This document shows, piece by piece, positions 1-64,000 of a stretch of DNA of 64,000 bases; the stretch's first letter is position 1, and each line of letters starts with the position of its first letter. The position numbers and the translations under genes were made by a program. The stretch comes from Gemmatimonadaceae bacterium (GTDB lineage: Bacteria > Gemmatimonadota > Gemmatimonadetes > Gemmatimonadales > Gemmatimonadaceae): the NCBI GenBank assembly GCA_019637445.1, contig JAHBVS010000001.1, positions 529,586-593,585 on the forward strand. Direction: 5' to 3'. The notes under the pieces are model-generated. The model searched no databases. It saw only the letters and a list, made by a program, of their open reading frames with translations, and was not told the origin of the DNA.

Positions 1-2
1 GC

Positions 3-2021
3 CACGTCGCACCGGCGCCCACGCCGCAACTGTTCTCGTTCAACAACCCGCGCGGCGCCTGCGAGACCTGCAACGGTTTCGGCGCCACGCTGGAGTACGA
101 CGAGCAGTTGATCGTCCCCTACGCCGAACGTTCGCTGCGCGAGGGCGCGCTGGATCCGTGGACCAAGCCGCGCTACGAAAACAAGCGGCGCGCGCTCTCG
201 GAGTTCGCCAAGAAGGAAGGCATCCCCACCGACGTGGCGTGGCGCGACCTCTCCCCTGACCAGCGCGAGCGGCTGCTGCGTGGAAAGGCCAAGGGCTACA
301 TCGGCATCTTCCCGTTCCTGCGCGCGCTCGAGCCCAAGCGCTACAAGCAGTACATCCGCGTCTTCCTGCGTCAGTACCAGACCGCGCAGACCTGCGGCAG
401 CTGTGGCGGCGCCCGGCTCAAGCCCGAGGCGCTGCACGTCAAGATCGGCGGGCGCAGCATCGCGGAGGTCTCGGCGCTGCCGGTGGACCTGCTGCGCAGC
501 TGGGCGGATTCACTCGAGCTCTCCGAGCAGGAGGCGGCCATTGCGGCGCACATCCTGCGTGAGGCGCGCGACCGCATCACGTTCCTCGCCGAGGTCGGGC
601 TCACGTATCTCTCCCTCGACCGCGCCACGCGCTCGCTCTCGGGTGGCGAGGCGCAGCGCATCGGCCTCGCCAACTCGCTGGGCGCGCGGCTGGTGGACAC
701 GCTCTACGTGCTCGACGAACCCAGCATTGGCCTGCATCCACGCGACATCTCGCGATTGCTCGCGCTGCTCGAGCGCCTGCGCGACGGCGGCAACACGGTG
801 CTGATGGTGGAGCACGACCTCGAGGCCATTCGCATCAGCGACTGGATGCTGGAACTCGGCCCCGCCAGCGGCGAAAAGGGCGGCCAGGTCGTCTTCTCCG
901 GCCCGACGTCGAAGGCCGACGAGAGTCCGCTCACCGGACAGTTCCTCACGGGCGCGCGTACGATCGCGCTGCCGGAGAAGCGGCGCCGCGCCGGCCCGCA
1001 GTGGCTCACGCTGAGCGGAGCACGCGAGCACAACCTGCGCGATGTGTCGGTGAAGATCCCACTGCGCACGCTGACCTGCGTGACCGGCGTGAGCGGCAGC
1101 GGCAAGAGCACGCTGGTGCACGACGTGCTCTTCCGCGCGCTCGAGCGCCAGCTCACCGGCGAACATACGGCGCGGCAGCACCTGGGCGAACGCGTCGGCG
1201 CGTTCGACGCCATCGATGGCTATCAATCGCTCGACGAAGTCGTGCTCGTGGATCAGGAGCCCATCGGCAAGTCACCGCGCTCGAACCCCGTCACCTATGT
1301 GAAGGCTTTTGACGAGATCCGCCGCATCTTCGCCGAGACGCCGTTGGCGCGGCAGCGGCGCTACACGGCGAGCACGTTCTCATTCAATGTGAAGGGCGGT
1401 CGCTGCGAGACCTGCGAGGGAGCCGGCGCGCTCGAGGTGGAGATGGTCTTCATGGCCGACGTGTTCGTGCCCTGCGAGACCTGCGGCGGCTCGCGCTACA
1501 AGCCAGAGGTCCTCGAGGTGACCTACTTCGGCAAGCGCATTACCGACGTGTTGGAGATGACGGTGGACGAAGCCATCCGCTTCTTCCCGCGCGAGGAGAA
1601 GCTCGGGCAGGCACTGTGGCAGATCCAACAGGTCGGGCTCGGCTACCTGCGACTCGGCCAGGCGGCGACCACGCTCTCCGGTGGCGAGTCGCAGCGCTTG
1701 AAGGTCGCGCGCGAGTTGGCGTTCGCGGCGAAGAAGGGCGGTCGCAAGCTGTACATCCTCGATGAGCCAACCACTGGCCTGCATCCGCGCGACGTGGAAG
1801 TGCTCTGCGGCGTGCTGGATCGCCTCGTGGACAACGGGCACACGGTCGTCGTGATCGAGCACGACCTCGATGTGATCAAGCGCGCCGACTGGATCGTGGA
1901 CCTCGGACCCGACGGCGGCGACGGCGGCGGACGCATCGTGGCGATGGGAACGCCGGAGGAGATCGCGAAGGCATCAGGGTCGCATACTGGCCGCTTCCTG
2001 CAGTCGCATTTGAAGGCGTAA
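3..2021 (+). CDS. uvrA: Excinuclease ABC subunit A (UvrA), 5' end outside window
   Basis: Frame open from base 3 (FSFNNPRGACETCNGFG); two ABC cassettes (LSGGEAQRI, GVSGSGKS, LSGGESQRL, LDEPTTGLH) and UvrA zinc-finger CxxC pairs. Confidence 0.95.
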   Translation, partial: HVAPAPTPQLFSFNNPRGACETCNGFGATLEYDEQLIVPYAERSLREGALDPWTKPRYENKRRALSEFAKKEGIPTDVAWRDLSPDQRERLLRGKAKGYIGIFPFLRALEPKRYKQYIRVFLRQYQTAQTCGSCGGARLKPEALHVKIGGRSIAEVSALPVDLLRSWADSLELSEQEAAIAAHILREARDRITFLAEVGLTYLSLDRATRSLSGGEAQRIGLANSLGARLVDTLYVLDEPSIGLHPRDISRLLALLERLRDGGNTVLMVEHDLEAIRISDWMLELGPASGEKGGQVVFSGPTSKADESPLTGQFLTGARTIALPEKRRRAGPQWLTLSGAREHNLRDVSVKIPLRTLTCVTGVSGSGKSTLVHDVLFRALERQLTGEHTARQHLGERVGAFDAIDGYQSLDEVVLVDQEPIGKSPRSNPVTYVKAFDEIRRIFAETPLARQRRYTASTFSFNVKGGRCETCEGAGALEVEMVFMADVFVPCETCGGSRYKPEVLEVTYFGKRITDVLEMTVDEAIRFFPREEKLGQALWQIQQVGLGYLRLGQAATTLSGGESQRLKVARELAFAAKKGGRKLYILDEPTTGLHPRDVEVLCGVLDRLVDNGHTVVVIEHDLDVIKRADWIVDLGPDGGDGGGRIVAMGTPEEIAKASGSHTGRFLQSHLKA

Positions 2022-2077
2022 GTGATTATATTGCATAGACTAAGGCGATTCTAGAAAACCTCCAACCGGAGACGCAT

Positions 2078-2368
2078 ATGGCGATTACGAAGCGTACCGT
2101 GCGCAAGAAGGCGCGCAACGCGGTGAAGGCCGCCTCGAAGACGCGCACGAAGGTCGCGAAGAAGACGCGCGCCGCGGTGAAGGCTGGCAAGGCGGCCCTG
2201 AAGAAGGCGGGTGCCGCGGCCACGAAGGCCCGCGCCGCTGCCAAGCGCGCGGGTGCCAAGGTCGCGAAGGCTGCGAAGGACAAGCGCGTGCAGCGCGCGG
2301 CCGCGGCCGTCGCGATTGCCGGCGCTGCTGCCGCTGCTACCGTCGCGGCACGCCGCCGCAAGAAGTAG
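2078..2368 (+). CDS. Small Lys/Ala-rich basic (histone H1-like) protein, probable nucleoid-associated protein
   Basis: 96 aa dominated by K/A/R; GGAG upstream of ATG. Confidence 0.7.
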   Translation: MAITKRTVRKKARNAVKAASKTRTKVAKKTRAAVKAGKAALKKAGAAATKARAAAKRAGAKVAKAAKDKRVQRAAAAVAIAGAAAAATVAARRRKK

Positions 2369-2381
2369 CGACTCGCAGCAA

Positions 2382-3602
2382 CTACTCGTGGCGGATCGCG
2401 TCGATCGGTGAGAGACGCGCCGCCCGCAGCGCCGGATAGAGTCCGAAGAGCAGCCCGATCACGATGCTTACCACGACGGCGAAGCCCACCGTCGGCAACG
2501 TGATCGCGGGCTGCACCGGCGCGTTGGTCTGCGCGCGCATGATCGCCGCGGCCAGGAAGGCGATGCCGAGCCCCGTCACGACGCCCACCGCGGCCCCGAG
2601 CCCGGTGATGGCCACGGACTCGGCGAGGAACTGCACCAGGATGTCACCGCGCCGCGCACCCGTCGCCTTACGGATGCCGATCTCACGCGTGCGCTCGGCC
2701 ACCGACGCGAGCAGTACGTTCATGATGCCCACGCCGCCCACCAGCAGCGACACGCCGGTGATGGAGGCCATCAACAGCTTGAAGATCCGCATCGCCGTCG
2801 CGGTCTGCTCCGCACGCGCACGGCGATTCACGACCTCGACTTCCTCCTTCCACTTCGCGCCAAATCGCTGCGCCGCCCAACCCTCGGCGAGCACGCGAAT
2901 CGTGTCCACGTCCTCGATTCGCCGCGCTGTGATGGCCAGCGAGGGCGTGACGCGCGGGCCGAGCGCGCGTGCGGCGTCCTCGACGGGGATCCAGGCCACG
3001 AGGCCCAGCAGCGTGGTGTCGGGGGCGGCGATGCCGACGACGGTGTGCGGATTGCCACCGAACGTCAGGCGCCGTCCGAGCACAGGTTCGCGCGAGGACG
3101 TGGAGTCGGCGAGCAGCGCGGCAGCGGCTGCGTCGGAGAGCACGACGGCGGCCGTGTCGGCATCTCGCAGCCAACGGCCGAGCGCCACCGCTGGCCGGTT
3201 CTGCGGCACGGGCTCCGCCTGCACCGCCTGGAGGATGTAGCCGCGCAGGCGCCCCGTGGGCTCCGTCGCCACCAACGCGCCGCCGCCGGCCCGCAGGGTC
3301 ACGTGCTGGGCCTGCGGCAGCAACGCGGCCAGCGTACGGGCATCCTCGCGCGTGAGCACGGGGATCGAGTCGCGACGCAGGAACTGGCCGTCCACGCGCA
3401 CACCCGTCACCGGGGTGACGCCGACGCTGAGGAAGTCCGTCGTGCGTTCGATCTGCTCGCGGGCGAACTTCTCGACGCCGTCGCCCATGGCGAGGACGGA
3501 GACCATCGCGGCGACGCCCATCACCACGCCGAGGGTGGAGAGGACGGTGCGCAGCGGGTTGGCGCGGAGAGCTTCGAAACCGACGGAGAGATTGCGGGCC
3601 AT
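2382..3602 (-). CDS. ABC transporter permease, MacB/FtsX family
   Basis: N-terminal RTVLSTLGVVMGVAAM TM, periplasmic domain, GGVGIMNVLLASVAERTREIGIRKATGA motif, C-terminal PALRAARLSPIDAIRHE. Confidence 0.93.
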   Translation of the reverse strand: MARNLSVGFEALRANPLRTVLSTLGVVMGVAAMVSVLAMGDGVEKFAREQIERTTDFLSVGVTPVTGVRVDGQFLRRDSIPVLTREDARTLAALLPQAQHVTLRAGGGALVATEPTGRLRGYILQAVQAEPVPQNRPAVALGRWLRDADTAAVVLSDAAAAALLADSTSSREPVLGRRLTFGGNPHTVVGIAAPDTTLLGLVAWIPVEDAARALGPRVTPSLAITARRIEDVDTIRVLAEGWAAQRFGAKWKEEVEVVNRRARAEQTATAMRIFKLLMASITGVSLLVGGVGIMNVLLASVAERTREIGIRKATGARRGDILVQFLAESVAITGLGAAVGVVTGLGIAFLAAAIMRAQTNAPVQPAITLPTVGFAVVVSIVIGLLFGLYPALRAARLSPIDAIRHE

Positions 3603-3653
3603 GGCGGGACTACGGAGGGGCGCGCTGGGCGTTTCGCGGCTGGTGGCCGACGC

Positions 3654-3683
3654 TTGAATGGAGGGGTCTGCCCCGATTATACT
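3654..3683 (+). promoter_or_regulatory. Sigma70-like promoter of tRNA-Asn
   Basis: TTGAAT-N18-TATACT ending 10 bp before the tRNA. Confidence 0.6.
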
Positions 3684-4269
3684 ACGAGTCTATTCCGGCG
3701 TAGCTCAGTTGGTAGAGCAGGTGACTGTTAATCACCGGGTCCTCGGTTCGAGTCCGAGCGCCGGAGCTGAGAAGGTCTGCGAGGAGTGTCATGCGGAAGG
3801 CGCGTATCTCCTGTGCGGGCTGAGGGTTACCGGGCACTGGTGCGTAGCGCAGCACCAGTGCCCGCTGCGTTCTGCCGGCGCGTCGCCACTCACCCGTAGC
3901 GGAAACCGTAGCAGAGCGTTTCGGCTCCAAGGCGTTGTGCATGGCGATGTGGTCGCGCCGCTTCATCACGGCAAGGTTCTCGGGGCGGTTGTCCTGCTTG
4001 TCGTCGTTCAGGTGGTGCACGCACTCATCGGCGCGCAGTAGCCGGCCGAGCACCATCTCCGCGACGACGCGGTGCTCGTAGAGGATCGCCCTCGAGCCGC
4101 TCGGCACCCGCACGTAACCGCGGTGATCGACGTGACGGGAGCCGCGGACCGGCAACGCGCCTGGCGTGGCGATGAAGCGGTGCCGTGCGCAGACGACCTG
4201 GCCGTCGGGCAGCACCCAACCACCGGCCAGCTTCGTGGTCCCGCACTTGAGGCACGCGCGCGTCGTCAC
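3682..4269 (-). CDS. HNH endonuclease (HNH_3-like) whose frame crosses the att core; 195 aa in lysogen
   Basis: GTG overlaps integrase stop (GTGA) with GGAG upstream; YEHRVVAEMVLGRLL...VHHLNDDKQDNRPENLAVM...H..MH motif. Confidence 0.82.
   Translation of the reverse strand: MTTRACLKCGTTKLAGGWVLPDGQVVCARHRFIATPGALPVRGSRHVDHRGYVRVPSGSRAILYEHRVVAEMVLGRLLRADECVHHLNDDKQDNRPENLAVMKRRDHIAMHNALEPKRSATVSATGEWRRAGRTQRALVLRYAPVPGNPQPAQEIRAFRMTLLADLLSSGARTRTEDPVINSHLLYQLSYAGIDS
3694..3766 (+). tRNA. tRNA-Asn (GTT); 3' half supplied by the prophage
   Basis: Acceptor TCCGGCG/CGCCGGA, D-arm AGCTCAGTTGGTAGAGC, anticodon stem GGTGA/TCACC with GTT at 3727-3729, T-arm CTCGG-TTCGAGT-CCGAG; no encoded CCA. Confidence 0.97.
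3725..3768 (+). repeat. attL (17-bp exact core CTGTTAATCACCGGGTC at 3725-3741, then imperfect match)
   Basis: 38/44 identical to 53794-53837. Confidence 0.93.
3831..3864 (+). terminator. Phage-supplied hairpin downstream of tRNA-Asn (terminator or processing site)
   Basis: Perfect 13-bp stem CGGGCACTGGTGC/GCACCAGTGCCCG, 8-nt loop; weak U-tract. Confidence 0.5.
3894..3912 (+). promoter_or_regulatory. Putative integrase arm-type sites (attL side)
   Basis: CCGTAGC twice at 12-bp period (3894, 3906); same arrangement near attR. Confidence 0.55.
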
Positions 4270-5399
4270 TGCTGCGCTCCGCGACGCTTCGCCGCCTGCA
4301 TGAGATCCTCGGCCCGCGGCCGGTACTTCGCATAGAGCTTCATGGCCATCACTTCGTTCGCGTGGCCGAGGTTCGCCGAGATCAGCTTCAGCTCGTAGCC
4401 GCGCCGGGCCATCTCCACGCCGAACGAGTGCCGCGCGCCGTGCAGCGTGTAGCCCTCGCGGATCGGCACACCCTGCGCCCGCAGCGCTTCGCAGGCGGCC
4501 GCCTGCGCATCCGCATGGGCGCCGTGCGCGACGGGAAAGAGCGGAGCATCGGGCAGGAAGCCCCCGCCCCGCACGTACGAGGCGAAGAGATCCCAGCACG
4601 CGTCGTCGAGCACGATCGCCTGGCGGTCGCGGTTCGCATTCTTGCGGCCGTGCGCCCACACGACCTTCGTCGCGAGGTCCACGTCGCGCCGGCACATCGC
4701 GAGCGCGGCCTGCATCTCGAGGCCGGCCCCGTGCCGGATCGCCGCCAGCGCACGATGCGCACCCTCCGGCATCGCGTGCAGCAGGCGCACCACGTGCGGC
4801 CACTCGGCGTAGCGGTCCTTCGTGCGGTTCGCCGGCGGCAGCTTGAGTGTGCGCAACGGATTGCTCGGCAGCCGACCCGTCTCGACGCAGTAGTCGAGGA
4901 AGTGCATCCACGCGGCCGCGTGCCGGCGGCGGTTGGTCCCGCTGCCAGGCAACGCGTCGAGTCGCGCGCGCAGCGCCGGCGTCGTCAGCTGCGAGCGCCA
5001 GAGCCCGCCGGCGACGAGCGCCTGCACCTGCGCGCGGTACTTGCGGAACGTCTCGCGCGAGAACGTCTCGTCGCGCACGCGCGCCTCGAGCGCCGCGACC
5101 CACGGCTCCAGTGCCTCCGCGAGGTTGAGGTCCTCGAGCGTGGCCTGCAGCTCGTCGAGCGTGCCGCCGAGCCAGGCGTCGTAGACCGCACCGACGCGGA
5201 GCCGGCGCGCGAGGATGGCGTCTCGTACCCACAGTAGGCGCTTGCCGCGCCCGCCCAGGAGGTCGAGCATCTTCTGCATCTGGTCGGCCGTCGGCTTGTC
5301 GCGAGTGCCGGAGCTCACGCGGGCATACGGGCGCGCCGGATCCCCGGTCGGGATCGTCAGCGTCCAGGTGAGCTCGTCCTTCTTGCGGTAGGGTGTCAT
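4266..5399 (-). CDS. int: Tyrosine recombinase (integrase), 377 aa, atypical box I
   Basis: HGARHS (HxxR), LGHA, C-terminal YAKY, upstream GRK; ATG overlaps upstream stop; adjacent to attL. Confidence 0.92.
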   Translation of the reverse strand: MTPYRKKDELTWTLTIPTGDPARPYARVSSGTRDKPTADQMQKMLDLLGGRGKRLLWVRDAILARRLRVGAVYDAWLGGTLDELQATLEDLNLAEALEPWVAALEARVRDETFSRETFRKYRAQVQALVAGGLWRSQLTTPALRARLDALPGSGTNRRRHAAAWMHFLDYCVETGRLPSNPLRTLKLPPANRTKDRYAEWPHVVRLLHAMPEGAHRALAAIRHGAGLEMQAALAMCRRDVDLATKVVWAHGRKNANRDRQAIVLDDACWDLFASYVRGGGFLPDAPLFPVAHGAHADAQAAACEALRAQGVPIREGYTLHGARHSFGVEMARRGYELKLISANLGHANEVMAMKLYAKYRPRAEDLMQAAKRRGAQQ

Positions 5400-5641
5400 C
5401 CGACCTTCTTGAGCGCGCGCACGCGCGAGAGCGGGGAGTTGCGGTTCGAGCGAGCCTCGAGCAGTTCCTCGACGCGCGTCGCATCGTAGAGTCGGTGGCC
5501 GCGCACCGTCCCGTTGGGAACGGTGACGACGGCCGAGGCGAAGAATGGTCGCACGCGGTACCATGCCGCACGCTTCGAGGCGCCCGCGAGCTTGAGCTTC
5601 TCACGCAGCTCCTGTTCGGACAGCAGCGAGTCCAGACTCAT
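5396..5641 (-). CDS. Probable excisionase / recombination directionality factor
   Basis: 81-aa basic protein coupled (ATGA) to integrase; RLYDATRVEELL wing-like motif. Confidence 0.55.
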   Translation of the reverse strand: MSLDSLLSEQELREKLKLAGASKRAAWYRVRPFFASAVVTVPNGTVRGHRLYDATRVEELLEARSNRNSPLSRVRALKKVG

Positions 5642-5952
5642 GCCTCTCCCTGGGCCGTCTCGGGCCCGACGATGCGGTCCACGATCGTCGCCTGCAGGCG
5701 TCCGATTTCCTCGCGCTGTTGCCGGAGCGTCTCCGTGGCTTCGCCAAGCGCGCGACGGTGACTCGCGATCAGCTGCTCGGTCGGCGACTCGATGCCGATC
5801 GGCGCGCGGTGTCCACTGGGGCACGTGAGCGTGCCCTGCGTCGCGACGGTCACGTCGAACAGCCGCTGCTCCACCGCGAACGGCGTGCCACAGCCTGGGC
5901 ACGTCGTCACGGTGAAGCGCACCGGTGCGTCGAAGGTCGCGCGCGCAGACAT
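5638..5952 (-). CDS. Zn-finger plus coiled-coil phage protein
   Basis: CPGC...CPSGH then heptad helix; coupled to neighbours. Confidence 0.7.
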   Translation of the reverse strand: MSARATFDAPVRFTVTTCPGCGTPFAVEQRLFDVTVATQGTLTCPSGHRAPIGIESPTEQLIASHRRALGEATETLRQQREEIGRLQATIVDRIVGPETAQGEA

Positions 5953-5953
5953 G

Positions 5954-7807
5954 CTACTTGGCCTTCACCAGGTGCTTGGTGACGGCCTTCGTCATGTCGA
6001 ACATCGAGATCGCGTCCTTGCCGCCGAAGATCGGGCGCAGCTTCTCATCCGCCTTGATCATGCGGCGGTTCTTCTTGTCCTGCAGGCCGTGCTTCCTGAT
6101 GTACGCCCACAGCTTCTTGATGAGCTCGGTGCGCGGCATCGGCTTCGTGCCGACGACGGCGGCGAGCTTGGCGTCTGGCGTCACAGGCTGCATGAACTGC
6201 GCGGCTGGCTGTCGCTTGGCGACCTTCTTCTTCGGCGCCTTGGTCACCTTCACCGCCTTAGGTGCCGCGGAGGCCTTCGGCGGTGCTGTCGGCTGCTCGG
6301 CCTTCGGCGCCTCTGCCTTCGGCGTGTGCTTCTTCAGGATCGCGCCAGCGTCGATGCCGAACTGCTTGGCCATCGGCTTGAGGCGCTGCTCGAACGTCCA
6401 GCTGTCGTCGAGGCGGAAGTAGCCACCGAACGCGCGCTGCGCGAAGAGACGGCGCACCAGGTCATCGACTGTGCGCGAGGGAAGCTTGGCTAGCCGAGAC
6501 TTCCCAAGCGGCTCCCGGATGTCGCTCGAGTCCTTGATGATCGCCTGCAGCAGCGTCAACGGCTTGGCTTTGGCGATCGCAGCGAAGAGCGCGTCGAGGA
6601 GCTCCGGGGTCGCGGCTGTAAGTGCCGCCGCCTGCGCCTTCCGCGCAGCGTCCTCCTTGGCCTGCTGCTCACGCTGCTTCCGTGCGACCTCGGCCTCGCT
6701 GACCTTCTTGCCGGCCTTGCTCGTGAGCTCGCCGCGCCGGGCCTTCTCGCGGTCCTCGCGCCGCTTCACGTGCTGCGGCCAGTGCCGCTTGCAGCGGTCC
6801 TTGTTGGTGCAGACCAGGAGCGCGTGCCCGCGCGAGGCGTCGCCGGCGAACACGATACCCAGCACCGCGTAGTCGCACGTCGGCTGCCCTTGCTCGTTCT
6901 CCGCCCGCTTCCAGGAGAGGGGCCCGATCACCTTCTCGCTGCCCTTCACGCGGGGATCCACGTGCCCGAACGCGATGAAGACCTGCCGGCGCTTGGCCGC
7001 CGTCGCCGTCTCGATGGCCGCGGCCGTCGCCGGCAGCAGGTGCTCCAGCTCCGGGTGCGCCAGGTCGACGCGCACGTTGCGGTCGATCCACGCCCTCAGC
7101 TCGCGCACGGTGCGCGCCTTCTGGCCGCCGTTGTCCGGGCCGAGCAGCTTGAGCTCGTCCGGCGCGTGGCCCTCTGGCTGAAAGAGGCCTTCCTTGATCG
7201 CGCGCTTCTGGTCCGAGGTCCCGATCTTCGCGAGCTCGAGCGCATGGCCCAGCTCGATGCGGCCGTCCTCGAGGAGGCTCACGGCCTTCTCGTCGAGCTT
7301 CAGCAGCCGCAGGCGGTCGCGCACGTAGTCGACCGAGACGCCCGAGCGCTCGGCGATCTTCTCGACGGTCCAGCCCTCGAGGCGCTTCTGCAGGAGCGCA
7401 TAGCCGCGCGCCTCCTCCATCGGCTGCAGGTCGCGCCGCTTCAGGTTCTCGAACGTCAGCGCCTCGAGGAACTCGGCGTCGCCGAGCGGCCGCACGACGC
7501 ACTGCAGGTGCGTGAGGCCCGCCTTGCGCGCGGCACGGAGGCGGGTGGCGCCGGCAGCGAGCTCGTAGCGGCCGATCGCTTTCGGGTTCGGGCGCACCAG
7601 CGCGTGCGTCAGCTGGCCGCTGGCGAGCATCGACGCCGCGAGCTCGTCGATCCATGCCGCGGGGAAGTGCTTGCGTGGGTTGTCCGGGCTCTCGTCGATC
7701 AGCGAGAGGCCGATCGCCTCGACGCGCGCCTCGCCCGCGCGCTCCATCGCGCGCATCGAGGCCTCGCGGTTGGTCGGAGCGTCCTGTCGTTCCATGGTTG
7801 CCGTCAT
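5954..7807 (-). CDS. ParB/Spo0J-like protein fused to C-terminal SWIB/MDM2 domain
   Basis: NPRKHF, YELAAGATRLRAA, ENLKRRDL, HTH; K/A/P linker; FMQPVTPDAKLAAVVGTKPMPRTELIKKLWAYIRKHGLQD...MFDMTKAVTKHL. Confidence 0.9.
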   Translation of the reverse strand: MTATMERQDAPTNREASMRAMERAGEARVEAIGLSLIDESPDNPRKHFPAAWIDELAASMLASGQLTHALVRPNPKAIGRYELAAGATRLRAARKAGLTHLQCVVRPLGDAEFLEALTFENLKRRDLQPMEEARGYALLQKRLEGWTVEKIAERSGVSVDYVRDRLRLLKLDEKAVSLLEDGRIELGHALELAKIGTSDQKRAIKEGLFQPEGHAPDELKLLGPDNGGQKARTVRELRAWIDRNVRVDLAHPELEHLLPATAAAIETATAAKRRQVFIAFGHVDPRVKGSEKVIGPLSWKRAENEQGQPTCDYAVLGIVFAGDASRGHALLVCTNKDRCKRHWPQHVKRREDREKARRGELTSKAGKKVSEAEVARKQREQQAKEDAARKAQAAALTAATPELLDALFAAIAKAKPLTLLQAIIKDSSDIREPLGKSRLAKLPSRTVDDLVRRLFAQRAFGGYFRLDDSWTFEQRLKPMAKQFGIDAGAILKKHTPKAEAPKAEQPTAPPKASAAPKAVKVTKAPKKKVAKRQPAAQFMQPVTPDAKLAAVVGTKPMPRTELIKKLWAYIRKHGLQDKKNRRMIKADEKLRPIFGGKDAISMFDMTKAVTKHLVKAK

Positions 7808-8349
7808 CCTGCCCTGCCCTCCATTCGGTTGGTGCGGGCCGCGAACAGCTGGCCCGCGATGCTGATCACCTCCGCCGACCCTGCGTAGAGCCCGTGCTTG
7901 GTCAGAACTGGCACCGCGTGCTCCGCCGCGGCGCTAAGCAGTTGCAGGTACTGCTGGAGATCGGTCGCTACGCCGCGGCGCACGCCGACCTCGACCATCC
8001 ACGTGCCGTTGCCCTTCCGCCGCTTCGTCAGCGTGAGCGCGAAGTGGACGAGCGGCACCGCCAGAAAACCGCGATCGCCAGGCGGCAGGCCGGAGGTGTC
8101 GAGAGGCCGCGCCAGCGCGCCGCTCGTGAGCAGCCCGCCCTCGATCTCGACCAGCGGCACGAAGCCGCGCACGAGCTGGGCATCCGGCTGCCGCGTGCCG
8201 CGGAAGCGGAGCGCGAAGGGCCCGACGTTGGGCTCGTGCGCGTGCACGAGGTCGCAGTACGAGACATCGAGCACGAGTGGCTCGTCGAGCGACAGCCGGA
8301 ACGTCCGCTCGATGGGGCGTTCGCTGCGCACGGTGGCGGGTGCCGTCAC
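7804..8349 (-). CDS. Hypothetical phage protein
   Basis: 181-aa ORF with start/stop overlaps on both sides. Confidence 0.7.
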   Translation of the reverse strand: MTAPATVRSERPIERTFRLSLDEPLVLDVSYCDLVHAHEPNVGPFALRFRGTRQPDAQLVRGFVPLVEIEGGLLTSGALARPLDTSGLPPGDRGFLAVPLVHFALTLTKRRKGNGTWMVEVGVRRGVATDLQQYLQLLSAAAEHAVPVLTKHGLYAGSAEVISIAGQLFAARTNRMEGRAG

Positions 8350-8624
8350 TTCTCCTCCAGCTCGAGCAGCAGCTCGCCGAATCGATGGTCCACGGTGTCG
8401 CCGAGCTCGCAGATCTTCGCGACCCGCTGGAGCTTCCGGACCGCCATGAAGAGCGCGATCGACTCCAGCGAATGGTTGCGCGGCGCGCGCGGCGCCTGGG
8501 TGATCGCGATGTTGAGCTGGTCGCCGATCGCATCGAAGGCGAGCGCGAGCTTCGTGGACGCGGCGCCGGCGTCGAGCTCCTGCTGCTCTTGGATCCTGAT
8601 GTCCCGCTCATTCGGAGGCGTCAT
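8346..8624 (-). CDS. Hypothetical phage protein (92 aa)
   Basis: ATG at 8624 overlaps upstream TGA. Confidence 0.65.
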   Translation of the reverse strand: MTPPNERDIRIQEQQELDAGAASTKLALAFDAIGDQLNIAITQAPRAPRNHSLESIALFMAVRKLQRVAKICELGDTVDHRFGELLLELEEK

Positions 8625-9097
8625 AGGTCGACGTCCACCGGCGGGCCCAGGAAGCGGCAGCGCTCCCAGTGCGTATGGAAGACGGACGGATGCCGATTGC
8701 CGGCGTCCTGCAGGCGCGCGTGCACGAACTCGTGCCGCCACGCGGCGTGCTCGTCTAGGCTCGGCCGCACGACGACCATGTGCGCGTCGCGGAAGTAGAA
8801 GCCCATCCAGAGCAGCGCGCTGTGGGACTCGAGCCAGCCGGGAGTGCCAGGCGGCACGCGCCAGAGGCGCAGCGTGGTGTCCGGGCTCTCGTCGAGACCG
8901 ACGCAGCGCATGACGTCGCGCCACTCCGCCTGGATGGAGTCCGTCCACGGGATCTGCTCGCCGCCGTAGAGCTGGACGGGCAGCGGCGCGATGTAACCGC
9001 GAGGCGTCAGCATGCCGGCGAGCACGAGCAGGATCAGTCCTGTGCCGAGGACCTTTGCGACACGCTGCCGGCGCGCGCGATCGGGGCTAGTGGCCAT
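8621..9097 (-). CDS. Membrane-anchored putative zinc metallopeptidase (HExxH)
   Basis: N-terminal basic stretch plus hydrophobic helix VLGTGLILLVLAGML; WRHEFVHARLQDAGNRH. Confidence 0.65.
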   Translation of the reverse strand: MATSPDRARRQRVAKVLGTGLILLVLAGMLTPRGYIAPLPVQLYGGEQIPWTDSIQAEWRDVMRCVGLDESPDTTLRLWRVPPGTPGWLESHSALLWMGFYFRDAHMVVVRPSLDEHAAWRHEFVHARLQDAGNRHPSVFHTHWERCRFLGPPVDVDL

Positions 9098-9614
9098 TGG
9101 CGATCTCCTGGCGCACGCGCTGCATATCGTCGGTCGGCTGTTCGTGCCTGAGCAGACCACTCCCCTGGGCTCGCACGCGCTTGAGGACCTCGTCGGCCTC
9201 CGGGGCACAACCGAGGACACCCGAAGCCCACCCGATTAGCTCGGAGATCACGCCGATCAGCCGCTGCCGCTGGGTCCGGAGCTCGTGGTCGCTCGTCGCG
9301 AACGCGCGCTCCTTCGCCTCGACCTTCTCTAGCAACGCCGCCTTCTCCGCCTCGGCGACGTCGCGCCACCACTGCTGGCGCTCGGCCTCGCGCAGCGCGG
9401 CCGCGATGAGCTCGCGCCGCGGCGGAATCACGTTGCCGGCGGCGCAGTCCTTCGCGGAGTCCAGCAGCTGCCGCTCCATCGCGTCTTCCGGGTGCGGCAT
9501 CGGCGGCATCACCGCGCGCGCGGAGCGGTCCGCCTCGAGCGCGAGCTGCGCGAGGTCGATGTGCAGGACCGACGGCGCGCCGTTGGTCAGGTAGTCGATC
9601 GCGGGCGCGCTCAT
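9087..9614 (-). CDS. Hypothetical coiled-coil phage protein
   Basis: ATG overlaps upstream stop (ATGA). Confidence 0.65.
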   Translation of the reverse strand: MSAPAIDYLTNGAPSVLHIDLAQLALEADRSARAVMPPMPHPEDAMERQLLDSAKDCAAGNVIPPRRELIAAALREAERQQWWRDVAEAEKAALLEKVEAKERAFATSDHELRTQRQRLIGVISELIGWASGVLGCAPEADEVLKRVRAQGSGLLRHEQPTDDMQRVRQEIANGH

Positions 9615-9949
9615 GCGGAGACCCTCCGGCCGCACCGCGGCTCGAAGCGCAGGAGCAGTCGGCCCGTCGTGCGGTCGATGTGCTTCTGGATGCCGAGGAT
9701 GTCGTGCGTGAAGTCGAACGCCGGCAGCGTGATCAGGCGCTCGAGGTCCAGGGGCGCATCGTTCGCCATGACGGCGGCGAGATCCATCTCCAGGCTCGTC
9801 TGCGGATCCACGGCCCCGGTGTCGGCCGTTAGGTCGACGATCCCGTCACGGACGGCTCGGCGCGCAATCGCGGCGATCACCGCGTTGTCGTCGGCGCTCA
9901 CGTTGAAGCTGACCGGGCGCCGGCGGCGCTTCTTCGTCGCGGCGCTCAT
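9611..9949 (-). CDS. Conserved phage protein (DUF6874-like)
   Basis: LEMDLAAV...PLDLERL...FDFTHDILGIQKHIDRTTGRL..F.PR motif. Confidence 0.7.
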   Translation of the reverse strand: MSAATKKRRRRPVSFNVSADDNAVIAAIARRAVRDGIVDLTADTGAVDPQTSLEMDLAAVMANDAPLDLERLITLPAFDFTHDILGIQKHIDRTTGRLLLRFEPRCGRRVSA

Positions 9950-10479
9950 GCGGTAGCCCTCACCGGCAGCGCCATCGCCTGCAGGCGCAGCGCGCGTGCC
10001 CGCTCAGACATGGTGGCGGCCACGCGTGCGCAGAGATCGGCTTCCTCGTAGAGGCCGGCGGTGGTCGCGCCGTTCACGCGGCGGCGCATCTGCAGCACGT
10101 CCTCGTCGGCGTCCATGCGCTGTTCCTCCAGGTCGATGGCATCGAGGGAGCGCGGGACCGCCCCCGCGAGCTCGAAAGCCGTCTCGTACAGGACCTCCGC
10201 GAACCGCAGCAGCTCGGCGAGGTTCGCCCCCGACCGACGGAGCCGCTCCATCTGGTGCATCACCACCGCCAGCGCCGACTGCCCCGCGTAGGCCTTGCTG
10301 TGCGCCTTGTCCAGCTGGTGGTCCCGCCCGCCGGCGTGCAGCGCGCGCCGCACGGCGCCCCGCTTCATCACCGCGGCGTAGGCCCGCCGGACCACGGCGT
10401 CGCAGTCCCCCACGAACCGCACCGCCTCGCGCATCGCGCGGCGTCCTGCAAAGCCACCCGCCTCCGTTGCTCGCGCCAT
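9946..10479 (-). CDS. Hypothetical helical phage protein, possibly regulatory
   Basis: AGGAGG 5 nt before ATG 10479; stop overlaps next ATG. Confidence 0.65.
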   Translation of the reverse strand: MARATEAGGFAGRRAMREAVRFVGDCDAVVRRAYAAVMKRGAVRRALHAGGRDHQLDKAHSKAYAGQSALAVVMHQMERLRRSGANLAELLRFAEVLYETAFELAGAVPRSLDAIDLEEQRMDADEDVLQMRRRVNGATTAGLYEEADLCARVAATMSERARALRLQAMALPVRATA

Positions 10480-10555
10480 CCCCGCCTCCTGGTCAATCGT
10501 CCGGTATGCCCTGTGCCCTGCCCTGCCCATCCGATGCCCGCGCTCCACCACGCCG

Positions 10556-10759
10556 CTAGGCGGCGGGGAGTGCGGGAGTGTTCTGCTTGCGCTTGAATCG
10601 CTCGACGTCGCGCGAGATCGCGGCGTACATGAAGGCGCTGCGCGTGAGGCCCTTGGCCTTGGCGGCCGCGTCGAGGTCCTCGACCTCATCCACTGGGTAG
10701 CGGAAGGTGAGGATCGCGCCCAGTCCCTTGCGCTTGCGACGGGTGACGTTGGCTGACAT
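10556..10759 (-). CDS. Ribbon-helix-helix (Arc/CopG-like) regulator in the Cro position
   Basis: ILTFRYPVDEVEDLDAAAKAKGLTRSAFMYAAI fits the RHH pattern; divergent from repressor. Confidence 0.8.
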   Translation of the reverse strand: MSANVTRRKRKGLGAILTFRYPVDEVEDLDAAAKAKGLTRSAFMYAAISRDVERFKRKQNTPALPAA

Positions 10760-10805
10760 TGTCCCTACGAGTGCAGAGGTAATACCTACCGTCAAGCTCT
10801 GGCCA

Positions 10806-10834
10806 AGAATATGGCCGGACCTTTACGGTGTCAA
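10806..10834 (-). promoter_or_regulatory. Strong leftward early sigma70 promoter
   Basis: TTGACA-N17-TATTCT on - strand, 46 bp upstream of the RHH ATG. Confidence 0.8.
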
Positions 10835-10874
10835 GCCCTGCCCGATTCCAGGAGCTCGGTTGACCTCACAGGAC

Positions 10875-11333
10875 ATGTTGGTAGAGCAGGCGCGGCAGGC
10901 AGCGCGCAGGGCGGTGGACGGTTCGAGCCTTCGGCGCGTGTCGTCCGAGATCGGCATCTCGCACCAGACGCTGGCCGACTTCATCGCCGCTGGCTCAACG
11001 CGAAGCCCGTACGGATCGTCGAGGGAGAAGCTGTTGGCATGGGCGCGGGCCAACGGCGCGCGCGAGCCCGGGGCTGATCAGCTGAACTTCTACCGCGGGA
11101 AGCAGGAAGCGCTGATGGGCATGATGCAGTACATCGTCTCACAGCAGGCGGAGATCGGAGCCTTCATGGACCGACTCCGTTCAGGAGAACCGGAGGATGA
11201 GCGACGGCCACGCCAGCGCACCCACGAGGAGCTCAGCCGAGAAGTCGAAGGTGCTGAAGCTGACGCCGAACTTCTTGCTCGACTGCAGTCTCTGCAGAAG
11301 TCCGCTGAGAAGAAGGGGAAGAAGCGGGCGTGA
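10875..11333 (+). CDS. XRE-type HTH repressor candidate (no S24 peptidase domain)
   Basis: SLRRVSSEIGISHQTLADFIAAG HTH, divergent from RHH gene. Confidence 0.78.
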   Translation: MLVEQARQAARRAVDGSSLRRVSSEIGISHQTLADFIAAGSTRSPYGSSREKLLAWARANGAREPGADQLNFYRGKQEALMGMMQYIVSQQAEIGAFMDRLRSGEPEDERRPRQRTHEELSREVEGAEADAELLARLQSLQKSAEKKGKKRA

Positions 11334-11678
11334 GGACTAGCGGCTCGAGGGCGCCGGTGTTGAGGGCCACCAGGATGGCGCCGTAGTCGAGGTCACGTCG
11401 ACGCGACTGCACGAACGGCGGATGGCCTGGCATTCGGTCCCAGCGCACGAGATCCTCGGCGCGAATCTTCAGCACCGGCACATCATCCACCGCCCGCAGC
11501 CACAGCCTCGTCTCCGCCATGCCCCTATCCTCGCCTGTCGCCCCTGTTTCGGAATCCGTTCGGTAATGTAGCTGCCGTGGGGAGCCTCGCAACCTGACCT
11601 AGGGCGACTGGTTTCGGCACGTGACCTGCAGCACATTGGCGCAGATACACACCAAACCCTTCACTTGTTCGAGGGCTC

Positions 11679-12317
11679 ATGCGAATCCGTGGCATCGCGC
11701 TCCTAGTCACGCTAGCGGCGGCTGCCGACTCGGCGACGAGCCAGGACGCGCGCTCGTGGCTCGACCGCTACGACAACGGCGGCCGCAGCAGTGGTAGAGG
11801 CGCGGATGAACGCATTGCGGGCTACCACGCCGTGAGTGGACGCGCGTTCCAAGCGGCCGGAGCAAGGACCCGCGGCGGCTGGCCGCAAGTCGTTCTGCGC
11901 GCGCTCTACGCCGACACGCTTGTAGAGGTGCAGGTCCCACTTGGCGACTTCGCGCCGTGGCTCGAGTCCGCAATCGACAGCTTTCTCGTCGCGAGCGCCC
12001 CGAAGGCTGGACGGGTTGTTCCGATTCGACTCGGTGAGCCCGCGGTAGACGACGTGCACGAGCGAGCCTTTGGCGCTGCACGCTACGTGAGGCCCGACAG
12101 CAGTGAGACGGTCGTGCTGTTCTTCTTTGACTTCGACGACGAGCTCGACTTCAAGGTCGAGATGTCGCCGGCGGACTTCGTGATCATCCTGGGGTTGCTC
12201 GCCGATGCCGGCGATGCCGCCGATGACCTCGCCGCCGTCGATCGGACGATCCCCTACAGAACGATGCGCGAGCGCCTGCGCCGACTCGGCGCCGCCCGAT
12301 TGCATCCAGAGGAGTGA
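11679..12317 (+). CDS. Secreted/periplasmic hypothetical accessory protein
   Basis: Signal-peptide-like N-terminus MRIRGIALLVTLAAAADS. Confidence 0.65.
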   Translation: MRIRGIALLVTLAAAADSATSQDARSWLDRYDNGGRSSGRGADERIAGYHAVSGRAFQAAGARTRGGWPQVVLRALYADTLVEVQVPLGDFAPWLESAIDSFLVASAPKAGRVVPIRLGEPAVDDVHERAFGAARYVRPDSSETVVLFFFDFDDELDFKVEMSPADFVIILGLLADAGDAADDLAAVDRTIPYRTMRERLRRLGAARLHPEE

Positions 12318-12321
12318 TCCG

Positions 12322-13380
12322 ATGAGTGGCATCATGGAGCGCGTAATCGACGAGACTCCCGTCGCGATCATCGACTTCGAAACCACGGGCCTCTCGCCCA
12401 AGTCACTGTGTAGAGTGGTTGAGGTGGCGGTGGTCCGGGTGAATCCCAATGGTGGCCACCACGTCGTGTACGACTCGCTGGTGGATCCTGGCGGGCCCGT
12501 TGCCTGCTCCAGCATTCACGGCATCTTCGACGAAGACGTTGTCGGAGCTCCGTCGTTCGTCGATGTCCTCGAGCCGCTGGCAGCCGCGCTCCGCGGGTGC
12601 GTCGTGCTCGCATTCAATGCCTCGTTCGACATGGCGTTCCTCCACTCCGAACTGGCCTTCGCGCTCAAGCGATCGGAGTCGCCGCTGCGGGTGCCGTACG
12701 GCTGCCTGATGTATATGCGCCCCGCCATCGGCATTGGGCCGCGCTGCGGGCTGCACGACGCCGTCTCTCACCACGACATCCCAGCGCCGGACCATCGCGC
12801 CGCACACGACGCGCTCGCCGGCGCACTGCTGTGGCAAGTCTATCGAGAGCACATGCGCGCGCGCGGCATCCGCACGTTCGGCGATCTCGCGGCGCGGAAG
12901 CACTACAAGTTCATGGAGAGCTGGGAGTTCGATCCGCTGCGTGGTGATGCCCTTGGGGACGTCGCGGTCCCCGCGAGCCGACTGCACTCGAAGCCACGCG
13001 TCACGCCGATCACGTACCCCGACCACGATGCAGTCGCAGCGGTGCAAGAAGCCGCTGCAGCGGAGCACTCGAATCGAGTGCGCCGGCGCGTGCGCGCGCT
13101 CCGCATCGGCGGCTATGCCCATGCACTGGTGGACGCGTTCGCGGATGCCATCATGACGCCGGAAGAGTTCCACTCCCTCGAGCGACTGCAGCGCGAACTC
13201 GAGCTCACTCCCGGCGAGATTCGGTCGGTGCATGCCGACTTCTACTCGGCGGTCTTGATGACATGCGTCGAGGATGGGTTCGTCTCGCACCAGGAGTCGA
13301 AGAACATCGCCGAGGTTGGCAGCATTCTTCGGGACCTCGGCTGGGCACCGGGCGATAACAGCGCACCCGCCGCGCCGTGA
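12322..13380 (+). CDS. DEDDh 3'-5' exonuclease (DnaQ-like) fused to TerB-like domain
   Basis: IIDFETTG, AFNASFD, HRAAHDA; C-terminal tandem DAIMTPEE / DGFVSHQE helical motifs; GAGGAG RBS. Confidence 0.85.
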   Translation: MSGIMERVIDETPVAIIDFETTGLSPKSLCRVVEVAVVRVNPNGGHHVVYDSLVDPGGPVACSSIHGIFDEDVVGAPSFVDVLEPLAAALRGCVVLAFNASFDMAFLHSELAFALKRSESPLRVPYGCLMYMRPAIGIGPRCGLHDAVSHHDIPAPDHRAAHDALAGALLWQVYREHMRARGIRTFGDLAARKHYKFMESWEFDPLRGDALGDVAVPASRLHSKPRVTPITYPDHDAVAAVQEAAAAEHSNRVRRRVRALRIGGYAHALVDAFADAIMTPEEFHSLERLQRELELTPGEIRSVHADFYSAVLMTCVEDGFVSHQESKNIAEVGSILRDLGWAPGDNSAPAAP

Positions 13381-13595
13381 TCCGCCGGATCCGGACCTAC
13401 GGGGGCGAGGGCGCGGGATCCCTGCTCGAGGTGGAGGGGCACGCCCGGGTGGGGGATCTCATCCGGGTGCCGCTGAAGGACCGCCCTGGCCACGTGGCCG
13501 AGTACGAGCTCGCACGGGATCCCAACGACACCAGCGGCACCGGCCTCTGCCTGGTCTGGCTGCGGGTGGTGGAGACGGAGCGAGAGCGCGCGTGA
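13377..13595 (+). CDS. Small hypothetical protein (72 aa)
   Basis: GTGA overlaps at both ends. Confidence 0.6.
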   Translation: MIRRIRTYGGEGAGSLLEVEGHARVGDLIRVPLKDRPGHVAEYELARDPNDTSGTGLCLVWLRVVETERERA

Positions 13596-14725
13596 GTCCC
13601 GATCCGTTCTTCAAGGGTGTCAAGGAGTGGGGCCACTACAAGCACCGCATCCTCTCCAAGTACCTGACTATCTGGGTGCGCAAGCTCGGGTCACGGCACA
13701 AGACGCTCGCCTTCGTCGACTCGTGCGCCGGGTCCGGGTACTACGACGACGACACGGCAGGGTCCCCAATCATCGCGGCGCGCCTGAACGACGCGCCCGA
13801 CCGCGGCAATCACGCGCGGGTGATGGTCTTCGCCTGCGAGCAGAACGATGAGAACTACGCGCGGCTCGCCACGGCATTGCGGCCGTGGATCCAGCGGTCG
13901 CCGCAGCTCGCGGATGCGCTTCACGGCCCGTTCCAGCTTTTCCTCGAGTCGATCGTGCAGGTCACGGAGCGCTGGCCGACGTTGTTTTTCATCGACCCGT
14001 ACGGGATGAAGGACGTGAGCATCGACGCCCTCACACCGATCCTGGAGAACCAGAGCGCGCGCAAGGAGCTCATCGTGCGGGTGCCGCCCGGCATCCTCAG
14101 CCGCTGGTGGGGGCGCCTGCAGGAGCGACCGACCAGCGAGCGCCACGCGCGCGAGCTCGACGCCTTCCGCCGCAACCTGGAGGCGTGCAACGTCGACCCG
14201 GCGTTCGCGGAGATGTTGAAGTCCGCCGAGTTCACCGGCGCGGACCGGCAGCAGGCCTTGCTCGAGCGCTACCTGGTCCCGATCTACGAGCGCTTCCGCT
14301 GGGTGCAGCTCGTGCCGATCAAGGCGACGTTCACCGGCGCGCCGCGCTACTTCATCCTGCACGCGACCGACAGCCCCGATGGCTGCGCCTACCTCAACGA
14401 CGTGGCGAGCGCGCTGCGTGACGAGCTCTATGCGACCACGGAGCAGCGGCGCGATGCCGCGCTGGGACAGGGCAGCCTCTTCGGGCCGCTGCCGGCGCCG
14501 CGCACCGTCTCGATGCGCGAGCTCGAGGAGCTGCTGCTCGAGGAGCTCCGGCACACCGGCGGCGCCCCATGGATCGAGCTGCGCGCCATGCTCGCGTCGG
14601 TCTTCGGCCCGGAGTTCCGGAAGAAGGACCATGTGCAGGCTCTACGACATCTCGTGTCGCGCCACCAGGCCCGGCCCTTCGAGGGCGCAGAGCCCGAGGA
14701 CCGCGAGACCGTCACGCCGGCCTAG
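13592..14725 (+). CDS. Three-Cys-motif partner protein (TcmP), SAM-dependent methyltransferase-like fold
   Basis: KHRILSKYL, FVDSCAGSG, GSPIIA, FFIDPYG; paired with DUF5131 gene. Confidence 0.85.
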   Translation: MSPDPFFKGVKEWGHYKHRILSKYLTIWVRKLGSRHKTLAFVDSCAGSGYYDDDTAGSPIIAARLNDAPDRGNHARVMVFACEQNDENYARLATALRPWIQRSPQLADALHGPFQLFLESIVQVTERWPTLFFIDPYGMKDVSIDALTPILENQSARKELIVRVPPGILSRWWGRLQERPTSERHARELDAFRRNLEACNVDPAFAEMLKSAEFTGADRQQALLERYLVPIYERFRWVQLVPIKATFTGAPRYFILHATDSPDGCAYLNDVASALRDELYATTEQRRDAALGQGSLFGPLPAPRTVSMRELEELLLEELRHTGGAPWIELRAMLASVFGPEFRKKDHVQALRHLVSRHQARPFEGAEPEDRETVTPA

Positions 14726-15468
14726 GCCCGCAGGAGCTCGCGCGGATACTCGTCCCAGGTGCGGCCGTCGAGCTCACGCCCACCCGCCTTGGGTGTGAAG
14801 CCGCCCCACTGCTTCCAGAAGAAGGCGACACCTGCGCGCTTGCACATGTCGCGCAGCTCCCGGGCCCAGGCGATATCGACGGGCCGCGCGCCGGCGCCGC
14901 TCTCGCCGCCGCCAATCACCCAGTCGATGCCGGAGACGTCGAGCTCGGCCAGCGAGCCCAGCAGCGGCTCAGCGCTGATGAACTTCACGACGGCCGGAAC
15001 ATCACGCAGTGCATCCGCGCGCCGCGCGACCCGCATGTCCTCGATCGACGTGCCCATCCAGATGTTCGGGGTCCAGTCGAGTTCATCGCCGAGCCGCGCG
15101 GCCCGCTCCGGCCGCTTCGTCAGCACCTGGAACTGGTGCTGCGGGCACGCATTCATGACCTCGAACACCATGCGGATCTGTTCAAGGCTGAAGTGCGCGT
15201 GGAAGACGTCGCTCATGGAGTTCACGAAGACGCGGCGCGGCTCCCGCCACTTGAACGGCACCACTAGGCGCTCCTCCCAAAACCGGGGCGCGAAGGGGTC
15301 GTTGCGATTTGCCTCGGTGTCCTTCACCGGCGGGTGCGCGAGATAACGATGGCGCGTGCGCCGCTGCGCGACGACGTGGGCGTAGCAGTTGTCGCACCCC
15401 GCCGAAATCTTCGTGCACCCGGTCATCGGGTTCCAGACTTCGTCGGTCCATTCGATGGCAGTGGGCAT
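14722..15468 (-). CDS. DUF5131 (phage Gp37/Gp68) three-Cys radical-SAM-like protein
   Basis: WNPMTGCTKISAGCDNCYA, VFVNSMSDVFH, LTKRPER, SAEPLLG, GGESG, FFWKQWGG. Confidence 0.93.
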   Translation of the reverse strand: MPTAIEWTDEVWNPMTGCTKISAGCDNCYAHVVAQRRTRHRYLAHPPVKDTEANRNDPFAPRFWEERLVVPFKWREPRRVFVNSMSDVFHAHFSLEQIRMVFEVMNACPQHQFQVLTKRPERAARLGDELDWTPNIWMGTSIEDMRVARRADALRDVPAVVKFISAEPLLGSLAELDVSGIDWVIGGGESGAGARPVDIAWARELRDMCKRAGVAFFWKQWGGFTPKAGGRELDGRTWDEYPRELLRA

Positions 15469-15581
15469 CGCGCGTACTCGCGTTCGGGGGAAGGCCGCTC
15501 GGCCATCAAGTAGACGAATAGACGCCGAATCCGCAATTCCCTACCCCGGCACCGCGCTTCTCGACCCGCCACCCCCGCCCC

Positions 15582-15610
15582 TTGCATTTTACCGTTAGAG
15601 GTATTATTAT
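15582..15610 (+). promoter_or_regulatory. Sigma70 promoter of toxin-antitoxin pair
   Basis: TTGCAT-N17-TATTAT in an AT-rich gap. Confidence 0.75.
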
Positions 15611-15637
15611 CAATGCACACCCTGAACGAGGTGAGCA

Positions 15638-15898
15638 TTGAATGAAAGGCCGCTGTACCCCAAGCAGATCTTCTACTCGGAGCACGCAGCCGAGCGGATG
15701 GTCGAGCGAGGGTTCTCCAGCGAGGATGTGCGGCGCATCCTCTTCACCGGCGACGTTGCGGTGAGTTCGTACCAGCCGCCGAAGGGGCCGAGGCGACACG
15801 CTCGGCAGTTGGTCCTTCGAGGTCATCCCGCAAAGGTCGTCTTCGTTATCTGGCCCACGCGGTACGACATCATCACGGTGGAGTGGGTGACCGAATAG
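15638..15898 (+). CDS. DUF4258 (BrnT/RelE-like) toxin candidate
   Basis: YSEHAAERMVERGFSSEDVRRIL...IITV; TTG start with GAGGTG RBS. Confidence 0.78.
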   Translation: MNERPLYPKQIFYSEHAAERMVERGFSSEDVRRILFTGDVAVSSYQPPKGPRRHARQLVLRGHPAKVVFVIWPTRYDIITVEWVTE

Positions 15899-15990
15899 GT
15901 CACCCGCTCCTCCGGGAGCTCGCCTCGTTCAGGCACGTCGCAGCAGCACTCACGTTAGGATCACCATCTGCAGCACCAGGAGCGACCGCT

Positions 15991-16458
15991 ATGGCCAACA
16001 CCAAGCAGACCGCGCGGAAGCGCACGCGCAGCATCGCGCCCAAGAATGCCCAGACCGCGAAGGCGCCGCGGATGTCCTACGACCCCGCCGTCGACGCGGC
16101 CGCGATTGTCTTCGTGGCCAAGCCGCACGGCCGCCCCGTCACGCGCGAGCTCGCGCCCCACATCCGCGCCGACTACGTGGGCGAGCAGCTCGTCGCGTTC
16201 GAGATCCTGGACGCCTCAGCGATCCTGCCGTTGCAGGTCCTGCAGGCGATGGGACCGGCGGGGGCCATGCTCACCATCCTCGAGGCGGCAGCGGAGACCA
16301 GGCGCGAGCCGCAGACCATCCGCAAGGCGATCGCCGCCGGCAAGATCGTCGGCGCCGAGAAGGACGGCCGCGACTGGCGCGTGCCCCGGCACGCGCTGCT
16401 CAACTACATCGAGCAGCTCAAGCCGGCGGGACGGCCGCTCAAGTCTGCGGCGCGTTGA
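15991..16458 (+). CDS. DUF2283 antitoxin fused to excisionase-type HTH, with H3-like basic N-tail
   Basis: YDPAVDAAAIVF...DYVGEQLVAFEILDAS then LTILEAAAETRREPQTIRKAIAAGKI...WRVP; AGGAG 8 nt before ATG. Confidence 0.8.
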   Translation: MANTKQTARKRTRSIAPKNAQTAKAPRMSYDPAVDAAAIVFVAKPHGRPVTRELAPHIRADYVGEQLVAFEILDASAILPLQVLQAMGPAGAMLTILEAAAETRREPQTIRKAIAAGKIVGAEKDGRDWRVPRHALLNYIEQLKPAGRPLKSAAR

Positions 16459-16543
16459 ACCGACCCGCACCTTCGGCGTCGCTTCGGCGGAAGGCTCGAG
16501 AGCCGCTTGCGGAGGCGGCGCCCGGAGACGACACTTCCCCCGG

Positions 16544-16837
16544 ATGAAGAGCGTCTTCGCTGTCCTCGCCGCCGAGCATCCTGAGAAGCTCGCTCAAGCG
16601 ATCACCGCCAAGTTTCCCGACGACTCGCTCGAGCTCGACCGGGGACAGTGGCTCGTGTCCTCAGACGGCACCTCCCAGCATGTCTGCGAGCGCATCGGTA
16701 TCATCGAGAAGAACGCCGAGGGAGTGATCCGCAAGGGCTCGGTCGGCAGCGCCCTCGTGGTCTCCGTCTCGGGCTACTACGGTGTGAAGTCGTCGAACCT
16801 CTGGGAGTGGATCAGGGCGCACTGGGAGACTGCGTAG
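16544..16837 (+). CDS. Small alpha/beta protein, possibly ferredoxin-like (Cas2/VapD-like) fold
   Basis: 97 aa; QWLVSS...ALVVSVSGYYG...LWEWI pattern; coupled to next gene. Confidence 0.55.
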   Translation: MKSVFAVLAAEHPEKLAQAITAKFPDDSLELDRGQWLVSSDGTSQHVCERIGIIEKNAEGVIRKGSVGSALVVSVSGYYGVKSSNLWEWIRAHWETA

Positions 16838-17187
16838 TGGGCCGGCGACCGAAGAGCGGCGAGCATCCTGCCCAGTCGGTGCCAACGGCACCCACGTCTT
16901 TTCCTCAGACGCCTCCCCCGCCGGTCGGCGCCGACCTGAGCGGCTGGGTACTCACGGCCGTCAACCGTCTCGAGTCGTCGTCGGGCAAGATGGACGCGCG
17001 CCTCGACGCGATCGAGCGAGCGCTTGAGAAGCTCGACGGATCCATCGGGCGGGTGGAGTCCGAGATCAAGGGCCACGGGAAGTGGATGCACACACTTCAG
17101 GTCGTCGGCGGCATCATCGTACTCGTGATGAGCTGGACGTTCGTGAACGCCGTCTGGCCCTGGCTAAAGCCAAAGCTCGGACTCTAG
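16837..17187 (+). CDS. Coiled-coil protein with C-terminal transmembrane helix
   Basis: GTG overlaps upstream TAG; heptads then LQVVGGIIVLVMSWTFVNAVW. Confidence 0.65.
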   Translation: MGRRPKSGEHPAQSVPTAPTSFPQTPPPPVGADLSGWVLTAVNRLESSSGKMDARLDAIERALEKLDGSIGRVESEIKGHGKWMHTLQVVGGIIVLVMSWTFVNAVWPWLKPKLGL

Positions 17188-17188
17188 G

Positions 17189-17848
17189 CTATCGCGCGCA
17201 GCTCACGGCTGCGAGGAGCACGCCGACGCCCGCGCCAATCGCCGCGCCACCGATCGCGCCGAGCTGTGCCCCTACAGCCGCGCCGCCGGCGGCGCCGGAT
17301 CCGTAGCACGCCACGCCAAGTAGCCGGCGCCACCGGGAGTCGAGGCCTTCGAGGGCCTCGACCTGGTCGCGCCGTGCGGCCGCGAGGTCCTCAACGGCCG
17401 TGAACGTCACCTCCACCCGCGCGGCAATCGCCTCGAGCGGCAGGATCCGCAGCTCGGCCGCGCGCCGTTCACCAAGCGAGAGCCAACGGTACCGCTCCGC
17501 CAGGGCGGCGAGTCGCTCGAGCTCCACGCGCGCGGTGGCCAGCTCGAGCAAGGAATCCGCAGCGGCCGCGCGCGCGCGCTGGATCCCCGCCTCGAGCGCG
17601 CGTCCGCCTGCATCCGCCGCGAGCTTCGCCTGCTCGTGTGCGACGGATCCGCGCTGCGCCGAGTCCTGCAGCTGCTGGATGACGGCACGCTCGTCAGCCA
17701 GCACGAGCTCGAGCGAGTCCGCGCGCGCGCCGGCCGCCGTCGCCTCCGCGCGCAGCCGGCTCCGATCGGGCAGCAGCCAACCGAGCACGAGCGCGGCCAC
17801 GAAGACCGCGCAGACAATCCAGAGCAGCCGCTCGAGGCGAGAGCTCAC
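17189..17848 (-). CDS. Rz/i-spanin-like protein
   Basis: N-terminal TM, long coiled coil, C-terminal glycine-zipper; last gene of late operon. Confidence 0.5.
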   Translation of the reverse strand: MSSRLERLLWIVCAVFVAALVLGWLLPDRSRLRAEATAAGARADSLELVLADERAVIQQLQDSAQRGSVAHEQAKLAADAGGRALEAGIQRARAAAADSLLELATARVELERLAALAERYRWLSLGERRAAELRILPLEAIAARVEVTFTAVEDLAAARRDQVEALEGLDSRWRRLLGVACYGSGAAGGAAVGAQLGAIGGAAIGAGVGVLLAAVSCAR

Positions 17849-18186
17849 GGCACCGGCGCGGTGGCAGGCGGATCCATCCGGATCGTGAGCCGCGGCCGGC
17901 CAGCACCGGGATAGGTGCGTTTGCCTCGGCCCGGGATGTCGACCTCGCACTCCACGTAGTACTCCTTGCCGACGACGCGCTCGCCGGGGAGCAGCGCGCG
18001 ACTCACGAGGCCGAGCTCCGCATCCTCCACGACTGTCACCCCCGCGTCGATGCGGGTGTTCGTCGCGATGTCCCGGAGGATGATCTTGCAGTTCCACCCC
18101 GTGAGGTTCTGGGGGTGGAGCGTGGTCCCGAGCTGCATCGTGATCGGGTCGGCCGTGTCGGTAGCGACAAAGAGGACATCCGGCAC
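17845..18186 (-). CDS. BppU N-terminal-like (Ig-fold) tail accessory protein
   Basis: NLTGWNCKIIL...DAELGLV...YYVECEV...TYP pattern. Confidence 0.6.
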   Translation of the reverse strand: MPDVLFVATDTADPITMQLGTTLHPQNLTGWNCKIILRDIATNTRIDAGVTVVEDAELGLVSRALLPGERVVGKEYYVECEVDIPGRGKRTYPGAGRPRLTIRMDPPATAPVP

Positions 18187-18189
18187 GGG

Positions 18190-18312
18190 TCACCTCACCA
18201 GGTGGGCCCGCGCCTCATCCTTCACGAGCGAGGCCTGCGCGGGCAGGGGAAGGGGCTCGGCCGGCGTCACGTCGACGCCGGCACCGAAGAGGAGCATCCA
18301 GAGCGTGAGCAT
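18190..18312 (-). CDS. 40-aa tail-region peptide (absent from ORF track)
   Basis: MLTLWMLLFGAGVDVTPAEPLPLPAQASLVKDEARAHLVR; ATG overlaps upstream TGA and fills the gap exactly. Confidence 0.55.
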   Translation of the reverse strand: MLTLWMLLFGAGVDVTPAEPLPLPAQASLVKDEARAHLVR

Positions 18313-19679
18313 CAGGGCGTGGGGAGGGAGGTGGCGATGGCCTGCAGGTTCTCGCGGGTCAGCTGCCGGGTCAGCGCGACGGTGGCGCCGTCGCCGTGGT
18401 AGACCGTGAGCACGCCGTCGACGATGCGAAGGTCCATGAGTCCGCCCGCGATCGCGTCCGCCACGCTGGGCGCGTCGTTGGAGCCACCCTGCTGATTGCG
18501 AGCGAGCAGGGCGTCGGCGTTCTGTACGGCGGTGGGGAGCGCGGCCACCGCCGCGGCCGTCGCGAGCGGGGCCACCGCCGCCGCGAGGTCCGCCGGCGTC
18601 GCCCCGTCGTAGGCGGTGATGAGGCTGGCCACGTCGCCGGGCGTCGCACGCGTGCTGACCGCGGCATCGAGAGCGGCCAGGCGCGTATCACCGAGCGCGG
18701 TGAGGCCTGCACCATCGACGCCCACCTGCGCCTGCAGGTCCTCGGTGTCCTCGCGGATCGCCGCGAGCTGCGTGGAGTTGGCGTCGATCTCCGCGCGGAT
18801 CGCCGCGGCACTCGGGGCGGATCCGCCGGTGGGCGCCTGCTCGAGCGCGTTCGCCGTGAGCCGGGAGACACCGCCGTCGTTCTCCACCAGCTCGTTGAGC
18901 AACGCGGTCCCGACGCCGGGCTTTGCCGCCGGGTCGTAGTCCGCCGCGAGCAGGTGGTCGAGGTGGATGTCGGCGAGTGCCGCGTCGGCCTGGCTCTTCA
19001 CCTGCGCGGGCGTCGCCGCGCCACCGGCGAGCGTGCCGATCGCGGCGAGCTGCGTGTCGAGGTTGGCAGCGCCCAGGCCGACCGCGCCGCGCACGTCCGC
19101 CGCGGAGAGGTCGGTGAACCCGGTGACGCCCGTGCCCTTCGCGAGCACGATGTTCGTGCCGGCCGTGAGCACGCGAGTGGCGTGCGACCAGATATCGGCG
19201 ATGAGCGTGCCGACCGTCGTGAGGCTGCGAGTTGCAACGGACCAAACGGCGTCGAAGGCACCTGCGGCGAACTTCGCGGCGGTCAGCGCGCCGTCGGCAA
19301 TGGCGGTCGCGGTGACAGCGTTCGCGGCCATGCTGACGACATTGGCGTCGACCGTTGCGGCGAACACGTCCGCGGGACCAATCTGCGCCTCGAGCTTCGT
19401 CAGCGCGCAGCCGGAAGGCTTGAGGTAGCCGCGCACGATGGCGCCGGCGGTCTGGTTCGCCTCGGCCTGCGTGAGCTCGACGTAGTACTCACCGTTCGTC
19501 CCGTTCACCTTCACGATGTCGTTCGTCGACGCGGCCGGGGTGCCGCCATCGACCGAGAGCGTGACCTTCACGCCTGTGACCGTGATGTCCTCTGGGGTCA
19601 CGAGGTCGGTGGCGTCGACCAGGGTGAAGGGGATTCGGCGGAGCGCCGCGGTGCTGGAGTTGCTCGGGATGATGCGCAT
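18312..19679 (-). CDS. Tail fibre / virion accessory protein (455 aa)
   Basis: Ala/Thr-rich repeats (ATAIADGALTAAKF) in the tail operon. Confidence 0.65.
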   Translation of the reverse strand: MRIIPSNSSTAALRRIPFTLVDATDLVTPEDITVTGVKVTLSVDGGTPAASTNDIVKVNGTNGEYYVELTQAEANQTAGAIVRGYLKPSGCALTKLEAQIGPADVFAATVDANVVSMAANAVTATAIADGALTAAKFAAGAFDAVWSVATRSLTTVGTLIADIWSHATRVLTAGTNIVLAKGTGVTGFTDLSAADVRGAVGLGAANLDTQLAAIGTLAGGAATPAQVKSQADAALADIHLDHLLAADYDPAAKPGVGTALLNELVENDGGVSRLTANALEQAPTGGSAPSAAAIRAEIDANSTQLAAIREDTEDLQAQVGVDGAGLTALGDTRLAALDAAVSTRATPGDVASLITAYDGATPADLAAAVAPLATAAAVAALPTAVQNADALLARNQQGGSNDAPSVADAIAGGLMDLRIVDGVLTVYHGDGATVALTRQLTRENLQAIATSLPTP

Positions 19680-19681
19680 GG

Positions 19682-20383
19682 TTAGGCCGCCGTGAGGAGA
19701 TGGAGTCTGCGATAGCGCCGCTTCGCGGCGGGGGACGGACCGGACGCAATCCCGTTGGCCGCGACGAGCCAGTTGCTGGCCCCGTCCGGCGTGGTCGTGA
19801 ACGACCACGAGGCGGTGACGGCACCCAGTTCGTGCTGATAGCCGGCGGCCGCGTATTGGTCCTGAAAGGAGGCGTGGACGTTGGCCAGCAACGTGTGCCC
19901 GGCGCCCGTGGCCGAGAAGGACTGCGTCGTGCTCGCGGTGAGGAGTGCACCAACGATGGAGACCAGCTCCTGATCAGCCGTGACACTCGCGCCGTATTCC
20001 GTGGACATGTCGGACTCGCGCACCGGAGTGCCCCACGGCGTTCCCGCGAGGTCCAGATCAGAGTACGGGATCGCGATGATGATGGTGTTCCGGTTCGCGT
20101 TCAGCGCGACCGACAGGTCCGCGGCACCAGCGTTCGCGTTGTCGAGGCGGTACACGCGTGTTGCCCACCCGGAGCCGTCGAACGATCCATTCGTGGCGAA
20201 GAGAGTCGGGGTCTGCCCGTCGCGCGAAATGGCGGTGACTTCTTCAGTCCCGGTCTTCCGAAACTGCACGAACGTGAGCAGGCCACGGTTGGCACCGCTG
20301 CAGGTGACGGAAAGCAGGTGCGGGGTGGTCGCACCTCCGTTGGTAGCCAATGAAGCAAGAGTCCCGCGAGTCGGGCGAGCCAT
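19682..20383 (-). CDS. Putative tail fibre / virion protein
   Basis: Beta-rich S/T/G composition, tail operon. Confidence 0.6.
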   Translation of the reverse strand: MARPTRGTLASLATNGGATTPHLLSVTCSGANRGLLTFVQFRKTGTEEVTAISRDGQTPTLFATNGSFDGSGWATRVYRLDNANAGAADLSVALNANRNTIIIAIPYSDLDLAGTPWGTPVRESDMSTEYGASVTADQELVSIVGALLTASTTQSFSATGAGHTLLANVHASFQDQYAAAGYQHELGAVTASWSFTTTPDGASNWLVAANGIASGPSPAAKRRYRRLHLLTAA

Positions 20384-20386
20384 GCG

Positions 20387-21217
20387 TTACCCCTCCCCGG
20401 AAACGGTGCCGTAGCGGCCGATGAACCCTTGGCCGTCGCAGATTGCGATACCGCCCTGGTAGCCCCAGTTCCCCGGCTCCGGGCCGTCATCGTTCGCCCC
20501 CGCGTTGAACCCGTCGAGGTTGGCGGCGTTGTTGAGCACGAGGTTGTTCGAGGCGCAGTAGGTGGCCAGCGAGACGGCCGAGCTGTTCGCGAAGTCGCTG
20601 TCGTCGGCGACCTGCACCTCGCTCGAGTTGAAGATCTGGACCGAGAACTTGAACGCCGCGGCGTCCACCGCATCGCGCGTCAGCAGGAACCCGAGCCGAT
20701 ATGTCGCGCCCTTGTCGAGCGTCGGGCCGATGAAGTTGTTGTTGGGAGAGGAGTCGCCGACGAACTGGACGCCGGAGCGGAACTGCCCGCCGCCGATGTC
20801 GTTGAAGACATTCCACGCCCAGTTGCTGCCGCTGATCGCGTTGCCGTCTTGGTTCGGGTGCGTGTTGGTGTCGCTCGTCCCGTCCGGCAGCACGAGGCGC
20901 TGATAGAGTCGGTAGGCGCGCGACTGGCCAAGGCCGGGGACGGCCATGCCCGTCTTCCGCAGGAAGTTGAACACGCCGTTGTCCCACGGGACCAGCAGGC
21001 ACTTCGCCATCCCGCTGGGCATGTCGAGGCCGGCCGCCGAGACGACGGCGACCCCCGCGCCGTCATTCCCGCCGACGACATTCCACTTGTTCCCATCGCT
21101 CTTGGACGCGTTCGACGAGCCGAGGGCCGCCCCCGCCCAGTCGGACTGAAAGACGGCCGTGAACTGCGGGACGACGAGGTCGCGGCGCCCGCGGCCCCGC
21201 AGCAGGTGGATGCTCAC
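20387..21217 (-). CDS. Putative receptor-binding / lectin-like virion protein
   Basis: N/G/W-rich beta-sandwich-like sequence, tail operon. Confidence 0.55.
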   Translation of the reverse strand: MSIHLLRGRGRRDLVVPQFTAVFQSDWAGAALGSSNASKSDGNKWNVVGGNDGAGVAVVSAAGLDMPSGMAKCLLVPWDNGVFNFLRKTGMAVPGLGQSRAYRLYQRLVLPDGTSDTNTHPNQDGNAISGSNWAWNVFNDIGGGQFRSGVQFVGDSSPNNNFIGPTLDKGATYRLGFLLTRDAVDAAAFKFSVQIFNSSEVQVADDSDFANSSAVSLATYCASNNLVLNNAANLDGFNAGANDDGPEPGNWGYQGGIAICDGQGFIGRYGTVSGEG

Positions 21218-21690
21218 ATCGCGCCCCAGCGGATGAAGCGGTCCTTGGCGGCGAACTGGCGCGTGCGCCGAAACACGCCCCAGCCCTCGCGGGAACCGCC
21301 GTCGTTGGTGTTGCCCTCGAGCGTCGTGCAGCGGCCATCCGCGTGCACCTCGAGCACGAGCCCGGTGTGCGCGTACCGCCCGAGCTTCTCGAACCAGATC
21401 AGGAAGACGTCGCCGCGCGCCGGCTTCTCATTGAGTACCTCTGCCTGCTCGGCCGCGCGGCCAAGCTCGGCACAGCTCGCCGTCAGCGGCAGCGGCCAGT
21501 CGGCACCGAAGGCGATCGCCCCGAGATCGGCAATCCAGGCCGCACACCATGGGTAGCCCTTGCCGAGCCCGGTGCGCTTCAGCACTCGCTCGACGTACGG
21601 CCCCGCGTTGCTGTTCGGCGGGTGCTCAGTCGCCCCTTCGCTGGCGAGCGCGACGGTCACCAAGGCGTCGACCTGGAGGCCGCGGCTCAT
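21214..21690 (-). CDS. CHAP-domain endolysin
   Basis: YPWCAAW, HTGLV, TLEGNT catalytic motifs. Confidence 0.9.
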   Translation of the reverse strand: MSRGLQVDALVTVALASEGATEHPPNSNAGPYVERVLKRTGLGKGYPWCAAWIADLGAIAFGADWPLPLTASCAELGRAAEQAEVLNEKPARGDVFLIWFEKLGRYAHTGLVLEVHADGRCTTLEGNTNDGGSREGWGVFRRTRQFAAKDRFIRWGAM

Positions 21691-22058
21691 GGTGCGGGCT
21701 CCATTCCTGCGCCTACATCGCGACGCTCGGAGACAGCCGTCGAAGCCGTGCGTACCGTGGTGTCGCTGGTCGCGTGCGCGAACGTCGCGCGGGCCAAGTA
21801 GTGCCGCCACATCGAGCGCCCGAAGGCGGCCGAGATGGCGATCACGGCGAGGGTGAGCTGCGTCCCTGTGATGGTCCAGCCGAGCGGCACGGACAGCACG
21901 CCCACCACCGCGTAGGAAAGCGCCATGATCTTCGTCAGCGAAGGCGAGCCGTCGCCGGTGCCGTCGTCCAAGTCGAATGACCAGACGAACTCCCGGATGG
22001 GCCGCCGCCACCACGGCCACGGCAGTTGCTGGCGCTTGGTCTCGCGCGACTGGCTCAT
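21687..22058 (-). CDS. Holin candidate
   Basis: Two hydrophobic segments, directly upstream of endolysin. Confidence 0.6.
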   Translation of the reverse strand: MSQSRETKRQQLPWPWWRRPIREFVWSFDLDDGTGDGSPSLTKIMALSYAVVGVLSVPLGWTITGTQLTLAVIAISAAFGRSMWRHYLARATFAHATSDTTVRTASTAVSERRDVGAGMEPAP

Positions 22059-22471
22059 TCGGACCGCCGCCGTTCGATCTTCATGCCCTCGCGCTCCGCA
22101 AGCCTCTCCAAGAACCGATCGTGGTCGATCAGCAGCTCCTTCGTCTGTCGCAGGTCGCCCTTCATCCCGTTCTTCCCATCCGCGCCGTGCACCTCCTGCT
22201 TCACGATGCGGACCTCCTCGCCGACGCCGTCGACCTTCCCGTCGAGCTCGGCGACGTCCTCGCGCACCGCCTTGAACTCGGCGGCGACGTTGGTGCGGAA
22301 CGTCCGGACGCTCGTCACGAGCTCGCGGAGGAAGAAGCTGGCCACACCCATGAGCGCGGTGGCGAGGCCCCCGGCCGCCCACTTCACGATCGTCGCGAAC
22401 TCGAGGTGGATTCCGGGCGCCGTCGCGGCGGCCGCCTGCAGCACGATTGCCAGCGTCATCGAGGGCTCCAT
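22055..22471 (-). CDS. Holin/antiholin-like TM plus coiled-coil protein
   Basis: TM AAGGLATALMGVASFFL then charged coiled coil; lysis cluster. Confidence 0.6.
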   Translation of the reverse strand: MEPSMTLAIVLQAAAATAPGIHLEFATIVKWAAGGLATALMGVASFFLRELVTSVRTFRTNVAAEFKAVREDVAELDGKVDGVGEEVRIVKQEVHGADGKNGMKGDLRQTKELLIDHDRFLERLAEREGMKIERRRSE

Positions 22472-25400
22472 TAGGTCGGCACGGCCGAGGTGAAGGTCGT
22501 GGACGCGACGGGCGTCGCGCCGTCGTACATCGTGATCGTGCACTGCAGCGCCGCGCCCGAGCCGAGCGCCATGACGATCTCCTGCGGCGAGCTGCTGAAG
22601 CCGGAGCCGCCACCAGTCTCGTCGGTGGTCGGCGCGCCGGCGGTCCGCACCAGCGCGATCGTGTAGGTGGCGCCGCCCGGAGCGTTGGCCACGGCCCAGC
22701 TCACCTCGACCGACCCGCCGCCGTCTCCTGGGGTGTCGCCGTCCGTGAAGCTCGCGGAGGTGAACCGGGGCTCGTCCGCCACGATCGCCCGCCGCACCGG
22801 GATGAGGACCGTCGCCTCCTTCTCGTCGAGCGCGAGCCCGGTGGCGCGGAACACGTAGCTCTTGTCCTTGCCGCCCGAGCTCGGCTCGCGCGTCACGGTG
22901 ATGGGCGACGAGGGCGGCGTGGCGAAGCCGCCGTCGTCGATCGCCATGACCACGCTGTCGGTCGCGCCGATCGACCACGAGATCTCGCCCTCGTCCTCGG
23001 TGAGGTTGAGGCGCACGCGCAGCATCACCGGCGCGATCGTCTTCACGGGCGGCCGCGAGACCTCCTCCGTGGGATCCGACGCCGGCGCCGTGAACCGACT
23101 GGCGAGCAGCCGCCCGACATCGGGCCGTACACGGTCCAGCACCACCTGCGGCGCGCGTGGATCCAGCACGTCCTCCGTGAGGCCCATCAGCCGCACGGTC
23201 TTCTGCAGGCCCAGCGCCGGCACGCGCAGGTCCACGTCGCGCCCAGGCACGAGCTCGAACGGCGCGTAGCGCACGCCGTCCAGGCGGTACAGGTCGAGCA
23301 GGCGCGCGTCGAAGCGCAGCAGTGGATAGGCGCGGTCCGCGAGCAGCTCCTGCGCCGCCTGCAGCATCGGCAGCGCGTCGGAGCCGAACACGTAGTGCAC
23401 GCCGCCGCCGGAGGCCTCCGGCAGGCCCTCGCGGTGCAGCAGCATCACGGCGTCGAGCACGACGCTGCACGCCGGGTTCGAGCCGCCGGCGGGCCGGGCG
23501 AGCACGAGCTGCAACTGCTCGTCGGCCAGGCCCTCGAGCGGCAGGTTCGTGGCGACGGCATCGTACCAAGTGTCGAGCGCCGCGCGCTGCGCATCGTCGA
23601 CCGCCGTCGTGGTATCCGGCGGATAGACGTGGATCGGCTCGCCGAGCACCGTGCGTGTCCCGGAGGCGTGCACCGCGACGATCGACACGTCGATCGGCAC
23701 GTTGCCCGTGAACAGCGGGAAGAGCAGCGCGAACGCCGCGGCGACCTGCATGAGGCCCGGCGCCGCGTGCACCGGCACGAGCGGCGAGCGGATCTCCGCC
23801 GAGGCGCCGGCGGCGAAGTCGAGGCGCCAGGCCTTGCCGCCGTGGCGCGTGAGCAGCGCATCGGTCACGCGCGCGCGCGTCACCGTGCCCACGATGCTCG
23901 TGATCGTCCAGCCGTCCGGCGGATCCCCGGAGGCGCCCGCCCATGCGGCAAGGCTGCCGTTCACCACGCGGTTGGTCGCGCCCGTGCAGGCGACCTGCAG
24001 CGGGTTCACGCGCCGGCGCGTGGCCGCGATCGCGACCGGGTGCGGCACCTCCACCAGCCGCACGCCCTGGTGGCGCTGGATCGGCTCGAGCACGTCGTCG
24101 GCGCCGGGCGTGCCGCCCGAGAAGGCGTCGACGGTGAGCGTGCCGTCCGTCGTGGCGCTGGCGACGATCCACATCGGATCGCCGGCAGGCCGATAGCAGC
24201 GCGCGGTGGTGATGCCGCTCGCGCTCGCCGTGAAGCTCGTGCCGCCGACGCGCGGCACCACGGTGGCCACGTTCGTGCCGCCGTTCCAGTCGGTGATCGT
24301 GCCGGGCACGAAGGCCGCGCCGTGCGGGCACCAGATCCAGTCGCCCGCCGCCGGCGTGGAGCTCGGCGCGCCCGCGAAGGTCCAGGTGCCGGCGACGTGG
24401 TCGAACGTGCCCGACGGCAGCGCGCAGACCAGCGTCGAGCGCTGCACCTCCCAGTCGCGGTACTGGTTGGTCGCGTGGACCGTTGCACCCCCGCCCTGCA
24501 GGTCCTCCGTCTCGATGCGCGGCGGGCCCGTGTCGGTGCCGGTCACGAGGAAGGGCGACCACACGGCGCGCGTGCCGAACGCCTGGCGCGTGCCCGCGTA
24601 GTCCTCCGACTGCCGCAGGCTCACACGCTCGCCGACGGCGAGGCCGGAGCTCAGGTCGGTGGTGGCCAACCGCACGCGCGCCGGGCTTGCCGAGCTGTCG
24701 GTGATCGCGAAGCTGCGGCCCGTGAGCTCGCGGAAGAGCCGCCGGCCGGTCCACTGGCCGTCGACCAGCACCGGCGTCGAGGCAGCACCGCCGATCGCGC
24801 CCAGCGTCACCCAGCCGGTGCCTCCGTCCACCGCGGTGACCTCGAGCTGCAGCTCCCGCAGGTCGACGCGGTCCGGCGTGAAGGGCACGATGACGTTCAC
24901 CTGCTCGGTGGCGTCGTCGTCCGCCGCGACGTCGATCGCCGCCGCGTCGGTGGTGGCGATGAGCGGAGCCAGGGATCCGGCCACGCGCTCGACGAGCGTG
25001 AGCTCGTAGCTCAGGTCATCGCCGGCGCGCACGAGCGCGAACTCGGACGCCACGCCGGCGGTGGCCAACGCGTCGACGAGCGCGCTGGCGATCGCGCGCG
25101 GCGCCACCGCGCCCTCGAGCGCGAAGGTCACCGGCGTGGTCGGCGTGACGGTCCCGACGTCGATCCAGGCGATGCCCGCCGCGGCGAGGCCTGCGGCGAC
25201 GTCGCCGAGGACATCCGCCGGCGTGCGGTCGGTGGCGGAGTATCCCCAGCGCGCGAGGCCGCCGCCGCTCACCTCGCGGTGCAGGTGCTGGTCGAGCAGG
25301 TCGTCCTCGATCGGGACGCACGCGAACTCGAGCACCGCGGCCGTCCGCTGCACCGGCCGCCGGCGCCGCAGCACGCGCCACTCCTCCCACGTGGTCGCGT

Positions 25401-25653
25401 AGGCATCGGGTCCGGTGGCCACGAAGCGCACGAGCCGGATGACGCTCTGCTGCGGCACGACGAGGGCGGCCGCGTGGTGGCTCGCCGGCAGCGTGAAGAT
25501 GAGCGACGACCGCCCCGACTCGAGGTAGCGGCTGCGCTCGAGGCGCGCCACGCCCCCGCCGCCGGCGCTCAGGAACGCCTGGCGCGCGCCGCCCGCCGGC
25601 GCGGGTGCGCTCCAGAGCTCAAGCCGATGCGCCGGCGATGGGACCGGCGGCAT
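22471..25653 (-). CDS. Large tail-tip / hub protein (~1060 aa)
   Basis: Downstream of Dit-like gene; ATG overlaps upstream TGA; C-terminal beta-rich FN3-like segments. Confidence 0.75.
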   Translation of the reverse strand: MPPVPSPAHRLELWSAPAPAGGARQAFLSAGGGGVARLERSRYLESGRSSLIFTLPASHHAAALVVPQQSVIRLVRFVATGPDAYATTWEEWRVLRRRRPVQRTAAVLEFACVPIEDDLLDQHLHREVSGGGLARWGYSATDRTPADVLGDVAAGLAAAGIAWIDVGTVTPTTPVTFALEGAVAPRAIASALVDALATAGVASEFALVRAGDDLSYELTLVERVAGSLAPLIATTDAAAIDVAADDDATEQVNVIVPFTPDRVDLRELQLEVTAVDGGTGWVTLGAIGGAASTPVLVDGQWTGRRLFRELTGRSFAITDSSASPARVRLATTDLSSGLAVGERVSLRQSEDYAGTRQAFGTRAVWSPFLVTGTDTGPPRIETEDLQGGGATVHATNQYRDWEVQRSTLVCALPSGTFDHVAGTWTFAGAPSSTPAAGDWIWCPHGAAFVPGTITDWNGGTNVATVVPRVGGTSFTASASGITTARCYRPAGDPMWIVASATTDGTLTVDAFSGGTPGADDVLEPIQRHQGVRLVEVPHPVAIAATRRRVNPLQVACTGATNRVVNGSLAAWAGASGDPPDGWTITSIVGTVTRARVTDALLTRHGGKAWRLDFAAGASAEIRSPLVPVHAAPGLMQVAAAFALLFPLFTGNVPIDVSIVAVHASGTRTVLGEPIHVYPPDTTTAVDDAQRAALDTWYDAVATNLPLEGLADEQLQLVLARPAGGSNPACSVVLDAVMLLHREGLPEASGGGVHYVFGSDALPMLQAAQELLADRAYPLLRFDARLLDLYRLDGVRYAPFELVPGRDVDLRVPALGLQKTVRLMGLTEDVLDPRAPQVVLDRVRPDVGRLLASRFTAPASDPTEEVSRPPVKTIAPVMLRVRLNLTEDEGEISWSIGATDSVVMAIDDGGFATPPSSPITVTREPSSGGKDKSYVFRATGLALDEKEATVLIPVRRAIVADEPRFTSASFTDGDTPGDGGGSVEVSWAVANAPGGATYTIALVRTAGAPTTDETGGGSGFSSSPQEIVMALGSGAALQCTITMYDGATPVASTTFTSAVPT

Positions 25654-26945
25654 CAGCCGACCCCCGCGAGCGATCGCAGGGCGTCCATGTCTCGTGCATC
25701 GAGCGCCACCAACAGCTGCATGACGGCGTTGGGCTCCTGCGGCGTGAAGCGCACGATGTTCGCCGGCCACGCTGTTGCGGGTCCACTTGTCGAGCTGGTT
25801 CCGGGAGTACTCGCCGCGCCATTGATGGAGAGCTCTGGCGTGAGACGCCACGTTGCAGCATCCACCACCGACAGCGCGCCCCGCGCTTCGTACACGTCGC
25901 GATAGGCGGGCACGCCGGATCCGACGAAGATCGCGGTGGCACCGTCGTCATAGTACGCCTGGAAACCCGCGGAGGCCGCGGCACCCTGGAAACCGATGCG
26001 GGGGTCGACGCCGAGGCTGCCCGAGCCGACGTTCAGGACGTTGCGCGAGGCGCCCGTGTCGACAAAGGCACCCACATTGCGGCCGCGCAGGTAGAGGGAC
26101 ATCGCCTGAGGCGGAACGGCGTAGGGAATCGTGAGCGCGTCAGCGGCGCGCGTCACGGTGGAACCCTCGGTTCGCATATACGAGGAGGGCGTCGCCGCGT
26201 CCTCAGCAGAGGTGCCCCAGACATAGAGCGAATCACCGGTGTCCGCGAGCGTCGGCGCGTCGACATAGAGCCGCGTCTCATTCGTGTTCGCTGCGATCAC
26301 GCCGGCAGCGGAGACGTGGCAGAAGTACCAGTCCTCCTCGAGGCGCTCTGAGACGAAGGCCTGCCCGGTTCCGGTAACAGTCGCCGGGACCGGGATTCCG
26401 CCAGTCCAAGTGAACAACACCTGATGCCGCGTCACGTTCGCCGTCGTGTCGCGCACCATGATGGTGAAGCGACCTGCAGTCCCCTTCCGTACGCAGTAGC
26501 CAGTGATCTTGATGCCGTCGCCGGTAAAGGCAACGGCCTGATACACGAAGCACGACGTCGCATCCAGTGTCGCCGTGATGAGGTCGCCGGTCAGCGTGCC
26601 GTCGGGAGCTCTAACCGCGTCCGCCGTGATGGTCGGCGAGCCGCTTTTGCTCCACGCGGCGTGGTCGATCGCCTCGCTGCGCCGCGTGAGATTCGTGCGC
26701 GCCGGCTCAAGCAGGAGCGCCACCTGCCCCCCGAGCACCGTGAAGGCGGGCATGCCCGACGCAACGCGCACGAGTCGACCGCGCTGGTCGCGAACCGTCT
26801 TCTGCGACGCGCGCGTGAACGTGCCGGCCACGCGCTTGCCGTAGCTCAGCGCGTAGAGCCCCGACTCGTCAAGGCACTCGCTCGCCCGGAAAAGCAGCGG
26901 CACCCGGGCGAGTCGCGCGCGTGGGCCCTGGAGGATGATGGTCAT
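25653..26945 (-). CDS. Minor tail / spike fibre protein
   Basis: FTRAS...LLLEPARTNL..S motif typical of phage fibre N-domains. Confidence 0.7.
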   Translation of the reverse strand: MTIILQGPRARLARVPLLFRASECLDESGLYALSYGKRVAGTFTRASQKTVRDQRGRLVRVASGMPAFTVLGGQVALLLEPARTNLTRRSEAIDHAAWSKSGSPTITADAVRAPDGTLTGDLITATLDATSCFVYQAVAFTGDGIKITGYCVRKGTAGRFTIMVRDTTANVTRHQVLFTWTGGIPVPATVTGTGQAFVSERLEEDWYFCHVSAAGVIAANTNETRLYVDAPTLADTGDSLYVWGTSAEDAATPSSYMRTEGSTVTRAADALTIPYAVPPQAMSLYLRGRNVGAFVDTGASRNVLNVGSGSLGVDPRIGFQGAAASAGFQAYYDDGATAIFVGSGVPAYRDVYEARGALSVVDAATWRLTPELSINGAASTPGTSSTSGPATAWPANIVRFTPQEPNAVMQLLVALDARDMDALRSLAGVG

Positions 26946-27799
26946 AGCTCGTACCGTCGGCGATAGCGGAGCTGCCCGGTGGCGCGGCCGCCTGCGTCAT
27001 AGAGCCGGAGGCGCGGATACGCGCCGCCAGGGATCCAGCCGTCGAGCGGCGAGAGCGGGAAGAAGTCGCCGTTGCACTCGGCATCCGCACCGGTCCACAC
27101 GCCGGCGATCATGCGCTCCACCCGCGGCGCCACGCCCTCGGTGGAAATCCGGTAGCGTGCGGTCGCGTCCGTCGACCAGTCCAGCGTGGCCGAGAGCGTG
27201 AGCGTGCGGAGCACGTTGCCGCCAGCGTCCTCGTACAGGACCTGCGGCGCCACCACCGTGCCGAGCTCGGAGCCGAGGATCTCCAGCGTCCAGGGGCTCG
27301 GGAGCAGCTTGCCGAGCGGCAGCGGCGTCGAGCCCTGCCCGATCGCCAGCAGCTGCGGCTCCCGGTCGCGCCAGGTGGGATCCGCCGCGCGAAATCGGAG
27401 CGTGAGGCTCACGCTCTTGCTCGCGCCATCCTGCTCGGCGAGCGACGGCGTCGCGACGTCGACCTGCGTGACGCCCGTGCGCTCCACGAGGATCATGCGG
27501 TCCGCTGCATCGACCGCGCGCAGTTCCACAAGCCCGCGGCCCGAGAGCGCGAGGATGGTCTCGACCTTGTCGAGCACGTCGGCGCGGCCGGTGCCTCGCA
27601 CCTCGCCGACGATCTCGATCGTGCGCACGGCCGCCTGCCGCGGCGCGCCGGCGTCGAGTTCGCCCGCCACGCCCGGCAGCTGCAGGCCGCGCGTCTCGAA
27701 GGCGAGGCCGTTGCGGCGGCCGGAGCTCCCCGGCGCCGGCAGGAAGCCGAGGGCGCCGAGGCTCTCGCCGTTCAGGTAGTAGGAGGGCCGCCGGCTCAC
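26942..27799 (-). CDS. Distal tail (Dit)-like protein
   Basis: Immediately after tape measure; RTIEIVGEV, FRAADPTW, YRRRY end. Confidence 0.7.
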   Translation of the reverse strand: MSRRPSYYLNGESLGALGFLPAPGSSGRRNGLAFETRGLQLPGVAGELDAGAPRQAAVRTIEIVGEVRGTGRADVLDKVETILALSGRGLVELRAVDAADRMILVERTGVTQVDVATPSLAEQDGASKSVSLTLRFRAADPTWRDREPQLLAIGQGSTPLPLGKLLPSPWTLEILGSELGTVVAPQVLYEDAGGNVLRTLTLSATLDWSTDATARYRISTEGVAPRVERMIAGVWTGADAECNGDFFPLSPLDGWIPGGAYPRLRLYDAGGRATGQLRYRRRYEL

Positions 27800-30594
27800 C
27801 GGATCCTCGGCGTGGCCCACACGTCGCCCGCGGCGCGCTTGGCGCGGAGGACGTCCTGGAAGAGGACATCGGAGACCGCATCGCGGAAGGCCTGCCCTGC
27901 GAACAGTCCGACCTCGCGCGCATCCGCGCCGGCGGGAGCGTGCACCACGATGCTGCCAGCGTCGAAGTTCACGATCATCGTGACGCCGCCGGCGCGCGCG
28001 CCGCCCTGGGCGCCCGGCACGAAGCCCGCTGGCACCGTGAGCGGCGTGCCGGCCAGTGCGCTCAGGTACAGCAGCTGCGCCTTCAGCGTGTCGTGGATCT
28101 GCTGGCGCTGCAGCTCGGCCGTGCGCGACGAACCCACGATCGCACGCAAGTAGTCGGCCATGCGCTCGCCCGCCGCCTCGGTCAGCCCGCGGAATCCGCT
28201 GATGCCGCCGAGGCTGGAGCCCGGCCGCGCGACGGCACCGCCGATCTCCTCAAGGCCGCCGAGGATCTCCAGCAGCTGGTCGAGGAACTCTTGGCCCTTC
28301 AGGCCGCCCATCTGTTCGCGGCTGAGGCGATCGCCACCCGCCTCCATCAGCTCGATCAGCCGCTCGATCTCCTTACGCACGGCCTCGCGCCCCTCCTCGG
28401 TCGAGAGGTCGATGCCGGCCATCAGTTGCTCGATCGCCGGCGACAGGTCGCGCGCCGGCTGCGTGCGCATCAGCAGCTTCTCGATCGGGTCCGTGATCCC
28501 CTTCGCCGCGATGCGCGCGTCCTGCAGCGTGCGCCGCTCGCCGTACGAGTCGCCGAACTCCGTGATCTTGTCACCGCTCTGTTCGAGTTGCTGCACGAAG
28601 GCCTCGAGCGCGGGGATGCCCCCACCCTCGAGCGTGATCCCGAACTCCTTCGCCACGCGCGAGAGCTCGGCCCAGTCGATGCCCAGGTCGCTGGCGAGGC
28701 CCTCGAGGTCGAGCCCGCTCACGTCCATGCGGCCGAGGCGCCGCCGGGATTCGCGTGCGATGCGCCCCGCGTCGCTCGAGGCGGCCCCGACGCCCGTGCC
28801 GCTGACGTCGAGCCCGAGGAGTCCCATTCGGTCGGTGAGCCGACGGATCGCCTCGGTGTTCTCGCGCTGTATCCGCTTGCGCTCGCGCACCGCAGGGTTG
28901 TCGCCGAAGAGCGTGGTGCCGATGGTGGCAAGGGCGCCTATGAACGGCAGGGCGGCCTTGCCGACGCTGAGGCCAGCCGCAGCCGTGGTGATCACGTTGC
29001 CCGCGGCGTCCTTGAAGGAGCCGCCGCCGTCACGCGCCTTCCGCAGGTTCCCGAGGGCCTCAAGGATGCCGGGCGCGCTCGTGCCCATCTGGGCGACCGC
29101 GCGCAGCGTGTCGACCACTTCGCGCTTCACGCCGCCCCACGCGCCCGCCATCTGCAGCACGCCGTCGATGACTTGCCCGAGCTCGCGCGCCTGATCGGAC
29201 AAGGAGCGCGTGACCTTCTTGACCTCGTCGTCCTGCTCCTTCAGGAGCGCGAGGATCTGCGCATGGGCCTTCTTCGCCATCTCCAGTGCCTTCTCGCGGT
29301 CCTTCTCGCTCCGCGACTCATCGTTGGCGATGGCCAGCGCCTCGTCGCGGACGGCGCGAAGACTCGCGATCGTGCCGGCGTGCGTGCCCGTGAGGCCCTG
29401 CTCCTCGGTGGACGCGATGCTGTCCCACAACTGTGCGAACTCGCCAGACGACATGGCCGAGGCGGCCTCTCGCAGCAGATCATTGAGCTCGAGTGCCTGG
29501 TCCCTGGCGTTGCGCAGCAGCGGGATGTCAGCATCCCGCCCGGATTCACGCGCGAACTGCTCAAGCTCCATGAAGGAGCGCCGGATCTCGTCGGACGCGC
29601 CAGTGAAGCCCTCAGTGAGCGCCTGCTCGAGCCTGGCGTTCCACGCCGTAATCGCCTCGTTGAAGCGCTTGTCGATGTCGGCCAACCGCTTGTCGGCTTC
29701 CTCCTTCTCGCGCTGCGCCGCGTCGGAGGCCTTCTTGCCGGCCTTCTCGTCCGCCTCCTCGCGCGCACGCGCCAACTCGTTCTCCGCCTTGAACGCCTGC
29801 TGCGCGATGCGGTCGTCGTAGACGTTCCGCGCACGGTTGCGGCGCTTCTCGACCTCTGGCGCCAGCCGGTCCATCGCAGCCAGGTCCTCCTTCATCCGCG
29901 TGTACATCTCGCCCGTCTGACTCGCGAGGAACGAGGTAACCGCGGCGCGGTCCTGTGCCTGCGCCTCTTCGAACATCTGCTGCAGCGGCACGAGTTGCTG
30001 TGCCACCTGCGCCCGGTATTGGGCGATGCCCTGCATGCCGAGGCGGGCGAAGTCGTCGCGCGCCTCGGCGGCCGCCTCCGCCCGCTCGGCTGGATCGGCG
30101 CTACCGAGTCGCTGCCGCAGCCGATAGTCGCCGGTGTCGAGAGCCCGGACCCGGTCCGCGGCGCCCGCGAGATCGAGCTGCTCCATGCGCGCGAACTCTT
30201 CCCGGGTCTCGCGCGCGGTCCGCGCCGCCTCCTCGCGGATCCGCGTGAACATCTGGATGATCGCGAGCGTCGAGATCCCGATGGCACCCACGATCGCCCC
30301 GTTCTTGCCGAAGGCGAAGGCCATGCTGGAGACGTTGTTGATGACCTGCTTGGCGGTCTCGCCGCTGATCTTGCCCTGGCGCGCCATCGTCTCGGACGTC
30401 ATGGCGATCGCGCGCATCGCGTTCGCCTGCTTCGACGCTACCACGTCGGCCCCGCTGCCCGCCGTCCGCCCGCTCGAGCGCGCCTTCCCCTCGAACTTCT
30501 CCAGCTCCACCCCACCCTCGCGCAGCGCGCGCCGGAGCTTCTCCGTCGACGCGTCGATCTCGACGAGCAGGGACTTGATAAGCTGCTGGTTCAC
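27796..30594 (-). CDS. Tail tape measure protein (~932 aa)
   Basis: LLVEIDASTEKL N-terminus, long Ala-rich helical sequence, canonical position. Confidence 0.9.
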   Translation of the reverse strand: MNQQLIKSLLVEIDASTEKLRRALREGGVELEKFEGKARSSGRTAGSGADVVASKQANAMRAIAMTSETMARQGKISGETAKQVINNVSSMAFAFGKNGAIVGAIGISTLAIIQMFTRIREEAARTARETREEFARMEQLDLAGAADRVRALDTGDYRLRQRLGSADPAERAEAAAEARDDFARLGMQGIAQYRAQVAQQLVPLQQMFEEAQAQDRAAVTSFLASQTGEMYTRMKEDLAAMDRLAPEVEKRRNRARNVYDDRIAQQAFKAENELARAREEADEKAGKKASDAAQREKEEADKRLADIDKRFNEAITAWNARLEQALTEGFTGASDEIRRSFMELEQFARESGRDADIPLLRNARDQALELNDLLREAASAMSSGEFAQLWDSIASTEEQGLTGTHAGTIASLRAVRDEALAIANDESRSEKDREKALEMAKKAHAQILALLKEQDDEVKKVTRSLSDQARELGQVIDGVLQMAGAWGGVKREVVDTLRAVAQMGTSAPGILEALGNLRKARDGGGSFKDAAGNVITTAAAGLSVGKAALPFIGALATIGTTLFGDNPAVRERKRIQRENTEAIRRLTDRMGLLGLDVSGTGVGAASSDAGRIARESRRRLGRMDVSGLDLEGLASDLGIDWAELSRVAKEFGITLEGGGIPALEAFVQQLEQSGDKITEFGDSYGERRTLQDARIAAKGITDPIEKLLMRTQPARDLSPAIEQLMAGIDLSTEEGREAVRKEIERLIELMEAGGDRLSREQMGGLKGQEFLDQLLEILGGLEEIGGAVARPGSSLGGISGFRGLTEAAGERMADYLRAIVGSSRTAELQRQQIHDTLKAQLLYLSALAGTPLTVPAGFVPGAQGGARAGGVTMIVNFDAGSIVVHAPAGADAREVGLFAGQAFRDAVSDVLFQDVLRAKRAAGDVWATPRIR

Positions 30595-31442
30595 GCGTCG
30601 CTCCCGCGCGCGGCCGCCATGCCCTCGCGCACGGTCTGCGCGCGGGCCAGCGCGCCGGCGAGGAAGCTGCGAATGGTGACGTTGCACATGAGCTTCCGCG
30701 ACGACTTGCCGTTCTCGCTGGAGTAGCTGCCGACGAAGCCGGCCAGCGGCAGGCGCGTGCTGCCGGGTCGCTCGTCGCCCGGGAAGGCCTGCGAGAGCAG
30801 GTCGAGGTCGTGGCGGTTCACCTGCAGGTGCGCCACGACCAACGCCACGAGATCGGCACCCCGCAGCTTCGCCGTCCACTCGGGCGGCTGCGGATCCGCG
30901 TCGGTCTCGGCGAACGGCGTGCCGGGCCCGGGGTGCGTGACAATCCACGCGAAGAGGCGGACGCAGCGCGCCGAGAGGAGCGCGCCCACCATGTGCACGC
31001 CGACGGCGCTTGCCTCGGGCGAGCCATCCTCCGCCAGCAGGTCCTGCACGGCGTGCATCTCGCGGCGCACCCGCTGCAGCTCGAGGTCGAGCGCGTCGAG
31101 CAGGAAGAGCGTGTCGAGGCTCTTCGGGTGCACGTGCACCGTGTCGCCGCTGGCGAGCTCCACGGGCAGTGCGTGGTCTGCGAGGGCCTCGTGGAGCAGC
31201 TGCTCGATCGAGCGGTCATCCGCGACCTTCGGCGCACTGCCCTTCCGTTCGGCCAGCCAGAGCGCGTGCGCGAACCACGCGTCGGCGCCGGCGTCCTCAG
31301 CCGGGCGCCGGTCCTCCAGCTCCTCCTCGCCCGCGCGCCCCAGCGCCAGGACCTCCCGCTGCAACAGTTCCGTCGCGTTCCGGAGCTGCGGCAGCGGAAG
31401 GCCTGGCGCGGGCCCAGTCGCCGGGGCGTCCCCCGTCGTCAC
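30591..31442 (-). CDS. Tail assembly chaperone candidate
   Basis: Between tail tube and tape measure. Confidence 0.55.
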   Translation of the reverse strand: MTTGDAPATGPAPGLPLPQLRNATELLQREVLALGRAGEEELEDRRPAEDAGADAWFAHALWLAERKGSAPKVADDRSIEQLLHEALADHALPVELASGDTVHVHPKSLDTLFLLDALDLELQRVRREMHAVQDLLAEDGSPEASAVGVHMVGALLSARCVRLFAWIVTHPGPGTPFAETDADPQPPEWTAKLRGADLVALVVAHLQVNRHDLDLLSQAFPGDERPGSTRLPLAGFVGSYSSENGKSSRKLMCNVTIRSFLAGALARAQTVREGMAAARGSDA

Positions 31443-31451
31443 CGGACCCCC

Positions 31452-32900
31452 TTACCACATCAGCTGCGTGAGCAGCTGGTTGCGGAAGGTGAGCGGGATG
31501 CCCGAGACGTCGTTCTTGCTGAGCATGAGCTCGAGCGTCTCGAGCCCGTTGTCGACCCCGGAGCCGATGAAGTGCACGGTCTTGGTGTCCTTGCGCTGCG
31601 CCGTGACGCCCCAGCCGATCGGCGCATCCGTACCGGCCAGGTCGCTCTCGGTCAGCCGGTCGCCGAAGATCGCGCCCGTCGGGAGACCGCGCTGGAGGCG
31701 CAGGTTCTCGAGGGTGAGCGCCGTGGGCTGGAACTGCATCGTGAAGAGCGCCGAGCCCGCCAGGTGGCCGGCGGCAACGCGCGCGTTGTCGAACTTGAGC
31801 TGGCGCACCGAGCCGCCCACGCGGAACTCGGTGGTGCCTTCCTTCAGGCCGGCGAAGGGCACGTACTCGAGCTCCACCACAGTCGAGCCCGCAGGGAAGG
31901 CGTAGGCGGCGCGCGTGCGCACCGTCATCGCGAGCGAGGCGAGCGACTGCGCCAGCACGATCTGCGAGCGGCCGCCGCCCGTCACCACGTAGTACTTGCC
32001 GCCGGCGACACCAGTGGCGGCCGTGAGGTCGAAGATGTTCGCGTCGAGCGCCGTGGCCCCGGTGAGCGTGGTCGACAGCCCGCCCGAGAGCACGCGGAAG
32101 TACCCGGCGGAGATCAGCGCCTCGATGCGCTGGGCGTTCCGGACCTGCTGCGTGAAGCCGGTCAGGAAGTTCGGCACGGCCTCGATGACGTGGCCGTGGT
32201 TCGCCGCGGCGAAACGGCCGGCGAGCGTCTGCTCGCGGCCCTGGCCGAAGGGCACGACGATCTGCGTATAGTCGGCGCTGCAGGCGTCGTAGCGGTGCTG
32301 CAGGAAGGTGCCGTCCTTCTTGCGGCCCGTGAGGACGATGAAGGTCTCCTCGCTGCAGAAGTCCGTGCCGTCCGTGTGCACCTGCGTGGGATCCGCCTGC
32401 GAGGCCGCGCCGAGCACGCGCGAGAGCGGCATGCCGGTCAGCAGCGCGAAGTGCCATGGGCTGTAGCCCTGCAGGTCGAACTGGCCGGCGGGCATCAGGT
32501 GGCCGAGTCGGCGGCCGTCCGGGTTGCGACCGACGTCGGTCTCGTTGTCGGCGACGTCGGCGCTGTCGGCGCGCCGCACGTTGAGGCAGTTGCCGAGGTC
32601 CCATGCTTCGAGCTCGCGCACCGCCTCGCCGGTGACGTGGGCGCGCTTGAGGGTGGGGGTGAGCAGGTTGATCGTCGAGCCCGCCGGGGAACCCGCCTGG
32701 GTGACGAGCTCGGCGTCCTCCTCGCTACCGACGGCCAGCGGGTCGAAGGAGCTCAGGCCCGTGGTCGACGCGACGGTGAACGCTGCGGCGCCGGCGGCCG
32801 CGTTCGCGGTGAGCGTGGTCGCTCCGCCGCCGATCTTGGGGCGGAGCGCGATGACGCTGGCGACGAAGTCGCCGATCTTGTTTCGCAAGGGAACGAGCAT
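31452..32900 (-). CDS. Major tail tube protein with internal duplication
   Basis: Position; two similar halves each with a TTLT-type inserted beta domain. Confidence 0.7.
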   Translation of the reverse strand: MLVPLRNKIGDFVASVIALRPKIGGGATTLTANAAAGAAAFTVASTTGLSSFDPLAVGSEEDAELVTQAGSPAGSTINLLTPTLKRAHVTGEAVRELEAWDLGNCLNVRRADSADVADNETDVGRNPDGRRLGHLMPAGQFDLQGYSPWHFALLTGMPLSRVLGAASQADPTQVHTDGTDFCSEETFIVLTGRKKDGTFLQHRYDACSADYTQIVVPFGQGREQTLAGRFAAANHGHVIEAVPNFLTGFTQQVRNAQRIEALISAGYFRVLSGGLSTTLTGATALDANIFDLTAATGVAGGKYYVVTGGGRSQIVLAQSLASLAMTVRTRAAYAFPAGSTVVELEYVPFAGLKEGTTEFRVGGSVRQLKFDNARVAAGHLAGSALFTMQFQPTALTLENLRLQRGLPTGAIFGDRLTESDLAGTDAPIGWGVTAQRKDTKTVHFIGSGVDNGLETLELMLSKNDVSGIPLTFRNQLLTQLMW

Positions 32901-32903
32901 CGG

Positions 32904-33149
32904 TTACTCCTCGTCGGTGTCGGGCGCCTCGACCACCGGCGCGTCAGGAGCCGGCGGCGCCGGCGGATCGGTGATGCTGATGACCTCGGCGAGCCCGGCG
33001 TCCTCGAGCTCCTGGGCCCGCACGAGCGGCACGTTCCAGACGGAATCGAAGTCGTAGACCTGCTTGTCGGTGAGCGTGGGGCCGACGGTCTCGAGCATCC
33101 GCACGGTGGCGGTCGGCTCGGGCGTCGGCGTGGCGGCGGTGTCGGACAT
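32904..33149 (-). CDS. Small hypothetical virion-region protein
   Basis: 81-aa ORF in head-tail region. Confidence 0.6.
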   Translation of the reverse strand: MSDTAATPTPEPTATVRMLETVGPTLTDKQVYDFDSVWNVPLVRAQELEDAGLAEVISITDPPAPPAPDAPVVEAPDTDEE

Positions 33150-33174
33150 CTGGGGCTCCGGGAAGGGCGATGGG

Positions 33175-33759
33175 TCAGGGCGTGGCGATGGCGAGCGGGT
33201 CGAGCTCGGCCCAGCGGTCGGTCACCTGCAGCTCCAGGATCACGGCGCCGCAGAGGGTGTCGACCTCGCTGAGGGCGAAGACGGTGGACAGCACGCGCAG
33301 GCTGGACCCGGCGACGGCGCTCACGACCTGCACGCCGCGCAGCGAGCGCTCCTCGTACGGGATGCGCTCCAGCCACAGGCCGACCGAGGCACGCACGGCG
33401 CGCAGCGTGGCAGACAGCCGCCGGTTCTCGATCTGGCGCGTGTAGATCGCCTGGCGCGGATAGAGCACGAGCACCGAGCACCCCACACGGCCGTCGGCCG
33501 TGACGATCTCGGGGTTGCCCGGTGCGCTGAACTCGGTGACATCGTCGCCGCGGCGCACCAGCACCAGCGGGCCCTTCTCGTAGGCCGCCGGCGGGATCGG
33601 CATGCCGGGCAGGTAGTCGATCTCGAACTCCGAGACGACCGTCACCTCTTCCACGGCCGGGTCGCCCGGGGGCAACGGCACGGAGGGCGAGAGGGCGGCG
33701 ACCCCGTACTGCGGGTCGCGCAGGTGCGTCGTGAGGAGCTCGCAGACTTCGTAGATCAT
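33175..33759 (-). CDS. Tail terminator / neck protein candidate
   Basis: Position before tail tube; coupled to upstream gene. Confidence 0.55.
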   Translation of the reverse strand: MIYEVCELLTTHLRDPQYGVAALSPSVPLPPGDPAVEEVTVVSEFEIDYLPGMPIPPAAYEKGPLVLVRRGDDVTEFSAPGNPEIVTADGRVGCSVLVLYPRQAIYTRQIENRRLSATLRAVRASVGLWLERIPYEERSLRGVQVVSAVAGSSLRVLSTVFALSEVDTLCGAVILELQVTDRWAELDPLAIATP

Positions 33760-34079
33760 GGGCGCCCACCGCCGAGCTGGCAGGCGAGGAGCAGGCCGTC
33801 GTCGATGGGCTCGACCGGTCCGAGCAGATAGGTGCGGCCATCGGCCGCGCTCGCGGCTCCCAGCGCACCGACGACGACGGTTGCACCCTGGGCGATGCCC
33901 GGGACGGCATCCTTCTGGACGTACAGCGTGCGACCGATGCGCTGGCCCTCGGTGCCGGCGATCGGGATCATCGAGCCCTGCTCGTCGACGATGCCGCGCG
34001 TGCCCGCACCCCCGAGCGTCACGGGATGCGTGAGCTCGGGGATGCTGAGCATGTCGGCCACCATCGCGGCGAGGCTCAC
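33756..34079 (-). CDS. Head-tail joining protein (gpFII-like)
   Basis: 107-aa beta-rich protein after capsid genes. Confidence 0.6.
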   Translation of the reverse strand: MSLAAMVADMLSIPELTHPVTLGGAGTRGIVDEQGSMIPIAGTEGQRIGRTLYVQKDAVPGIAQGATVVVGALGAASAADGRTYLLGPVEPIDDGLLLACQLGGGRP

Positions 34080-34453
34080 GACGCGGACTCCTCCTCGTCG
34101 TCTTCCTCGTCGTCAGCGCCGTCGCCCTTGGTGAGTGCCTCGAGGCGGGCGTCGATCGCGGCGAGCACGGTGGGGCGCGCGCCGTTGGCCTGCTCCTCCT
34201 CCTGGATCTGCAGGAGCTGCTCGATGCTCGTCGCGGCCTTCACCTTCTCGATCGTGGCCTTCGCGTTCAGGCGCTCGGCGGCGTTCGCCTTCGCGGGCTC
34301 CGGCGCCTCGACGCGCTCGATCGCCGGCGGATCCATGGCGAGCAGGCGCTCGGCCGTGTCCGCCGGGAGCGCCACGAGGCTGCCGGTGCGGTACGTCTTG
34401 TCGTCGCGGTCGATGCGGCAGAGCGCGCGGTATTCCGTGGTCTTCGGCTGCAT
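34076..34453 (-). CDS. Capsid-associated / packaging helper protein
   Basis: YRTGSLVALP.. N-domain and EEEQANGARPTVLAAI helix, directly after capsid gene. Confidence 0.55.
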   Translation of the reverse strand: MQPKTTEYRALCRIDRDDKTYRTGSLVALPADTAERLLAMDPPAIERVEAPEPAKANAAERLNAKATIEKVKAATSIEQLLQIQEEEQANGARPTVLAAIDARLEALTKGDGADDEEDDEEESAS

Positions 34454-34473
34454 GGGGTCCTCGGTGGGGCTGT

Positions 34474-34508
34474 GGTGCTGCCGGCCACCCTGTGTGGCCG
34501 GCAGCACC
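34474..34508. terminator. Perfect 15-bp hairpin after major capsid gene
   Basis: GGTGCTGCCGGCCAC-N5-GTGGCCGGCAGCACC; no U-tract, may be attenuator or stabiliser. Confidence 0.55.
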
Positions 34509-34536
34509 GGTCAGCGGCTCAGTGCGTCCCGGCGGA

Positions 34537-35583
34537 TCAGCTGCCGCCGTTCAGCACTTCCATCGAGGCCGACGCGTTGGGCCGGAAGGGCACCATCAGC
34601 GCGGCGGACTGCATCAGCATCCAGCGCACCGCCGGATCCGGCTCCTTCCAGCTCTTCGGGAAGTACGGCACCGCCTGGAAGCCGGCGTCCTCGTCGCGGA
34701 TGGCGGCGAAGCAGCGCGTGCCCTCGACCTCGTCCGCGGTGAGCACCACCTCGCCGGAGGGCATCAGGTGCTTCTCGGTGGCATCGACGGGGTCGATGTA
34801 GAGGTCGTCGTAGACGTAGTAGTCCACGGTGCCGATGGTCCCGAGGTAGCGGGCCTTCTCACCGTTGCCCGGCGCGAGGTCGAAGGTCGAGCTCGTCGAC
34901 GCGCGGCGGTAGTCGACCAGCAGCTTCCACTCGTCGCGCGCGAGCAGCCGTGTGCGGAACGCCTGGTAGGCGTCGGGTGCGAAGGTCACGCGCCGCAGCA
35001 CGGCGCCGCCCTGGGCCATCATCGCGTTGGCCATGGTCTCGATCTGCGAGAGCGGATCGGACTCCGTCTGGCTCCACCGCGCGGTCCCCGTCTTCACGGC
35101 GCGCAGGTCGGTGTGGCGGCCGAAGCTCACGACGGCCGTCTTGAAGCCCTCGCCGGAGACCGTCACCTGGCCCAGGCGCAGCGCCTCGGCGGCCTGCACC
35201 TCCATGCGGTACTTCAGCATCTCGACCTGGTCCTCGAGCGTCATGCCGACCATCAGCTGCAGGCGCTGGTCGGGCGAGAGCTCGCCGCCGATGCGCTCGC
35301 CGATGGCGCGCTTCAGGGGGCGCGACGCGTCGAAGCGGCGCTTGTCCTTGAGGTAGGGCGGCTTGAACGTCTTGGTGACGAAACCGCGGTCCTCGACGAC
35401 CTTGCCGGCGATGAGCGGCGAGACGTACGGCGTCAGCCGCGGCTTGCGCTCGTCGAGGTCGAAGTGGATCTCCTCGCTGGGGTCGCGGAGCTCGGTCCGG
35501 AACTCCGTGTCGAGGAAGTGCTGGGGCGTGGTGCGCAGGTCCTTCACCACCCCCGCGAGATAGTTCGTACTGAAGAGGTCCAT
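34537..35583 (-). CDS. Major capsid protein, lambda gpE family
   Basis: FLDTEF, EEIHFD, RLTPYVSPL, FKPPYLK, SAALMVP motifs. Confidence 0.92.
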   Translation of the reverse strand: MDLFSTNYLAGVVKDLRTTPQHFLDTEFRTELRDPSEEIHFDLDERKPRLTPYVSPLIAGKVVEDRGFVTKTFKPPYLKDKRRFDASRPLKRAIGERIGGELSPDQRLQLMVGMTLEDQVEMLKYRMEVQAAEALRLGQVTVSGEGFKTAVVSFGRHTDLRAVKTGTARWSQTESDPLSQIETMANAMMAQGGAVLRRVTFAPDAYQAFRTRLLARDEWKLLVDYRRASTSSTFDLAPGNGEKARYLGTIGTVDYYVYDDLYIDPVDATEKHLMPSGEVVLTADEVEGTRCFAAIRDEDAGFQAVPYFPKSWKEPDPAVRWMLMQSAALMVPFRPNASASMEVLNGGS

Positions 35584-35643
35584 CGGTCGGCTCCGTGAGG
35601 GAAAGGGGGCGGGCGGATTGCCCGCACCCCGGGGTGGTGGCGG

Positions 35644-36291
35644 CTAGGCCGCGATGGTGGGCTTGAGGAAGATCCCGCGGGCCTCGAGGGCGGCGCGGAT
35701 GGTGGCGAGGGTGTGGCCGGTGCCGAGCGTGAGCGCGGCCTCGTTGAACTCACCGGTGCGGTAGAGCGAGGTCTTCTGCTCCGCGCTCGTCGCGTCGGTG
35801 TCGATCGCGAGGATGCCGACGGGCACCTGCGAACCGTCGACGGCCGCGGCGGCGGAGAGCTTGTACTTCCCGCTCCCGGCGGCGACGGTGATGGTGATGA
35901 CGTCACCGATGTCCGCGTCCTCGGAGCCGTCGCCGACGGTGCCGTTGATGTGGTCGCTCACGTACGGGACGGCGACCGTGAGGTCCGCCAGGCGCGAGCC
36001 GTCGGGCGCGTAGACGGCGAAGGTGCCGGCGTTGGCCGACTCGGCGATGCAGACGAGGCGATACGCGCCCACCTGCGTGCGGCTGCCAGGCGTCCAAGCG
36101 CCGAGCGCGCCGTTCACGTCACCCGTGACCACGGCGGGCGTGAGGGCACCGATCGTCTCGCAGCCGAGGACGGCACCGCGCGTCCGGTTCTCGGTCGCGA
36201 TGAGGGTGATCGGCGTGGTCGGACGCTCGGAGTCGCCGGCGAGGAGCCGGTCGGGCGCCGGACTGGTGGCGGAACTGAAGGACGTGTCCAT
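35644..36291 (-). CDS. Head decoration protein (lambda gpD family) with inserted beta domain
   Basis: DRLLAG...RGAVLG N-part and DGSQVPVGILA...GEFNEAAL C-part. Confidence 0.85.
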   Translation of the reverse strand: MDTSFSSATSPAPDRLLAGDSERPTTPITLIATENRTRGAVLGCETIGALTPAVVTGDVNGALGAWTPGSRTQVGAYRLVCIAESANAGTFAVYAPDGSRLADLTVAVPYVSDHINGTVGDGSEDADIGDVITITVAAGSGKYKLSAAAAVDGSQVPVGILAIDTDATSAEQKTSLYRTGEFNEAALTLGTGHTLATIRAALEARGIFLKPTIAA

Positions 36292-36347
36292 GGGTGGTCT
36301 CGCTGAAGGGGTGTGCGGGGTGGTCGGTCAGTCGGTGCTGCGTGTGG

Positions 36348-36944
36348 TCAGTTGCGGCGCGCGGCGGCAGCGCCGCGGCGCTGCGTCGGGCTGTGCTCCT
36401 GCAGGAGCGCAATCGTCGGCGCACCGTCCTTCTCGGCGGTCGGCGTGCCGTCGCCCTGCGTGGGCGCGGTGATCGTCGCCTCGGCGCCGGCCATCGCGGC
36501 GAGCGCCTGCGCGCCCGTCTGCTGGCTGGCGGCAAGGAAGGCCTTCGCGGCCTCGCCCTCCGCCTGGCCGGACTCGAGCGCTGTGCGCAGCGCCGGCGCG
36601 ATCGCCTTCGGCGCGAGAGCGATGACGGCCTTCACGCGCTCGCGTTCCGCCTTGCGCGCGCCGCGGCGGGCCCGGCGACGGATCCGCGCGACCATGGTGG
36701 CGTTGGCCGTCACGAACGCGCGCTCGGCCTTGCGGGCCTGCTCCTCGTCGTCCTCCTCGGCCATCTCGTCGTCCTCCTCCTCGGAGGCCTCCGCGTCATC
36801 CTCGTCCTCGTCGGGCTGCTCGCCCTCGGCGCGCTGCTGCTTCTCCTTCTCCTCTTCCTCGGCGCGCTTCCGCGCCTCCTCGTCGTCCTTGTTCTCGTCG
36901 GTCGCGCGCGCGGTGCCGGCGGCCTTGGGGGGTGTCGGGGGCAT
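36348..36944 (-). CDS. Nested in-frame scaffolding protein (Nu3-like), 198 aa
   Basis: AAGGAG 6 nt before internal ATG (MPPTPP) after a T/A linker. Confidence 0.65.
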   Translation of the reverse strand: MPPTPPKAAGTARATDENKDDEEARKRAEEEEKEKQQRAEGEQPDEDEDDAEASEEEDDEMAEEDDEEQARKAERAFVTANATMVARIRRRARRGARKAERERVKAVIALAPKAIAPALRTALESGQAEGEAAKAFLAASQQTGAQALAAMAGAEATITAPTQGDGTPTAEKDGAPTIALLQEHSPTQRRGAAAARRN

Positions 36945-37925
36945 GACGGTCTCCTTGGGTGCAGCCGCCGCAGCTGCGGCGGTCGTGGTGGAAGGCGTTG
37001 CCGCGCGCGTCGCGAGCTCGGCCAGGATGTCCTCGGTGGTGCCCATGCGGTCGGCCAGGCCACGCGCGACGGCGTGGCGGCCGATGAACACGGCGCCGCC
37101 GTCGCCGGCGGCGATCAGCTCCTCGGCGGTGGTGCCGCGGTAGGTGGCCACCGCGGCGAGGAAGGCGTCGGCGAACTCGTCGACCTCGCGCTGCAGCACG
37201 GCCTTGCCGGCGGCGTCCGCGGGATCCGGCACCTTGTTGGGCGACTGTGTGCTCACGATCCGCCAGCGCTTCATGCCGTACTCGGCCTCGGCGGCGCTCC
37301 AGTCGACGATCTCGAAGTAGACGCCGATGCTGCCGACGTAGGCCGACGGCGTGACGACGATCTCGTCGCAGGCGGCCGCGATCCAATAGGCGGCGCTGGC
37401 GGCGCCGTCTGAGACCATCGCGACGATCGGCTTCGTGCCGCGGTGCGCATGGATGAGCGCCGCGAGCTCCGCGCAGCCGTTCGTCTCGCCGCCCGGCGAG
37501 TCGAGGTGCACGAGGATCGCGCGGACGCCCGGGTCGTCGACGGCGATGCGGAAGTCCTCGGCCAGGAGCTGGTAGCTAGACATCCCGCACAGCTCCTGGA
37601 AGAACGACGCGTAGCGGCAGAGCGGGCCCACGGCGCTGACGATCGCCACGCCGTCGCGCACGCCGAGGCGTTCGCTCAGCGGGTGTGCGGCCGCCGGCGT
37701 CGCGAGCAGGGCCCAGCGGCGCGCCGGCACGAGCGCGGACAGGTCGATGCCCTCGCCGTCGTCCTCGCCGGCGCGCGGCGCCGTGGCCTGCCGATCAATC
37801 GCCGCGACGATCTGGTCCGTGTCGCGCTCGGCGATCGCCATCATGCGCTCGAGCGCCTCGCGCGTGATCGCCCAGCGCGTGCTGGTCAGCAGCTGCAGGG
37901 CCCGAAGGGCGGGACGTCGGCTCAC
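36348..37925 (-). CDS. S49 prohead protease with C-terminal scaffold (lambda gpC-like)
   Basis: LDSPGGE, ASAAYWIAAACD, GSIGV; acidic low-complexity C-terminus. Confidence 0.9.
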   Translation of the reverse strand: MSRRPALRALQLLTSTRWAITREALERMMAIAERDTDQIVAAIDRQATAPRAGEDDGEGIDLSALVPARRWALLATPAAAHPLSERLGVRDGVAIVSAVGPLCRYASFFQELCGMSSYQLLAEDFRIAVDDPGVRAILVHLDSPGGETNGCAELAALIHAHRGTKPIVAMVSDGAASAAYWIAAACDEIVVTPSAYVGSIGVYFEIVDWSAAEAEYGMKRWRIVSTQSPNKVPDPADAAGKAVLQREVDEFADAFLAAVATYRGTTAEELIAAGDGGAVFIGRHAVARGLADRMGTTEDILAELATRAATPSTTTAAAAAAAPKETVMPPTPPKAAGTARATDENKDDEEARKRAEEEEKEKQQRAEGEQPDEDEDDAEASEEEDDEMAEEDDEEQARKAERAFVTANATMVARIRRRARRGARKAERERVKAVIALAPKAIAPALRTALESGQAEGEAAKAFLAASQQTGAQALAAMAGAEATITAPTQGDGTPTAEKDGAPTIALLQEHSPTQRRGAAAARRN

Positions 37926-39637
37926 GAGACGGTCTCCAGGTCAGAGTCAGGGGCGTCGGCGACGGCGCGCGCCACGACCTGCGCGGCGGCCTGCTCCCGG
38001 ATGCGGGCCAGCGGGTCGCGCGCGGCGCGCCGGACCCGCGCGCGCCCAGCCTTCGGCAGCTCCTCGTCGCCCTCGTCGCCGTCGCCGTCCTTTGCCGGCG
38101 CCTCCGGCGTGACGGGCTCGGTGCGCACACGCTCGGCGACGTCCTCGACATCGAGCCCGGCGGCGCGGCGGCGCTCCTCCTCGGCGACGCGCTGCTCGAA
38201 GTTCTCGTCGTAGTCCGTGCTCGTGAGCTCGGCCGACTCGCGCTCGCGCGTGCTGAAGCCCTCCTTCACGCGCATCGAGGCGGCGACGACGGCCTTGACC
38301 GGATCGATCTCCGGCATCGACGGGCCGGTCCACTCGCAGCCCAGCCAGGCGGCCTGCGCGAGCGGGTCGTCGAAGAAGCCGGGCGCCTGCAGCAGGCCGC
38401 GCGCCACCGCCTCGCGGATCACGCGCGCGTAGACCGGCTGGCAGAACTGGTTCACGAACCAGTTGCGGCGCGTGCGCACGGCGCGCCACGCGTTCAGCAG
38501 CGCGGCACGGCTCGCCGAGTAGGAGGCCTGGAAGGCGTTGACGAGCTGCTCGTACGGGATCTCCAGCGCGGCGCCGAGCTGCCGGCACATCGCGAGGAAG
38601 AACGGATCGAACTGCGCGTTCGGCCGCGCCGGGTTCGCGAACTCGACGTCCTCGTCGGCGCCGAGGTCGATGATCGCGCCGGTGCCCAGCTTGATCTGGC
38701 CCTTCGGCGACGGGTCCTCGTCGTCGAGCTCGCCGAGCCCCGGGGCGAAGCCGCCCTTCACGAAGACGGTGAACATCGAGCTCACGACGGCCGCCATCAG
38801 CTCGGCCTCGCTGAAGCGCGTGAGGTTCTTGAGCGTCTCGATGACGGGCGCGAGATAGGGGATCCCGCGCAGCTGCCCGGGCCGCTTCTGGTCGATGAGC
38901 TGCAGCACGAGCGGGAAGCCCGACGCGTCACGCGCGGGCAGACCTTCCCACGTGATCACGCCGCCGGGCGAGAGCCACTGCTCGTTCGGGTGGCGGTTCG
39001 AGATCCAGAAGCGCTGCACCACGCCGTCGGCGTTGACCTCGACGCCCTCGCGGAAGAGCTCGGTCTCCATCTTCGCGACGGGCTGCGAGCAGCGGTTCGC
39101 CTCCAGCACCTGCACCTTGGTGCCGAGCAGGTCGCCGGCGTCGACGCGGTAGCGGAAGAGCGCGAACGCATCGCCGCCCGAAAGCGACGCGAACAGCGCC
39201 TGGCGCTGCAGCTCCGAGAAGTGGAGGCGGCCAGCGACGTCGAGCCGCGTGGAGCCGGCGTGCTGCCACCAGATCCGCATCGCCTGTCGCGACCAGGCCG
39301 TCGCCTCCTCGGCCGTGAGGTCCAGGTACTCGCGGTCGAGCCGCGGCTTCGGCACCAGGCCGTCGCCGAGCACATCGCGCAGCTGCGTGTTGAAGGCGCC
39401 GGCAGCCAGGGGCGCATTGCGCTCGAGGTCGAGCGAGCGCGCGCGGAGGTTTGGCAGGTCGCCGAGGGAGTCCGTGTTCGGGCCGCCGTCGAGGACGTTC
39501 CAGTCCTGCAGCGCGCGCCGATCGCTGCGCGCGCCGTCATAGCCGCCACCCACGCGTAGGAAGCCGACCGCCGGCGCCACGCGACGTGGTGCCAATGAGG
39601 TCGGCTCGAAGCCGGGGACGCGGGCGACGCGGCTCAT
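37922..39637 (-). CDS. Portal protein, lambda gpB family
   Basis: LRARSLDLERN, GDGLVP, QLRGIP, YSASRAALL, IDPVK, STRE motifs. Confidence 0.93.
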   Translation of the reverse strand: MSRVARVPGFEPTSLAPRRVAPAVGFLRVGGGYDGARSDRRALQDWNVLDGGPNTDSLGDLPNLRARSLDLERNAPLAAGAFNTQLRDVLGDGLVPKPRLDREYLDLTAEEATAWSRQAMRIWWQHAGSTRLDVAGRLHFSELQRQALFASLSGGDAFALFRYRVDAGDLLGTKVQVLEANRCSQPVAKMETELFREGVEVNADGVVQRFWISNRHPNEQWLSPGGVITWEGLPARDASGFPLVLQLIDQKRPGQLRGIPYLAPVIETLKNLTRFSEAELMAAVVSSMFTVFVKGGFAPGLGELDDEDPSPKGQIKLGTGAIIDLGADEDVEFANPARPNAQFDPFFLAMCRQLGAALEIPYEQLVNAFQASYSASRAALLNAWRAVRTRRNWFVNQFCQPVYARVIREAVARGLLQAPGFFDDPLAQAAWLGCEWTGPSMPEIDPVKAVVAASMRVKEGFSTRERESAELTSTDYDENFEQRVAEEERRRAAGLDVEDVAERVRTEPVTPEAPAKDGDGDEGDEELPKAGRARVRRAARDPLARIREQAAAQVVARAVADAPDSDLETVS

Positions 39638-39849
39638 TTCGAGGTCGGCACCCCGAGCCGCATGCGGGAGCCGCCGCGTTCCAGGCGCTCGATGTCGCGC
39701 TCGAGCTCGCGCTCGCGCACGTAGAGGTCCTTGAGCGTGGCGCGCGTGTAGTTGCGGCCGAGGACCGTGATGGCCTGCGCGCCGCCCTCGATCGTGGTGA
39801 TCGCGGAGCGGACCGACGCGAGCTGTGCCTGCTTGGTCTCTAGCGACAC
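39634..39849 (-). CDS. Head-tail adaptor (gpW-like)
   Basis: 71 aa; ITTIEGGAQAITVLGRNYTRATLKDL, just upstream of portal. Confidence 0.8.
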   Translation of the reverse strand: MSLETKQAQLASVRSAITTIEGGAQAITVLGRNYTRATLKDLYVRERELERDIERLERGGSRMRLGVPTSK

Positions 39850-40003
39850 AAAGCGCCTCGTGGAGCGGTGGGCTCGTTCACGAGGCGCAGGGTGCAAGCG
39901 CGGATAGTTTGGGCGCTACGGTTCTGGTTATCGGATGTGGTGAATCTATCCCCACCAGCAATTTTTTCCGCCTGTTTTCAGGCGATGAGCGGTGCAATCA
40001 CCA

Positions 40004-40342
40004 CTATAGAGAGTCGCGAACTTGACGCCGCGCTCGGCGTGAAATCGCAGACCGTGTGAAAGTATCCCCACGTGCAGGTGCATGTCGCGGAAGTCGATAC
40101 GTGCCAACGCCTTTCGCGGAGCGCTCACCCAGCTCGACGTAGCCGATCTCGACCATTTTTCGCAGCGAAGCGTTCGCATAGCTGCGGTCGCAGCCTACTT
40201 CCAGTGCCAGCACGTCGGCTTTTTTCTCGGTGAAGTGCTCGAAGTCCAGCTGGCACCACAGCACACGGAAAACATTGAGATCGACTGGCGTGAGCCGCAG
40301 GTCCGCGATCGCGGCATCCACCAGCGGATGGCCGAGGGTCAC
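40004..40342 (-). CDS. Winged-helix DNA-binding protein between terminase and head genes
   Basis: LTPVDLNVF...LALEVGCDRSYANASLRKMVEIGYV...YRL; GTGA-coupled to terL. Confidence 0.7.
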   Translation of the reverse strand: MTLGHPLVDAAIADLRLTPVDLNVFRVLWCQLDFEHFTEKKADVLALEVGCDRSYANASLRKMVEIGYVELGERSAKGVGTYRLPRHAPARGDTFTRSAISRRARRQVRDSL

Positions 40343-42312
40343 TCGATCCCCCGGTGCCGCACGCGGCTGCGCCGGCGTGGCGTGGCCGTGGAGTGCTCGT
40401 CGGTGGCCTGCTGCGCGCCGTCGCGCTTCGCCTGGGCGCGGCCGCCGCGCGCGCGCCCCTGGGCCGCGGCGCGCTCCACCCAGTGCGAGAGGTTGTTGAC
40501 CACGGCATCACCGAGCGCGTGCAGGGCCGCGAGCGCGTACTTCTGCAGGTCGATCGCCTCGTTGGGCCCGAGCACCTTCCACTGCAGCACCGTGGTGCCA
40601 CTGGGCAGCTCCTTCGGCACGACGACCTCATTCTCGAACTGCGCGAGATAGTCGTCATCGAGCCCATCATCCTGCGGTCCCGGGAAATGGACGTAGCCGG
40701 CCGCGCCGACCGCGCCTGGCGGCAGCTCGATCTTCAGGCGGCGAAGCACCGTCGCCTTCAGGCGTGACTCGTCGACGAGCCAGAGCCGCTCTTTCACCGC
40801 GGCCGCCTTCGACATCGCGATCAGCGGGCGCCCCTTCTTCGACGGCTCGCCCTTGACCGGCCACACACCGAGCGAGCGGCGCCGGCGCGTGTAGGCGTAG
40901 ACGGTCTCGGCCTTGAAGCCGGAGTCGACGAACGTGCAGCGCACCCTCAGCTCGGCACCGAGCTCATGCGCGAAGGGCTTGAAGAGCAGGAGATCGAGCC
41001 GCTTCCAGACGTCGGGCTGCTCGGGATCGCCGTAGATGCGGTGGTGCGCGATGTCCCACGACTCCTGGCCAACACCCCAACCCTTGACGAGCAGCTCGAG
41101 GCGGTCGTCCTGCACGTCGACGGCGGCCGTGAGCACGCCGACGCCGGCGGGCACCGGTGCCGCGTAGGTCTCGCGCCGGGCCGAGAGCGCCGCGGTGTCC
41201 GGCTTGTCGAGCGTGGCCTCGTAGTACTCGGCGAGGACCTGCTGGTAGAACTCGATCATCAGCTGTGCGTCGCCGCCCTCGAGCGCGCGCTTGGCCTTGA
41301 TGCGCTGCTCGGCGAGCGCTCCCCAGGTGACGAAGAGCGAGTAGACGGTCGTGATCTTCCAGCCACGCACCGAGGCGCCCGGGTTCTTCGCGACCCACTC
41401 GCCGGCCGTGATCATGTCGCGCTTCTCGCGGCCCTCGCGGATCGGCTGCTCGCAGCTGCGGCAGAGGTAGTGCGCGGTCTCGGGAAAGTGCCGCACCGTC
41501 TTGCCGGTCTTCGGATCCTTCTCCTTCTCCCACTGCACCCGGTCCCACGTGAGCGGCTGCAGGTGCCGGCAGTGCGGACAGGGGACGAAGTACTCGCGCT
41601 GGTCCGAGCTCAGATAGTCGCGGATGATCCGGCTCTTCCGGCCGCGCGGGCTGCCAGTGAAGATGATCTTCGCGCTTGGGTTGGTATCGGCGCGGCGCGC
41701 CGCACGCCGCCCGACGTCGCCCTCCTGCGTCGACTGCTTCTCGTCGAGCGCGTCGTACTCGTCGACGAAGACGTAGCGCGCCGTGCGCCGGCGCAGCGCG
41801 CGCGGGCTGTTGGAGCCGATCGCCGAGAGCCAGCCGCCCGCGAAGCGCTTGTGCAGGATCGTGTTGTCGCTGTTCCGGGACTCGGTATCGGCGACCTTCC
41901 CGCGGAGGCACGTCGTCAGCTCGAAGAGCTCGGGCAGCGTCTCCTTCGACCACTCCTGCGCGTCCTCCTTCGTCGGCCACAGCGCGAGGATGTTGCCCGG
42001 ATCCAGGTCGATGCAGTAGCCCACGGCGTTGTTGATGAGCCCGTCGGTCACGCCCAGGCGCGCCGACTTCAGGATCACCATCTCGCGGACCTCTGGATTC
42101 GAGAACTCCTCGAGGATCTCGCGCAGGTACGGCACGCGCGAGAGTCGATAGGGGCCCTGTTCCGTCGAGCCCGTGCTCGGGCCGAGGATCCGGTTCTGCT
42201 CCGCCCACTCGCTGAGCTTCAGCTCCGGTGGTGGCTGCAGGATCCGCGCGGCCGAGCCCTCGAGGTCGAGCCCGAACTTCCGCCGCGCCTCAGGATGCGT
42301 GACGAAGGCCAT
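40339..42312 (-). CDS. Terminase large subunit, lambda gpA family
   Basis: VPYLREI, KSARLGVT, VFVDEYD, SDQREYFVPCPHC, AAVDVQDDRLE, DSG, NEAID. Confidence 0.95.
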   Translation of the reverse strand: MAFVTHPEARRKFGLDLEGSAARILQPPPELKLSEWAEQNRILGPSTGSTEQGPYRLSRVPYLREILEEFSNPEVREMVILKSARLGVTDGLINNAVGYCIDLDPGNILALWPTKEDAQEWSKETLPELFELTTCLRGKVADTESRNSDNTILHKRFAGGWLSAIGSNSPRALRRRTARYVFVDEYDALDEKQSTQEGDVGRRAARRADTNPSAKIIFTGSPRGRKSRIIRDYLSSDQREYFVPCPHCRHLQPLTWDRVQWEKEKDPKTGKTVRHFPETAHYLCRSCEQPIREGREKRDMITAGEWVAKNPGASVRGWKITTVYSLFVTWGALAEQRIKAKRALEGGDAQLMIEFYQQVLAEYYEATLDKPDTAALSARRETYAAPVPAGVGVLTAAVDVQDDRLELLVKGWGVGQESWDIAHHRIYGDPEQPDVWKRLDLLLFKPFAHELGAELRVRCTFVDSGFKAETVYAYTRRRRSLGVWPVKGEPSKKGRPLIAMSKAAAVKERLWLVDESRLKATVLRRLKIELPPGAVGAAGYVHFPGPQDDGLDDDYLAQFENEVVVPKELPSGTTVLQWKVLGPNEAIDLQKYALAALHALGDAVVNNLSHWVERAAAQGRARGGRAQAKRDGAQQATDEHSTATPRRRSRVRHRGIE

Positions 42313-43033
42313 CGCCCTCCTCCTCGCCCTCGGCGTCGTCGGGATCCTCGCTCGCCTCTATCGTCTGGATCCGGCGCGCGACCTGCGCGGCCGCGGCCTG
42401 CAGGCGCACGATCTCGGCGTTGACCGCCGGCTTCAGGATCTCGCGCACCTTGAGGCGCGAGTCGAGCCCGACCAGGTCGGCCTCGTATCGCGGGGCGAAT
42501 TGCACGAGCTGGCCCTTCAGCGCCTGCAGCAGGTCGGCGATCGCGCGCGCCACGAGCACGCGATCGAGCAGCTCGCCGCGGCGCTCCTGCAGGTCGAACT
42601 CCGCCGCCTCGGCCTTGGCCAGCTTCTCGCGCAGCGTCGCCTCCTCGAGCGCCGTCATCTTGTCGCCGCTCTTGGGTCGCGCCTGCTGCTCGCGGTGCGC
42701 GATCACCTGGTGCACGCAGTCGGGCATTACGTAGTAGCGGCGGCCGCCCTCGACGACCGTGTTGAGCTTGCCCTCGTCGCTCAGGTTTGAGATCTGCCGC
42801 GGCGTGTAGCCGACCAAGTCGGCCAGCTCCTTTTGCTTGAGCCGCGGCGGCACCGCGCCCACGTTGGTGGTGACGCGGTACTCGACGAACCACGTGATCG
42901 CCTTCTGCAGCGGGTACACGTGGCTCTTCTTCTTCGAGACGAACGGCAGGCCGGCGCGCTCGAGCGCGGGGAGCGCGTCGGGCTTCACGCCGATGGCGGC
43001 GGCAAAGTCGGCCGCGCTCAGCTCAAGGGCCAC
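42290..43033 (-). CDS. Terminase small subunit (Nu1-like)
   Basis: Two HTH-like segments then KLAKAEAAEFDLQERRGELL coiled coil; upstream of terL. Confidence 0.85.
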   Translation of the reverse strand: MALELSAADFAAAIGVKPDALPALERAGLPFVSKKKSHVYPLQKAITWFVEYRVTTNVGAVPPRLKQKELADLVGYTPRQISNLSDEGKLNTVVEGGRRYYVMPDCVHQVIAHREQQARPKSGDKMTALEEATLREKLAKAEAAEFDLQERRGELLDRVLVARAIADLLQALKGQLVQFAPRYEADLVGLDSRLKVREILKPAVNAEIVRLQAAAAQVARRIQTIEASEDPDDAEGEEEGDGLRHAS

Positions 43034-43055
43034 GCGCCTCCGCCCCGATTGCTGA

Positions 43056-43141
43056 AACGGAAATGGCCGTCAGAAATTTTCGCACCCACGTGAAAGTCGC
43101 GGTCGTCGGACCCCGCGTCCGAGGGCACTGTCAAAGGACCC
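43056..43141 (-). other. Lambda-like cos site (cosQ, cosN, downstream I2/R3-like elements)
   Basis: - strand: GGGTCCT-N21-GGGTCCGACGAC (43113-43102) flanked by CGCG on both sides, then N16-GAAAATTT and TTTCCGTT. Confidence 0.8.
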
Positions 43142-43190
43142 AACACCGGCACGACCTGCCGAGTTGGATGTGCACAGTGGCCGGAGCGAG

Positions 43191-43487
43191 CTAGATCTTC
43201 GGCTCCCAGTTGATGCAGCCGAACTCCGGCCGCACCCACAGCTCGCCGAAGAAGTCGCTGCCGTCGATGGTCACGCACATTCGCCCAGCGAGGACGCCCG
43301 GGCTCTTCTCGGCTTCTGACTCGCCCACCAGATCGGCGAGCACGCAGCGCAACGGGAACAACTCCCCTCGAGCGTCGCTTATGCGCCCTAACGACGCAGC
43401 CGTGCCGTGCCTGCAGTTTCCGCAGCACGGATCGACACCTGCCGGCCCGCCGTCCCCTACACTTACCAGCTTCACCGACCTGCCCAT
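43191..43487 (-). CDS. Small Cys-rich phage protein
   Basis: GAGGAGG RBS; CCGNC...C...C...C. Confidence 0.7.
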   Translation of the reverse strand: MGRSVKLVSVGDGGPAGVDPCCGNCRHGTAASLGRISDARGELFPLRCVLADLVGESEAEKSPGVLAGRMCVTIDGSDFFGELWVRPEFGCINWEPKI

Positions 43488-43550
43488 TATCGCCTCCTCT
43501 CTGAGTCGTGTGCCGCAAGCCAATGACCTCGGCAATATCGCGTGTGGCCG

Positions 43551-44336
43551 TCATGCTTTGTACGCCCCGCGACCGAAGAGCGCCTGCTGCATCGCGCGCT
43601 CGAAGTGCAAGACGAGGCGCGTGCGCACGACCAGGTCCGCCGTCGGGAAGAAGAAGTGTCGCGCCGGCAGCCGCGTGTCGCGCTGCACCCAGAAGAGCGG
43701 CATCGTGTCGTCCTTGGCCCGACCGAATCGCTGCAGCACCATCGAGTGCCCCGGGCTGTTCGTGATGGGCACGAGGAAGGTCCGGTGCTTGCCCTTCAGC
43801 CCTCCGCCCACGACGCGCGTGCTGATGCCTGTGCGCGCCGAGAGGCCGAGGTTGATCGGGTACAGCCGCCTGGGGAACGGCGACGGCGTGCCGGGCCGGC
43901 GCACCGGGACAGGAAAGCGCCCGAGGTCGCTCAGCGGTCCGCTCGCGCGTCCACCAAAGCGCTTCGGGCCCGGCGTCGGTCCGCCCTGCTCCATCATGGC
44001 GACCAGCGAGCCGCGATAGCGGTCCCAGCCCGCCAGCTTGGCGCCTCCCGGTGGGATGATGGCCACGAAGCCATGCTCGTGCCCCGTGCGTCCCTGCCCC
44101 AGCGTGGCCCGCCCTAGGCGAGATCCGGGGTTCAGGATCTTCACGTGGCGCTGCAGCCAGCGCAGCCCCTGCGCCGACGCACTGAACTTCTGCTGGATGC
44201 GGTTCTCAGTAGCCTGGGCGATGTCCTTCTCCAGCGCCCGCAGCATCCACTTCACGGCATAGGGCAGCTGCTTCTGCTGCATCGTGCCGAAGTCCTTGAT
44301 GAGCTCCTGTACGTTGGTGCGGATGTCGAGCTGCAT
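43551..44336 (-). CDS. Tail completion (gpZ-like) protein candidate, displaced upstream of cos
   Basis: KQLPYAVK..L N-helix, Arg/Gly-rich, C-terminal FFFP..DLVV. Confidence 0.5.
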   Translation of the reverse strand: MQLDIRTNVQELIKDFGTMQQKQLPYAVKWMLRALEKDIAQATENRIQQKFSASAQGLRWLQRHVKILNPGSRLGRATLGQGRTGHEHGFVAIIPPGGAKLAGWDRYRGSLVAMMEQGGPTPGPKRFGGRASGPLSDLGRFPVPVRRPGTPSPFPRRLYPINLGLSARTGISTRVVGGGLKGKHRTFLVPITNSPGHSMVLQRFGRAKDDTMPLFWVQRDTRLPARHFFFPTADLVVRTRLVLHFERAMQQALFGRGAYKA

Positions 44337-44794
44337 CACCGCCTCCGTCGCATGGGTTTCTCCCGCCGGTAGCCCTTCTCGGCCCAACGCCCCACGAGCG
44401 CCGTGCAGTGCGCCAGCGCCGTGCGCATGACGGCATCCGCCGGCCGGTTGAGCAGATGCACCAGCTCCTGCAGGTCCTCGAGCGTGCCGCAGGCCGCGAG
44501 CTCGCCGTGCTGCAGCTCGGCCGTCAGGAACTTGTGCTGGCTCGGCGTCAGCTTCCCATCCTCCGCCTTTACCTCGTACCACAGGGTGAAGCCCAGCAGG
44601 CGATAGCGGCGGTCCGGGATCCCGCGCGTCTGCTGCGCCGCCTGCGCCTGGCTGAACTGAACGACGCCCTCGACGCCGGCGAGGCGCGCGATGAAGTCGT
44701 CGCACTGCCGCCCTTCGGCGTCCTCCGAGCGACAGCCGCGCAGGCCGATCGCCGGCGAGTTCGGGCCGACCTGTATGCCGTTGACGGTCGTCAC
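44336..44794 (-). CDS. VRR-NUC (PD-(D/E)XK) nuclease
   Basis: GIPD...LWYEVKAEDGKLTPSQHKFL. Confidence 0.8.
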   Translation of the reverse strand: MTTVNGIQVGPNSPAIGLRGCRSEDAEGRQCDDFIARLAGVEGVVQFSQAQAAQQTRGIPDRRYRLLGFTLWYEVKAEDGKLTPSQHKFLTAELQHGELAACGTLEDLQELVHLLNRPADAVMRTALAHCTALVGRWAEKGYRREKPMRRRR

Positions 44795-45135
44795 GTGGCC
44801 TCCCGGGATGGCGGTCCGCGTCGGAATCCGAGCGCAGGGCGCCCGGTCTGACGCGCACACGGCGGTTCCACCAGGTGGCTCGGCGAGATGTAGCCGCATC
44901 CGCCGGAGCAGCGCAGATGGAATCCATAGCCCTCACACGAGTCGCACGTCACGTTCTCGTCGGGGTCGAGGCAGCAGCACGAATCCTCGCCGCAGTCGTG
45001 GCCGTCCACGCCCTCGCCACCGCAGCGTTCGCACTCGTCCTCGTCGACGCTGGCGCCGCACTCCGAGCACGTGATCTCCACGCGCGCCCTGGGGTCGCGC
45101 GGGTCCGGTGCGTGAAAGATCGCAAAGGCCGCCAT
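44791..45135 (-). CDS. Cys-rich zinc-finger protein (DnaJ-like CxxCxGxG pair)
   Basis: CERCGGEG...CDSCEGYG plus extra Cys. Confidence 0.7.
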   Translation of the reverse strand: MAAFAIFHAPDPRDPRARVEITCSECGASVDEDECERCGGEGVDGHDCGEDSCCCLDPDENVTCDSCEGYGFHLRCSGGCGYISPSHLVEPPCARQTGRPALGFRRGPPSREAT

Positions 45136-45407
45136 CAGACACCCCCCGGCGGGTTCCGCCGCTCGATCTCGACGCAGTACTCGCGCAGCGTCTCGGCGGC
45201 GCGGGCAGCCGGGATGCGCGAAGGCCTGGGGTTGGCGCCGCGGCCCCTGAGAACAACGCCGTGCCGTCGGAGCGCCCGCACGATGCTCGAATGGTCGTTG
45301 CCGAGGCGCACACCGATCTGCGTGGTCGACCAGCCAGCCGCGTAAAGCGCTTTCGCGCGCGCTACGTTGACTGGTCGGTAAGGCTTGGGCGGTCGACGCG
45401 GGCTCAC
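45135..45407 (-). CDS. Small HTH DNA-binding protein
   Basis: ALYAAGWSTTQIGVRLGNDHSSIVRALRRHGV. Confidence 0.75.
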   Translation of the reverse strand: MSPRRPPKPYRPVNVARAKALYAAGWSTTQIGVRLGNDHSSIVRALRRHGVVLRGRGANPRPSRIPAARAAETLREYCVEIERRNPPGGV

Positions 45408-46852
45408 GCAGCACCTCCGCTGGGTGGTGGCAGCAGCTCCGGCTGCTTGTCCCGCTCCCGCTGTGCCTCGATCGCGAGCTTCCTCAGCCGCGGCGACACC
45501 ACGCGAAGGCGCGGGCCGTCCCAGTCCAGCGTGACCGTGCCGACCGCGCCGGACTTCTGCTTGGCCAGGTTGATCTCGATCGTGTCCGGTGCGCTCGGGT
45601 TGTACATGATGTCGCGGTAGAGCAGCCACGTGTGGTCGGCCGCCTGCCGGATGCCCGACGAGCCCTGGATGTCGCGCAGCTGCGGCCGCTTGTCCGGCCG
45701 GTCCTCGATCTGCTTGTCGTTCGGCTGCGCCAGGGCGATCACCACGACGTTGAGCTCGAGCGCCACCGCCTTGAGCCGGTAGGCGATGCGCCGCAGCTTC
45801 GCCTCGCCCAGCTCCCCGCGCTCCGCCTCGCGCGACTGCAGGAGCTGCAGGAAGTCGACGCCGATCGCGATGAGCCCGGGCTCCCGCGCCTTGAGCAGCC
45901 GGCAGCGGTTCACCACGTCCTCGATGTCCGGCATCACCGTGTCGTCGACGTAAATCGCCTGGTTGAGCAGCCGGCCTGCCGCGGCCGCCAGGCGGCCCAT
46001 CTCCTCGGCCGTGATCTTGCCGCTCTTGAGGTGCGCCCGCGCCACCTCGCCCTCGGCCGCCAGCGCACTCTCGAGGAGCATCCCCTCGGTCATCTCCGCC
46101 GACACGAAGCCGACGGCGCCGAGGCCCGACAGCGTGAGGTCGCGCAGCAGGTTCCACACGAGCGTGGTCTTCCCGCAGCTGGGCACGCCGGACACGACGA
46201 CCAGCTCGCCGCGCTCAAGGCCGCCATTGAGCTTGTCGTCGAGCTCTGGCAGGCCCGTGGCCACCAACGCGACGGCCGTGCCGTTGTGCCGCTGCTCGAC
46301 ACGCTCCATGGCCGCCCAGAGGCCCTCCTTGATGCGCCGGAACCCCTGCTCACCCTCGCCGGCCGCCAACGGCGACAGCGAGCGGCTCGCCCAGGCGAAC
46401 AGGTCGTCGATCGCGACCGTCTCGTCCTGCGCCATGCGCTGCATCTGCACGGCCATGGCCCGCAGCTCGCGCCGGCGGTAGTACTCGCGCACGATCCGGG
46501 CGTGCGCCATCGCGTGCTCGTGCGTGGGCAGCTCGTCGTAGAGCGGGCCGATGTACTCCTTGCCGCCGGCCGCGGCGAGCGTGCCGTTGGCCGTCAGCTG
46601 GTTCGCGAGCGTGAGTGGATCCACCACGACGCCGGCGTGGCGCAGCTGCTCCATCGCCTCGAACAGGAGCCGATGGCTGCCGCGGCCGAACATCTGCGGC
46701 TGCAGTACCGTGGCGATCGCCGTACCCGTGCGGTGCTTGTCCTCGGCGCCGGCCATGAGCACGGCTGCCAGCACCGCGCGCTCGGCGTCGTCGCTGACGA
46801 GGAAGGGCTTCTCCTTGGGTGCGATCTCGAACGTGATGGGTTGCGTGGTCAT
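45404..46852 (-). CDS. dnaB: DnaB-like replicative helicase
   Basis: AERAVL, Walker A GVPSCGKT, SAEM, VDFLQL, GSSGIRQAAD, NLAKQKSG. Confidence 0.93.
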   Translation of the reverse strand: MTTQPITFEIAPKEKPFLVSDDAERAVLAAVLMAGAEDKHRTGTAIATVLQPQMFGRGSHRLLFEAMEQLRHAGVVVDPLTLANQLTANGTLAAAGGKEYIGPLYDELPTHEHAMAHARIVREYYRRRELRAMAVQMQRMAQDETVAIDDLFAWASRSLSPLAAGEGEQGFRRIKEGLWAAMERVEQRHNGTAVALVATGLPELDDKLNGGLERGELVVVSGVPSCGKTTLVWNLLRDLTLSGLGAVGFVSAEMTEGMLLESALAAEGEVARAHLKSGKITAEEMGRLAAAAGRLLNQAIYVDDTVMPDIEDVVNRCRLLKAREPGLIAIGVDFLQLLQSREAERGELGEAKLRRIAYRLKAVALELNVVVIALAQPNDKQIEDRPDKRPQLRDIQGSSGIRQAADHTWLLYRDIMYNPSAPDTIEINLAKQKSGAVGTVTLDWDGPRLRVVSPRLRKLAIEAQRERDKQPELLPPPSGGAA

Positions 46853-47181
46853 GCGTCGAGGGCCTCGTGCAACGCCTGGTGGCAGGGCCGGCAGAGCCAG
46901 CGGACCTGCAGCGGCTGGTTGTAGTCGTCGTGGTGCATCTCGGGGGTGCGCTCACAGCCTGGCGTCTCGCACGGCTGCTCCAGGAGTTGGCCGCGGGCGA
47001 GCGCGACCCCCGCATGCCGCCGCGCCCGAACCCGGCGACGCGCCTCGTCGGAGAGCTCAGCGTCCTTCGGCCGGTTCGCGCGCATGTACGCGGCGTGGCA
47101 CGCGCGGCAGTAGCGCTGGCCCTCGCGATCGCGCGGCCCCTGGCAGCGGGAACAGGTCCCGTCGTTCCGGCGCTGCCTCAT
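46849..47181 (-). CDS. Cys-rich HNH-like protein
   Basis: HHDDYNQPLQVRWLCRPCH. Confidence 0.7.
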   Translation of the reverse strand: MRQRRNDGTCSRCQGPRDREGQRYCRACHAAYMRANRPKDAELSDEARRRVRARRHAGVALARGQLLEQPCETPGCERTPEMHHDDYNQPLQVRWLCRPCHQALHEALDA

Positions 47182-47236
47182 GTTTCACGGTCAACATTAG
47201 GTTCCACGGCAACGCAAAACTCCGGGCGCGATCGCA

Positions 47237-48382
47237 TCACGCCGCCCCCTGCGTGACGAACCCCGATACGCGCTGCGCATGCTGCCGCGCCGCCTCCGCC
47301 AGCCGGGCGTCGCGCTCCTTCCCGAACGTGATCTCCGCCAGCTCCCACGGCTTCGCGAGCAGCACGAACGCCAGCAACGCATCCGCGCTGCGCACGCCAC
47401 CCGCGGCCTCGACCGCGCGGCAGCGCTCCTCCAGGACCTCGCGGGTCTGCATCGGCGCCGTCAACCCGCCCTGCACGAGCAGCGCCCAGAGCGCGGGGCG
47501 CGCGAAGCTCTCGTCGCCGATCGGCACCGCGTCGAGCGAGCGCCCTGGCGTGAAGCCGTCCGCCGCCGCCCTCGCCTGCTCCCGCTCCCAGCGCTCGACC
47601 ACACCGGGCGTGAAGTAGTGCAGCGAGCGTGGCGCCTTGGGGCATTGCTTCGCGGCCTCGTACACGGCCTGCGCCGCCCACGCGAGCGGGATCCCGTGCT
47701 GCTGCACCGCCTCGACGAGGTTCGCCGCGGTGCCGGAGGTCAGCGGGTTGCGATCGCGACCGAGTGCCTCGTCGAGCCCGCGATTCGCGGCCGCGGCGAG
47801 CTCCAACGCCGGCGGACGTGCAACGGCCGGTGGTGGCGGTGGCGGATCGGCCTGCGGTTCCGGATCGGCAGTGGCGTCCGCGTTTTCGGACGCGTCGCTC
47901 GCGCGCGCGGAACTGCCACTACGCTCAGAAGCAGAAGCAGTAGCAGAAGCAATTGCCGTGACGCCGCGTGACGCGGCGTGACGGTCCGTGACTTGCTCGC
48001 TGCTGTCGTCGGCTGATTCCCCCAAGCCCTTGTCACGCTTACGCTTCCGGCTCTGACGCTCCGCAGCCAAGACCTGCTCGTGCGTCCGCATCTCGCGGTA
48101 CTTCGGGTAGTTGAGCACCAACCACCCACCCTCAACCTTTTCCACGCGGCGCCCGCCGTAGTCCTGATCCTGACTCTCCGGGTCGGGTTCCATGAACGTC
48201 CGGAGCGCCTCGCGGCACTCGTCGCGCGAGACGTTCGCCTCGGCCGCAAGCCAGGCCTCCACGCCCTTCACGAACCCGTCGCGGTTCGCCAGGGCAAGAA
48301 GGGCGATCCAGACCACACGGGTGGCCGGTGGCTCGCGCCAGATGCTCGAGCGGGTGATCGTCGATGACAGCTTCGCGTACAT
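47237..48382 (-). CDS. Phage replication initiator / replisome organizer
   Basis: MYAKL...SSIW...WIALLALANRDG...GWLVLNY N-domain; central repeats; upstream of helicase. Confidence 0.82.
   Translation of the reverse strand: MYAKLSSTITRSSIWREPPATRVVWIALLALANRDGFVKGVEAWLAAEANVSRDECREALRTFMEPDPESQDQDYGGRRVEKVEGGWLVLNYPKYREMRTHEQVLAAERQSRKRKRDKGLGESADDSSEQVTDRHAASRGVTAIASATASASERSGSSARASDASENADATADPEPQADPPPPPPAVARPPALELAAAANRGLDEALGRDRNPLTSGTAANLVEAVQQHGIPLAWAAQAVYEAAKQCPKAPRSLHYFTPGVVERWEREQARAAADGFTPGRSLDAVPIGDESFARPALWALLVQGGLTAPMQTREVLEERCRAVEAAGGVRSADALLAFVLLAKPWELAEITFGKERDARLAEAARQHAQRVSGFVTQGAA
47926..47992. repeat. Putative replication origin iterons within initiator gene
   Basis: CAG(A/T)AG x4 (47926-47949) and CGTGAC x4 at exact 10-bp period (47957, 47967, 47977, 47987). 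Confidence 0.7.
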
Positions 48383-48693
48383 CAGGGAGTCTCAGTCGAT
48401 GGTGAAGACGGCCGGCCCAAGCGTGCGGAAGGGGCCAGCCAGTAGCGGTAGGAGGGACGGCCAGGCACACCACGCACCGGCGGCACGCTCTCGCGCTCGA
48501 GCACGCCGCGGCGCCAGCATGCCCGCAGGACCTCGCCCACGTAGCGCGGCGTCCACGCGTGATCGGTCTGCGCTGCCAGCTCGTGCGGCGTCCGCGCACC
48601 CTCGCGCGTGCTGCCCAGCAGCTGCAGGAGCGTGAGCTCCACGCGCCGGCGCAACGCGCGCTTCGTGATGGCGGGTCCGAGGACGGCGGTCAT
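48382..48693 (-). CDS. Winged-helix protein (paralogue A)
   Basis: VGEVLRACWRRGVLERE...GRPSYRYW. Confidence 0.7.
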   Translation of the reverse strand: MTAVLGPAITKRALRRRVELTLLQLLGSTREGARTPHELAAQTDHAWTPRYVGEVLRACWRRGVLERESVPPVRGVPGRPSYRYWLAPSARLGRPSSPSTETP

Positions 48694-49487
48694 GCCGCCG
48701 CCTGCGCTGGCACGTCGACCCGCGCGAACTCGATGACCCACACCCAGGGATTGCTCCCTCGGCGCGCACGCTGGTTCAGGTCGTAGAACGTCCGCAGGAA
48801 CTGGGCTTCCGGCGTCTCCAGCCAGGCGCCCTCCAGGGTGTGCGACGGCTCGCCCGCGAAGCCCTCGGCCAGCGCGTCGGAGCGGCTGATCGCCTCCACG
48901 CGTTCGACTCGGACGCCGGTCAACTCGAGCGTGAGCCGCGAGGCCCAGCGGGGCATATGAATCGACGGCGCCCAGCGCACGTCGGCCCAATCTTCCGCAC
49001 TCGGCTGCTCGGCAAAGGGGATGCCGGCCAGCCCGTTCACAGCTGGATGGCACTCGACGAGATCGGCGGCATACAGCACTGACTTGCACGCCGCTGGCGA
49101 GCGAAACGCGGCCGGCATCTCGTGTCGAGGGCGGAACACGTCGCCGCCTTCATCCGGCCACACGAACTCCGCCGTCCACTTCTCGCGCACCCACAGGCGA
49201 TCGCCAGGCTCGCCGTAGGGGCACGCGACGGTCCCGAAGCCAAGGTCGCCGCGCAGGTTGCCAAACAGCCGCTCGCCTTCCCATCGCGGCCCGACCAGAT
49301 AGGGCCGCGCATCGTCGGAGACGCCCTGCGCGCGAAGCGACGCGTCGCGGGCCTCCCAGGTCATCGCCAGCAGGCCATCGCGCTGGATGTGGGCCGGCAG
49401 CTTCACCGCGCGCCGCGTCTGCGTCTTGCGGCCCTCGAGGATGGCGCGGACCATCGGACCCGAGAACAGGATAGGGCGCTCACGCAT
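48690..49487 (-). CDS. ASCH-like phage protein
   Basis: ERPILFSGPMVRAILEGRKTQTRR...GDRLWVRE...PSIHMPRWASRLTLE...NPWVWVIEF. Confidence 0.85.
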   Translation of the reverse strand: MRERPILFSGPMVRAILEGRKTQTRRAVKLPAHIQRDGLLAMTWEARDASLRAQGVSDDARPYLVGPRWEGERLFGNLRGDLGFGTVACPYGEPGDRLWVREKWTAEFVWPDEGGDVFRPRHEMPAAFRSPAACKSVLYAADLVECHPAVNGLAGIPFAEQPSAEDWADVRWAPSIHMPRWASRLTLELTGVRVERVEAISRSDALAEGFAGEPSHTLEGAWLETPEAQFLRTFYDLNQRARRGSNPWVWVIEFARVDVPAQAAA

Positions 49488-49719
49488 TGGAGGCCTCCCG
49501 CTTCGTCAGTTGCTCCGCGCGAATCGTACTGGCCATTGCGCGCGCCCAGCGCCACGGGCGCGCGAACGCCTCGCGCAGCTCGTGCCACACCCAGTACCAC
49601 TGGTGGCGCTCATCCCAAAGACCGGCGACGAACAACACCACGTCGAGGATGCGCGCCTTGAGCATCCACAGTGCGAGGTACGCCGTGAACATGCGCCAGG
49701 GAGTCAGACGCGCGCTCAC
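49480..49719 (-). CDS. Small hydrophobic hypothetical protein
   Basis: Overlaps neighbours in the coupled early operon. Confidence 0.5.
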   Translation of the reverse strand: MSARLTPWRMFTAYLALWMLKARILDVVLFVAGLWDERHQWYWVWHELREAFARPWRWARAMASTIRAEQLTKREASNA

Positions 49720-50315
49720 TCTCGGCTGCCCTCCCCCTGCGTCGACAGAGCGGCAAGGGCTTCCGGAAGAGTTGCGTGCTCGCCTTCGACGCAGATCTCG
49801 AAGGACGTGTAGGTGCGCCCGATGTGCTTCAACCTTCTGTCTGCGCTGCGTGCGGCGACCTGCAGCAAGTCGGCTTCCGTCGTCACCTGCAGCGCGTCCG
49901 CTGCGGGCGCAGTCGCTTGTGAGAGACTGAGCCCGGCGTCATGCGCCTTCTCCGCGAGCGTGAAGATCGCGCGCGCCAACGACTCGCTCGCGCGGTCGAT
50001 TGCCTCGGTCGAGTCGGCGCGCCGCAGCCAAAGCGCGGCGTTGCCGACGGCGTCGATCTCCGCGCCGACCGCATCCTTCATCCACTGCTGAATGAGCGCA
50101 TCGACCTGCCACGACCGCGACTCGTGCGCCTCGCGCGGCAAGCAGCTGCCGCAGTACTGCTCGCACGGGTGCCGGCGCGCACACTTCGCTCGCCAGTCCG
50201 CCGGCGGGCACGTGCAGCCGCTCCACTGCTCGCTGGGATTGCGCGGGTTGAACGTCTTGAGCTGCGACTTGCCGCAGCTCGCGCACTTCGGAGGCAGGGC
50301 CGGCGCGCTAGCCAC
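49716..50315 (-). CDS. Cys-rich hypothetical protein
   Basis: CASC...CTC...C...CEQYCGSC. Confidence 0.55.
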   Translation of the reverse strand: MASAPALPPKCASCGKSQLKTFNPRNPSEQWSGCTCPPADWRAKCARRHPCEQYCGSCLPREAHESRSWQVDALIQQWMKDAVGAEIDAVGNAALWLRRADSTEAIDRASESLARAIFTLAEKAHDAGLSLSQATAPAADALQVTTEADLLQVAARSADRRLKHIGRTYTSFEICVEGEHATLPEALAALSTQGEGSRE

Positions 50316-50823
50316 GTGCGGCCTCCTTCGCGTTCGACACGAGGGCGTCTGCGATCTCATCGAATCCGGCGTCGTCGGACAGACACAGCGACTGCCTCAG
50401 CGCCACCAGGGCCTCGAACGCGGCGATCTCGTCCTCGACGTTGTCTAGCACCCGCACGATCGCCGCCCGCAGCTCTGCACGGGCCTCGGCGAGGGAAGCT
50501 GCGGCCGCGCTCCGCTGGGCCTTGCACTCCGCGATGAACGCGACGAGATCGTCGACGGTCTGCATGCGTCCGGGCAGCCACGTGCTCTCGCCGAACATCG
50601 CGTCGGCGATGCGGCGAACATCGCTCGCAGGCACCGGACCCTCGCGGAAGAGGCGCTCGTAGGCACACCAGGCGTTGTTGAGCATCAACCCCGTGCCGAT
50701 CGGCGGGTCGTGTCGCAGCGAGAGCTTGACGGCCTCGACGATGTCGATGCGCGCGAGATTCACCTGACGCATCCACTCGCCATACGCCTGGTGCTCGTTG
50801 CCTGGAAGAGGCAGGACGTCCAT
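50308..50823 (-). CDS. Hypothetical coiled-coil protein
   Basis: Coupled ORF in early operon. Confidence 0.6.
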   Translation of the reverse strand: MDVLPLPGNEHQAYGEWMRQVNLARIDIVEAVKLSLRHDPPIGTGLMLNNAWCAYERLFREGPVPASDVRRIADAMFGESTWLPGRMQTVDDLVAFIAECKAQRSAAAASLAEARAELRAAIVRVLDNVEDEIAAFEALVALRQSLCLSDDAGFDEIADALVSNAKEAARG

Positions 50824-51068
50824 CAGTTGGCTCCTCCAGGCAAGCGCGCCGGCTGCGGCGTGCCGAGCGGCGCGTGCGCGAGCTCCGCCACGAGATCTGC
50901 GTATGCGCGTCCTGGCTCCGGCCGCGTGCGCAGGAGGTCGACGGTGGCGCCCAACGGCGTGGACGCCCAGGTCCCGAATGGCACGCCGACCGCCCGCTCG
51001 ACCGTGCGAAGGAATCGGTGCGCCTCACGCTCGGCGACGTCGGCGGAAGCGCGTGCTTCCTCGATCAT
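50823..51068 (-). CDS. Hypothetical protein
   Basis: Start/stop overlaps on both sides. Confidence 0.55.
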   Translation of the reverse strand: MIEEARASADVAEREAHRFLRTVERAVGVPFGTWASTPLGATVDLLRTRPEPGRAYADLVAELAHAPLGTPQPARLPGGAN

Positions 51069-51589
51069 CGCGCCCGCACCTGCGGATCGAAGTCGAGCGC
51101 CTGCTGCAGCAGCGCCCCGAACCGATCGAGCACCTGCAGCTCGCGGTGGTTCTCGCCAGCAAGCGCGTCGGCAAGCTGCGCCCTGACCTCGGAGACTTTC
51201 CTCGAGGCGAGAGCCACGGAGTGGCGCGCCGAGATGAGCTCGCAGGCGACCTCAGGATCGTCGAGCTTCGAGCGCAGTTCCGGTGCGCTCTTGAGCGCGA
51301 CGTGGTGCGTAAGGCCATCAGGAGGACCCGCCGAAACCGCATCCGTAGGCAGGAGACCCTCAACGGGGAGAGCTGCCTCTTCCGACACGACAACGATGGC
51401 GCCGGGCCCCTCGGCCTCGGCCATCACCCGCGCGAACGCAACCTGGGCGGCCTTGAGATCGCGCCGCGCCGCATCGAACCGGCTCTCGATCGACGCCGGC
51501 ACTGCCTTCGTCGCCGTCGCCGCCTTCTTCGCCGCCTTCTTCGCCGCGGGCCGCCTTGCGCGCGACTTCCCCTTCGTCCTGCCTGCCAT
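51065..51589 (-). CDS. Hypothetical protein with K/A-rich N-terminal tail
   Basis: GGAGG RBS; MAGRTKGKSRARRPAAKKAAKKAATATK. Confidence 0.65.
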   Translation of the reverse strand: MAGRTKGKSRARRPAAKKAAKKAATATKAVPASIESRFDAARRDLKAAQVAFARVMAEAEGPGAIVVVSEEAALPVEGLLPTDAVSAGPPDGLTHHVALKSAPELRSKLDDPEVACELISARHSVALASRKVSEVRAQLADALAGENHRELQVLDRFGALLQQALDFDPQVRAR

Positions 51590-51643
51590 TGCTGCCTCCA
51601 ACTCCGTGGTGGTGTGATTCGTCCAGTTGTCCCAGGCACCGCG

Positions 51644-52000
51644 TCAACGCAGCGCCGCCTTCGCCCGCGCCGCCCGCTTAAGCAGCTTTCGGCAGAGCGG
51701 GCACACGCGTGCCCCCCCCCCTCGCTTGCTCGCGCCTGGCGCCTCGCAGATCTCGCACGCTGAGGCCTTCGCCTCCGCCTCGAGCAGCGGCTTGAAGTGC
51801 GCCGCGCGCTTCGCACACGACAGGCAGCGCCCATCGGTCCCGAGCTTGCCGCGGCAGACCCGGCACGATGCCTGGTCCTCAGCCGCCCGTCGCGCGGCAT
51901 CCGCCGGTGCGCCCAGGCCGTCGACGTCATCCTCGTGCGCGCGTGGTGTCCGCGTGCCCTTCCCTTTCGCCTTCCCGCTCCCCTTCACGCCCCGTGGCAT
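51644..52000 (-). CDS. Basic Cys-rich zinc-finger protein
   Basis: Four CxxC pairs; basic N-terminus. Confidence 0.65.
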   Translation of the reverse strand: MPRGVKGSGKAKGKGTRTPRAHEDDVDGLGAPADAARRAAEDQASCRVCRGKLGTDGRCLSCAKRAAHFKPLLEAEAKASACEICEAPGASKRGGGARVCPLCRKLLKRAARAKAALR

Positions 52001-52003
52001 CCG

Positions 52004-52399
52004 TCAACCCTCCGTCGATGGTGAGGCGCCCGCGGGATGCGGCCGCCAGTACAGGTGCTTCGGGCGACCGCCGGCGCCGCCCTGCTCCCGCGGGATCTCC
52101 CCGCGCTCGAGCTCGCCGGCGCGCCAGAGGTCGCACAGCGTCTTCCGCACGTGGAAGAGCGACCACATCCCGCCAAGCGCGACGACGACACCCTTGACCG
52201 TGCGCGCGCCCGCGCGGCCGTAGCCGCAGACGCCGAGGATCGCGGCGTCGAGGTCGCGGCGTGGGCGCCGGCGCGTGGCCGACTCGCGCGCGTGCTCCTT
52301 CCGGATCGTCGCACGGTTCGCCGCCGCGACCATGTGCTCGATCGCCGACGCCACCTTCTGGCCTTGTGGCCCGTTCAGCACGCGCGAGCGGGAACTCAT
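52004..52399 (-). CDS. Winged-helix protein (paralogue B)
   Basis: VRKTLCDLWRAGELERGE...GGRPKHLYW. Confidence 0.65.
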   Translation of the reverse strand: MSSRSRVLNGPQGQKVASAIEHMVAAANRATIRKEHARESATRRRPRRDLDAAILGVCGYGRAGARTVKGVVVALGGMWSLFHVRKTLCDLWRAGELERGEIPREQGGAGGRPKHLYWRPHPAGASPSTEG

Positions 52400-52749
52400 G
52401 CCGCACCCCGGGCGCGCTGGTCGCATGCGTGCCGGTCCGCACAGCGCAGTCGCGGCCGGCCCGTGATCTGCACCGGCAACGGCGCAGCACACCGATCGCA
52501 GCGCCGCGCGACGACAGGATCAGCCGCCGGCACGACGGCGAGCGCTCGGTCCCAGCCGAGATCGTGCGGACCCTTCGCGGTCTGCCGGTGGAGATGGCCC
52601 ACCGTGCCCGCCGCCTCCGGCTCGCGGTTCACGCCCTGGCACTGCGGGCACCGCTCGCGCGGCCGCCCGATCGCGTCGTGCGTGATGGAGAGCCATGTGC
52701 CGCAACGCGGGCACGGCTTGGTGCTCGGGAGAATGACGCGCGGCTTCAT
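52396..52749 (-). CDS. Double zinc-finger protein
   Basis: Two CxxC...GRPR..C repeats. Confidence 0.65.
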   Translation of the reverse strand: MKPRVILPSTKPCPRCGTWLSITHDAIGRPRERCPQCQGVNREPEAAGTVGHLHRQTAKGPHDLGWDRALAVVPAADPVVARRCDRCAAPLPVQITGRPRLRCADRHACDQRARGAA

Positions 52750-53027
52750 GTCGCGGACCCTCGCGCGTGCGCCGCCGCCTGGCGGTCGCCCTCGAGGCGC
52801 GTCTCCACCGCGCGCTGCACATCGGCCGCGATGCGCCGCTCGCGCTTGGTCGCTGGCGTCTGGTGCGCCTCGAGCCACGCGGCCGCCGCGCTGAGCAGCT
52901 CCTGCACGAGCAGGCCCGCCAATGCGCCGGCGCCGAGCAGGAGGTAGTCGCCCTGCGTCCGCTGCAGCACGAACGTGGCCAGCACCAGCGCGATGGCCAG
53001 CCGGATCCCCACGCCGCGGGCCGTCAC
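52746..53027 (-). CDS. Small membrane protein
   Basis: Two hydrophobic segments; coupled. Confidence 0.6.
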   Translation of the reverse strand: MTARGVGIRLAIALVLATFVLQRTQGDYLLLGAGALAGLLVQELLSAAAAWLEAHQTPATKRERRIAADVQRAVETRLEGDRQAAAHARGSAT

Positions 53028-53272
53028 GAGTCCGCTCCGTGGATGATCTTGCGCTCCATCCGCTCGACGGCCCAGAAGTAGAACGGGAGCATCCAGCCGA
53101 GCACCGCGGCGAGCACGAGTACCGCGACGCGGACCAGCAGCGTGACGGACCGCCGCTCGTGCTGCAGCTCATCGACCAGCTGCAGCGCGTACCACAGGCT
53201 GCCGGCGAGCCCCACGATCACCCACCACGCCCACCACGGCACGAGCCCGAGTTCCCAGAGGAGGTCGTCCAT
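53024..53272 (-). CDS. Small membrane protein
   Basis: Two hydrophobic segments; coupled. Confidence 0.6.
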   Translation of the reverse strand: MDDLLWELGLVPWWAWWVIVGLAGSLWYALQLVDELQHERRSVTLLVRVAVLVLAAVLGWMLPFYFWAVERMERKIIHGADS

Positions 53273-53661
53273 CAGTCCGTCCCTCCCGCCACCGCCGCGA
53301 GCGCGGCCAGGCTACGGCGATGGCCTTCGACCGTGCGCTGCGCGGCGCGGGCGCGCTTCGCCGCCTTCGAGCGCTGGCGCAGCCGGTTCCGCGCGATCGC
53401 CGTGAACTCGTGCGGCGCGGTCGGCGTGCGCACGTCGCGGTAACGACGAAGCGCCTTGAGTGCGGCGCGCTCCCAGCGCGTGAGCTGGTGCCCCGACTCC
53501 GTGCGCATCGCCTCTGTGCTCACGAGCTGCGCGTAGGCAGCCCGCGCCTCTTCGCGCGACTCGATCTGGTCCGGGATCTGGAGGCCGCGCCCGTCGACGG
53601 CTGGCTTGAGCGGCCCCTCAGCGCATGGCAGCGGGATGCTGCGAACCGAGACGCCGTTCAT
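53272..53661 (-). CDS. First gene of the right (replication/late) arm, hypothetical
   Basis: GGAGGT RBS; ATG 53661 overlaps TGA 53658-53660 of the att-spanning frame. Confidence 0.65.
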   Translation of the reverse strand: MNGVSVRSIPLPCAEGPLKPAVDGRGLQIPDQIESREEARAAYAQLVSTEAMRTESGHQLTRWERAALKALRRYRDVRTPTAPHEFTAIARNRLRQRSKAAKRARAAQRTVEGHRRSLAALAAVAGGTD

Positions 53662-53686
53662 GGGCGACCTCCACCGAGACCGAAAC

Positions 53687-53705
53687 CCGTAGCGAGTTCC
53701 GTAGC
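53687..53705 (+). promoter_or_regulatory. Putative integrase arm-type sites (attR side)
   Basis: CCGTAGC twice at 12-bp period (53687, 53699). Confidence 0.55.
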
Positions 53706-53793
53706 GGCGAGTGTCCCGATTCGGGTGCGGTTCGGGACAAGCTGAGACGCCCTGAGACTCTGATGAGTGGCGCGCCGAGGGGCGCCCACTCGC

Positions 53794-53837
53794 CTGTTAA
53801 TCACCGGGTCACAGGTTCGAGTCCTGTCGCCGGAGCT
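53794..53837 (+). repeat. attR: displaced original 3' half of host tRNA-Asn
   Basis: Core identical to 3725-3741; T-arm ACAGG-TTCGAGT-CCTGT; followed by host terminator. Confidence 0.93.
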
Positions 53838-53848
53838 TGATGCAACGC

Positions 53849-53889
53849 AGCGCCCGTACCGCCTTGGCGGTGCGGGCGCTTGCTCGTTT
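53849..53889 (+). terminator. Original host terminator of tRNA-Asn
   Basis: 14-bp stem (one G-U), CTTG loop, followed by TGCTCGTTT. Confidence 0.65.
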
Positions 53890-53958
53890 GGAATGCGGCG
53901 CGCGGCGACCACCCAGCCTGGGATATCGCAGGGCAGACCTCAAGGCTATGCTCCCCCC

Positions 53959-54474
53959 GTGCCCACCCACATCGCCCTGCTTCGCGCCGTGAACGTCACC
54001 GGCACCGGCACGCTCAAGATGGACGAGCTGCGGCGGCGAGTGTCCAAGCTCGGCTACGAACGGGTGCGTACGTACATCGCCTCGGGAAACCTGCTCGCGG
54101 ACTCGCCAAAGTCGGCAACTGCCGTACAGCGCGAACTTGCCGCGCTGGTGGAGAAACTCGTCGGGAAACCGGTTGGCGTGTTCGTCCGCTCAGCGGCCGC
54201 CCTCGCCAAGACGCTCGCCGCAAACCCGTTCCCAGACGCCGTGCCGTCCCGCGTACTGGTGCTATTCCTGGACCATCGCGTTCGGCAGGCAACGCTCGAC
54301 GCCATCGCAAAGCCCGGCGGCGAAGAGGTCGTAGCCGCCGGCGGCGAGATCTTCCTCCACTTTCCGAACGGCATGGGCCAATCCAAGCTCCGCGTGCCGC
54401 AGATGGACAGCGGCACCGGTCGCAACCTGAACACAGTGCGCAAGCTGATCGCGATGGCGCGCGAGGACGGCTAG
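53959..54474 (+). CDS. DUF1697 family protein
   Basis: IALLRAVNV.G...KMDELR, TYIASGN, TGRNLNTVRKL. Confidence 0.88.
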   Translation: MPTHIALLRAVNVTGTGTLKMDELRRRVSKLGYERVRTYIASGNLLADSPKSATAVQRELAALVEKLVGKPVGVFVRSAAALAKTLAANPFPDAVPSRVLVLFLDHRVRQATLDAIAKPGGEEVVAAGGEIFLHFPNGMGQSKLRVPQMDSGTGRNLNTVRKLIAMAREDG

Positions 54475-54516
54475 TCCGCGACGAGCGAGGCATGAGACCC
54501 GATTGCCACCCTCAAG

Positions 54517-55278
54517 CTAGAGCAGCCCCGGCAGCACCCACCGCGTTCGCGCCCGATACGCCTCCCAGCCCGGATGCCGCGAGAGACTGCGCTCCTTCAT
54601 CGCCATGCTGGGCAGGAACACCAGCCCCCACACCCACGCCAGCACCAGCCACGGCAGCCAATGCTGGATGAGCATCGCGAAGCTGGCGTAGATCATCATC
54701 TCGCCCGTGTAGTTCGGGTGGCGCACATAGCGGAACATCCCATCGGTGATGAGCCCAGGCTTTGCACGCAGCGTGAACGTCTTCTGCGCATCGGACGCGA
54801 TCATCACCGCCACGCCAACGATGCAGAGCCCAGCGCAGAGCGCCAGCCAGTGCGCCTCGACAATCGGGTACCGACGCGGCGGCAGGGCGAACATCAACCA
54901 GCCAAACAGCGCGTACCAGCCGAGCACGGCGGCCCAGGTCGCAATGGCCGCGGGGATCGTCACGCGCACCTGCCAGCGCGCATCCGGGAACGCCACATCC
55001 TTGAGCAGCCACACCAGCCCGTAGCCGCCGTGCAGCGCCACGTAGGTCCACGCGGGGGCCGAGTTGTCGCCCGCCCACCAGGCCAAGGCGAGCAGGAACG
55101 GCAGCATCAGCGCCTTCTGCGCGTTCACCACCCAGGCCAGCTTCCACGGCCGAGGCCCGCCGAGCAGGTCGATGCTCAGGTGGTTCGTCAGCCGGAACAG
55201 GCGCGCCACCAGGTCGTCGCGCGTGCCAGACGAAGGCGCGGCGCCCGATGAAACGGGTGGGGACGGGTCACGGTACAC
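54517..55278 (-). CDS. DUF1295 / steroid 5-alpha-reductase-like membrane protein
   Basis: Multiple TMs; [19 protein letters not shown]; start uncertain. Confidence 0.8.
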
Positions 55279-55342
55279 AGCGCGAATCTACGGCCAACCG
55301 GCCACCGGTGCGTCCTCCTCCCCGCCCCGCCATATTTCCCCT

Positions 55343-55837
55343 ATGGCCACCTCCGCGAATCCCCTGGTGGGCGTGATCATGGGCTCGAAGTCCGACTACG
55401 AGACCCTCGCGCCAGCCTGTGAGCTGCTCGCCCACTTCGGCATCCCCTACGAAGCCAAGGTCGTCTCGGCGCATCGCACACCGGACGAGATGTTCGACTA
55501 CGCCGCGAGCGCCGAACGGCGCGGCCTGATGGTGATCATCGCCGGCGCAGGTGGCGCGGCACACTTGCCTGGAATGGTCGCGTCGAAGACACTGATCCCG
55601 GTGCTCGGCGTGCCGGTGCCGATCACGCAGCTGAATGGGCTCGACGCGTTGCTGAGCATCGTGCAGATGCCGGCCGGCGTGCCGGTGGGGACGCTGGCGA
55701 TCGGCAAGCCTGGCGCGTCCAACGCCGCGATCTTAGCGGCGGAGATTGTCGGCACGCACCGTCCGGAAGTGCGCGAGAAGCTGCGCGCCTGGCGCGCGAG
55801 CCGCGCCGCCGACGTCCGCGGCCAGACGCTGCCGTGA
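55343..55837 (+). CDS. purE: N5-CAIR mutase
   Basis: [39 protein letters not shown]. Confidence 0.97.
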
Positions 55838-56976
55838 GCGGCGTGACGCACAGCCCCGTCGCCCCGGGCGCGACCATCGGCTTTCTCGGTGGCGGCCAGC
55901 TGGGTCGGATGACGGCGATGGCGGCCCGCACACTCGGTTACGACGTGAAGGTGTTGGATCCTGAGGCACGTTGCCCGGCGCGCGGCGTGAGCTCGGTGAC
56001 GATCACCGCGCCGTGGAGCGATGCCAAGGCCGCGGCCGAGTTGGCCGAGGGCTGCGCGGCCGTGACGCTGGAGATCGAACAGATCCCGCGGCCCTCGTTG
56101 GAGGCCGTGGCTCGCACCGCACCGCTGCATCCCGGCGTGGAGGCCGTGTACACGGTGCAGGAGCGCGCGCGGCAAAAGCAGTGGCTGGAGCGGCACAACT
56201 TTCCCCTCGGCGCCTTCGCTGTCGTCACCGATGCCGATGCCACGTCAGCAGCCGTCGCCAAGCTCGGCCCAAGCATCGTGAAGTCGGCGATGGGCGGCTA
56301 CGACGGGCGCGGGCAGCTGCGCGTGAAGACCGCCGACGAAGGCCGGGCTGCGTTCGAGCAGCTCAAGGCGCCGGTATGCGTGGTCGAGGCCTTCCTCGAC
56401 ATCGCCGTGGAGATCTCGGTGTTGGTCGCGCGTCGCGCGGACGGCACGCACGTCGCGTATCCGCCATCGCGCAACCTGCACACGGATGGCGTGCTGACCT
56501 GGGCGGTGACGCCGTCGGGCGTGAACGACGACCTCGCCGAGCGAGCGCGGCTGCTGGCCAGCGACATCGCGACGGCGCTGGGCATTGTTGGCTTGCTGGC
56601 GGTGGAGATGTTCGTGCTGCAGGACGGCACCCTGCTCGTGAACGAGCTCGCTCCGCGCCCGCACAACACGTATCACCACTCGGAGCGCGCGCATCCCACG
56701 AGCCAGTTCGAGCAGCTGGTGCGTGCCATCTGCCACCTGCCCTTGGGCAGCGTGGAGATCGTGCGTCCGGCGGCGATCCACAACCTGCTCGGCGACCTCT
56801 GGTCCGGTGGCGACCCGGACTTCACGCGCGCGCTGGCGGTTCCCGGCGTCCGCGTGCATCTCTACGGCAAGCACGAGGCGCGCCCGGGCCGCAAGATGGG
56901 ACACCTCTCCGCCGATGGCGACACCCCGGAGCAGGCGCTGGAGCGCGTGCTGAAGGCCTACGCCGCGATACAGTGA
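55834..56976 (+). CDS. purK: N5-CAIR synthetase
   Basis: [35 protein letters not shown]. Confidence 0.96.
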
Positions 56977-57039
56977 GGCGATGAAGGGCTGGACCGCTCA
57001 CGCCGCAAGTGGGCGGCACACGTTGAGGAGGACCTGACG

Positions 57040-57492
57040 ATGGCGACCGCAGCCCCAAGCTTCCGCGACCTCGACGCGAAGGAGTGCGTGGCGCTCCTCG
57101 ACCGGCACGTGGTGGGTCGCCTCGCGCTGTCGCACAAGGATCGCGTGGAGATCATCCCGATCCACTACATCCACGACGACGGCTGGCTGTACTGCCGCAC
57201 GGCGGTGGGCACGAAGCTCGAGGTGGCCAGCCACAACCGCTGGGTGGCCTTCGAGGTGGATGAGATCGACGGCCTCTTCGACTGGCGCTCGGTGGTCGTG
57301 AAGGGCGGCCTCTATCTCCTGCGCAAGGACGGCAGCGAGCACGAACAGGAGATCTACGACAAGGGCGTGGCCTTGGTGCGCCGGATCGTGCCCGAGGCGC
57401 TCACGCCGAAGGACCCGTTGCCGGAGCGGGCGATTCTCTTCCGCATCCATGTGGATGAGATGTCGGGGCGGTCGGCGAGTTCGGGGCGGTAA
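57040..57492 (+). CDS. Pyridoxamine 5'-phosphate oxidase-like (Nim-like) FMN-binding protein
   Basis: VGRLAL...IIPIHY...GTKL...VAFEVD...WRSVVVKG. Confidence 0.85.
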   Translation: MATAAPSFRDLDAKECVALLDRHVVGRLALSHKDRVEIIPIHYIHDDGWLYCRTAVGTKLEVASHNRWVAFEVDEIDGLFDWRSVVVKGGLYLLRKDGSEHEQEIYDKGVALVRRIVPEALTPKDPLPERAILFRIHVDEMSGRSASSGR

Positions 57493-57528
57493 CGAAGGCT
57501 TCTGCGTGGACGCTCGGTCCAGTGCAAT

Positions 57529-57600
57529 TGCCACAGAGGCACAGAGACACAGAGGGTTGCGTGCACTCAGCGGCCTCTGTGTCTCTGTGTCTCTGTGGCA
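57529..57600. repeat. REP-like long inverted repeat between convergent genes
   Basis: 27-bp arms (26/27 complementary) built of CACAGAG units, 18-nt loop. Confidence 0.8.
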
Positions 57601-57621
57601 GCGGTCCTCGGCGCAGCGATC

Positions 57622-58854
57622 TTAACGCCGCACCGCCCCATACCGCGCCAAGATCTCTGATAGCCGATCCAACGGCAGCGCCTCGACCGTCCGCCCGTTG
57701 CCCGTCACGGTGGTCGCCATGAACAGCGAGTTGTAGATCGCCTCCTCCACCGCCTCGACCGCGGCTTGGAACAGCGCGGACATCTGCTCATTCGCCACTT
57801 CCGTGCTCGTCACGCGCGGCGCGTCGAAAGTTCGGCGCACGGATTCCGCAGTCGAAAATGCCAGCGCATAGTCGCCGCTGCCGTTTGACGCCGAGCTTCC
57901 GGTGCGGGCCAGTCCCATCATCGCGCGGGCGGCGAGGCGCTCGAGGTTGCGGTCGCTGAGCGGCGCGTCCGTGGCGATCACGATCATGATCGAACCATCG
58001 CCGTCGTCCGCACCCGTGCCGCCGGGTCGCTGGAAGGCGTATTGACCCAGCTCGCGGCCCACCGGCGCACCCAGCACCTGCAGCACGCCGCCAAAGTTCG
58101 ACTGCACCAGCACGCCCAGCGTGTAGCCGCCGTAGCGCTCGGGCAGCACGCGTGAGCTGGTACCGATACCGCCTTTCCATCCGAACGCGACCGTGCCGGC
58201 GCCCGCGCCGACACTGCCCTCCTGCACGGCGCCCGTGTTCGCGGTGCGCAGTGCATCGCGCACCACCTGTGCCGTGACGGGCCGCGAGCGGATGTCGTTC
58301 AGGCCGCCGTCGTTCGTCTCACCCACCACAGCGTTGATGGATCGCACCTGCTGCATGTCCGGCGCCTCGAGCAGGTACTCGACCATCGCATCGGCGGCGC
58401 GCCAGACGCAGAGCGTGCAGGTCAGCAGGATTGGCGTCTCGAGCTCGCCGAGCTCACGCAGTTGCGTGGCGCCGAGCAGCTTGCCGAAGCCGTTGCCGAC
58501 GTGCAGCGCGGCGGGGACGCGGTCGCGGTATAGGTTGCCGCCGTGCGGCAGGATGGCCGTGACGCCTGTGCGGATGCGGTCACCCTCGACCAGGGTGACC
58601 TGCCCCACGCGAACGCCGGCGACGTCCGTGATGGCATTGAGCGCGCCGGGTTCGAACACCCCCGGTGCGACGCCGAGCGCACGGGCCCGTTGGCGGCCGG
58701 GCACTGCCGCTTCACCGGCCGCTCTCTGTGGCGCTGGCCGAGCAGGCGCTTGGGCCGCCAGGTCGTCGGCCACAGGTGGCGTCGCCGAGGCGAGAAGGGC
58801 GAGCACTCCCACAGCGTGAAGCCAGCGGATGGCGCGGCGGCGGCGATTCAGCAT
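57622..58854 (-). CDS. DmpA / P1 (S58) family aminopeptidase, exported
   Basis: NAITDVAGVRVG, GVTAILP, GAGAGT, GIGTSSR, DGSIM, GSGDYA. Confidence 0.9.
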   Translation of the reverse strand: MLNRRRRAIRWLHAVGVLALLASATPPVADDLAAQAPARPAPQRAAGEAAVPGRQRARALGVAPGVFEPGALNAITDVAGVRVGQVTLVEGDRIRTGVTAILPHGGNLYRDRVPAALHVGNGFGKLLGATQLRELGELETPILLTCTLCVWRAADAMVEYLLEAPDMQQVRSINAVVGETNDGGLNDIRSRPVTAQVVRDALRTANTGAVQEGSVGAGAGTVAFGWKGGIGTSSRVLPERYGGYTLGVLVQSNFGGVLQVLGAPVGRELGQYAFQRPGGTGADDGDGSIMIVIATDAPLSDRNLERLAARAMMGLARTGSSASNGSGDYALAFSTAESVRRTFDAPRVTSTEVANEQMSALFQAAVEAVEEAIYNSLFMATTVTGNGRTVEALPLDRLSEILARYGAVRR

Positions 58855-58871
58855 GGGACTATCTTACAGGC

Positions 58872-59930
58872 GTGCCCATCGTCCCGCTGTTCGGCCACGA
58901 GAACGTCCGCGAGCGCCTCGCGGCGCAGATGGATCGCGCCGCGCTTCCGGCCTCGCTGCTGCTGCACGGGCCGGCGGGCATCGGGAAGCAACGCACGGCG
59001 CTCTGGCTCGCCCAGCGGTTGCTCTGCACCGGCGACGCCAAGCCCTGCGGCGAGTGCCAATCCTGCCAGTTCGCGCTCAACCTCACGCATCCAGACATCC
59101 ACTGGGTGTTTCCGCGCGCGCGGATCCCGAATTCGTCGGACATCGCACTCGACAAGGTGCGCGACGAGTACGCCGAGGCGCTGCAGGAGCGCGCCACAGC
59201 CAATGGGCTGTATCCGCGGCCCGACGGCAGCGCGGGCTTGTTCGTCTACGTCACGCGCTGGCTGGTGCAGATCGCCGCGCGGCGGCCGGCAATCGCCCAC
59301 CGCAAAGTCCTTATCGTCGGCGACGCCGAACGGATGGTGCCGCAGGCGTCGTCGCAGGAAGCGGCCAACGCGTTCCTCAAGCTGCTCGAAGAGCCGCCCG
59401 AGGATACGACGCTGATCCTCACCTCGAGCGAGCCGGGCGCGCTGCTGCCCACCGTGCGCTCGCGCGTGGTGAGCGTACGAATGGCGCCGCTGCCTGATGC
59501 AGCTGTCCGCGCGTTCCTCGAGCACCCGGCCGTGGCGGACGTCGCGCCCAAGGGCAACGCCGAACGTGTGCTCCGGCTCGCCGGCGGCGCGCCGGGCTCG
59601 TTGCTCGGCGGCGAAGAGCGCGAGGCCGCCATCACCCGCGCGCGAGCGCTGCTCGACGCCGTGGACCAGGGCCCGGAGCAACGCTGGCGCGCCGCCTTCA
59701 CCGCCGGCTCGGCCAAGGCCCGCGGCGCCTTCAGCGACACGCTCGAGGCCTTGAGTGTGCTGGTCCACGAACGCCTGCGCGACGCCGCCGAGCGCGGCGA
59801 TGAACGCCAGGCGCGCCGCGCCGCACGCGCGATGCCAGCCATCGAGGATGCCAAACGTGCCGCGGCCGGCAACGCAAACCCCCAGCTGGTCACTGCCACC
59901 TTGCTCGAATCCATCGCCGGAGTGCCTTGA
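58872..59930 (+). CDS. holB: DNA polymerase III delta' subunit
   Basis: [35 protein letters not shown]. Confidence 0.9.
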
Positions 59931-60394
59931 TGTCCGATCGCAAACTCTCGCACATCAATGTTGCCGGCGATGCGTCGATGGTGGACGTGAGCCAAAAGCC
60001 GGCCGTGCCGCGCGTCGCACGCGCGGCTGGCAGCATCACGATGAGTGACGAGGCCTTCGCCGCCGTGCGCGATGCACAGCTGCCCAAGGGCGACGTGCTT
60101 GGCACCGCCCGCATCGCCGGCGTGATGGCCGCCAAGCGCACGTCGGATCTGATTCCGCTCTGCCATCCGCTGCTGCTGCACGACGTGCAGGTCCGCCTGA
60201 CGATGGACGAGGCGCTGCCCGGCGTGCGCTGCGAGAGCGAAGTGCGCACCGTGGGCCAGACCGGCGTGGAAATGGAGGCGCTGACGGCCGTGTCGGTCGC
60301 GCTGCTGACGGTCTACGATATGGCCAAGGCCGTGGACTCACGGATGGTCATCGGACCGGTGCGACTGCTGGAGAAGCGGAAGGGCGCGCCCTGA
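59927..60394 (+). CDS. moaC: Cyclic pyranopterin monophosphate synthase
   Basis: [37 protein letters not shown]. Confidence 0.96.
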
Positions 60395-60398
60395 CAGC

Positions 60399-61808
60399 TC
60401 AGCGCACGCGCAGTCGCTGACCCGGCCGGATGATGTCGCCGCGCAGGCGGTTGATCTGCCGCAGCTGCGCGACCGTGGTGCCGTGCTTGCGGGCGATCAC
60501 GCTGAGGTTGTCGCCGCGCTTCACCACGTAGGTGCTCGACGCCCCATAGCGCTCAATCGACGGATTCGGCACGTCGCGCGCGGCATCCGCCACATCACGC
60601 CGCGGCACCACGATGCGCTGGCCTGCGTGCAGGTTGCCGTTCGGCAGCCGCGTGGCCTGCGGGTTGTACCAGTTCAGTTCCTTCGCCGTCAGCCCGTTGG
60701 CCTTGGCGATCTTCGTGATGTAGTCGCCCTCGCGGGTGACCACGCGCTTGGTTGCGACACGCTCGACCTCCGGCAGTGCTTCAAACGCCGCGCTGAAGCC
60801 CTCGGCGCGACCCACCGGCACGCGAAGCCACGTGGCGGCGCCAGTCGGCGGTGTCATCCCGCGCAGGATGTGCGGGTTGTAGTCCTTGAGCGTGTCCACC
60901 GACACGTCGATGGCCTTGGCCACCGCTGCCAGCGGCACATTCGCCGCTACTGCTACGCTATCCCAGGCGAAGGGCTGCACCTCCCGCGCCTCCACGCCAT
61001 AGCGCGTAGGGTCCTTCCCGACCAAGGCCGCCGCGATGAGCTTCGGCACGTAATCGCGCGTCTCCGGCCGCAGGGCCTTGGTGTTGTCCGAGAGCGCGAA
61101 GAAGAGGTCATCGCCCGCCGCGCCTTCCAGCACCTCGGCGTTGGCCTGCAGGCCCCGCGACACACGGCCCGGCCCGCCGTTGTAGGCCGCCGAGGCGAGG
61201 TAGATGGAGCCGAAGTTGTCGTGCAGCTGGTTCAGGTAGCGGATGGCGGCGTCGGTGGCCGCGACGGGATCGCGGCGCTCATCCACCCACCAATCCACGC
61301 GCAGGCCGACGCTCTTCGCCGTGCGCGTCATGAACTGCCACATCCCGACGGCAGCGGCCGCCGAGTACGCGTGCGGGTCGTACCAGCTCTCGATCAACGC
61401 CAGGTAGATCATGTCTTCCGGAAGGCCGCCCGCGCGCAGCTTGGCGTGGATCATCGGCGCGTAGCGGGACCGGCGCTCCAGTGCGACCTCAAAGGTGCTG
61501 CGCAGCGGACCACTGAAGCGCTGCACGTAGTGCTCGACGCGCTCGTGTGATTCGTAGGGCTCGACCTCGATGTCCCAGGCCGGCGGCGGCGCCTCGACGA
61601 TCGGAGCCGGCGGCTCCATCGGCGCGTCGTCGGAGGGTCCCGACTCTTCTTCGAGCGACGGGCCTTCCTCCGCCTGCACGGACACGGCCACGATCTCGTC
61701 GCCGATGGCGGCGGGCGTCGGCACGGTGCGCGGCAGCAAGCCCGCGCGACCGCAGGCGGTCAGCGCCAGCACGGCGGCAATCAGCGAAAGGCGAGTCGGT
61801 GTCGGCAT
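60399..61808 (-). CDS. Membrane-bound lytic transglycosylase with LysM domains (MltD-like lipoprotein)
   Basis: Lipobox LTAC, LIES, GMWQFM, AAYNGG, ETRDYVPK, two LysM. Confidence 0.9.
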   Translation of the reverse strand: MPTPTRLSLIAAVLALTACGRAGLLPRTVPTPAAIGDEIVAVSVQAEEGPSLEEESGPSDDAPMEPPAPIVEAPPPAWDIEVEPYESHERVEHYVQRFSGPLRSTFEVALERRSRYAPMIHAKLRAGGLPEDMIYLALIESWYDPHAYSAAAAVGMWQFMTRTAKSVGLRVDWWVDERRDPVAATDAAIRYLNQLHDNFGSIYLASAAYNGGPGRVSRGLQANAEVLEGAAGDDLFFALSDNTKALRPETRDYVPKLIAAALVGKDPTRYGVEAREVQPFAWDSVAVAANVPLAAVAKAIDVSVDTLKDYNPHILRGMTPPTGAATWLRVPVGRAEGFSAAFEALPEVERVATKRVVTREGDYITKIAKANGLTAKELNWYNPQATRLPNGNLHAGQRIVVPRRDVADAARDVPNPSIERYGASSTYVVKRGDNLSVIARKHGTTVAQLRQINRLRGDIIRPGQRLRVR

Positions 61809-62014
61809 ATGAAAATTGTCGGCCCACGACGCCCCAGACCTGACGGGTCGCCGAAATTCGGAACGCGCAATATCAGAAGGCTGCAACGTCGATGCCAGCC
61901 CCGTGCAGGCCTTTTGCTTGCACTCGCGCGCTTAAGCTGGACGATTGGGACTGTGGCCGCGAAACGGACGCCGCCGCGCGCCGCAGTGCGTGGCGGCGGC
62001 GCCGGTGACCTGGG

Positions 62015-63196
62015 TTACGCCACGCGGGCCATGGCCCGGCCGTCGCCGGATGCACTCAAGGCGAGATACTCCCCGAACAGGCCATCCCAGATGGCGTCCC
62101 AACTGCGCGCGGCCGCGATCCGCAGGCCGGCATCGGACATCGCACGGCGGCGGGCGGGATCATCGAGCAATGACTCGACCGCGCTAGCCAGAGATCCGGA
62201 ATCGCCACCGCGGAAGAGCGCGCCGGATTCCCGCGACGCGAGCTCGAGGGTCGCGCCAGCGTCCGGCGCGACCACCGGGACGCCGGCGCCCATCGCCTCG
62301 AGCACGACATTGCCGAAGGTCTCGGTGGTTGAGGGAAACACGAGGATGTCCGCCGAGGCGTAGAAGCTCGAGAGTGCCTCACCGTGCAGTGCGCCGGCGA
62401 ACCAAGTCCCGGCCGGCGCGAGTTTGCGGCAGGTGAGTTCATCGGGACCATCACCGGCCACGGCGAAGCGCACGTGTGGGCGATCCCGCATCACCCGCTG
62501 CATCGCGGCCATCGCCACGCGCACGCCCTTCTCGGGGGCCAGACGCCCGACGTACGCGACCACGAGATCCCGCGTGCCCGCACCCATCGCCGCACGCATC
62601 ACGTCGGTGCGGAAACGCGGATGGAACCGCAGCGGATCCAAACCACGGCCCCAGATGCGGACGCTCTCGAAGCGATGCGCGCGCAGCTCGTCGGCCACCG
62701 CGCCCGACGGCGCGAAGGTGCGCTGCCCGCTGTTGTGGAACCATCGCAGGTACGGCCAGGCCACCGCGTCGAGCGCCTGCAGGTGGTAGTGCCGGAGATA
62801 GTCCGCAAATGACGTGTGGTACGAGGTCACGAGCGGGACACCCAGCGTGCGCGCCGCGTGCCGACCCGCCAGTCCCACACCAAACGGCGTGGTCGCGTGG
62901 ATCAGCGTCGGCTCCCACTCGGCCACGGCCTGCAAGACCTGGCGCCGCGAAGGCAAAGCGATGCGCAGTTGCGGATAGGCCCAGAACGACGTGCTCTCCC
63001 AGCGTCGAACCTGCGGCTCCTCGACCGCACCTGGGTCAGCGACGGTGTGTACCTGCACCGCCCCGCCCCGCGCCTCGATGGCCTGCACCAGCCGCTCCAG
63101 CGTCCGTGTGACGCCGTTGAGCTGGGGGGCGAAGGTGTCGGTGAAGAGCGCGAGCCGGAGACCGCTAAGGTCCCGGCCCGCAGCAGCGCCGGTCAT
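62015..63196 (-). CDS. GT4 family glycosyltransferase
   Basis: DTFAPQLNGV, YVGRLAPEKG, ETFGNVVLEAM. Confidence 0.92.
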   Translation of the reverse strand: MTGAAAGRDLSGLRLALFTDTFAPQLNGVTRTLERLVQAIEARGGAVQVHTVADPGAVEEPQVRRWESTSFWAYPQLRIALPSRRQVLQAVAEWEPTLIHATTPFGVGLAGRHAARTLGVPLVTSYHTSFADYLRHYHLQALDAVAWPYLRWFHNSGQRTFAPSGAVADELRAHRFESVRIWGRGLDPLRFHPRFRTDVMRAAMGAGTRDLVVAYVGRLAPEKGVRVAMAAMQRVMRDRPHVRFAVAGDGPDELTCRKLAPAGTWFAGALHGEALSSFYASADILVFPSTTETFGNVVLEAMGAGVPVVAPDAGATLELASRESGALFRGGDSGSLASAVESLLDDPARRRAMSDAGLRIAAARSWDAIWDGLFGEYLALSASGDGRAMARVA

Positions 63197-63729
63197 CACC
63201 AGAGCAGCAAGACCGCGATGCCAGTCGCGATGGCAATCGCCTGGCCCGCCAGCACATCGCCAGGGTAGTGCACGCCGAGCCGCACGCGTGACCAACCCAC
63301 GAGCGCCGAGAGCAGCAGCAGTGGCCACGAGAGCACCGGGAAGGCCGCCGCGTACACGAAGGCCACGCTCATCACCGAGCAGGAGTGGCCGCTGGGGAAG
63401 GAGAACTTGTCCGGCACCACCACGTGGGTGCTGCCGATCACCCGCACCGAAGGCCGCTCGCGCAGCACGTTGCGCTTGATCACCTGGACGATCAGGTGTG
63501 AGAGCGTCAGTGCCCAGGCCGCCTTGATGGCCACCAGTTGCAGCCCCGCCGGCGCGAAGAGCATCGGCAGCAGCACCGCCAGTATCGTCATGCGAGCGCC
63601 ACCGACGTGCGTGAGCAGGCGCCAGGCGCGTGTCACGCGCTTGGGCGTCTGCTCGCCGATGACCCAGCGCAGGAACAGCGCGCGGTCTCGGGCGTCGAGG
63701 CGGGTGAGCAAGGGAGCTCGCATTAGCAT
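63196..63729 (-). CDS. PAP2 family phosphatase
   Basis: KRNVLRERP, FPSGH, SRVRLGVHYPGD. Confidence 0.92.
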   Translation of the reverse strand: MLMRAPLLTRLDARDRALFLRWVIGEQTPKRVTRAWRLLTHVGGARMTILAVLLPMLFAPAGLQLVAIKAAWALTLSHLIVQVIKRNVLRERPSVRVIGSTHVVVPDKFSFPSGHSCSVMSVAFVYAAAFPVLSWPLLLLSALVGWSRVRLGVHYPGDVLAGQAIAIATGIAVLLLW

Positions 63730-63795
63730 GGAGGAAAGGTCGGGGAGCCCTGTAAGGGGGAACCGTCGGTATGGAAACGCTTGTGTAACGGCGCT

Positions 63796-63999
63796 TTAGG
63801 CCGCCGCGACGAGGGGCATGGCCTCCAATGCCGCCCTCAGCGGCCGACCGGCGAAACTGTCGGGAATCGGCAGCCCCAAGGCCCAGGCAATGGTCGCCGG
63901 CACATCGAGCAACGAGGTGCCCGCCGGAAGGTCGCCCCGACGCACCGCGCCGCCCGCGAGGACAATGGGAATCGTCCGGTCCAGCGGGTGCTCGCTATT
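63796..63999 (-). CDS. Alkaline phosphatase / nucleotide pyrophosphatase family, C-terminal fragment
   Basis: H..DRTIPIVLAG...LLDVPATIAWALG..P...GRPL; 5' end outside window. Confidence 0.7.
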   Translation of the reverse strand, partial: NSEHPLDRTIPIVLAGGAVRRGDLPAGTSLLDVPATIAWALGLPIPDSFAGRPLRAALEAMPLVAAA

Positions 64000-64000
64000 G

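Follow-up and report, generated by a model that had tools for sequence, protein, structure and literature searches.

The attP site of the prophage described here lies inside a co-directional gene array and inside an ORF that appears to be translated, and comparison of related phages supports conservation of the overlapping in-frame junction that this creates. Since the ORF containing attP links int to the replication genes, integration would split the operon and excision probably must rejoin it. We consider the fuller proposal evenly poised: integration cuts one long operon, and excision has to restore the array before the replication arm can be expressed, which would place the logic of Tn916 in a tailed phage. 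The feature itself is real and is a variant of known att-in-operon and att-in-gene systems, the closest precedents being Tn916, Mx8 and BPs.

Prophage ends and the ORF across attP

The window, meaning the whole 64-kb stretch of DNA that we analysed, carries a 50,069-bp prophage in a tRNA-Asn gene. The features at and near its ends are the following.

3694-3767, plus strand: tRNA-Asn (GTT), called by ARAGORN
3725-3741: attL core, 17 nt exact, CTGTTAATCACCGGGTC, with the extended repeat reaching 3768
53794-53837, plus strand: attR, consisting of the core (53794-53810) and the displaced native tRNA-Asn 3′ half
3682-4269, minus strand: att-crossing ORF, lysogen form, 195 aa, with HNH_3 at its head
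3949-4077, minus strand: HNH_3 endonuclease domain (Pfam PF13392), ORF residues 65-107
3894-3912, minus strand: P-arm arm-type direct repeats GCTACGG-N5-GCTACGG, 159 nt from the T-arm anchor
3832-3863, no strand assigned: 12-bp perfect hairpin between the P arm and the core
53687-53705, minus strand: P′-arm arm-type repeats GCTACGG-N5-GCTACGG, 117 nt from the anchor
53658-53793, minus strand: P′ arm of attP; on the circle it supplies the crossing ORF with a different 3′ end of 45 codons

An earlier sequence-only reading of this DNA had referred to a tRNA and to a core shared by attL and attR, and both were borne out: positions 3725-3768 and 53794-53837 form a 44-nt direct repeat, 86% identical, around the exact 17-nt core, with a spacing of 50,069 bp. 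The 5′ part of the tRNA gene is bacterial and the phage supplies the 3′ part from the core onward. A related strain, L104, whose left flank is 98.3% identical to that of the window, carries an empty attB, and the attR fragment matches the 3′ half of its intact tRNA at 44 of 44 positions, so the attL 3′ half is phage-derived; the T stem is CTCGG/CCGAG in the window versus the native ACAGG/CCTGT in L104. Because it is the attR fragment and not the attL 3′ half that matches the empty attB, the crossover falls within the 17-nt core, as the earlier reading had assumed. With an integrase at one end, repeats of a tRNA 3′ half and an empty attB, the element has the marks of a temperate phage with a lambda-type tyrosine-integrase att. 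The L085 and L086 contigs are permuted or broken at the core, an indirect hint of excision and integration. The phage family probably infects Gemmatimonadota-like, high-GC hosts.

In the lysogen, the crossing ORF runs from a GTG at 4269, in a GTGA overlap with the int stop (4266-4268), to a stop at 3682, ending in DPVINSHLLYQLSYAGIDS, which agrees with the 195 aa previously proposed. Joining 53793 to 3725 in silico also gave the expected product, a 226-aa ORF that reads ...DPVINRRVGAP...GLGGGRP and whose TGA (53658-53660) overlaps the ATG at 53661 of the 129-aa gene gp129. After the core, the lysogen form has 14 C-terminal residues versus 45 in the circle form. Overlaps of this ATGA type had been described as usual in the operon. 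The 58 minus-strand prophage genes meet at 57 junctions, of which 23 are indeed 4-nt overlaps and a further six 1-nt overlaps.

The claim that an HNH gene crosses attP stood in part. The frame does cross the site, and PF13392 matches residues 65-107 alone (E=1.1e-12; 47.8 bits versus a curated cut-off of 24.8), with PHROG HNH families also matching the domain and H85, H86, N98, H107 and H111 invariant among relatives. The identity as an HNH gene did not stand, since the HNH-less relatives L094, L096, L090, L101 and L085 keep a short ORF in the same place and frame. HNH is missing in most relatives, and in L003 the domain lies on the opposite side of the core. These comparisons make the HNH domain an accessory part of the crossing ORF, inserted in frame and patchy in its distribution.

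Predicted Int arm-type repeats flank the core at −159 and +117, with equivalent pairs in L003 and L101, and the 117-nt distance is also found in the real attP of L003. GCTACGG-N5-GCTACGG with matching spacing adjoins int in L001, L098, L094, L090, L096 and L101; clear arm repeats were not found in L085. The distance from arm repeat to core is 159, 150, 105 or 90 nt (that of L101 being read from the sequence), and all differences are multiples of 3. The P-arm repeats read as ATVSAT in the translation of the crossing ORF. The hairpin architecture is common to five relatives, with compensatory stem changes, and in L094 an A tract and a T tract lie on either side of it; a similar GC hairpin follows the native tRNA in L104. 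The window's hairpin is probably a surrogate terminator for the rebuilt tRNA gene. The position of this terminator-like hairpin, between int and the core, counts against read-through into the replication arm.

The gene array and its promoters

The two arms of the prophage contain these features.

4266-5399, minus strand: tyrosine integrase (Pfam PF00589)
5396-5641, minus strand: small gene upstream of int, conserved at this position in every relative
5954-7807, minus strand: ParB_N / HTH_ParB / SWIB fusion protein
10556-10759, minus strand: first early gene, ribbon-helix-helix (Arc-like), weak matches
10806-10834, minus strand: early promoter TTGACA-17-TATTCT
10875-11333, plus strand: divergent candidate repressor, HTH seen by eye
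17189-53661, minus strand: right arm, an uninterrupted array of replication, packaging, head and tail genes to the end of the array
40339-43033, minus strand: terminase small (42290-43033) and large (40339-42312) subunits
45404-46852, minus strand: DnaB-type replicative helicase
53272-53661, minus strand: gp129, first right-arm gene, 129 aa, with a GGAGG Shine-Dalgarno

The integrase family in our search has 31 members, the window's own copy and 30 relatives. The int stop at 4266 lies 525 nt before the core, and that of the HNH-less relatives about 125-145 nt before it. Family searches (Pfam, PHROG) with the small gene at 5396-5641 gave no match, and we infer a Xis-like role for it from position only. 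As the sequence-only reading had claimed, there is a single strong sigma70-type promoter: the site at 10834-10806 is the sole match to TTGACR-N15-19-TANNNT in the whole window. It reads outward, co-directional with the genes at the other prophage end. Relatives have cTTGACA at the equivalent position, and promoters in these genomes are recognisable as AT-rich TTGACA sites. The candidate repressor found no match in a family search; homologs occupy the same position in L094, L098, L090 and L101, and L085 has an HTH_3 protein there.

Every called gene between 17189 and 53661 is on the minus strand, the direction previously noted for the right arm. No family match was found for gp129, and a homolog 56-58% identical lies immediately after attP in L101. 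Since gp129 carries its own strong Shine-Dalgarno, coupling is unnecessary for its translation. The statement that no recognisable promoter heads the right arm also held, with no sigma70-like site on the minus strand from 54000 to 53600 even at 7/12 with normal spacing. Over 17000-54200 no such site reaches 9/12; consensus scans are insensitive to weak or activator-dependent promoters, and in L085 a strict scan overlooked the early promoter. Two long gaps in the right arm (609 nt at 44795-45403 and 489 nt at 39850-40338), together with weak 8/12 matches at 43516 and 40088, could hold activator-dependent promoters, so the late genes at least may have one of their own.

Conservation of the junction in relatives

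The proposal had been made to depend on the in-frame junction being conserved in relatives, and it is present in L101 (ATGA), L085 (ATGA) and L003 (GTGA). All three are real attP forms in which early genes, int, attP, replication genes and terminase follow one another contiguously. In L101, an IMG/VR contig (int 69% and TerL 82% identical to the window's), the int stop TAA overlaps the ATG at 8250 of a 91-aa attP-crossing ORF that has an ATGA end at the gp129 homolog. L085, a 48,421-bp contig recovered circularly permuted from two samples, has the chain int, GTGA, 75-aa ORF, ATGA, 103-aa crossing ORF, ATGA and a non-homologous first right-arm gene. In L003, an ORF opens with an ATGA at the int stop and passes through arm repeats, core, arm repeats and HNH to a GTGA end. 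The crossing ORFs of these three traverse the hairpin and the core, and the arm repeats also except in L085; L085 and L101 are syntenic with the window's in-silico circle. Overlapping ORFs form an unbroken chain across attP in all four attP forms, and another crossing ORF in attP form, P0045, carries arm-repeat peptides before and after the core.

Each of the ten lineages has a single open antisense-tRNA frame. In nine of them it is open from a start codon located at the int stop; L085 is the exception, its frame opening where the int-coupled 75-aa ORF stops. In shuffled sequences an open frame has a probability of 0.15-0.45 per lineage, with a product over eight lineages of ~6e-5. At the peptide level, the distal segments of the crossing ORF show no conservation among the window, L101 and L085. 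A codon-usage signal is absent from the tail of the window's crossing ORF, and no third-position bias was found there in comparison with L001 or L002. Between the tails of L001 and L002 there is a third-position bias (11, 6, 22; p=0.006), which suggests a tail that is translated and weakly constrained.

Integration, excision and alternative readings

Transfer genes of Tn916 are expressed on circularisation, from Porf7 across the joined ends (PMC11658703, citing Celli and Trieu-Cuot 1998). As in the window, co-directional genes beyond att have no promoter of their own when integrated, which here means that no consensus promoter was found by scans that are insensitive. A promoter at the other end of Tn916 reads over the rebuilt joint with a terminator in its path (PMC11658703), and that of the prophage would do likewise. 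Tn916 is, however, an ICE whereas the window's element is a tailed phage, and its joint has not been reported to lie in a translated ORF with start/stop coupling, read-through being via an RNA antiterminator. In myxophage Mx8, attP lies inside the coding sequence of intP/intX and integration gives the ORF a new 3′ end; the high-GC host, tRNA gene target and attP within an ORF are shared (PMC6070905). The split ORF of Mx8 is int itself, whereas here int ends before attP and a small ORF or HNH fusion coupled to int is split; an Mx8-type attP within int was rejected given the int stop at 4266. Integration-dependent immunity in mycobacteriophage BPs and clusters G, I, N and P also places attP in an ORF next to int, with prophage and viral forms that differ at the C-terminus (PMC4557955). 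In those phages the ORF encodes the repressor, and a degradation tag is lost through the swap. In contrast, 7 kb separates the window's candidate repressor from the split ORF, in which neither a regulatory domain nor a tag is recognisable. On the circle the ORF ends ...GLGGGRP with no ssrA-like ...AA, and the L101 and L085 endings are unrelated to it. BPs-type immunity was rejected since the core lies in the HNH fusion or small ORF and the candidate repressor at 10875-11333.

In lambda sib regulation, an RNase III hairpin beyond attP controls int and integration separates the hairpin from int, and the P2 split-operon idea proposes that int loses its promoter on integration. The likeness is that integration parts sequences co-transcribed with int over attP, so that prophage and circle differ in expression. 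The window's hairpin, unlike that of lambda, stays on the int side, and the separated part is the replication and late arm; with the conserved hairpin between int and the core, sib-type retroregulation was rejected.

On the circular genome, ~58 lytic-strand genes form one co-directional array that starts at one strong early promoter beside the immunity region. attP sits mid-array between int and the replication genes, in the order arm repeats, hairpin, tRNA-derived core, arm repeats. It is covered by the crossing ORF, which overlaps the int stop with its start codon and the first replication-arm gene with its stop codon; in the window's phage, an HNH_3 domain is inserted in frame at the head of this ORF. 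Integration breaks the array at the core, leaving the promoter, early genes, xis-like gene, int and HNH at attL, while the arm for replication, packaging, morphogenesis and lysis comes to lie at attR, where no promoter is recognisable. Upon induction, the early promoter would make the recombination proteins, and transcription with its coupled translation would get to the replication arm only after excision had rebuilt attP. Translation of the crossing ORF may keep RNA polymerase moving through ~300 nt of attP, a stretch holding a hairpin that probably terminates the opposite-strand tRNA transcript. That ribosome-coupled read-through of attP serves as an excision checkpoint, with replication and later genes expressed only after the circle forms and the crossing ORF existing to carry RNA polymerase past the hairpin, is a tentative proposal on which we lean towards doubt.

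It is possible, if unlikely, that the architecture is real and has no regulatory consequence, the right arm having weak or activator-dependent promoters that go unrecognised for that reason. The crossing ORF might then be kept through compaction, to shield the int message from Rho at its 3′ end, or to neutralise the tRNA-terminator hairpin in the int-ward direction. The low sensitivity of consensus scans, exemplified by L085, the two long gaps with their 8/12 matches, the Shine-Dalgarno sequences borne by gp129 and its counterparts, and the terminator-like hairpin after int all favour this account. However, the P′ arms of the window, L101, L085 and L003 have no promoter-like site, in genomes where promoters are conspicuous, and the distal stop/start overlap is kept even with a non-homologous downstream gene, which is hard to square with independent arms.

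We think it improbable that the protein is the point, with integration swapping the C-terminus of an HNH nuclease or small ORF product and altering its stability or activity. The two forms truly differ after the core, the L001 and L002 tails show third-position bias, and the BPs repressor and Mx8 IntP/IntX are precedents, but HNH is missing from most relatives and beyond the core in L003, the tail peptides that are conserved fall on DNA elements (arm repeats, hairpin, antisense tRNA), distal segments are not conserved as peptides, and the window's tail has neither a coding signal nor an ssrA-like ending. Because the HNH domain is a patchy accessory, and because the ATVSAT tail motif is translated Int arm-type repeats, the C-terminus swap that the sequence-only reading had ascribed to a nuclease is probably incidental, a by-product. 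Chance is very improbable: long open frames are common in 70% GC DNA, where an ATGA ending could be coincidental, the window alone gives an open-frame chance of 0.3-0.4 per segment and the crossing frame is also spuriously open for 640 codons across int, but the arrangement recurs in 10 lineages, in sequences otherwise unalignable, with start codons at the int stop, a stop overlapping the next gene in 4/4 attP forms and indels in multiples of three.

If rejoining of the operon by excision holds, a tailed phage would have a simple physical means of making excision precede replication, an expression logic documented so far in the conjugative transposon Tn916. The unexcised prophage would then not replicate in situ, a process that damages the chromosome and underlies lateral transduction. 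The excision checkpoint would be the opposite of the delayed excision and in-situ replication behind lateral transduction. The recombination site, with its arm sites, core and terminator hairpin, would also have to function while translated, so that DNA sites and reading frame are both constrained and spacings differ by multiples of three. For annotators, ORFs antisense to tRNA halves beside integrases are usually dismissed as artefacts and are conserved here, and an operon present only on the excised circle can go unseen in the gene order of a prophage.

Attachment sites, gene order and the empty site

The prophage measures 50,069 bp and sits in the sole tRNA gene that ARAGORN found in the window, with the 3′ 44 nt of tRNA-Asn (3725-3768) repeated at 53794-53837 at 86% identity (repeat family D16). 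The first 17 nt of the two copies, CTGTTAATCACCGGGTC, are identical and form the core, and the copies differ at six positions, all compensatory changes in the T stem. A related prophage-free strain (ENA ERZ2606016, 3.39-Mb contig) has an intact tRNA-Asn and a left flank 98.3% identical to window positions 1-3771. Its tRNA-Asn 3′ half (locus L104) matches the window's attR fragment at 44 of 44 positions, so the T stem at attL (CTCGG/CCGAG) is phage DNA and the crossover lies inside the 17-nt core. The in-silico attP proposed in the sequence-only reading, with 53793 joined to 3725, is therefore the right one.

In the prophage-free strain, tRNA-Asn and the window's right flank are ~26 kb apart on one contig (L104 5600-5910, L102 6860-6910), with genes for very large Ig-like (Big_2) proteins (2086+, 4027+ and 955 aa) between them, and homology with the window restarts only at 53945, past window positions 53838-53945. 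This interval reflects either another insert at the same tRNA there or loss in the window's lineage.

Genes were called with a codon-usage caller. Every called gene in 3682-10759 and 17189-53661 is on the minus strand, and genes in 10.9-17.2 kb are mainly on the plus strand. Neighbouring minus-strand genes overlap by 4 nt at 23 of their 57 junctions and by 1 nt at 6. The right arm opens with ~10 small genes that have no family match. Between its att sites the prophage carries a co-directional, largely overlapping gene array, and this array is split at attP.

Main features of the prophage
3694-3767, plus strand: tRNA-Asn
Left arm, in order: RHH/Arc-like gene (weak hits), DUF6874, ParB_N-HTH_ParB-SWIB, two small conserved genes, tyrosine integrase (int), HNH_3
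From ATG 10875, divergent: ORF with a helix-turn-helix seen by eye, candidate repressor
45404-46852, minus strand: DnaB helicase, right arm, after the small genes
Right arm past DnaB: endonuclease-like genes, TerS, TerL, then structural genes

The gene at 5954-7807 (minus strand) encodes ParB_N and HTH_ParB joined to a SWIB/MDM2 domain at the C-terminus (E=1.6e-26), and its homologs, among the relatives listed with precomputed Pfam hits, are ParB proteins without SWIB. The 11-17 kb block, mainly transcribed against the lytic array, holds a DUF5131 gene (14722-15468, minus strand) with an upstream near-consensus promoter, TTGATA-16-TAAAAT, at 15586-15613 (minus strand), an RNase_T-family exonuclease (12322-13380) and a DUF2283-HTH_17 protein. 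At 36713-36897 (minus strand), GAG/GAC-rich repeats spaced by 12 nt encode an acidic low-complexity stretch in the 525-aa gene 36348-37925.

The reading frame across attP

In the lysogen, the minus-strand ORF that passes through the core (the crossing ORF) has its start codon, GTG 4269, in overlap with the int stop (4266-4268); it lies antisense to the tRNA and reaches its stop at 3682 after 195 aa, ending SHLLYQLSYAGIDS. With 53793 joined to 3725 in silico it becomes a 226-aa ORF ending GLGGGRP, whose TGA (53658-53660) overlaps ATG 53661 of the first right-arm gene, gp129 (129 aa), with GGAGG upstream. The junction of 53793 with 3725, both ORFs and the overlap at 53661 had been described from the sequence alone, and all of these figures proved correct on recomputation.

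Two of the three antisense frames of the tRNA 3′ half have stops (TGA and TAA in ggTGATTAAcag), so any core-crossing ORF is confined to the third. The codon-usage signal in the crossing-ORF frame is lost below ~3915. Just past the HNH domain, at 3894-3912, lies GCTACGG-N5-GCTACGG, translated as ATVSAT, and the same pair recurs in the same orientation on the other arm at 53687-53705; placed at -159 and +117 nt relative to the T-arm anchor, these are putative arm-type repeats of a lambda-like attP. The ATVSAT peptide was rejected as protein-level conservation of the tail (the part of the ORF past the HNH domain), since HNH-less relatives, and the second arm of attP, carry the same DNA repeat. 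A 640-aa ORF overlapping int (3682-5604, minus strand) was discarded as an alternative-frame artefact of GC3-rich int codons; it illustrates the ease with which long spurious ORFs arise, and similar ones lie over int in the lysogen ends L098, L099 and L090. AlphaFold on the 195-aa ORF with a 4-sequence alignment gave a mean pLDDT of 54, too poor for judging tail disorder.

Among 50,697 phage records, megablast with the two prophage halves found matches to the tRNA alone. Searching IMG/VR with the single proteins int and gp129 yielded nothing, nor did looking up gp129 by exact match; neither JGI metagenome scan gave a productive match, and the 80 loci from an HNH alignment against IMG/VR and GTDB genomes had only the HNH_3 domain in common. 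A large protein collection held two close HNH homologs, L001 and L002, which are int-HNH-tRNA-Asn lysogen ends with the same read-through, and a third, L003, that is arranged differently. A profile of four integrases yielded 31 family members including the window's own, one of them named from a Gemmatimonadaceae MAG, and genomic contexts were taken for 7 of the 31. Scanning IMG/VR with the 31-sequence integrase alignment gave contig L101, a close relative of the window phage (int 69%, TerL 82%).

L101 carries left-arm homologs, int, a 3′ fragment only of the tRNA, and then homologs of gp129, g53024, g52396, DnaB, TerS and TerL; it is the in-silico circle as physical DNA. A 91-aa ORF, already annotated by JGI as a hypothetical protein (P0042), begins at ATG 8250 in overlap with the int stop TAA (8248-8250) and traverses GCTACGG-N5-GCTACTG, a hairpin, the core and the second arm repeat before its TGA (8523-8525) overlaps ATG 8522 of the gp129 homolog. 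A second attP form, L085, is a 48,421-bp contig syntenic with the window in both arms; a contig of equal size in a second sample begins elsewhere, at the core, and these differing start points suggest a circular genome. From int its chain runs through GTGA, a 75-aa ORF, ATGA and a 103-aa core-crossing ORF to an ATGA at the first right-arm gene, which has no homology to gp129, and clear 12-spaced arm repeats were not found in its attP. In L003, an ATGA at the int stop opens an ORF of arm repeats, core, arm repeats, zinc ribbon and HNH domain that ends in GTGA, and in a fifth attP-form ORF, P0045, arm-repeat peptides flank the core on both sides. The junction within a gene is thus conserved in relatives, as the start/stop overlaps are retained in L101, L085 and L003. 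Several metagenome contigs from the L085 phage have their break right in the att core (L086, end 11533; L087, end 5712) where another sample's contig continues, a pattern compatible with coexistence of integrated and free forms in the populations sampled.

The lysogen ends L098 and L099 have the HNH fusion as in the window, and L094/L095, L096/L097 and L090-L093 are without HNH. In the HNH-less lysogens a start codon stands at the int stop (TAAccGTG, TAGcGTG, TGATG), preceded by GGGAGG encoded in the final int codons, and the open frame spans the arm repeats and hairpin into the core. Nine of ten lineages have the crossing frame open from a start codon at the int stop, and in the tenth, L085, it is open from the stop of the 75-aa ORF, itself coupled to int. 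The arm repeat stands 159 nt from the anchor in five lineages, 105 nt in two and 90 nt in two (including L101), and a spacing of 150 nt also occurs; the differences are all multiples of 3 rather than of a helical turn. Tail differences between L001 and L002 fall by codon position as [11,6,22] (p=0.006), which suggests a tail translated under weak constraint; comparisons involving the window were not significant. A conserved ORF, predicted to be translated, spans attP and is coupled at both ends.

Promoters and expression of the right arm

On the excised circle, transcription from the early promoter would run on across attP, and if the replication arm relies on it, excision would have to come before replication; we consider the case for this reading evenly balanced. 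The promoter in question, at 10806-10834 (minus strand) directly upstream of the RHH gene, had been singled out as the only strong early one, and it is indeed the sole match to TTGACR-N15-19-TANNNT in the 64 kb. The earlier claim that no recognisable sigma70 promoter heads the right arm also held: strict scans found no sigma70-like site on either strand of 17000-54200, and a relaxed scan of the minus strand at 54000-53600 gave nothing beyond one 7/12 match whose spacer is 19 nt long. An early promoter with a near-consensus cTTGACA, set in an AT-rich control region, is present in every relative, so such promoters are conspicuous in these genomes, and none of this type was found in the P′ arms of L085 and L003.

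The right arm may instead be driven by independent promoters, which we regard as less likely. The strict scan was insensitive, having overlooked the L085 early promoter, and late promoters that depend on an activator could lie in the right-arm gaps of 609 and 489 nt or at the 8/12 matches at 43516 (upstream of TerS) and 40088. Operator-like words common to the early promoter region and these gaps gave nothing convincing.

A switch at the protein level, through the swapped C-terminus, seems very improbable to us. The swap of a nuclease C-terminus put forward in the sequence-only reading is real at the level of the ORF and probably incidental to the nuclease, given how patchy HNH is among relatives. 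The HNH domain covers residues ~41-131 (Pfam and PHROG; Pfam core 65-107). Of the integrases nearest to the window's (L096 73%, L094 71%, L098 71%, L101 69%), only that of L098 is accompanied by HNH; an unrelated 75-aa ORF takes the HNH position in L085, and in L003 (1603-2304) the domain is distal to the core. This distribution makes the domain look like an accessory mobile insert, placed in frame into an older att-crossing ORF. L003 has no in-frame start codon between core and domain, so integration there would part the nuclease from its start codon.

That the crossing ORF is a chance product is scarcely credible: composition-matched shuffles give an open frame with probability 0.15-0.45 in each lineage, with a product over 8 lineages of ~6e-5, a value that somewhat overstates significance because the lineages share ancestry.

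The hairpin near the core and possible read-through of attP

A 12-bp perfect hairpin lies between the P-arm repeats and the core in the window, and a strong hairpin occupies this place in 8 of 10 lineages.

Hairpin positions
Window: 3832-3863
L094 (lysogen end): 11176-11206
L090 (lysogen end): ~11190-11230
L096 (lysogen end): ~10710-10750
L101 (attP form): ~8290-8330
L085 (attP form): ~11445-11480

Five lineages share one layout (outer stem, 2x2 internal loop, 4-bp stem, NNTAA pentaloop) with differing stem sequences, and a hand-trimmed alignment, whose trimming biases the result, has both-side changes in 7 of 11 pairs and 98% of cells paired. Rfam recognized no known RNA family for the hairpin in L101 or L003; its tRNA hit in L003 was rejected as a tRNA, being the att core plus a 5′ part unable to pair. 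The empty-site strain has a GC hairpin lacking a U tract ~20 nt downstream of its native tRNA, and the most parsimonious interpretation is that the hairpin of the phage may stand in for the displaced tRNA terminator. The L094 hairpin has an A tract on one side and a T tract on the other and could therefore work in both directions, which argues against unimpeded read-through from int.

Returning to transcription across attP, translation of the crossing ORF may be what lets polymerase through, a step we infer more weakly. A ribosome close behind the polymerase could stop the hairpin forming, a possible reason why the region stays translated.

Lambda sib and the split-operon idea for P2 concern int expression, whereas in the window the replication arm is at stake; the hairpin was rejected as a sib analogue because of its position between int and the core. 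In the literature searched we found no tailed phage described with an array split at attP like this, which is weak evidence of absence. The int gene of Mx8 (PMC6070905) and the repressor gene of BPs (PMC4557955) have attP within the coding sequence and a 3′ end altered by integration, but the window's int stops short of attP, and its split ORF does not encode the repressor. In Tn916 the genes for DNA processing and conjugation have no promoter when integrated and are expressed after circularisation from Porf7 through a terminator (PMC11658703), the same logic as proposed for the window prophage, whose replication arm would depend on transcription that crosses attP once the phage has excised.

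Follow-up and report, generated by a model that had tools for sequence, protein, structure and literature searches.

A single prophage protein of 617 amino acids carries a ParB N-terminal domain (ParB_N), a ParB-type DNA-binding domain (HTH_ParB) and a full-length SWIB/MDM2 domain, and this architecture is certain. The protein, called ParB-SWIB here, is encoded in the window, which is the whole stretch of 64,000 nucleotides that was analysed. Clustering at 90% identity gave at least 32 clusters with the same fusion, across two ParB backbones. We propose that ParB-SWIB may be an orphan clamp, gated by an NTP, which sits on phage DNA and carries an effector similar to a nucleoid protein, and we give this reading a probability of a little less than one half (about 0.45).

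The gene and its prophage

The ParB-SWIB gene occupies 5954..7807 on the minus strand as a single unbroken ORF, with an ATG start and a stop codon after residue 617. GC3 was 0.93 for the whole gene, 0.82-0.98 for the individual domains and 0.96 for the SWIB segment, and the AlphaFold2 model of the protein had a mean pLDDT of 85.6. An assembly or frameshift error could have fused two separate genes, one for ParB and one for SWIB, and the join does fall in low-complexity sequence, where such errors would hide; otherwise nothing is in favour of it. The frame is continuous, GC3 stays within the above range in each segment, the identical architecture appears in 8 other clusters of the same family (family 1, see below) and in 23 of another one (family 2) from independent samples and assemblers, and one ParB-SWIB cluster is present on 15 contigs. 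So the artefact was ruled out, with a negligible remaining probability, and the preliminary description was correct to treat the gene as a fusion and not as two genes joined by a frameshift.

The gene is carried by a tailed prophage of ~50 kb integrated in tRNA-Asn. The tRNA-Asn(GTT) gene lies at 3694..3767 (plus strand), and attL corresponds to its 3' half (3725-3767). The second copy of this 3' half, attR (53794..53836, plus strand), shares a 17-nt exact core and further conserved blocks, and its differences in the T-stem stay paired. A tyrosine integrase (4266..5564, minus strand; PF00589, phrog_1) is the last gene before attL, and the prophage also encodes terminase, portal, protease, major head protein and DnaB. 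From 54.5 kb onwards the genes are again of host type. The GC content of the host is about 70%.

ParB-SWIB is part of a leftward operon (5638..10795, minus strand) in which start and stop codons overlap or abut. The ORFs of the operon encode an RHH-like protein of 79 aa, a 247-aa protein, DUF6874, proteins of 182 and 181 aa, ParB-SWIB and a Cys-rich protein of 104 aa, and it is syntenic with the phage contig L088 (39-59% identity). At its head a sigma-70-like promoter, TTGACA-17-TATTCT, was predicted as a match to the consensus only (10806..10834, minus strand); one such promoter-like site was seen in 7 kb and 0.2 were expected. An HTH-containing ORF (10707-11333, plus strand) is divergent from this promoter. 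By these features the operon appears to be an early-left one. An early phage gene on an excisable element, as the gene had been read before, is matched with the att copies of tRNA-Asn, the integrase, the structural genes and the early-type operon.

Domain structure of ParB-SWIB

ParB_N lies at 7439..7723 (minus strand; aa 29-123) and scored 52.9 bits with PF02195 (cut-off 26.3). It is followed by HTH_ParB at 7196..7432 (minus strand; aa 126-204), with 53.6 bits for PF17762 (cut-off 22.6). The NCBIfam model TIGR00180 (parB_part) gave 103.4 bits against a cut-off of 58.45. ParB_N showed 35-36% identity to ParB-CDP (6sdk) and Caulobacter crescentus ParB (7bm8), the ParB core 35-43% to structurally solved CTP-binding ParBs, and the N-terminal half 38-45% to chromosomal ParB/Spo0J. 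With Foldseek the N-terminal half matched 6sdk, 7bm8, 7bnk, 6t1f, 7nfu and 8qa8 with E values of 1e-13 to 1e-9, and these folds include ParB-CDP, C. crescentus ParB (7bm8/6t1f), Noc and KorB. By its scores, its GxxR and ENxxR motifs and the fold of its N-domain and HTH, ParB-SWIB belongs to the ParB/RepB/Spo0J superfamily. The recognition helix GVSVDYVRDRLRLL differs from that of chromosomal ParB at most aligned positions. The Noc model TIGR04285 reached 94.9 bits, below its cut-off of 315, and the PRTRC-system ParB model TIGR03734 reached 81.2 bits, below 278.6 and over the ParB core only.

Two motifs of the nucleotide pocket were recognised in the alignments. Box II, or the P-motif (7532..7552, minus strand), reads G86-A-T-R89-L-R91-A92, in which the GxxR core is retained and the Glu and first Arg of GERR are replaced. 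Box III (7436..7450, minus strand) reads E120-N-L-K-R124 and retains ENxxR. Conservation was counted over 169 members of family 1: in box II the G and the R of GxxR were each found in 168 of them, and in box III E was present in 146, N in 165 and R in 163. The canonical RR of box II is kept by 127 of the 169.

At the gating positions, ParB-SWIB has N43 for the Gln of box I, A87 for the Glu of box II and T88 for the first Arg. Of the 10 residues tested in C. crescentus ParB, it retains seven (R45, S59, G64, R89, E120, N121 and R124). In C. crescentus ParB, Q58A (the N43 position) is hydrolysis-defective, E102A (the A87 position) is locked as a clamp, non-hydrolysing and competent for loading, and R103A (the T88 position) binds CTP weakly or not at all. 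Replacement of the box II Glu by A87 and of the box I Gln by N43 suggests that hydrolysis and ring opening are probably slow. The preliminary description had called the CTP motif degenerate; the motifs are as it quoted, with A87 and T88 in place of Glu and Arg, but loss of function does not follow from them, because BisD, with G-N-T-R in box II, binds and hydrolyses CTP. A 2025 survey of ParB folds reported that nucleotide specificity is unpredictable from sequence or AlphaFold3, and that some members bind ATP or GTP.

Behind the HTH follows a family-specific alpha/beta module (6773..7126, minus strand; aa 228-345) with invariant W299, C311, C333, C339 and H342. The three Cys and the His are present in 169/169 family-1 members, and W299 in 168/169. 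The pattern C-x21-C-x5-C-x2-H is a putative zinc site. The whole middle part (aa ~205-495) had a pLDDT of 86.9, and the alpha/beta module was above 90. Pfam gave no match to aa ~205-495 at E<=1, and structure searches with the middle module found no match in PDB (best E 1.6) or among the viral structures of BFVD (best E 0.41). So the ~250 aa earlier described as of unknown sequence do lack a match in these three databases, but they form a conserved and confidently folded module of the family.

The next segment (6323..6772, minus strand; aa 346-495), delimited by secondary structure, contains a charged long helix (aa ~371-413) and a helical C-terminal domain which closes with a conserved AKxFGID..A; R452, K481 and G484 are nearly invariant. 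This region is likely responsible for dimerisation, judged by sequence, and the Pfam search of ParB-SWIB found no ParB C-terminal dimerisation domain. It continues into a K/A/P-rich basic tail or linker (6206..6322, minus strand; aa 496-534) with 11 K+R and 2 D+E, which is predicted to be disordered and has pLDDT <50 at aa 509-531.

The SWIB/MDM2 domain with its N-cap ends the protein (5957..6205, minus strand; aa 535-617) and has a net charge of about +12. PF02201 scored 92.3 bits on aa 541-613 (cut-off 25) and was covered from position 2 to 74 of 74, and the model had a pLDDT of ~95 for aa 540-610. Foldseek gave TM(target) values of 0.71-0.77 to 1v31 (the SWIB of At5g14170), 9gfk and 1t4e, and MDM2 and BAF60 chains were also matched. 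The order of ParB N-domain, HTH, K/A/P-rich linker and complete C-terminal SWIB, first read from the letters, was thus confirmed by the HMM search (ParBc and SWIB PF02201), in which all the domains scored over the Pfam cut-offs, and the folds agree.

The nearest relatives of this SWIB are all standalone bacterial proteins of 88-126 aa, with up to 76% identity. They begin with MA, a K/A-rich tail and KRKPNAAFMKPVTPDA, and SWIB comes after; ParB-SWIB aligns with them through that junction, and its tail plus SWIB aligns from end to end, including KRxPxAxFMxP. Because of this match, the basic tail and SWIB are, by sequence, a captured standalone bacterial gene, which is what had been suspected. 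The K/A/P-rich C-terminal tail is already present in SWIB-less family-1 relatives, so the join lies between two basic tails.

Recurrence of the fusion in two ParB families

Family 1, defined by the ParB core, the W/C/C/C/H module, the helical C-domain and the basic tail, comprised 580 representative clusters at E<=1e-30. Most of them aligned over aa ~30-510, and nearly all are ~500 aa long without SWIB. ParB-SWIB belongs to it by W299, C311, C333, C339 and H342 and by full-length alignment, and the 8 other fused clusters are members as well. On the family-1 backbone tree (neighbour joining, no bootstrap) SWIB is placed at three positions.

Of the best 120 clusters of family 2 (L089/P0307 and relatives), 23 carry SWIB. 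The proteins of this family are like ParB-SWIB in the order of ParB_N, HTH, Cys-rich module, helical region, linker and SWIB, in length (~620-670 aa), in their place in an early operon of a temperate phage and in having no ParA. They differ by a canonical GERR and by a four-Cys ribbon, CxxC...CxxxxC, instead of the C...C-x5-C-x2-H of family 1. Profile comparison of the two families detected homology only over the first ~240 residues, which is the ParB core. Pfam models and structural relatives are lacking both for the Cys3His module of family 1 and for the Cys4 ribbon of family 2. The best family-2 member scored 153 bits in BLASTP against ParB-SWIB, and a first architecture census over the best 150 matches (~203 bits or more) missed family 2 and undercounted the fusions.

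The trees suggest that SWIB was captured more than once; we claim no number of captures, since they are neighbour-joining trees without bootstrap of a short domain with high conservation. Fusion of SWIB to two backbones and at three positions of the family-1 tree argues that the combination was selected. All carriers of the fusion are uncultured phages, and among cultured phages only SWIB-less family-2 versions were found (Acidovorax phage Aval and Variovorax phage VarioGold). In the literature we found no description or experimental test of a phage ParB-SWIB fusion, and it is absent from the 2025 survey of ParB folds. The preliminary description knew of no phage fusion of this kind, and the literature agrees, but the fusion is not unique. 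It is recurrent and at the same time uncharacterised.

The finding has meaning for both parts of the protein. About 4000 clusters of bacterial SWIB proteins were matched at E<=1e-8 and they are abundant in environmental bacteria, while a 2025 paper still calls SWIB rare in prokaryotes outside Chlamydia (PMC12445093). Despite this abundance bacterial SWIB has essentially no assigned function, and no partner of any bacterial SWIB is reported in the literature. The recurrence of ParB-SWIB, as the TopA-SWIB and TopoIII-SWIB fusions, suggests that SWIB acts on DNA-bound machines, and in this sense the fusion on two ParB backbones is a Rosetta stone. It supplies a tethered, site-specific SWIB that is easily followed by ChIP-seq and easily shortened, with the practical limit that the fusion is known only outside cultured phages. 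Orphan ParB-type CTP switches of mobile elements (BisD, KorB, VirB) are a fast-moving topic, and each of them has revealed another way to act on DNA from afar. Two phage ParB families are newly defined, a large one in which the Cys3His module is invariant and another with a Cys4 ribbon.

Possible function and comparison with known systems

A ParA partner was sought by the motif KGGxxK[ST], which occurs nowhere in the 64-kb window; the only P-loops there belong to the host UvrA-like gene and phage DnaB, and eight related phage loci contained no ParA. The ParA-binding motif (L/F/I)G(K/R)G(L/F/I) is absent from ParB-SWIB and from all 169 family-1 and 120 family-2 members. The parS search of the window gave one weak site with 2 mismatches (47181-47196), which was equalled in 8/100 shuffles and is not significant, and the cognate site may differ; palindrome and repeat searches for a loading site gave no recurrent palindrome, only high-GC noise. 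As the operon is of early type and there is no ParA partner, a role outside partition is likely.

We propose the following mechanism. ParB-SWIB, as a product of the early-left operon of this temperate tailed phage, would be an orphan and phage-borne member of the ParB clamp family. Its HTH would bind a phage-specific loading site and not canonical parS. An NTP, most likely CTP, in the GxxR/ENxxR pocket would then close the N-domains of the dimer, whose other end would be held by the helical C-domain together with the middle module, stabilised by zinc. The closed ring would slide off the loading site and accumulate along the DNA, and slow hydrolysis and ring opening would probably make the clamps long-lived. 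The captured SWIB on its disordered basic tail would be the effector on the clamped DNA, and it might compact or coat the DNA like a nucleoid-associated protein or recruit the host partner of the cellular SWIB. By this the phage DNA may be organised or marked early, around excision, replication or the establishment of lysogeny.

The clamp part of this proposal is supported by the ParB core scoring above the cut-offs, by the retained pocket residues and by the precedent of BisD, which is an orphan ParB with G-N-T-R in box II on an integrated element. The effector part is supported because tail and SWIB are strongly basic and homologous to standalone SWIB, and because plant SWIB-4, in which an H1-like basic motif lies beside SWIB, is a DNA-binding protein that compacts nucleoids and can complement an hns mutant of E. 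coli (PMC4154389). The clamp reading is weakened by T88 at the position of R103, by the negative search for a loading site and by the unpredictable nucleotide specificity. We infer dimerisation and zinc binding from conservation only, and within the same scheme also nucleotide binding, clamping, the target DNA and the role of SWIB.

The clamp might instead serve as a long-range regulator of transcription, which slides and switches phage promoters like BisD/BisC, KorB/KorA and VirB. SWIB would then be the module for contacts with another protein, be it RNA polymerase, a phage co-factor or a host silencer. BisD, KorB and VirB all are CTP switches of the ParB type, orphan or regulatory, that belong to mobile elements, and KorB is among the fold matches; the gene is in an early operon beside a switch-like region, and SWIB/MDM2 is classically a peptide-binding module. 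However, the family shows no conserved flanking gene for a partner like BisC or KorA, and most family members have no SWIB, so SWIB is not the core regulatory surface. We regard this regulator as possible with a minor share of probability; it overlaps with the clamp-effector explanation and differs from it in output only. Unlikely, in our view, is a host-directed role in takeover or anti-defence, by which the protein would load on the host chromosome or mimic host SWIB and disturb the nucleoid, segregation or DNA-based defence. The identity of the N-terminal half to chromosomal ParB/Spo0J fits with it, the SWIB is near enough to cellular standalone SWIB to compete for partners, and the 2025 survey suggests that fusions of the ParB fold in prophages have a role in anti-defence or in phage-host relations; but the divergent recognition helix makes canonical parS an unlikely target, and PADLOC, which models defence and not anti-defence, gave no defence match for the gene and its six operon neighbours.

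A nucleotide-independent DNA binder or nuclease, with a static or nicking ParB fold like ParT or Osa-type proteins, would be compatible with T88, which replaces an Arg that C. crescentus ParB cannot lose without losing CTP binding, and CTP-independent ParB-like proteins are reported. This we consider very unlikely, as GxxR and ENxxR are near-invariant across the family, most members retain the canonical RR, and BisD is active with G-N-T-R. Still more improbable is a classical partition protein that segregates an episomal form of the phage with a borrowed host ParA. The TIGR00180 score, the relatives named 'ParB/RepB/Spo0J family partition protein' and the PHROG families labelled 'ParB-like partition protein' all point in that direction, but the phage is integrated at tRNA-Asn with its own integrase, the element has no ParA, the ParA-binding motif is found in 0/289 family members, and neither a parS cluster nor the Pfam ParB C-terminal dimerisation domain was found. 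We rejected partition as the main reading on the missing ParA, the missing ParA-binding motif and the integrated phage.

Returning to the clamp with a SWIB effector, a bolder and rather speculative form of it, to which we give little weight, is that temperate phages repeatedly took the SWIB nucleoid protein of the host and joined it to a ParB sliding clamp that is loaded at a site and hydrolyses slowly, and in this way spread a chromatin-type effector along a chosen DNA molecule. If true, it would be a phage counterpart of the targeted recruitment of chromatin remodellers, for organisation or protection of the phage genome or for takeover of host SWIB partners, and it would give the first experimental handle on the widespread, unstudied bacterial SWIB proteins.

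Among known systems, the chromosomal ParB/Spo0J and Noc proteins (6sdk, 7bm8, 6t1f, 1vz0, 7nfu) are the best matches in sequence and fold, over aa ~27-208 with 35-43% identity, and they share the GxxR and ENxxR pocket and the HTH. Unlike chromosomal ParB, ParB-SWIB lacks a ParA, the motif for binding it and the Pfam domain for C-terminal dimerisation; it further differs by the changes Gln to Asn, Glu to Ala and Arg to Thr, by the divergent recognition helix and by ~400 extra residues. KorB of RK2 and VirB of Shigella use the ParB core outside partition on mobile elements, as CTP switches of gene regulation. The KorB structures 8qa8 and 8qa9 are fold matches with only 26-27% identity; the partners (KorA, TrbA) and targets (H-NS) of KorB and VirB are known, and neither has SWIB.

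BisD of ICEclc from Pseudomonas putida is a ParB-like CTP clamp that slides about 50 kb and acts through an added C-terminal effector domain (PMC12409273). This protein of about 550 aa, like ParB-SWIB, belongs to an integrated mobile element and is an orphan, with ParB N-domain and HTH, a long linker and a helical C-terminal dimer or effector part without structural relatives. Its box II, G92-N-T-R95, has Thr for the first Arg and no Glu, as has G86-A-T-R89 of ParB-SWIB, and ENxxR is retained in both (ENELR and ENLKR). The likeness, drawn from the published description of BisD, is one of function and box II only: BisD sits on a conjugative element and not a phage, has no SWIB and no Cys/His module, and has a dedicated partner, BisC, whereas no such conserved neighbour is seen across the ParB-SWIB family.

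On the SWIB side, the standalone bacterial proteins are free, whereas in ParB-SWIB the module is tethered to ParB; plant organellar SWIB-4 likewise has its basic motif beside SWIB. The partner in chlamydial TopA-SWIB and proteobacterial TopoIII-SWIB is a topoisomerase and not ParB, and the cut-offs for the whole proteins are far above the scores of ParB-SWIB: aa 472-613 match the TopoIII model NF011313/PRK14724 over its final 140 positions at 85.4 bits (cut-off 1088), and the chlamydial TopA model NF004966 matches linker and SWIB only, at 70.5 bits (cut-off 868). In CtTopA, too, SWIB comes after an unstructured region. In these topoisomerase fusions a basic low-complexity linker connects a DNA-tracking enzyme with SWIB at the C-terminus, an arrangement like that of ParB-SWIB.

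Architecture and prophage setting of the ParB-SWIB gene

The ParB-SWIB gene (5954..7807, minus strand) is a single ORF encoding 617 aa, with a GC3 of 0.93 in a window of about 70% GC. Pfam models identified ParB_N (aa 29-123, 52.9 bits), HTH_ParB (aa 126-204, 53.6 bits) and a complete SWIB/MDM2 domain (aa 541-613, 92.3 bits, profile positions 2-74 of 74). Among NCBIfam models, the protein satisfies TIGR00180 (parB_part; 103 bits against a cut-off of 58) and is far under the cut-offs of the Noc, PRTRC-ParB and RepB models, and its final 140 residues also match the C-terminus of NF011313 (TopoIII-SWIB) and NF004966 (chlamydial TopA-SWIB). The AlphaFold2 model, built with 26 family sequences as input, is confident (mean pLDDT 85.6), with disorder confined to aa 214-226, 427-432 and 509-531. 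Using Foldseek against PDB, the N-terminal half was matched with CTP-binding ParB, Noc and KorB structures, and the C-terminus with plant SWIB, MDM2 and BAF60. The preliminary description had placed a ParB N-domain, an HTH and a complete C-terminal SWIB in one protein; since the ORF, the three Pfam domains, TIGR00180, the model and Foldseek agree, this observation is confirmed in every particular.

The 3' half of a tRNA-Asn gene (3694-3767) is present in two att copies, at 3725-3767 and 53794-53836, which share a 17-nt exact core and further identical blocks. Their T-stems differ with pairing kept (CCTCGG..CCGAGC versus CACAGG..CCTGTC), and thus the tRNA end brought in by the phage differs in sequence yet is functional. 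The copies enclose a tyrosine integrase (4266-5564), DnaB, large terminase, portal, protease and major head protein, and host-type genes lie on both flanks; the element, some 50 kb long, is a tailed prophage. ParB-SWIB belongs to a compact leftward operon (5638-10795), with one gene between it and the integrase. At the operon head lies the sole sigma-70-like promoter match of a 7-kb stretch (0.2 expected). It adjoins a small ORF that is ribbon-helix-helix by eye only, and an HTH-containing ORF is transcribed divergently from it. We infer that the operon is of the lambda PL, early-left type.

Between ParB-SWIB and the integrase, a 104-aa ORF (5638-5952, minus strand; pattern CxxC...C..H) had no family match, and its counterpart occupies the same relative place in the related phage contig L088 (39% identity); an excisionase or directionality factor would be in keeping with this position. 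Across the window, a parS-like sequence was found once, TGTTGACCGTGAAACA at 47181-47196; it has one perfect half-site and is alone not statistically significant. It is intergenic, directly upstream of the operon of a small gene and the DnaB helicase (replication module).

Two phage ParB families with SWIB fusions

An exhaustive HMMER search over 1.84 billion representatives gave 580 clusters for the family of the window protein (family 1) at E<=1e-30, and the best 150 of them are nearly all of ~500 aa, aligned to query aa ~30-510. C311, C333, C339 and H342 are invariant among 169 family-1 members, and W299 is found in 168; in the alignment the arrangement of the Cys/His residues, C-x21-C-x5-C-x2-H, resembles a zinc site. 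Modelled separately, aa 225-500 gave a confident structure (pLDDT 86.9), with nothing significant in PDB (best E 1.6) or BFVD (best E 0.41), and no Pfam model covered this middle module in the scan of the window protein. The earlier phrase "~250 aa of unknown sequence" is right as to these databases, but the region is conserved and characterises a large family of phage ParBs. It is followed by a long charged helix, a helical domain with a conserved AKxFGID motif at its end, and a K/A/P-rich tail which every family-1 member in the alignment has.

A SWIB scan of IMG/VR returned three viral contigs. On one of them, L089 (IMGVR_UViG_3300048997_000495; 41 kb), the gene at 2390-4282 encodes a 630-aa protein with ParB_N, HTH_ParB and SWIB, which has the canonical GERRW and a middle unalignable to the family-1 Cys/His positions. 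It belongs to a second family (family 2) of 1825 proteins at E<=1e-10, in which a CxxC...CxxxxC ribbon is invariant (120/120, P0307-P0426); its motifs are GERR and ENLQR. Family-2 proteins have ~620-670 aa with SWIB versus ~500-590 aa without. Profiles made from SWIB-less members of the two families aligned over the first ~240 residues only; judged from these profiles, the families are homologous in the ParB core only. The family-2 fusions are located in early operons of temperate phages, downstream of an HTH_3 switch and with a serine recombinase present, and source records name the fusion proteins only "ParB/RepB/Spo0J family partition protein".

Our first fusion census was limited to the best 150 matches and, as the family-2 fusions reveal, was an undercount. 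By HMM and domain architecture, SWIB is fused in only 9 of the 169 family-1 proteins examined and in 23 of the best 120 family-2 clusters, and the fusion is recurrent, no one-off. The preliminary description gave no earlier example of a phage ParB-SWIB fusion; we likewise found none described in the accessible parts of the full-text literature and of the text and supplements of a 2025 survey of ParB-fold fusions, but the architecture recurs on two backbones. Cultured phage and plasmid records contained no fusion; SWIB-less family-2 proteins are present in Acidovorax phage Aval and in Variovorax phage VarioGold, where the gene is in a leftward operon beside the integrase.

Several neighbouring genes were also observed. 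In locus L093 (GCA_964400745.1, CAYNVY010000004.1) a family-2 ParB-SWIB gene has a beta-clamp homologue (DNA_pol3_beta) directly upstream and, ~1 kb downstream, a bAvd and RVT_1 diversity-generating retroelement pair (12879-14626). The prophage gene at 14722-15468 (minus strand; phrog_2045) has 38-41% identity to Pfam DUF5131 genes of the related loci L084 and L087, and scored 312 bits with PDC-M41B and 296 bits with PDC-M30B among PADLOC candidate-defence models; a DUF5131 gene lies within a few genes of a ParB-like gene, of both families, in L084, L087, L093 and L094. The region 3229-5249 of phage contig L092 (IMGVR_UViG_3300014205_002220) encodes a SNF2-related helicase (PF00176, PF00271), whose end is overlapped by a 195-aa protein in which a K-rich linker joins a CxxC...CxxC segment to SWIB; such an SNF2 and SWIB gene pair in a bacterial virus recalls SWI/SNF.

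Origin of the SWIB tail

The sequences closest to the tail plus SWIB are without exception standalone proteins of bacteria (88-126 aa, up to 76% identity), among them Gemmatimonadota, Acidobacteriota and Betaproteobacteria. Their layout is MA-[K/A-rich tail]-KRKPNAAFMKPVTPDA...SWIB, and the window protein aligns to them across the junction KRQPAAQFMQPVTPDA and on into the basic tail. Therefore both fusion partners had basic tails, and read-through or recombination between these is the simplest history. The idea that linker plus SWIB was captured from a standalone gene is thus borne out. In codon usage the SWIB segment fully matches its surroundings (GC3 0.96). SWIB-bearing members fall at three places in the backbone NJ tree, interleaved with SWIB-less ones, and fused domains are not monophyletic in the SWIB NJ tree; this points to repeated capture or exchange, in a domain too short and conserved for counting events. 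We are highly confident of the architecture, the context and the SWIB capture.

A Cys-rich cassette (CxxCGCTE..C..GC.W....PPVCSNPKC) also comes and goes in the same family-1 tail. This mobile insert (CxxCGCTEAKACKGGCAWVSTxPPVCSNPKC) is carried by P0005-7, P0009, P0011, P0012 and P0014 (family-1 alignment columns ~640-680 and ~830-860), before SWIB, after SWIB (P0014) or without SWIB (P0011, P0012), and Pfam scans of two members (P0005, P0014) gave no match for it. P0160, a metagenomic protein of 896 aa, was rejected as a tenth SWIB-bearing family-1 member; it is a separate protein with six tandem SWIB domains (Pfam total 514 bits) and no ParB. Published statements hold SWIB to be rare in prokaryotes outside Chlamydia, or the chlamydial standalone SWIB to be the only bacterial type (PMC12445093, PMC4154389), whereas the tail plus SWIB search gave 3978 clusters at E<=1e-8 and a TopoIII-SWIB model, NF011313, exists in NCBIfam.

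Nucleotide pocket and proposed function

The pocket was assessed by residue-level alignment to solved ParBs and by the mutant classes of C. crescentus ParB (PMC8367383). There, R60A, S74A, G79S, R104A, N136A and R139A show weak or absent CTP binding, and E135A binds CTP with defective hydrolysis; the window protein retains all these residues (R60, S74, G79, R104, E135, N136 and R139 as R45, S59, G64, R89, E120, N121 and R124). Q58, whose Ala mutant binds CTP with defective hydrolysis, is replaced by N43 family-wide (167/169). E102, whose Ala mutant binds and loads without hydrolysis and leaves the clamp locked, is A87, and R103, whose Ala mutant has weak or absent CTP binding, is T88 (mutants from PMC8367383). 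Box II of family 1 is mostly G-[H/E/A]-R-R, with Thr at position 88 in 19/169, which does not track with SWIB presence. The decisive precedent is BisD, the ParB-like CTP clamp of ICEclc, whose box II G92-N-T-R95 resembles the G-A-T-R here. With this motif and ENELR, BisD binds and hydrolyses CTP, loses binding in R95A, and slides ~50 kb (PMC12409273). By this likeness the motif of the window protein is compatible with a working clamp, perhaps a slow-opening one. The name "degenerate CTP motif" is apt in that A87 and T88 replace Glu and the first Arg, but, given BisD, no loss of activity follows from it. The 2025 survey describes CTP, ATP and GTP specificity as unreadable from sequence.

We give a probability of about 0.45 to the following mechanism. 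The window protein would be an orphan ParB clamp loading at a phage-specific site; its recognition helix GVSVDYVRDRLRLL is unlike that of chromosomal ParB, and the window yielded no loading site for it. The clamp would close upon NTP binding, its dimer held by the putative zinc module and the helical C-domain, and would then slide on DNA carrying the disordered basic tail (charges +11/-2) and the basic SWIB domain (+19/-7).

The main rival is a long-range regulator like BisD or KorB; the KorB match fits it, it overlaps the sliding clamp with an SWIB effector, and as a separate reading we hold it to be rather improbable. A role directed at the host seems less probable still. Classical partition is unlikely; no ParA-type Walker A was found in the prophage and no ParA in the family-2 fusion loci. 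A static binder or nuclease is also unlikely beside the retained pocket residues, as is an artefact beside a fusion that recurs.

The ParB-SWIB architecture is real and recurrent. It is a so far undescribed variation on the orphan ParB clamp, not categorically new, and it couples the bacterial SWIB domain, obscure in function, to a DNA-loading machine that lends itself to study. For the effector, plant SWIB-4 offers the analogy: an H1-like basic motif lies beside its SWIB, comparable with the basic tail plus SWIB of the window protein, and it binds and compacts DNA and complemented an hns mutant (PMC4154389). The topoisomerase-SWIB fusions have the same order of DNA-tracking enzyme, basic linker and SWIB.

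What the first reader, a model, noticed from the sequence alone, without database searches (positions are those of the whole stretch)
11679..15468. Candidate defence or modification island: DEDDh-TerB exonuclease + small ORF + TcmP, converging on DUF5131
Seen: four closely spaced or overlapping + strand genes (secreted protein, DEDDh-TerB, 72 aa, TcmP) end tail-to-tail with DUF5131, the two stops sharing one CTAG (14722-14725). TcmP has a motif-I-like DSCAGSG and an amino-methyltransferase-like FIDPYG; DUF5131 has Cx6Cx2C. Known: TcmP and DUF5131 co-occur regularly and their function is unresolved; TerB-like domains occur in stress and conflict systems. Inference: a lysogen-expressed nucleic-acid modification or repair module, possibly anti-phage, with the exonuclease as effector or proofreader.
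Basis: partly seen in the sequence, partly recalled or inferred. Interest (0 to 1): 0.7.

Follow-up and report, generated by a model that had tools for sequence, protein, structure and literature searches.

The report
Two separate accessory cassettes in prophage
The genes are real and lie in the accessory arm of a 50-kb prophage, but they are two independent mobile cassettes of still-untested function (a DnaQ-type exonuclease, and a methyltransferase paired with a radical-SAM-like enzyme), not one coupled defence island.

Summary
Four co-directional, partly translationally coupled + strand genes end tail-to-tail with DUF5131: a signal-peptide protein, a DEDDh exonuclease with a TerB/Tic110-like tail, a 72-aa orphan and TcmP. 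The two stops share CTAG.

The locus lies inside a ~50-kb tRNA-Asn-integrated prophage, between the regulatory switch and the tail-fibre genes.

Of 33 other loci carrying the DEDDh-TerB-like protein, only one also has TcmP/DUF5131, and that one is a sister prophage at the same insertion site. Of 14 other TcmP + DUF5131 (or radical-SAM) loci, only that same one has the exonuclease.

These are therefore two separable modules, and both are already listed as untested PADLOC candidates (PDC-S48; PDC-M30/M41).

TcmP models as a class I SAM methyltransferase. It is closest to RlmJ and RsmJ, and carries a C-terminal winged helix. DUF5131 keeps its CX6CX2C motif.

The pair recurs across phyla as a convergent cassette, often sharing 4 nt at the stops. 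It sits directly behind the immunity repressor in Gordonia phages, and also on plasmids and ICE-like elements.

Most likely it is a mobile-element nucleic-acid modification cassette. Its function remains untested.

The parts
3725..3768 (+). attL: the 3' half of tRNA-Asn (gene 3694-3767), left end of the prophage
   Evidence: ARAGORN and Rfam. A 44-nt imperfect direct repeat matches 53794-53837.
53794..53837 (+). attR: displaced copy of the tRNA-Asn 3' half, right end of the ~50-kb prophage
   Evidence: Host genes (DUF1295, PurK) follow it.
10556..10795 (-). Small ribbon-helix-helix-like gene, first gene of the leftward operon (towards ParB-SWIB and the integrase)
   Evidence: ORF and GC3. Promoter-like site at 10834-10806. 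The 72- and 67-aa genes at this position in L001 and L009 match each other, and the 67-aa genes in L003 and L009 give a weak TacA1 hit. No match to the window ORF itself was found.
10875..11333 (+). Putative HTH regulator, first rightward gene at the switch region. The start is inferred from its homologues; the longest ORF starts at 10707.
   Evidence: Homologues at the same position in L001 (50% identity, 1e-46), L009, L003 and L091. No Pfam or PHROG hit.
11233..11592 (-). Conserved 119-aa minus-strand gene that separates the regulator from the cargo operon
   Evidence: Homologue in L001 (40% identity, 2e-18).
11679..12317 (+). ORF1: 212-aa protein with an N-terminal signal-like segment, no known family
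   Evidence: Homologue just upstream of the exonuclease in L003-L005 (8e-34; 36% identity). No family hits.
12322..13380 (+). DnaQ-type DEDDh 3'-5' exonuclease (aa 1-~205) plus a C-terminal four-helix TerB/Tic110-like domain (aa ~250-345). Matches PADLOC PDC-S48.
   Evidence: AF2 model, pLDDT 90. Foldseek hits to the PolC, DinG and epsilon exonuclease domains. C-terminal domain.
13377..13595 (+). 72-aa orphan ORF, overlapped at both ends by GTGA
   Evidence: GC3 0.90. Overlaps. No homologue found.
13592..14725 (+). TcmP: class I SAM-methyltransferase fold (aa ~10-290) plus a C-terminal winged-helix-like domain (aa ~308-360)
   Evidence: TIGR04474, 105.5 bits. AF2 model, pLDDT 88.5. Foldseek top hit RlmJ, and all 50 listed hits are SAM-dependent transferases, nearly all methyltransferases. 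RsmJ profile match through motif IV. A relative carries the GMT-like wHTH domain. Conserved residues.
14722..15468 (-). DUF5131 (phage Gp37/Gp68 family): three-Cys C18-x6-C25-x2-C28, radical-SAM superfamily subgroup
   Evidence: PF07505, 5e-91. PADLOC M41B/M30B. Cys motif conserved. SFLD listing in PMC9477430.
15469..15637 (.). A+T-rich intergenic region with divergent promoter-like elements, for DUF5131 (minus strand) and the DUF4258 gene (plus strand)
   Evidence: Minus-strand TTGATA-16-TAAAAT at 15613-15586. Plus-strand TTGCAT-17-TATTAT read directly from the sequence.
15638..16458 (+). Neighbouring third cassette: DUF4258 (15638-15898) and DUF2283 + HTH_17 (15883-16458). It looks like a toxin-antitoxin pair.
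   Evidence: Pfam. The same pair lies beside TcmP/DUF5131 in L010.

Best explanation
SHOWN. The finding lies in the accessory arm of a ~50-kb temperate phage integrated at tRNA-Asn. It holds two separable cassettes that happen to be co-transcribed here.

Cassette A is ORF1 plus a DnaQ-type DEDDh 3'-5' exonuclease fused to a TerB/Tic110-like helical domain. This is a widespread stand-alone protein.

Cassette B is TcmP plus DUF5131, a mobile two-gene unit.

INFERRED. In cassette B, TcmP binds nucleic acid, probably DNA, through its winged helix. It transfers a methyl group from SAM to an exocyclic amino group. This follows from its RlmJ/RsmJ-like fold and its D-P-x-G motif IV. DUF5131 uses a three-Cys [4Fe-4S] site and SAM for a radical step on the same substrate. 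Together they install a base modification that marks the DNA of the mobile element, and of its host while the element is resident. The mark would shield that DNA from nucleases, or act as a 'self' label. The convergent, stop-sharing gene layout gives each gene its own promoter.

The exonuclease most likely trims 3' ends of DNA, independently of cassette B. Its TerB-like domain would act as a regulatory or docking module.
For: Prophage context:
- att repeat.
- Integrase and ParB.
- Head, portal, terminase and DnaB genes.

Separability of the two cassettes:
- The exonuclease with its C-terminal domain occurs without the pair in L003-L008.
- The same is true of 22 genome loci and 5 viral loci.
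- The pair occurs without the exonuclease in L009, L010, L091 and L092.
- It also does so in Gordonia phages and in 7 plasmid or ICE loci.

TcmP as a methyltransferase:
- AF2 and Foldseek give RlmJ as the top hit, and all 50 listed hits are SAM-dependent transferases, nearly all methyltransferases.
- The RsmJ profile alignment runs through motif IV.
- K17, D43, G47, G49, E83 and D135 are kept in at least 20 of 21 diverse members.
- A relative carries a wHTH domain.

DUF5131 as radical-SAM-like:
- The CX6CX2C motif is conserved.
- SFLD lists DUF5131 as a radical-SAM subgroup.
- In a haloarchaeal plasmid TcmP is instead paired with canonical CX3CX2C radical SAM proteins that have a similar 'TGC..GC..CY' context.

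Mobile-element contexts of the pair:
- Directly behind the immunity repressor in Fairfaxidum and ThankyouJordi.
- Among ssb, H-NS, DUF932 and radC genes on a Sulfitobacter plasmid.
- Next to integrases.
- Solitary DUF5131 in phages sits with dcm, dTMP kinase and DnaN.
Against: - No modification, enzymatic activity or expression has been measured for any member. The literature searches found no functional study.
- The closest structural relatives of TcmP methylate RNA, not DNA.
- PADLOC lists both cassettes as defence candidates. The pair also lies near toxin-antitoxin and nuclease genes on some plasmids. A defence role is therefore not excluded.
- Here the exonuclease and TcmP are linked by two start/stop overlaps. 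Co-translation, and possibly cooperation in this lineage, remains possible.
- Only 2 of 25 viral DUF5131 loci carry TcmP. DUF5131 therefore does not need TcmP.
Confidence: 0.5

Rival explanations
1. One reading: one integrated, lysogen-expressed defence or modification island, in which the DEDDh-TerB exonuclease is the effector or proofreader for TcmP/DUF5131.
For: - The genes are co-directional, and two GTGA start/stop overlaps link the exonuclease, the 72-aa ORF and TcmP.
- The same gene order occurs in L001.
- All three proteins match PADLOC candidate models.
Against: - L001 is a sister prophage at the same UvrA-proximal site, so it is not independent evidence.
- None of the other 32 exonuclease loci has the pair, and none of the other 13 pair loci has the exonuclease.
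- The linking 72-aa ORF is not conserved.
Confidence: 0.1
2. Both cassettes are anti-phage defence systems expressed from the prophage. This follows the PADLOC labels PDC-S48 and PDC-M30/M41. The pair would attack or disable incoming phage nucleic acid rather than mark self DNA.
For: - PADLOC hits.
- The position matches that of repressor-linked defence genes such as lambda rexAB and CarolAnn 43/44 (PMC6426606).
- In Gordonia phages TcmP follows the immunity repressor.
- An Agrobacterium locus is flanked by DUF3800, GIY-YIG, patatin and an integrase.
- In S. meliloti a TcmP gene lies close to hna and rises with it (PMC12445080).
Against: - The PADLOC PDC entries carry no description in the library, and I know of no experimental test of them.
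- DUF5131 is common in phage DNA-metabolism modules without TcmP.
- The pair also sits among ssb and radC genes on a plasmid, which resembles a leading region. That fits protection of the element better.
- Distant exonuclease homologues have housekeeping-type neighbours, such as LigA and amidohydrolases, and no defence genes recur.
Confidence: 0.25
3. The genes serve the phage's own lytic DNA metabolism, with no role in the lysogen. The exonuclease would work in replication or recombination. TcmP/DUF5131 would modify progeny DNA so that it escapes host restriction.
For: - PHROG 192 'DNA polymerase exonuclease subunit' hit, 2e-32.
- Foldseek hits to the PolC and epsilon exonuclease domains.
- Fusions of the exonuclease and C-terminal domain with BRCT, and LigA as a neighbour.
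- DUF5131 lies beside dcm, dTMP kinase, DnaN and DnaQ-like genes in phages.
Against: - The genes lie outside the replication module (DnaB at 45-47 kb).
- They are on the strand opposite to both the early-left and the late operons.
- The local G+C content is lower.
- Content at this position varies between sister prophages. That is typical of accessory cargo.
Confidence: 0.15

Closest known systems
TcmP / DUF5131 pairs (NCBIfam TIGR04474 with Pfam PF07505; PADLOC candidates PDC-M30 and PDC-M41)
   Same: - Both family models are matched above their cutoffs, and the genes are adjacent.
- The convergent layout with a 4-nt shared stop is also seen in ThankyouJordi and in plasmids of Streptomyces, Agrobacterium and Sinorhizobium.
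- All sit on mobile elements.
   Different: - The window's TcmP belongs to a rare, divergent sub-branch. The word-indexed homologue search found only 13 relatives.
- Its match to the PADLOC 'A' models is weak (4e-10).
- Here the pair is co-transcribed with an unrelated exonuclease.
PADLOC PDC-S48 (single-gene DEDDh candidate)
   Same: The HMM match (2e-52) spans both the exonuclease and most of the C-terminal region. The catalytic DEDDh residues are intact.
   Different: - No tested function exists for the candidate.
- In this lineage a signal-peptide protein (window, L003) or a small membrane protein (L001) sits directly upstream. Distant homologues lack it.
E. coli RlmJ (23S rRNA m6A2030) and RsmJ (16S rRNA m2G1516) methyltransferases
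   Same: - Best structural match is RlmJ 7p9o, at 2e-6.
- Best sequence-profile match is RsmJ 2r6z, aligned through motif IV.
- The N-terminal K-H segment aligns weakly with RlmJ residues 18-52.
   Different: - Identity is about 14%, and TM-scores are only 0.38-0.51.
- TcmP has an added winged-helix domain.
- Motif IV reads D-P-[YFC]-G rather than DPPY or DPMF.
- TcmP is carried by mobile elements and paired with a radical-SAM-like enzyme.
- Its substrate is unknown.
Radical SAM superfamily (SFLD DUF5131 subgroup; weak similarity to TIGR04471 'radical SAM mobile pair protein A')
   Same: Three conserved cysteines sit near the N-terminus, followed by an aromatic residue. A GGES segment is conserved in the Gordonia phage homologues compared. 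SFLD lists DUF5131 as a subgroup.
   Different: The spacing is CX6CX2C, not CX3CX2C. The TIGR04471 score (70 bits) is far below its cutoff of 355. No biochemical evidence exists.
TerB / Tic110-type helical repeat domains fused to nucleases (the Ter-linked DNA-processing systems of Anantharaman, Iyer and Aravind 2012, cited from my own knowledge)
   Same: There are two helix-hairpin units, each with conserved D-x6-E and a following L...LG[LW]. The profile retrieves TerB + Tic110 + HNH proteins.
   Different: The window protein itself does not reach Pfam's TerB threshold. No ter operon genes lie nearby.
Repressor-linked prophage cargo such as lambda rexAB and Gordonia phage CarolAnn 43/44
   Same: Accessory genes lie close to the immunity or switch region of a temperate phage (for the principle; for TcmP behind the repressor).
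   Different: There is no sequence relationship. In the window a conserved minus-strand gene separates the regulator from the cargo operon. Co-transcription with a repressor is therefore not expected here.

Membership tests
TcmP (NCBIfam TIGR04474) | HMM score above the curated cutoff (53 bits) | tested here: met
   105.5 bits, aa 118-377 of the long ORF, which is aa 12-271 of the corrected protein.
TcmP (NCBIfam TIGR04474) | Adjacent to a three-Cys-motif (DUF5131 or radical SAM) partner gene | tested here: met
   DUF5131 lies tail-to-tail and the stops share CTAG.
DUF5131 / phage Gp37-Gp68 (Pfam PF07505) | Full-length HMM match above the gathering score (28.9 bits) | tested here: met
   305 bits, profile positions 2-243 of 243.
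DUF5131 / phage Gp37-Gp68 (Pfam PF07505) | Conserved N-terminal three-Cys motif | tested here: met
   C18, C25 and C28 are each conserved in at least 90% of 30 aligned sequences.
Radical SAM superfamily | Canonical CX3CX2C cluster-binding motif | tested here: not met
   The spacing is CX6CX2C. Variant spacings do occur in accepted members (my own knowledge).
Radical SAM superfamily | [4Fe-4S] cluster binding and reductive cleavage of SAM | not testable with these tools
   Needs anaerobic biochemistry. Only the SFLD listing and the pairing of TcmP with canonical radical SAM proteins in Halopiger bear on it.
DEDDh (DnaQ-like) 3'-5' exonucleases (Pfam PF00929) | HMM match plus the Exo I, II and III residues D, E, D, H, D | tested here: met
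   58 bits against a cutoff of 24. D18, E20, D103, H158 and D163 are invariant. The fold matches the epsilon, PolC and DinG exonuclease domains.
TerB (Pfam PF05099) | HMM match of the C-terminal domain at family threshold | tested here: inconclusive
   The window protein gives no hit. Three of 30 homologues hit TerB weakly (best 3.5e-3), and 19 of 30 hit Tic110. The domain profile finds P0102 at 7e-27, and Pfam calls P0102 TerB (72.7 bits) + Tic110 + HNH.
PADLOC PDC-S48 | Match to the PDC-S48 model | tested here: met
   PDLC05027, 2.4e-52, aa 52-375 of the long ORF.
PADLOC PDC-M30 / PDC-M41 | Adjacent matches to both the A and B models | tested here: inconclusive
   B is strong (5e-94 and 7e-89). 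A is weak (M30A 4e-10, M41A 4e-4). PADLOC's own system rules were not run.
Anti-phage defence system (functional class) | Protection against phage when expressed | not testable with these tools
   No experimental report was found.
Type II restriction-modification | A methyltransferase paired with a recognisable restriction endonuclease | tested here: not met
   The partner is DUF5131, with no endonuclease family hit. DUF5131 is also often solitary in phages.

The most novel reading that the evidence does not exclude
TcmP and DUF5131 together make a base modification of DNA not yet described, by combining N-methyl transfer with radical-SAM chemistry. In this phage lineage the co-translated DEDDh-TerB exonuclease has been recruited as a restriction-like effector that degrades DNA lacking the mark. 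That would be a restriction-modification analogue built from a radical-SAM enzyme and a processive exonuclease.
Probability: 0.06. Interest if true: 0.85.

Novelty: new member of a known kind. Interest (0 to 1): 0.35.

Why it matters
TcmP/DUF5131 is a widespread 'known unknown'. DUF5131 alone occurs in 180 isolate-phage records and 428 plasmid records. No function has been assigned.

This work adds three things:
- TcmP has an RlmJ/RsmJ-like amino-methyltransferase fold with a DNA-binding-type winged helix.
- The convergent, stop-sharing layout is conserved across phyla.
- Cultivable Gordonia phages (Fairfaxidum, ThankyouJordi, Easley, BaxterFox) carry the pair directly behind their immunity repressor. 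Modification and defence assays are therefore immediately feasible.

It also corrects the picture for this window. The exonuclease is not part of that system, so any experiment should treat the two cassettes separately.

Tried and rejected
- A direct Pfam TerB assignment for the window protein gave no hit. Only superfamily-level support came later.
- Homology of the 72-aa ORF to the small ORFs upstream of TcmP in other loci: none found. I rejected it as a conserved third component.
- ORF1 as a general partner of the exonuclease: it was found only in L003-L005.
- Literature searches on DUF5131, TcmP, PDC-M30/M41/S48, Gp37Gp68, GMT-wHTH and the Gordonia phages found no functional study.
- Public sequencing runs that could show expression: none listed.
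- PDB sequence search with DUF5131: nothing.
- BFVD fold search with TcmP: only generic methyltransferases.
- Rfam scan of the window: only the tRNA.
- Recurrent neighbours of distant exonuclease homologues: none, only scattered LigA, amidohydrolases and transposases.
- Naming the organism through cluster look-up gave no names. The closest species-representative genome for the exonuclease is a Gemmatimonadales MAG at 42% identity.
- A co-transcript with the HTH regulator, on the rexAB model, was rejected for the window. A conserved minus-strand gene lies in between.

Full report
**1. What is in the sequence**

The five ORFs exist, and the GC3 frame plot supports the stated frames. Reading the junctions gives better gene starts.
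- The exonuclease begins at ATG 12322, 7 nt after GAGGAG and 4 nt after the ORF1 stop.
- The 72-aa ORF begins at GTG 13377 and overlaps the exonuclease stop as GTGA.
- TcmP begins at GTG 13592 and overlaps the 72-aa ORF stop, again as GTGA.
- The TcmP stop and the DUF5131 stop share CTAG at 14722-14725.

DUF5131 has its own upstream region. This is an A+T-rich 169-bp spacer with a minus-strand promoter-like site and a plus-strand one for the next gene.

**2. Context**

The window holds a ~50-kb prophage.
- tRNA-Asn lies at 3694-3767. Its 3' half is repeated imperfectly at 53794-53837.
- Host genes flank the element: UvrA and FtsX on the left, DUF1295 and PurK on the right.
- The integrase and a ParB-SWIB protein sit at the left end.
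- Major head, protease, portal, large terminase and DnaB genes lie at 34-47 kb.

The finding lies between the divergent regulatory region and the tail-fibre end. That region holds an RHH-like gene transcribed leftward and an HTH gene transcribed rightward. The finding is on the strand opposite to both flanking operons, in a stretch of lower G+C (0.65-0.67 against 0.70-0.74).

A conserved minus-strand gene (11233-11592) separates the HTH regulator from ORF1. The cargo operon therefore needs its own promoter. No convincing one was found.

**3. The exonuclease**

- It matches Pfam RNase_T (2e-15), PHROG 192 and several DnaQ/PolC NCBIfam models below their cutoffs. It also matches PADLOC PDC-S48 at 2e-52.
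- Thirty-eight full-length homologues keep D18, E20, D103, H158 and D163.
- The AF2 model (pLDDT 90) matches the exonuclease domains of PolC, DinG, Cas2-DnaQ, epsilon, RNase T and TREX1.
- The C-terminal ~100 residues form four helices with two D-x6-E...L...LG units.
- For that C-terminal domain, Pfam gives Tic110 in 19 of 30 homologues and TerB in 3 of 30.
- A profile of the domain hits the Tic110 crystal structure 4bm5 at 3e-5.
- An exhaustive profile search finds 1804 representatives. Their architectures include exonuclease + domain (+/- BRCT), domain + BRCT, and multi-repeat proteins that Pfam calls TerB + Tic110 + HNH.

'TerB-like' is therefore fair at superfamily level only.

**4. TcmP and DUF5131**

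TcmP:
- It scores 105.5 bits on TIGR04474, against a cutoff of 53.
- Its AF2 model (pLDDT 88.5) is a class I SAM methyltransferase. The best match is E. coli RlmJ, followed by Trm1. All 50 listed matches are SAM-dependent transferases, nearly all methyltransferases.
- The sequence profile aligns with RsmJ through 'FFIDP'.
- K17, D43, G47, G49, G57-S58, E83 and D135 are kept in at least 20 of 21 members from four phyla.
- Residues ~308-360 form three helices plus a hairpin. A relative carries Pfam 'GMT-like wHTH' there.

DUF5131:
- It is a full-length PF07505 member (5e-91) with C18-x6-C25-x2-C28 conserved.
- SFLD lists DUF5131 as a radical-SAM subgroup (PMC9477430).
- On a Halopiger plasmid TcmP follows canonical CX3CX2C radical SAM genes whose motif context resembles that of DUF5131.

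**5. Do the parts belong together?**

Exonuclease loci:
- L001/L002 is a sister prophage beside UvrA. It has the same order: exonuclease, small ORF, TcmP, then DUF5131 on the opposite strand.
- L003-L005 have ORF1 + exonuclease but no pair.
- L006-L008 have the exonuclease alone.
- Twenty-two species-representative genomes and five viral contigs have the exonuclease with its C-terminal domain. None has TcmP or DUF5131 within 7-10 kb.

Pair loci:
- L009, L010, L091 and L092 have the pair and no exonuclease.
- So do Gordonia phages Fairfaxidum and ThankyouJordi.
- So do seven plasmid or ICE loci.

Tally: 1 of 33 in one direction and 1 of 14 in the other, and both are the same non-independent locus. 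The small ORFs upstream of TcmP are unrelated to one another. These are two modules.

**6. The pair as a cassette**

- Eleven of fifteen pair loci are convergent.
- In six of them the annotated ends overlap by 4 nt. Five were read as CTAG or CTAA: the window, L009, ThankyouJordi, Streptomyces canus and Agrobacterium. Sinorhizobium shows the 4-nt overlap by coordinates only.
- The co-directional forms occur in Pseudomonas, Sulfitobacter and Halopiger.
- In Fairfaxidum and ThankyouJordi, TcmP starts 3 nt after the immunity repressor gene and lies near the integrase.
- On a Sulfitobacter plasmid the pair sits among H-NS, ssb, DUF932 and radC genes.
- In Agrobacterium it sits between DUF3800, GIY-YIG, an integrase and patatin genes.
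- DUF5131 alone is common in phages: 180 isolate records, including Che9c gp68 and phiE125 gp37. There it is usually without TcmP (23 of 25 viral loci) and sits beside dcm, dTMP kinase or DnaN.

**7. Mechanism**

Shown: the folds, motifs, modularity, mobility and gene layout.

Inferred: TcmP is an amino-group methyltransferase aimed at nucleic acid by its winged helix. DUF5131 adds a radical-SAM step. The product is a base modification that marks the element's DNA, and the host's DNA while the element is resident.

I favour modification for self-protection or self-marking over direct attack for three reasons. DUF5131 is tolerated alone in many phages. The pair appears on every kind of mobile element. 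It also appears in a plasmid region typical of early-entry functions.

A defence role, as PADLOC's label implies, remains a serious rival.

The exonuclease most likely trims DNA 3' ends on its own. Its BRCT fusions and LigA neighbours point to DNA-end processing.

**8. Novelty and verdict**

Both modules belong to known but uncharacterised families that are already listed as defence candidates. The window adds a divergent TcmP branch and an accidental juxtaposition. It is a new member of a known kind and of moderate interest. The main practical gain is that cultivable Gordonia phages offer a direct test bed.

Noticed in passing
window 3694-3768 and 53794-53837: The prophage att sites are a 44-nt imperfect repeat of the tRNA-Asn 3' half. 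The two copies differ by paired changes in the T-stem (ctc/gag against aca/tgt), so both would still fold.
   Followed up: partly
window 5954-7807 (-): A 617-aa prophage protein combines ParB_N and HTH_ParB with a C-terminal SWIB/MDM2 domain (1.6e-26). That is an unusual fusion for a phage partition or early protein. Sister prophages have ParB proteins of 520-554 aa at the same place.
   Followed up: no
window 15638-16458 (+); L010 9637-10357: A DUF4258 gene overlaps a DUF2283 + HTH_17 gene, which looks like a toxin-antitoxin pair. The same pair lies next to TcmP/DUF5131 in an unrelated metagenomic prophage (L010).
   Followed up: partly
L175 (Halopiger xanaduensis plasmid pHALXA02) 2320-6110: In this archaeon TcmP follows two canonical CX3CX2C radical SAM genes instead of DUF5131. 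A ThiF-family adenylyltransferase lies 2 kb downstream.
   Followed up: partly
L176 (P. aeruginosa plasmid NZ_CP124633) 4980-8497: Two TcmP genes flank a DUF5131 gene that reads as two overlapping frames, probably a frameshift or pseudogene. They lie beside a DEAD/DEAH helicase and a DUF6094 gene in an ICE-like backbone.
   Followed up: no
L128, L142, L135 (viral contigs); L082: DnaQ-type exonucleases that lack the TerB-like tail lie within a few kb of solitary DUF5131 genes in some viral contigs. DUF5131 therefore does neighbour generic exonucleases, though not this family.
   Followed up: no
L001 7771-8001; window 11679-12317; L003 6113-6745: The gene just upstream of the exonuclease always encodes an exported or membrane-type protein. 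It is a 76-aa protein with a C-terminal hydrophobic helix in L001, and ~210-aa signal-peptide proteins in the window and L003. The 76-aa protein showed no detectable similarity to ORF1.
   Followed up: partly
H22, H37, H41 (Mycobacterium abscessus prophages): In these records DUF5131 is annotated 'RNA methyltransferase'. In one record it lies next to a 'PAPS reductase-like domain protein', another family linked to DNA modification.
   Followed up: no
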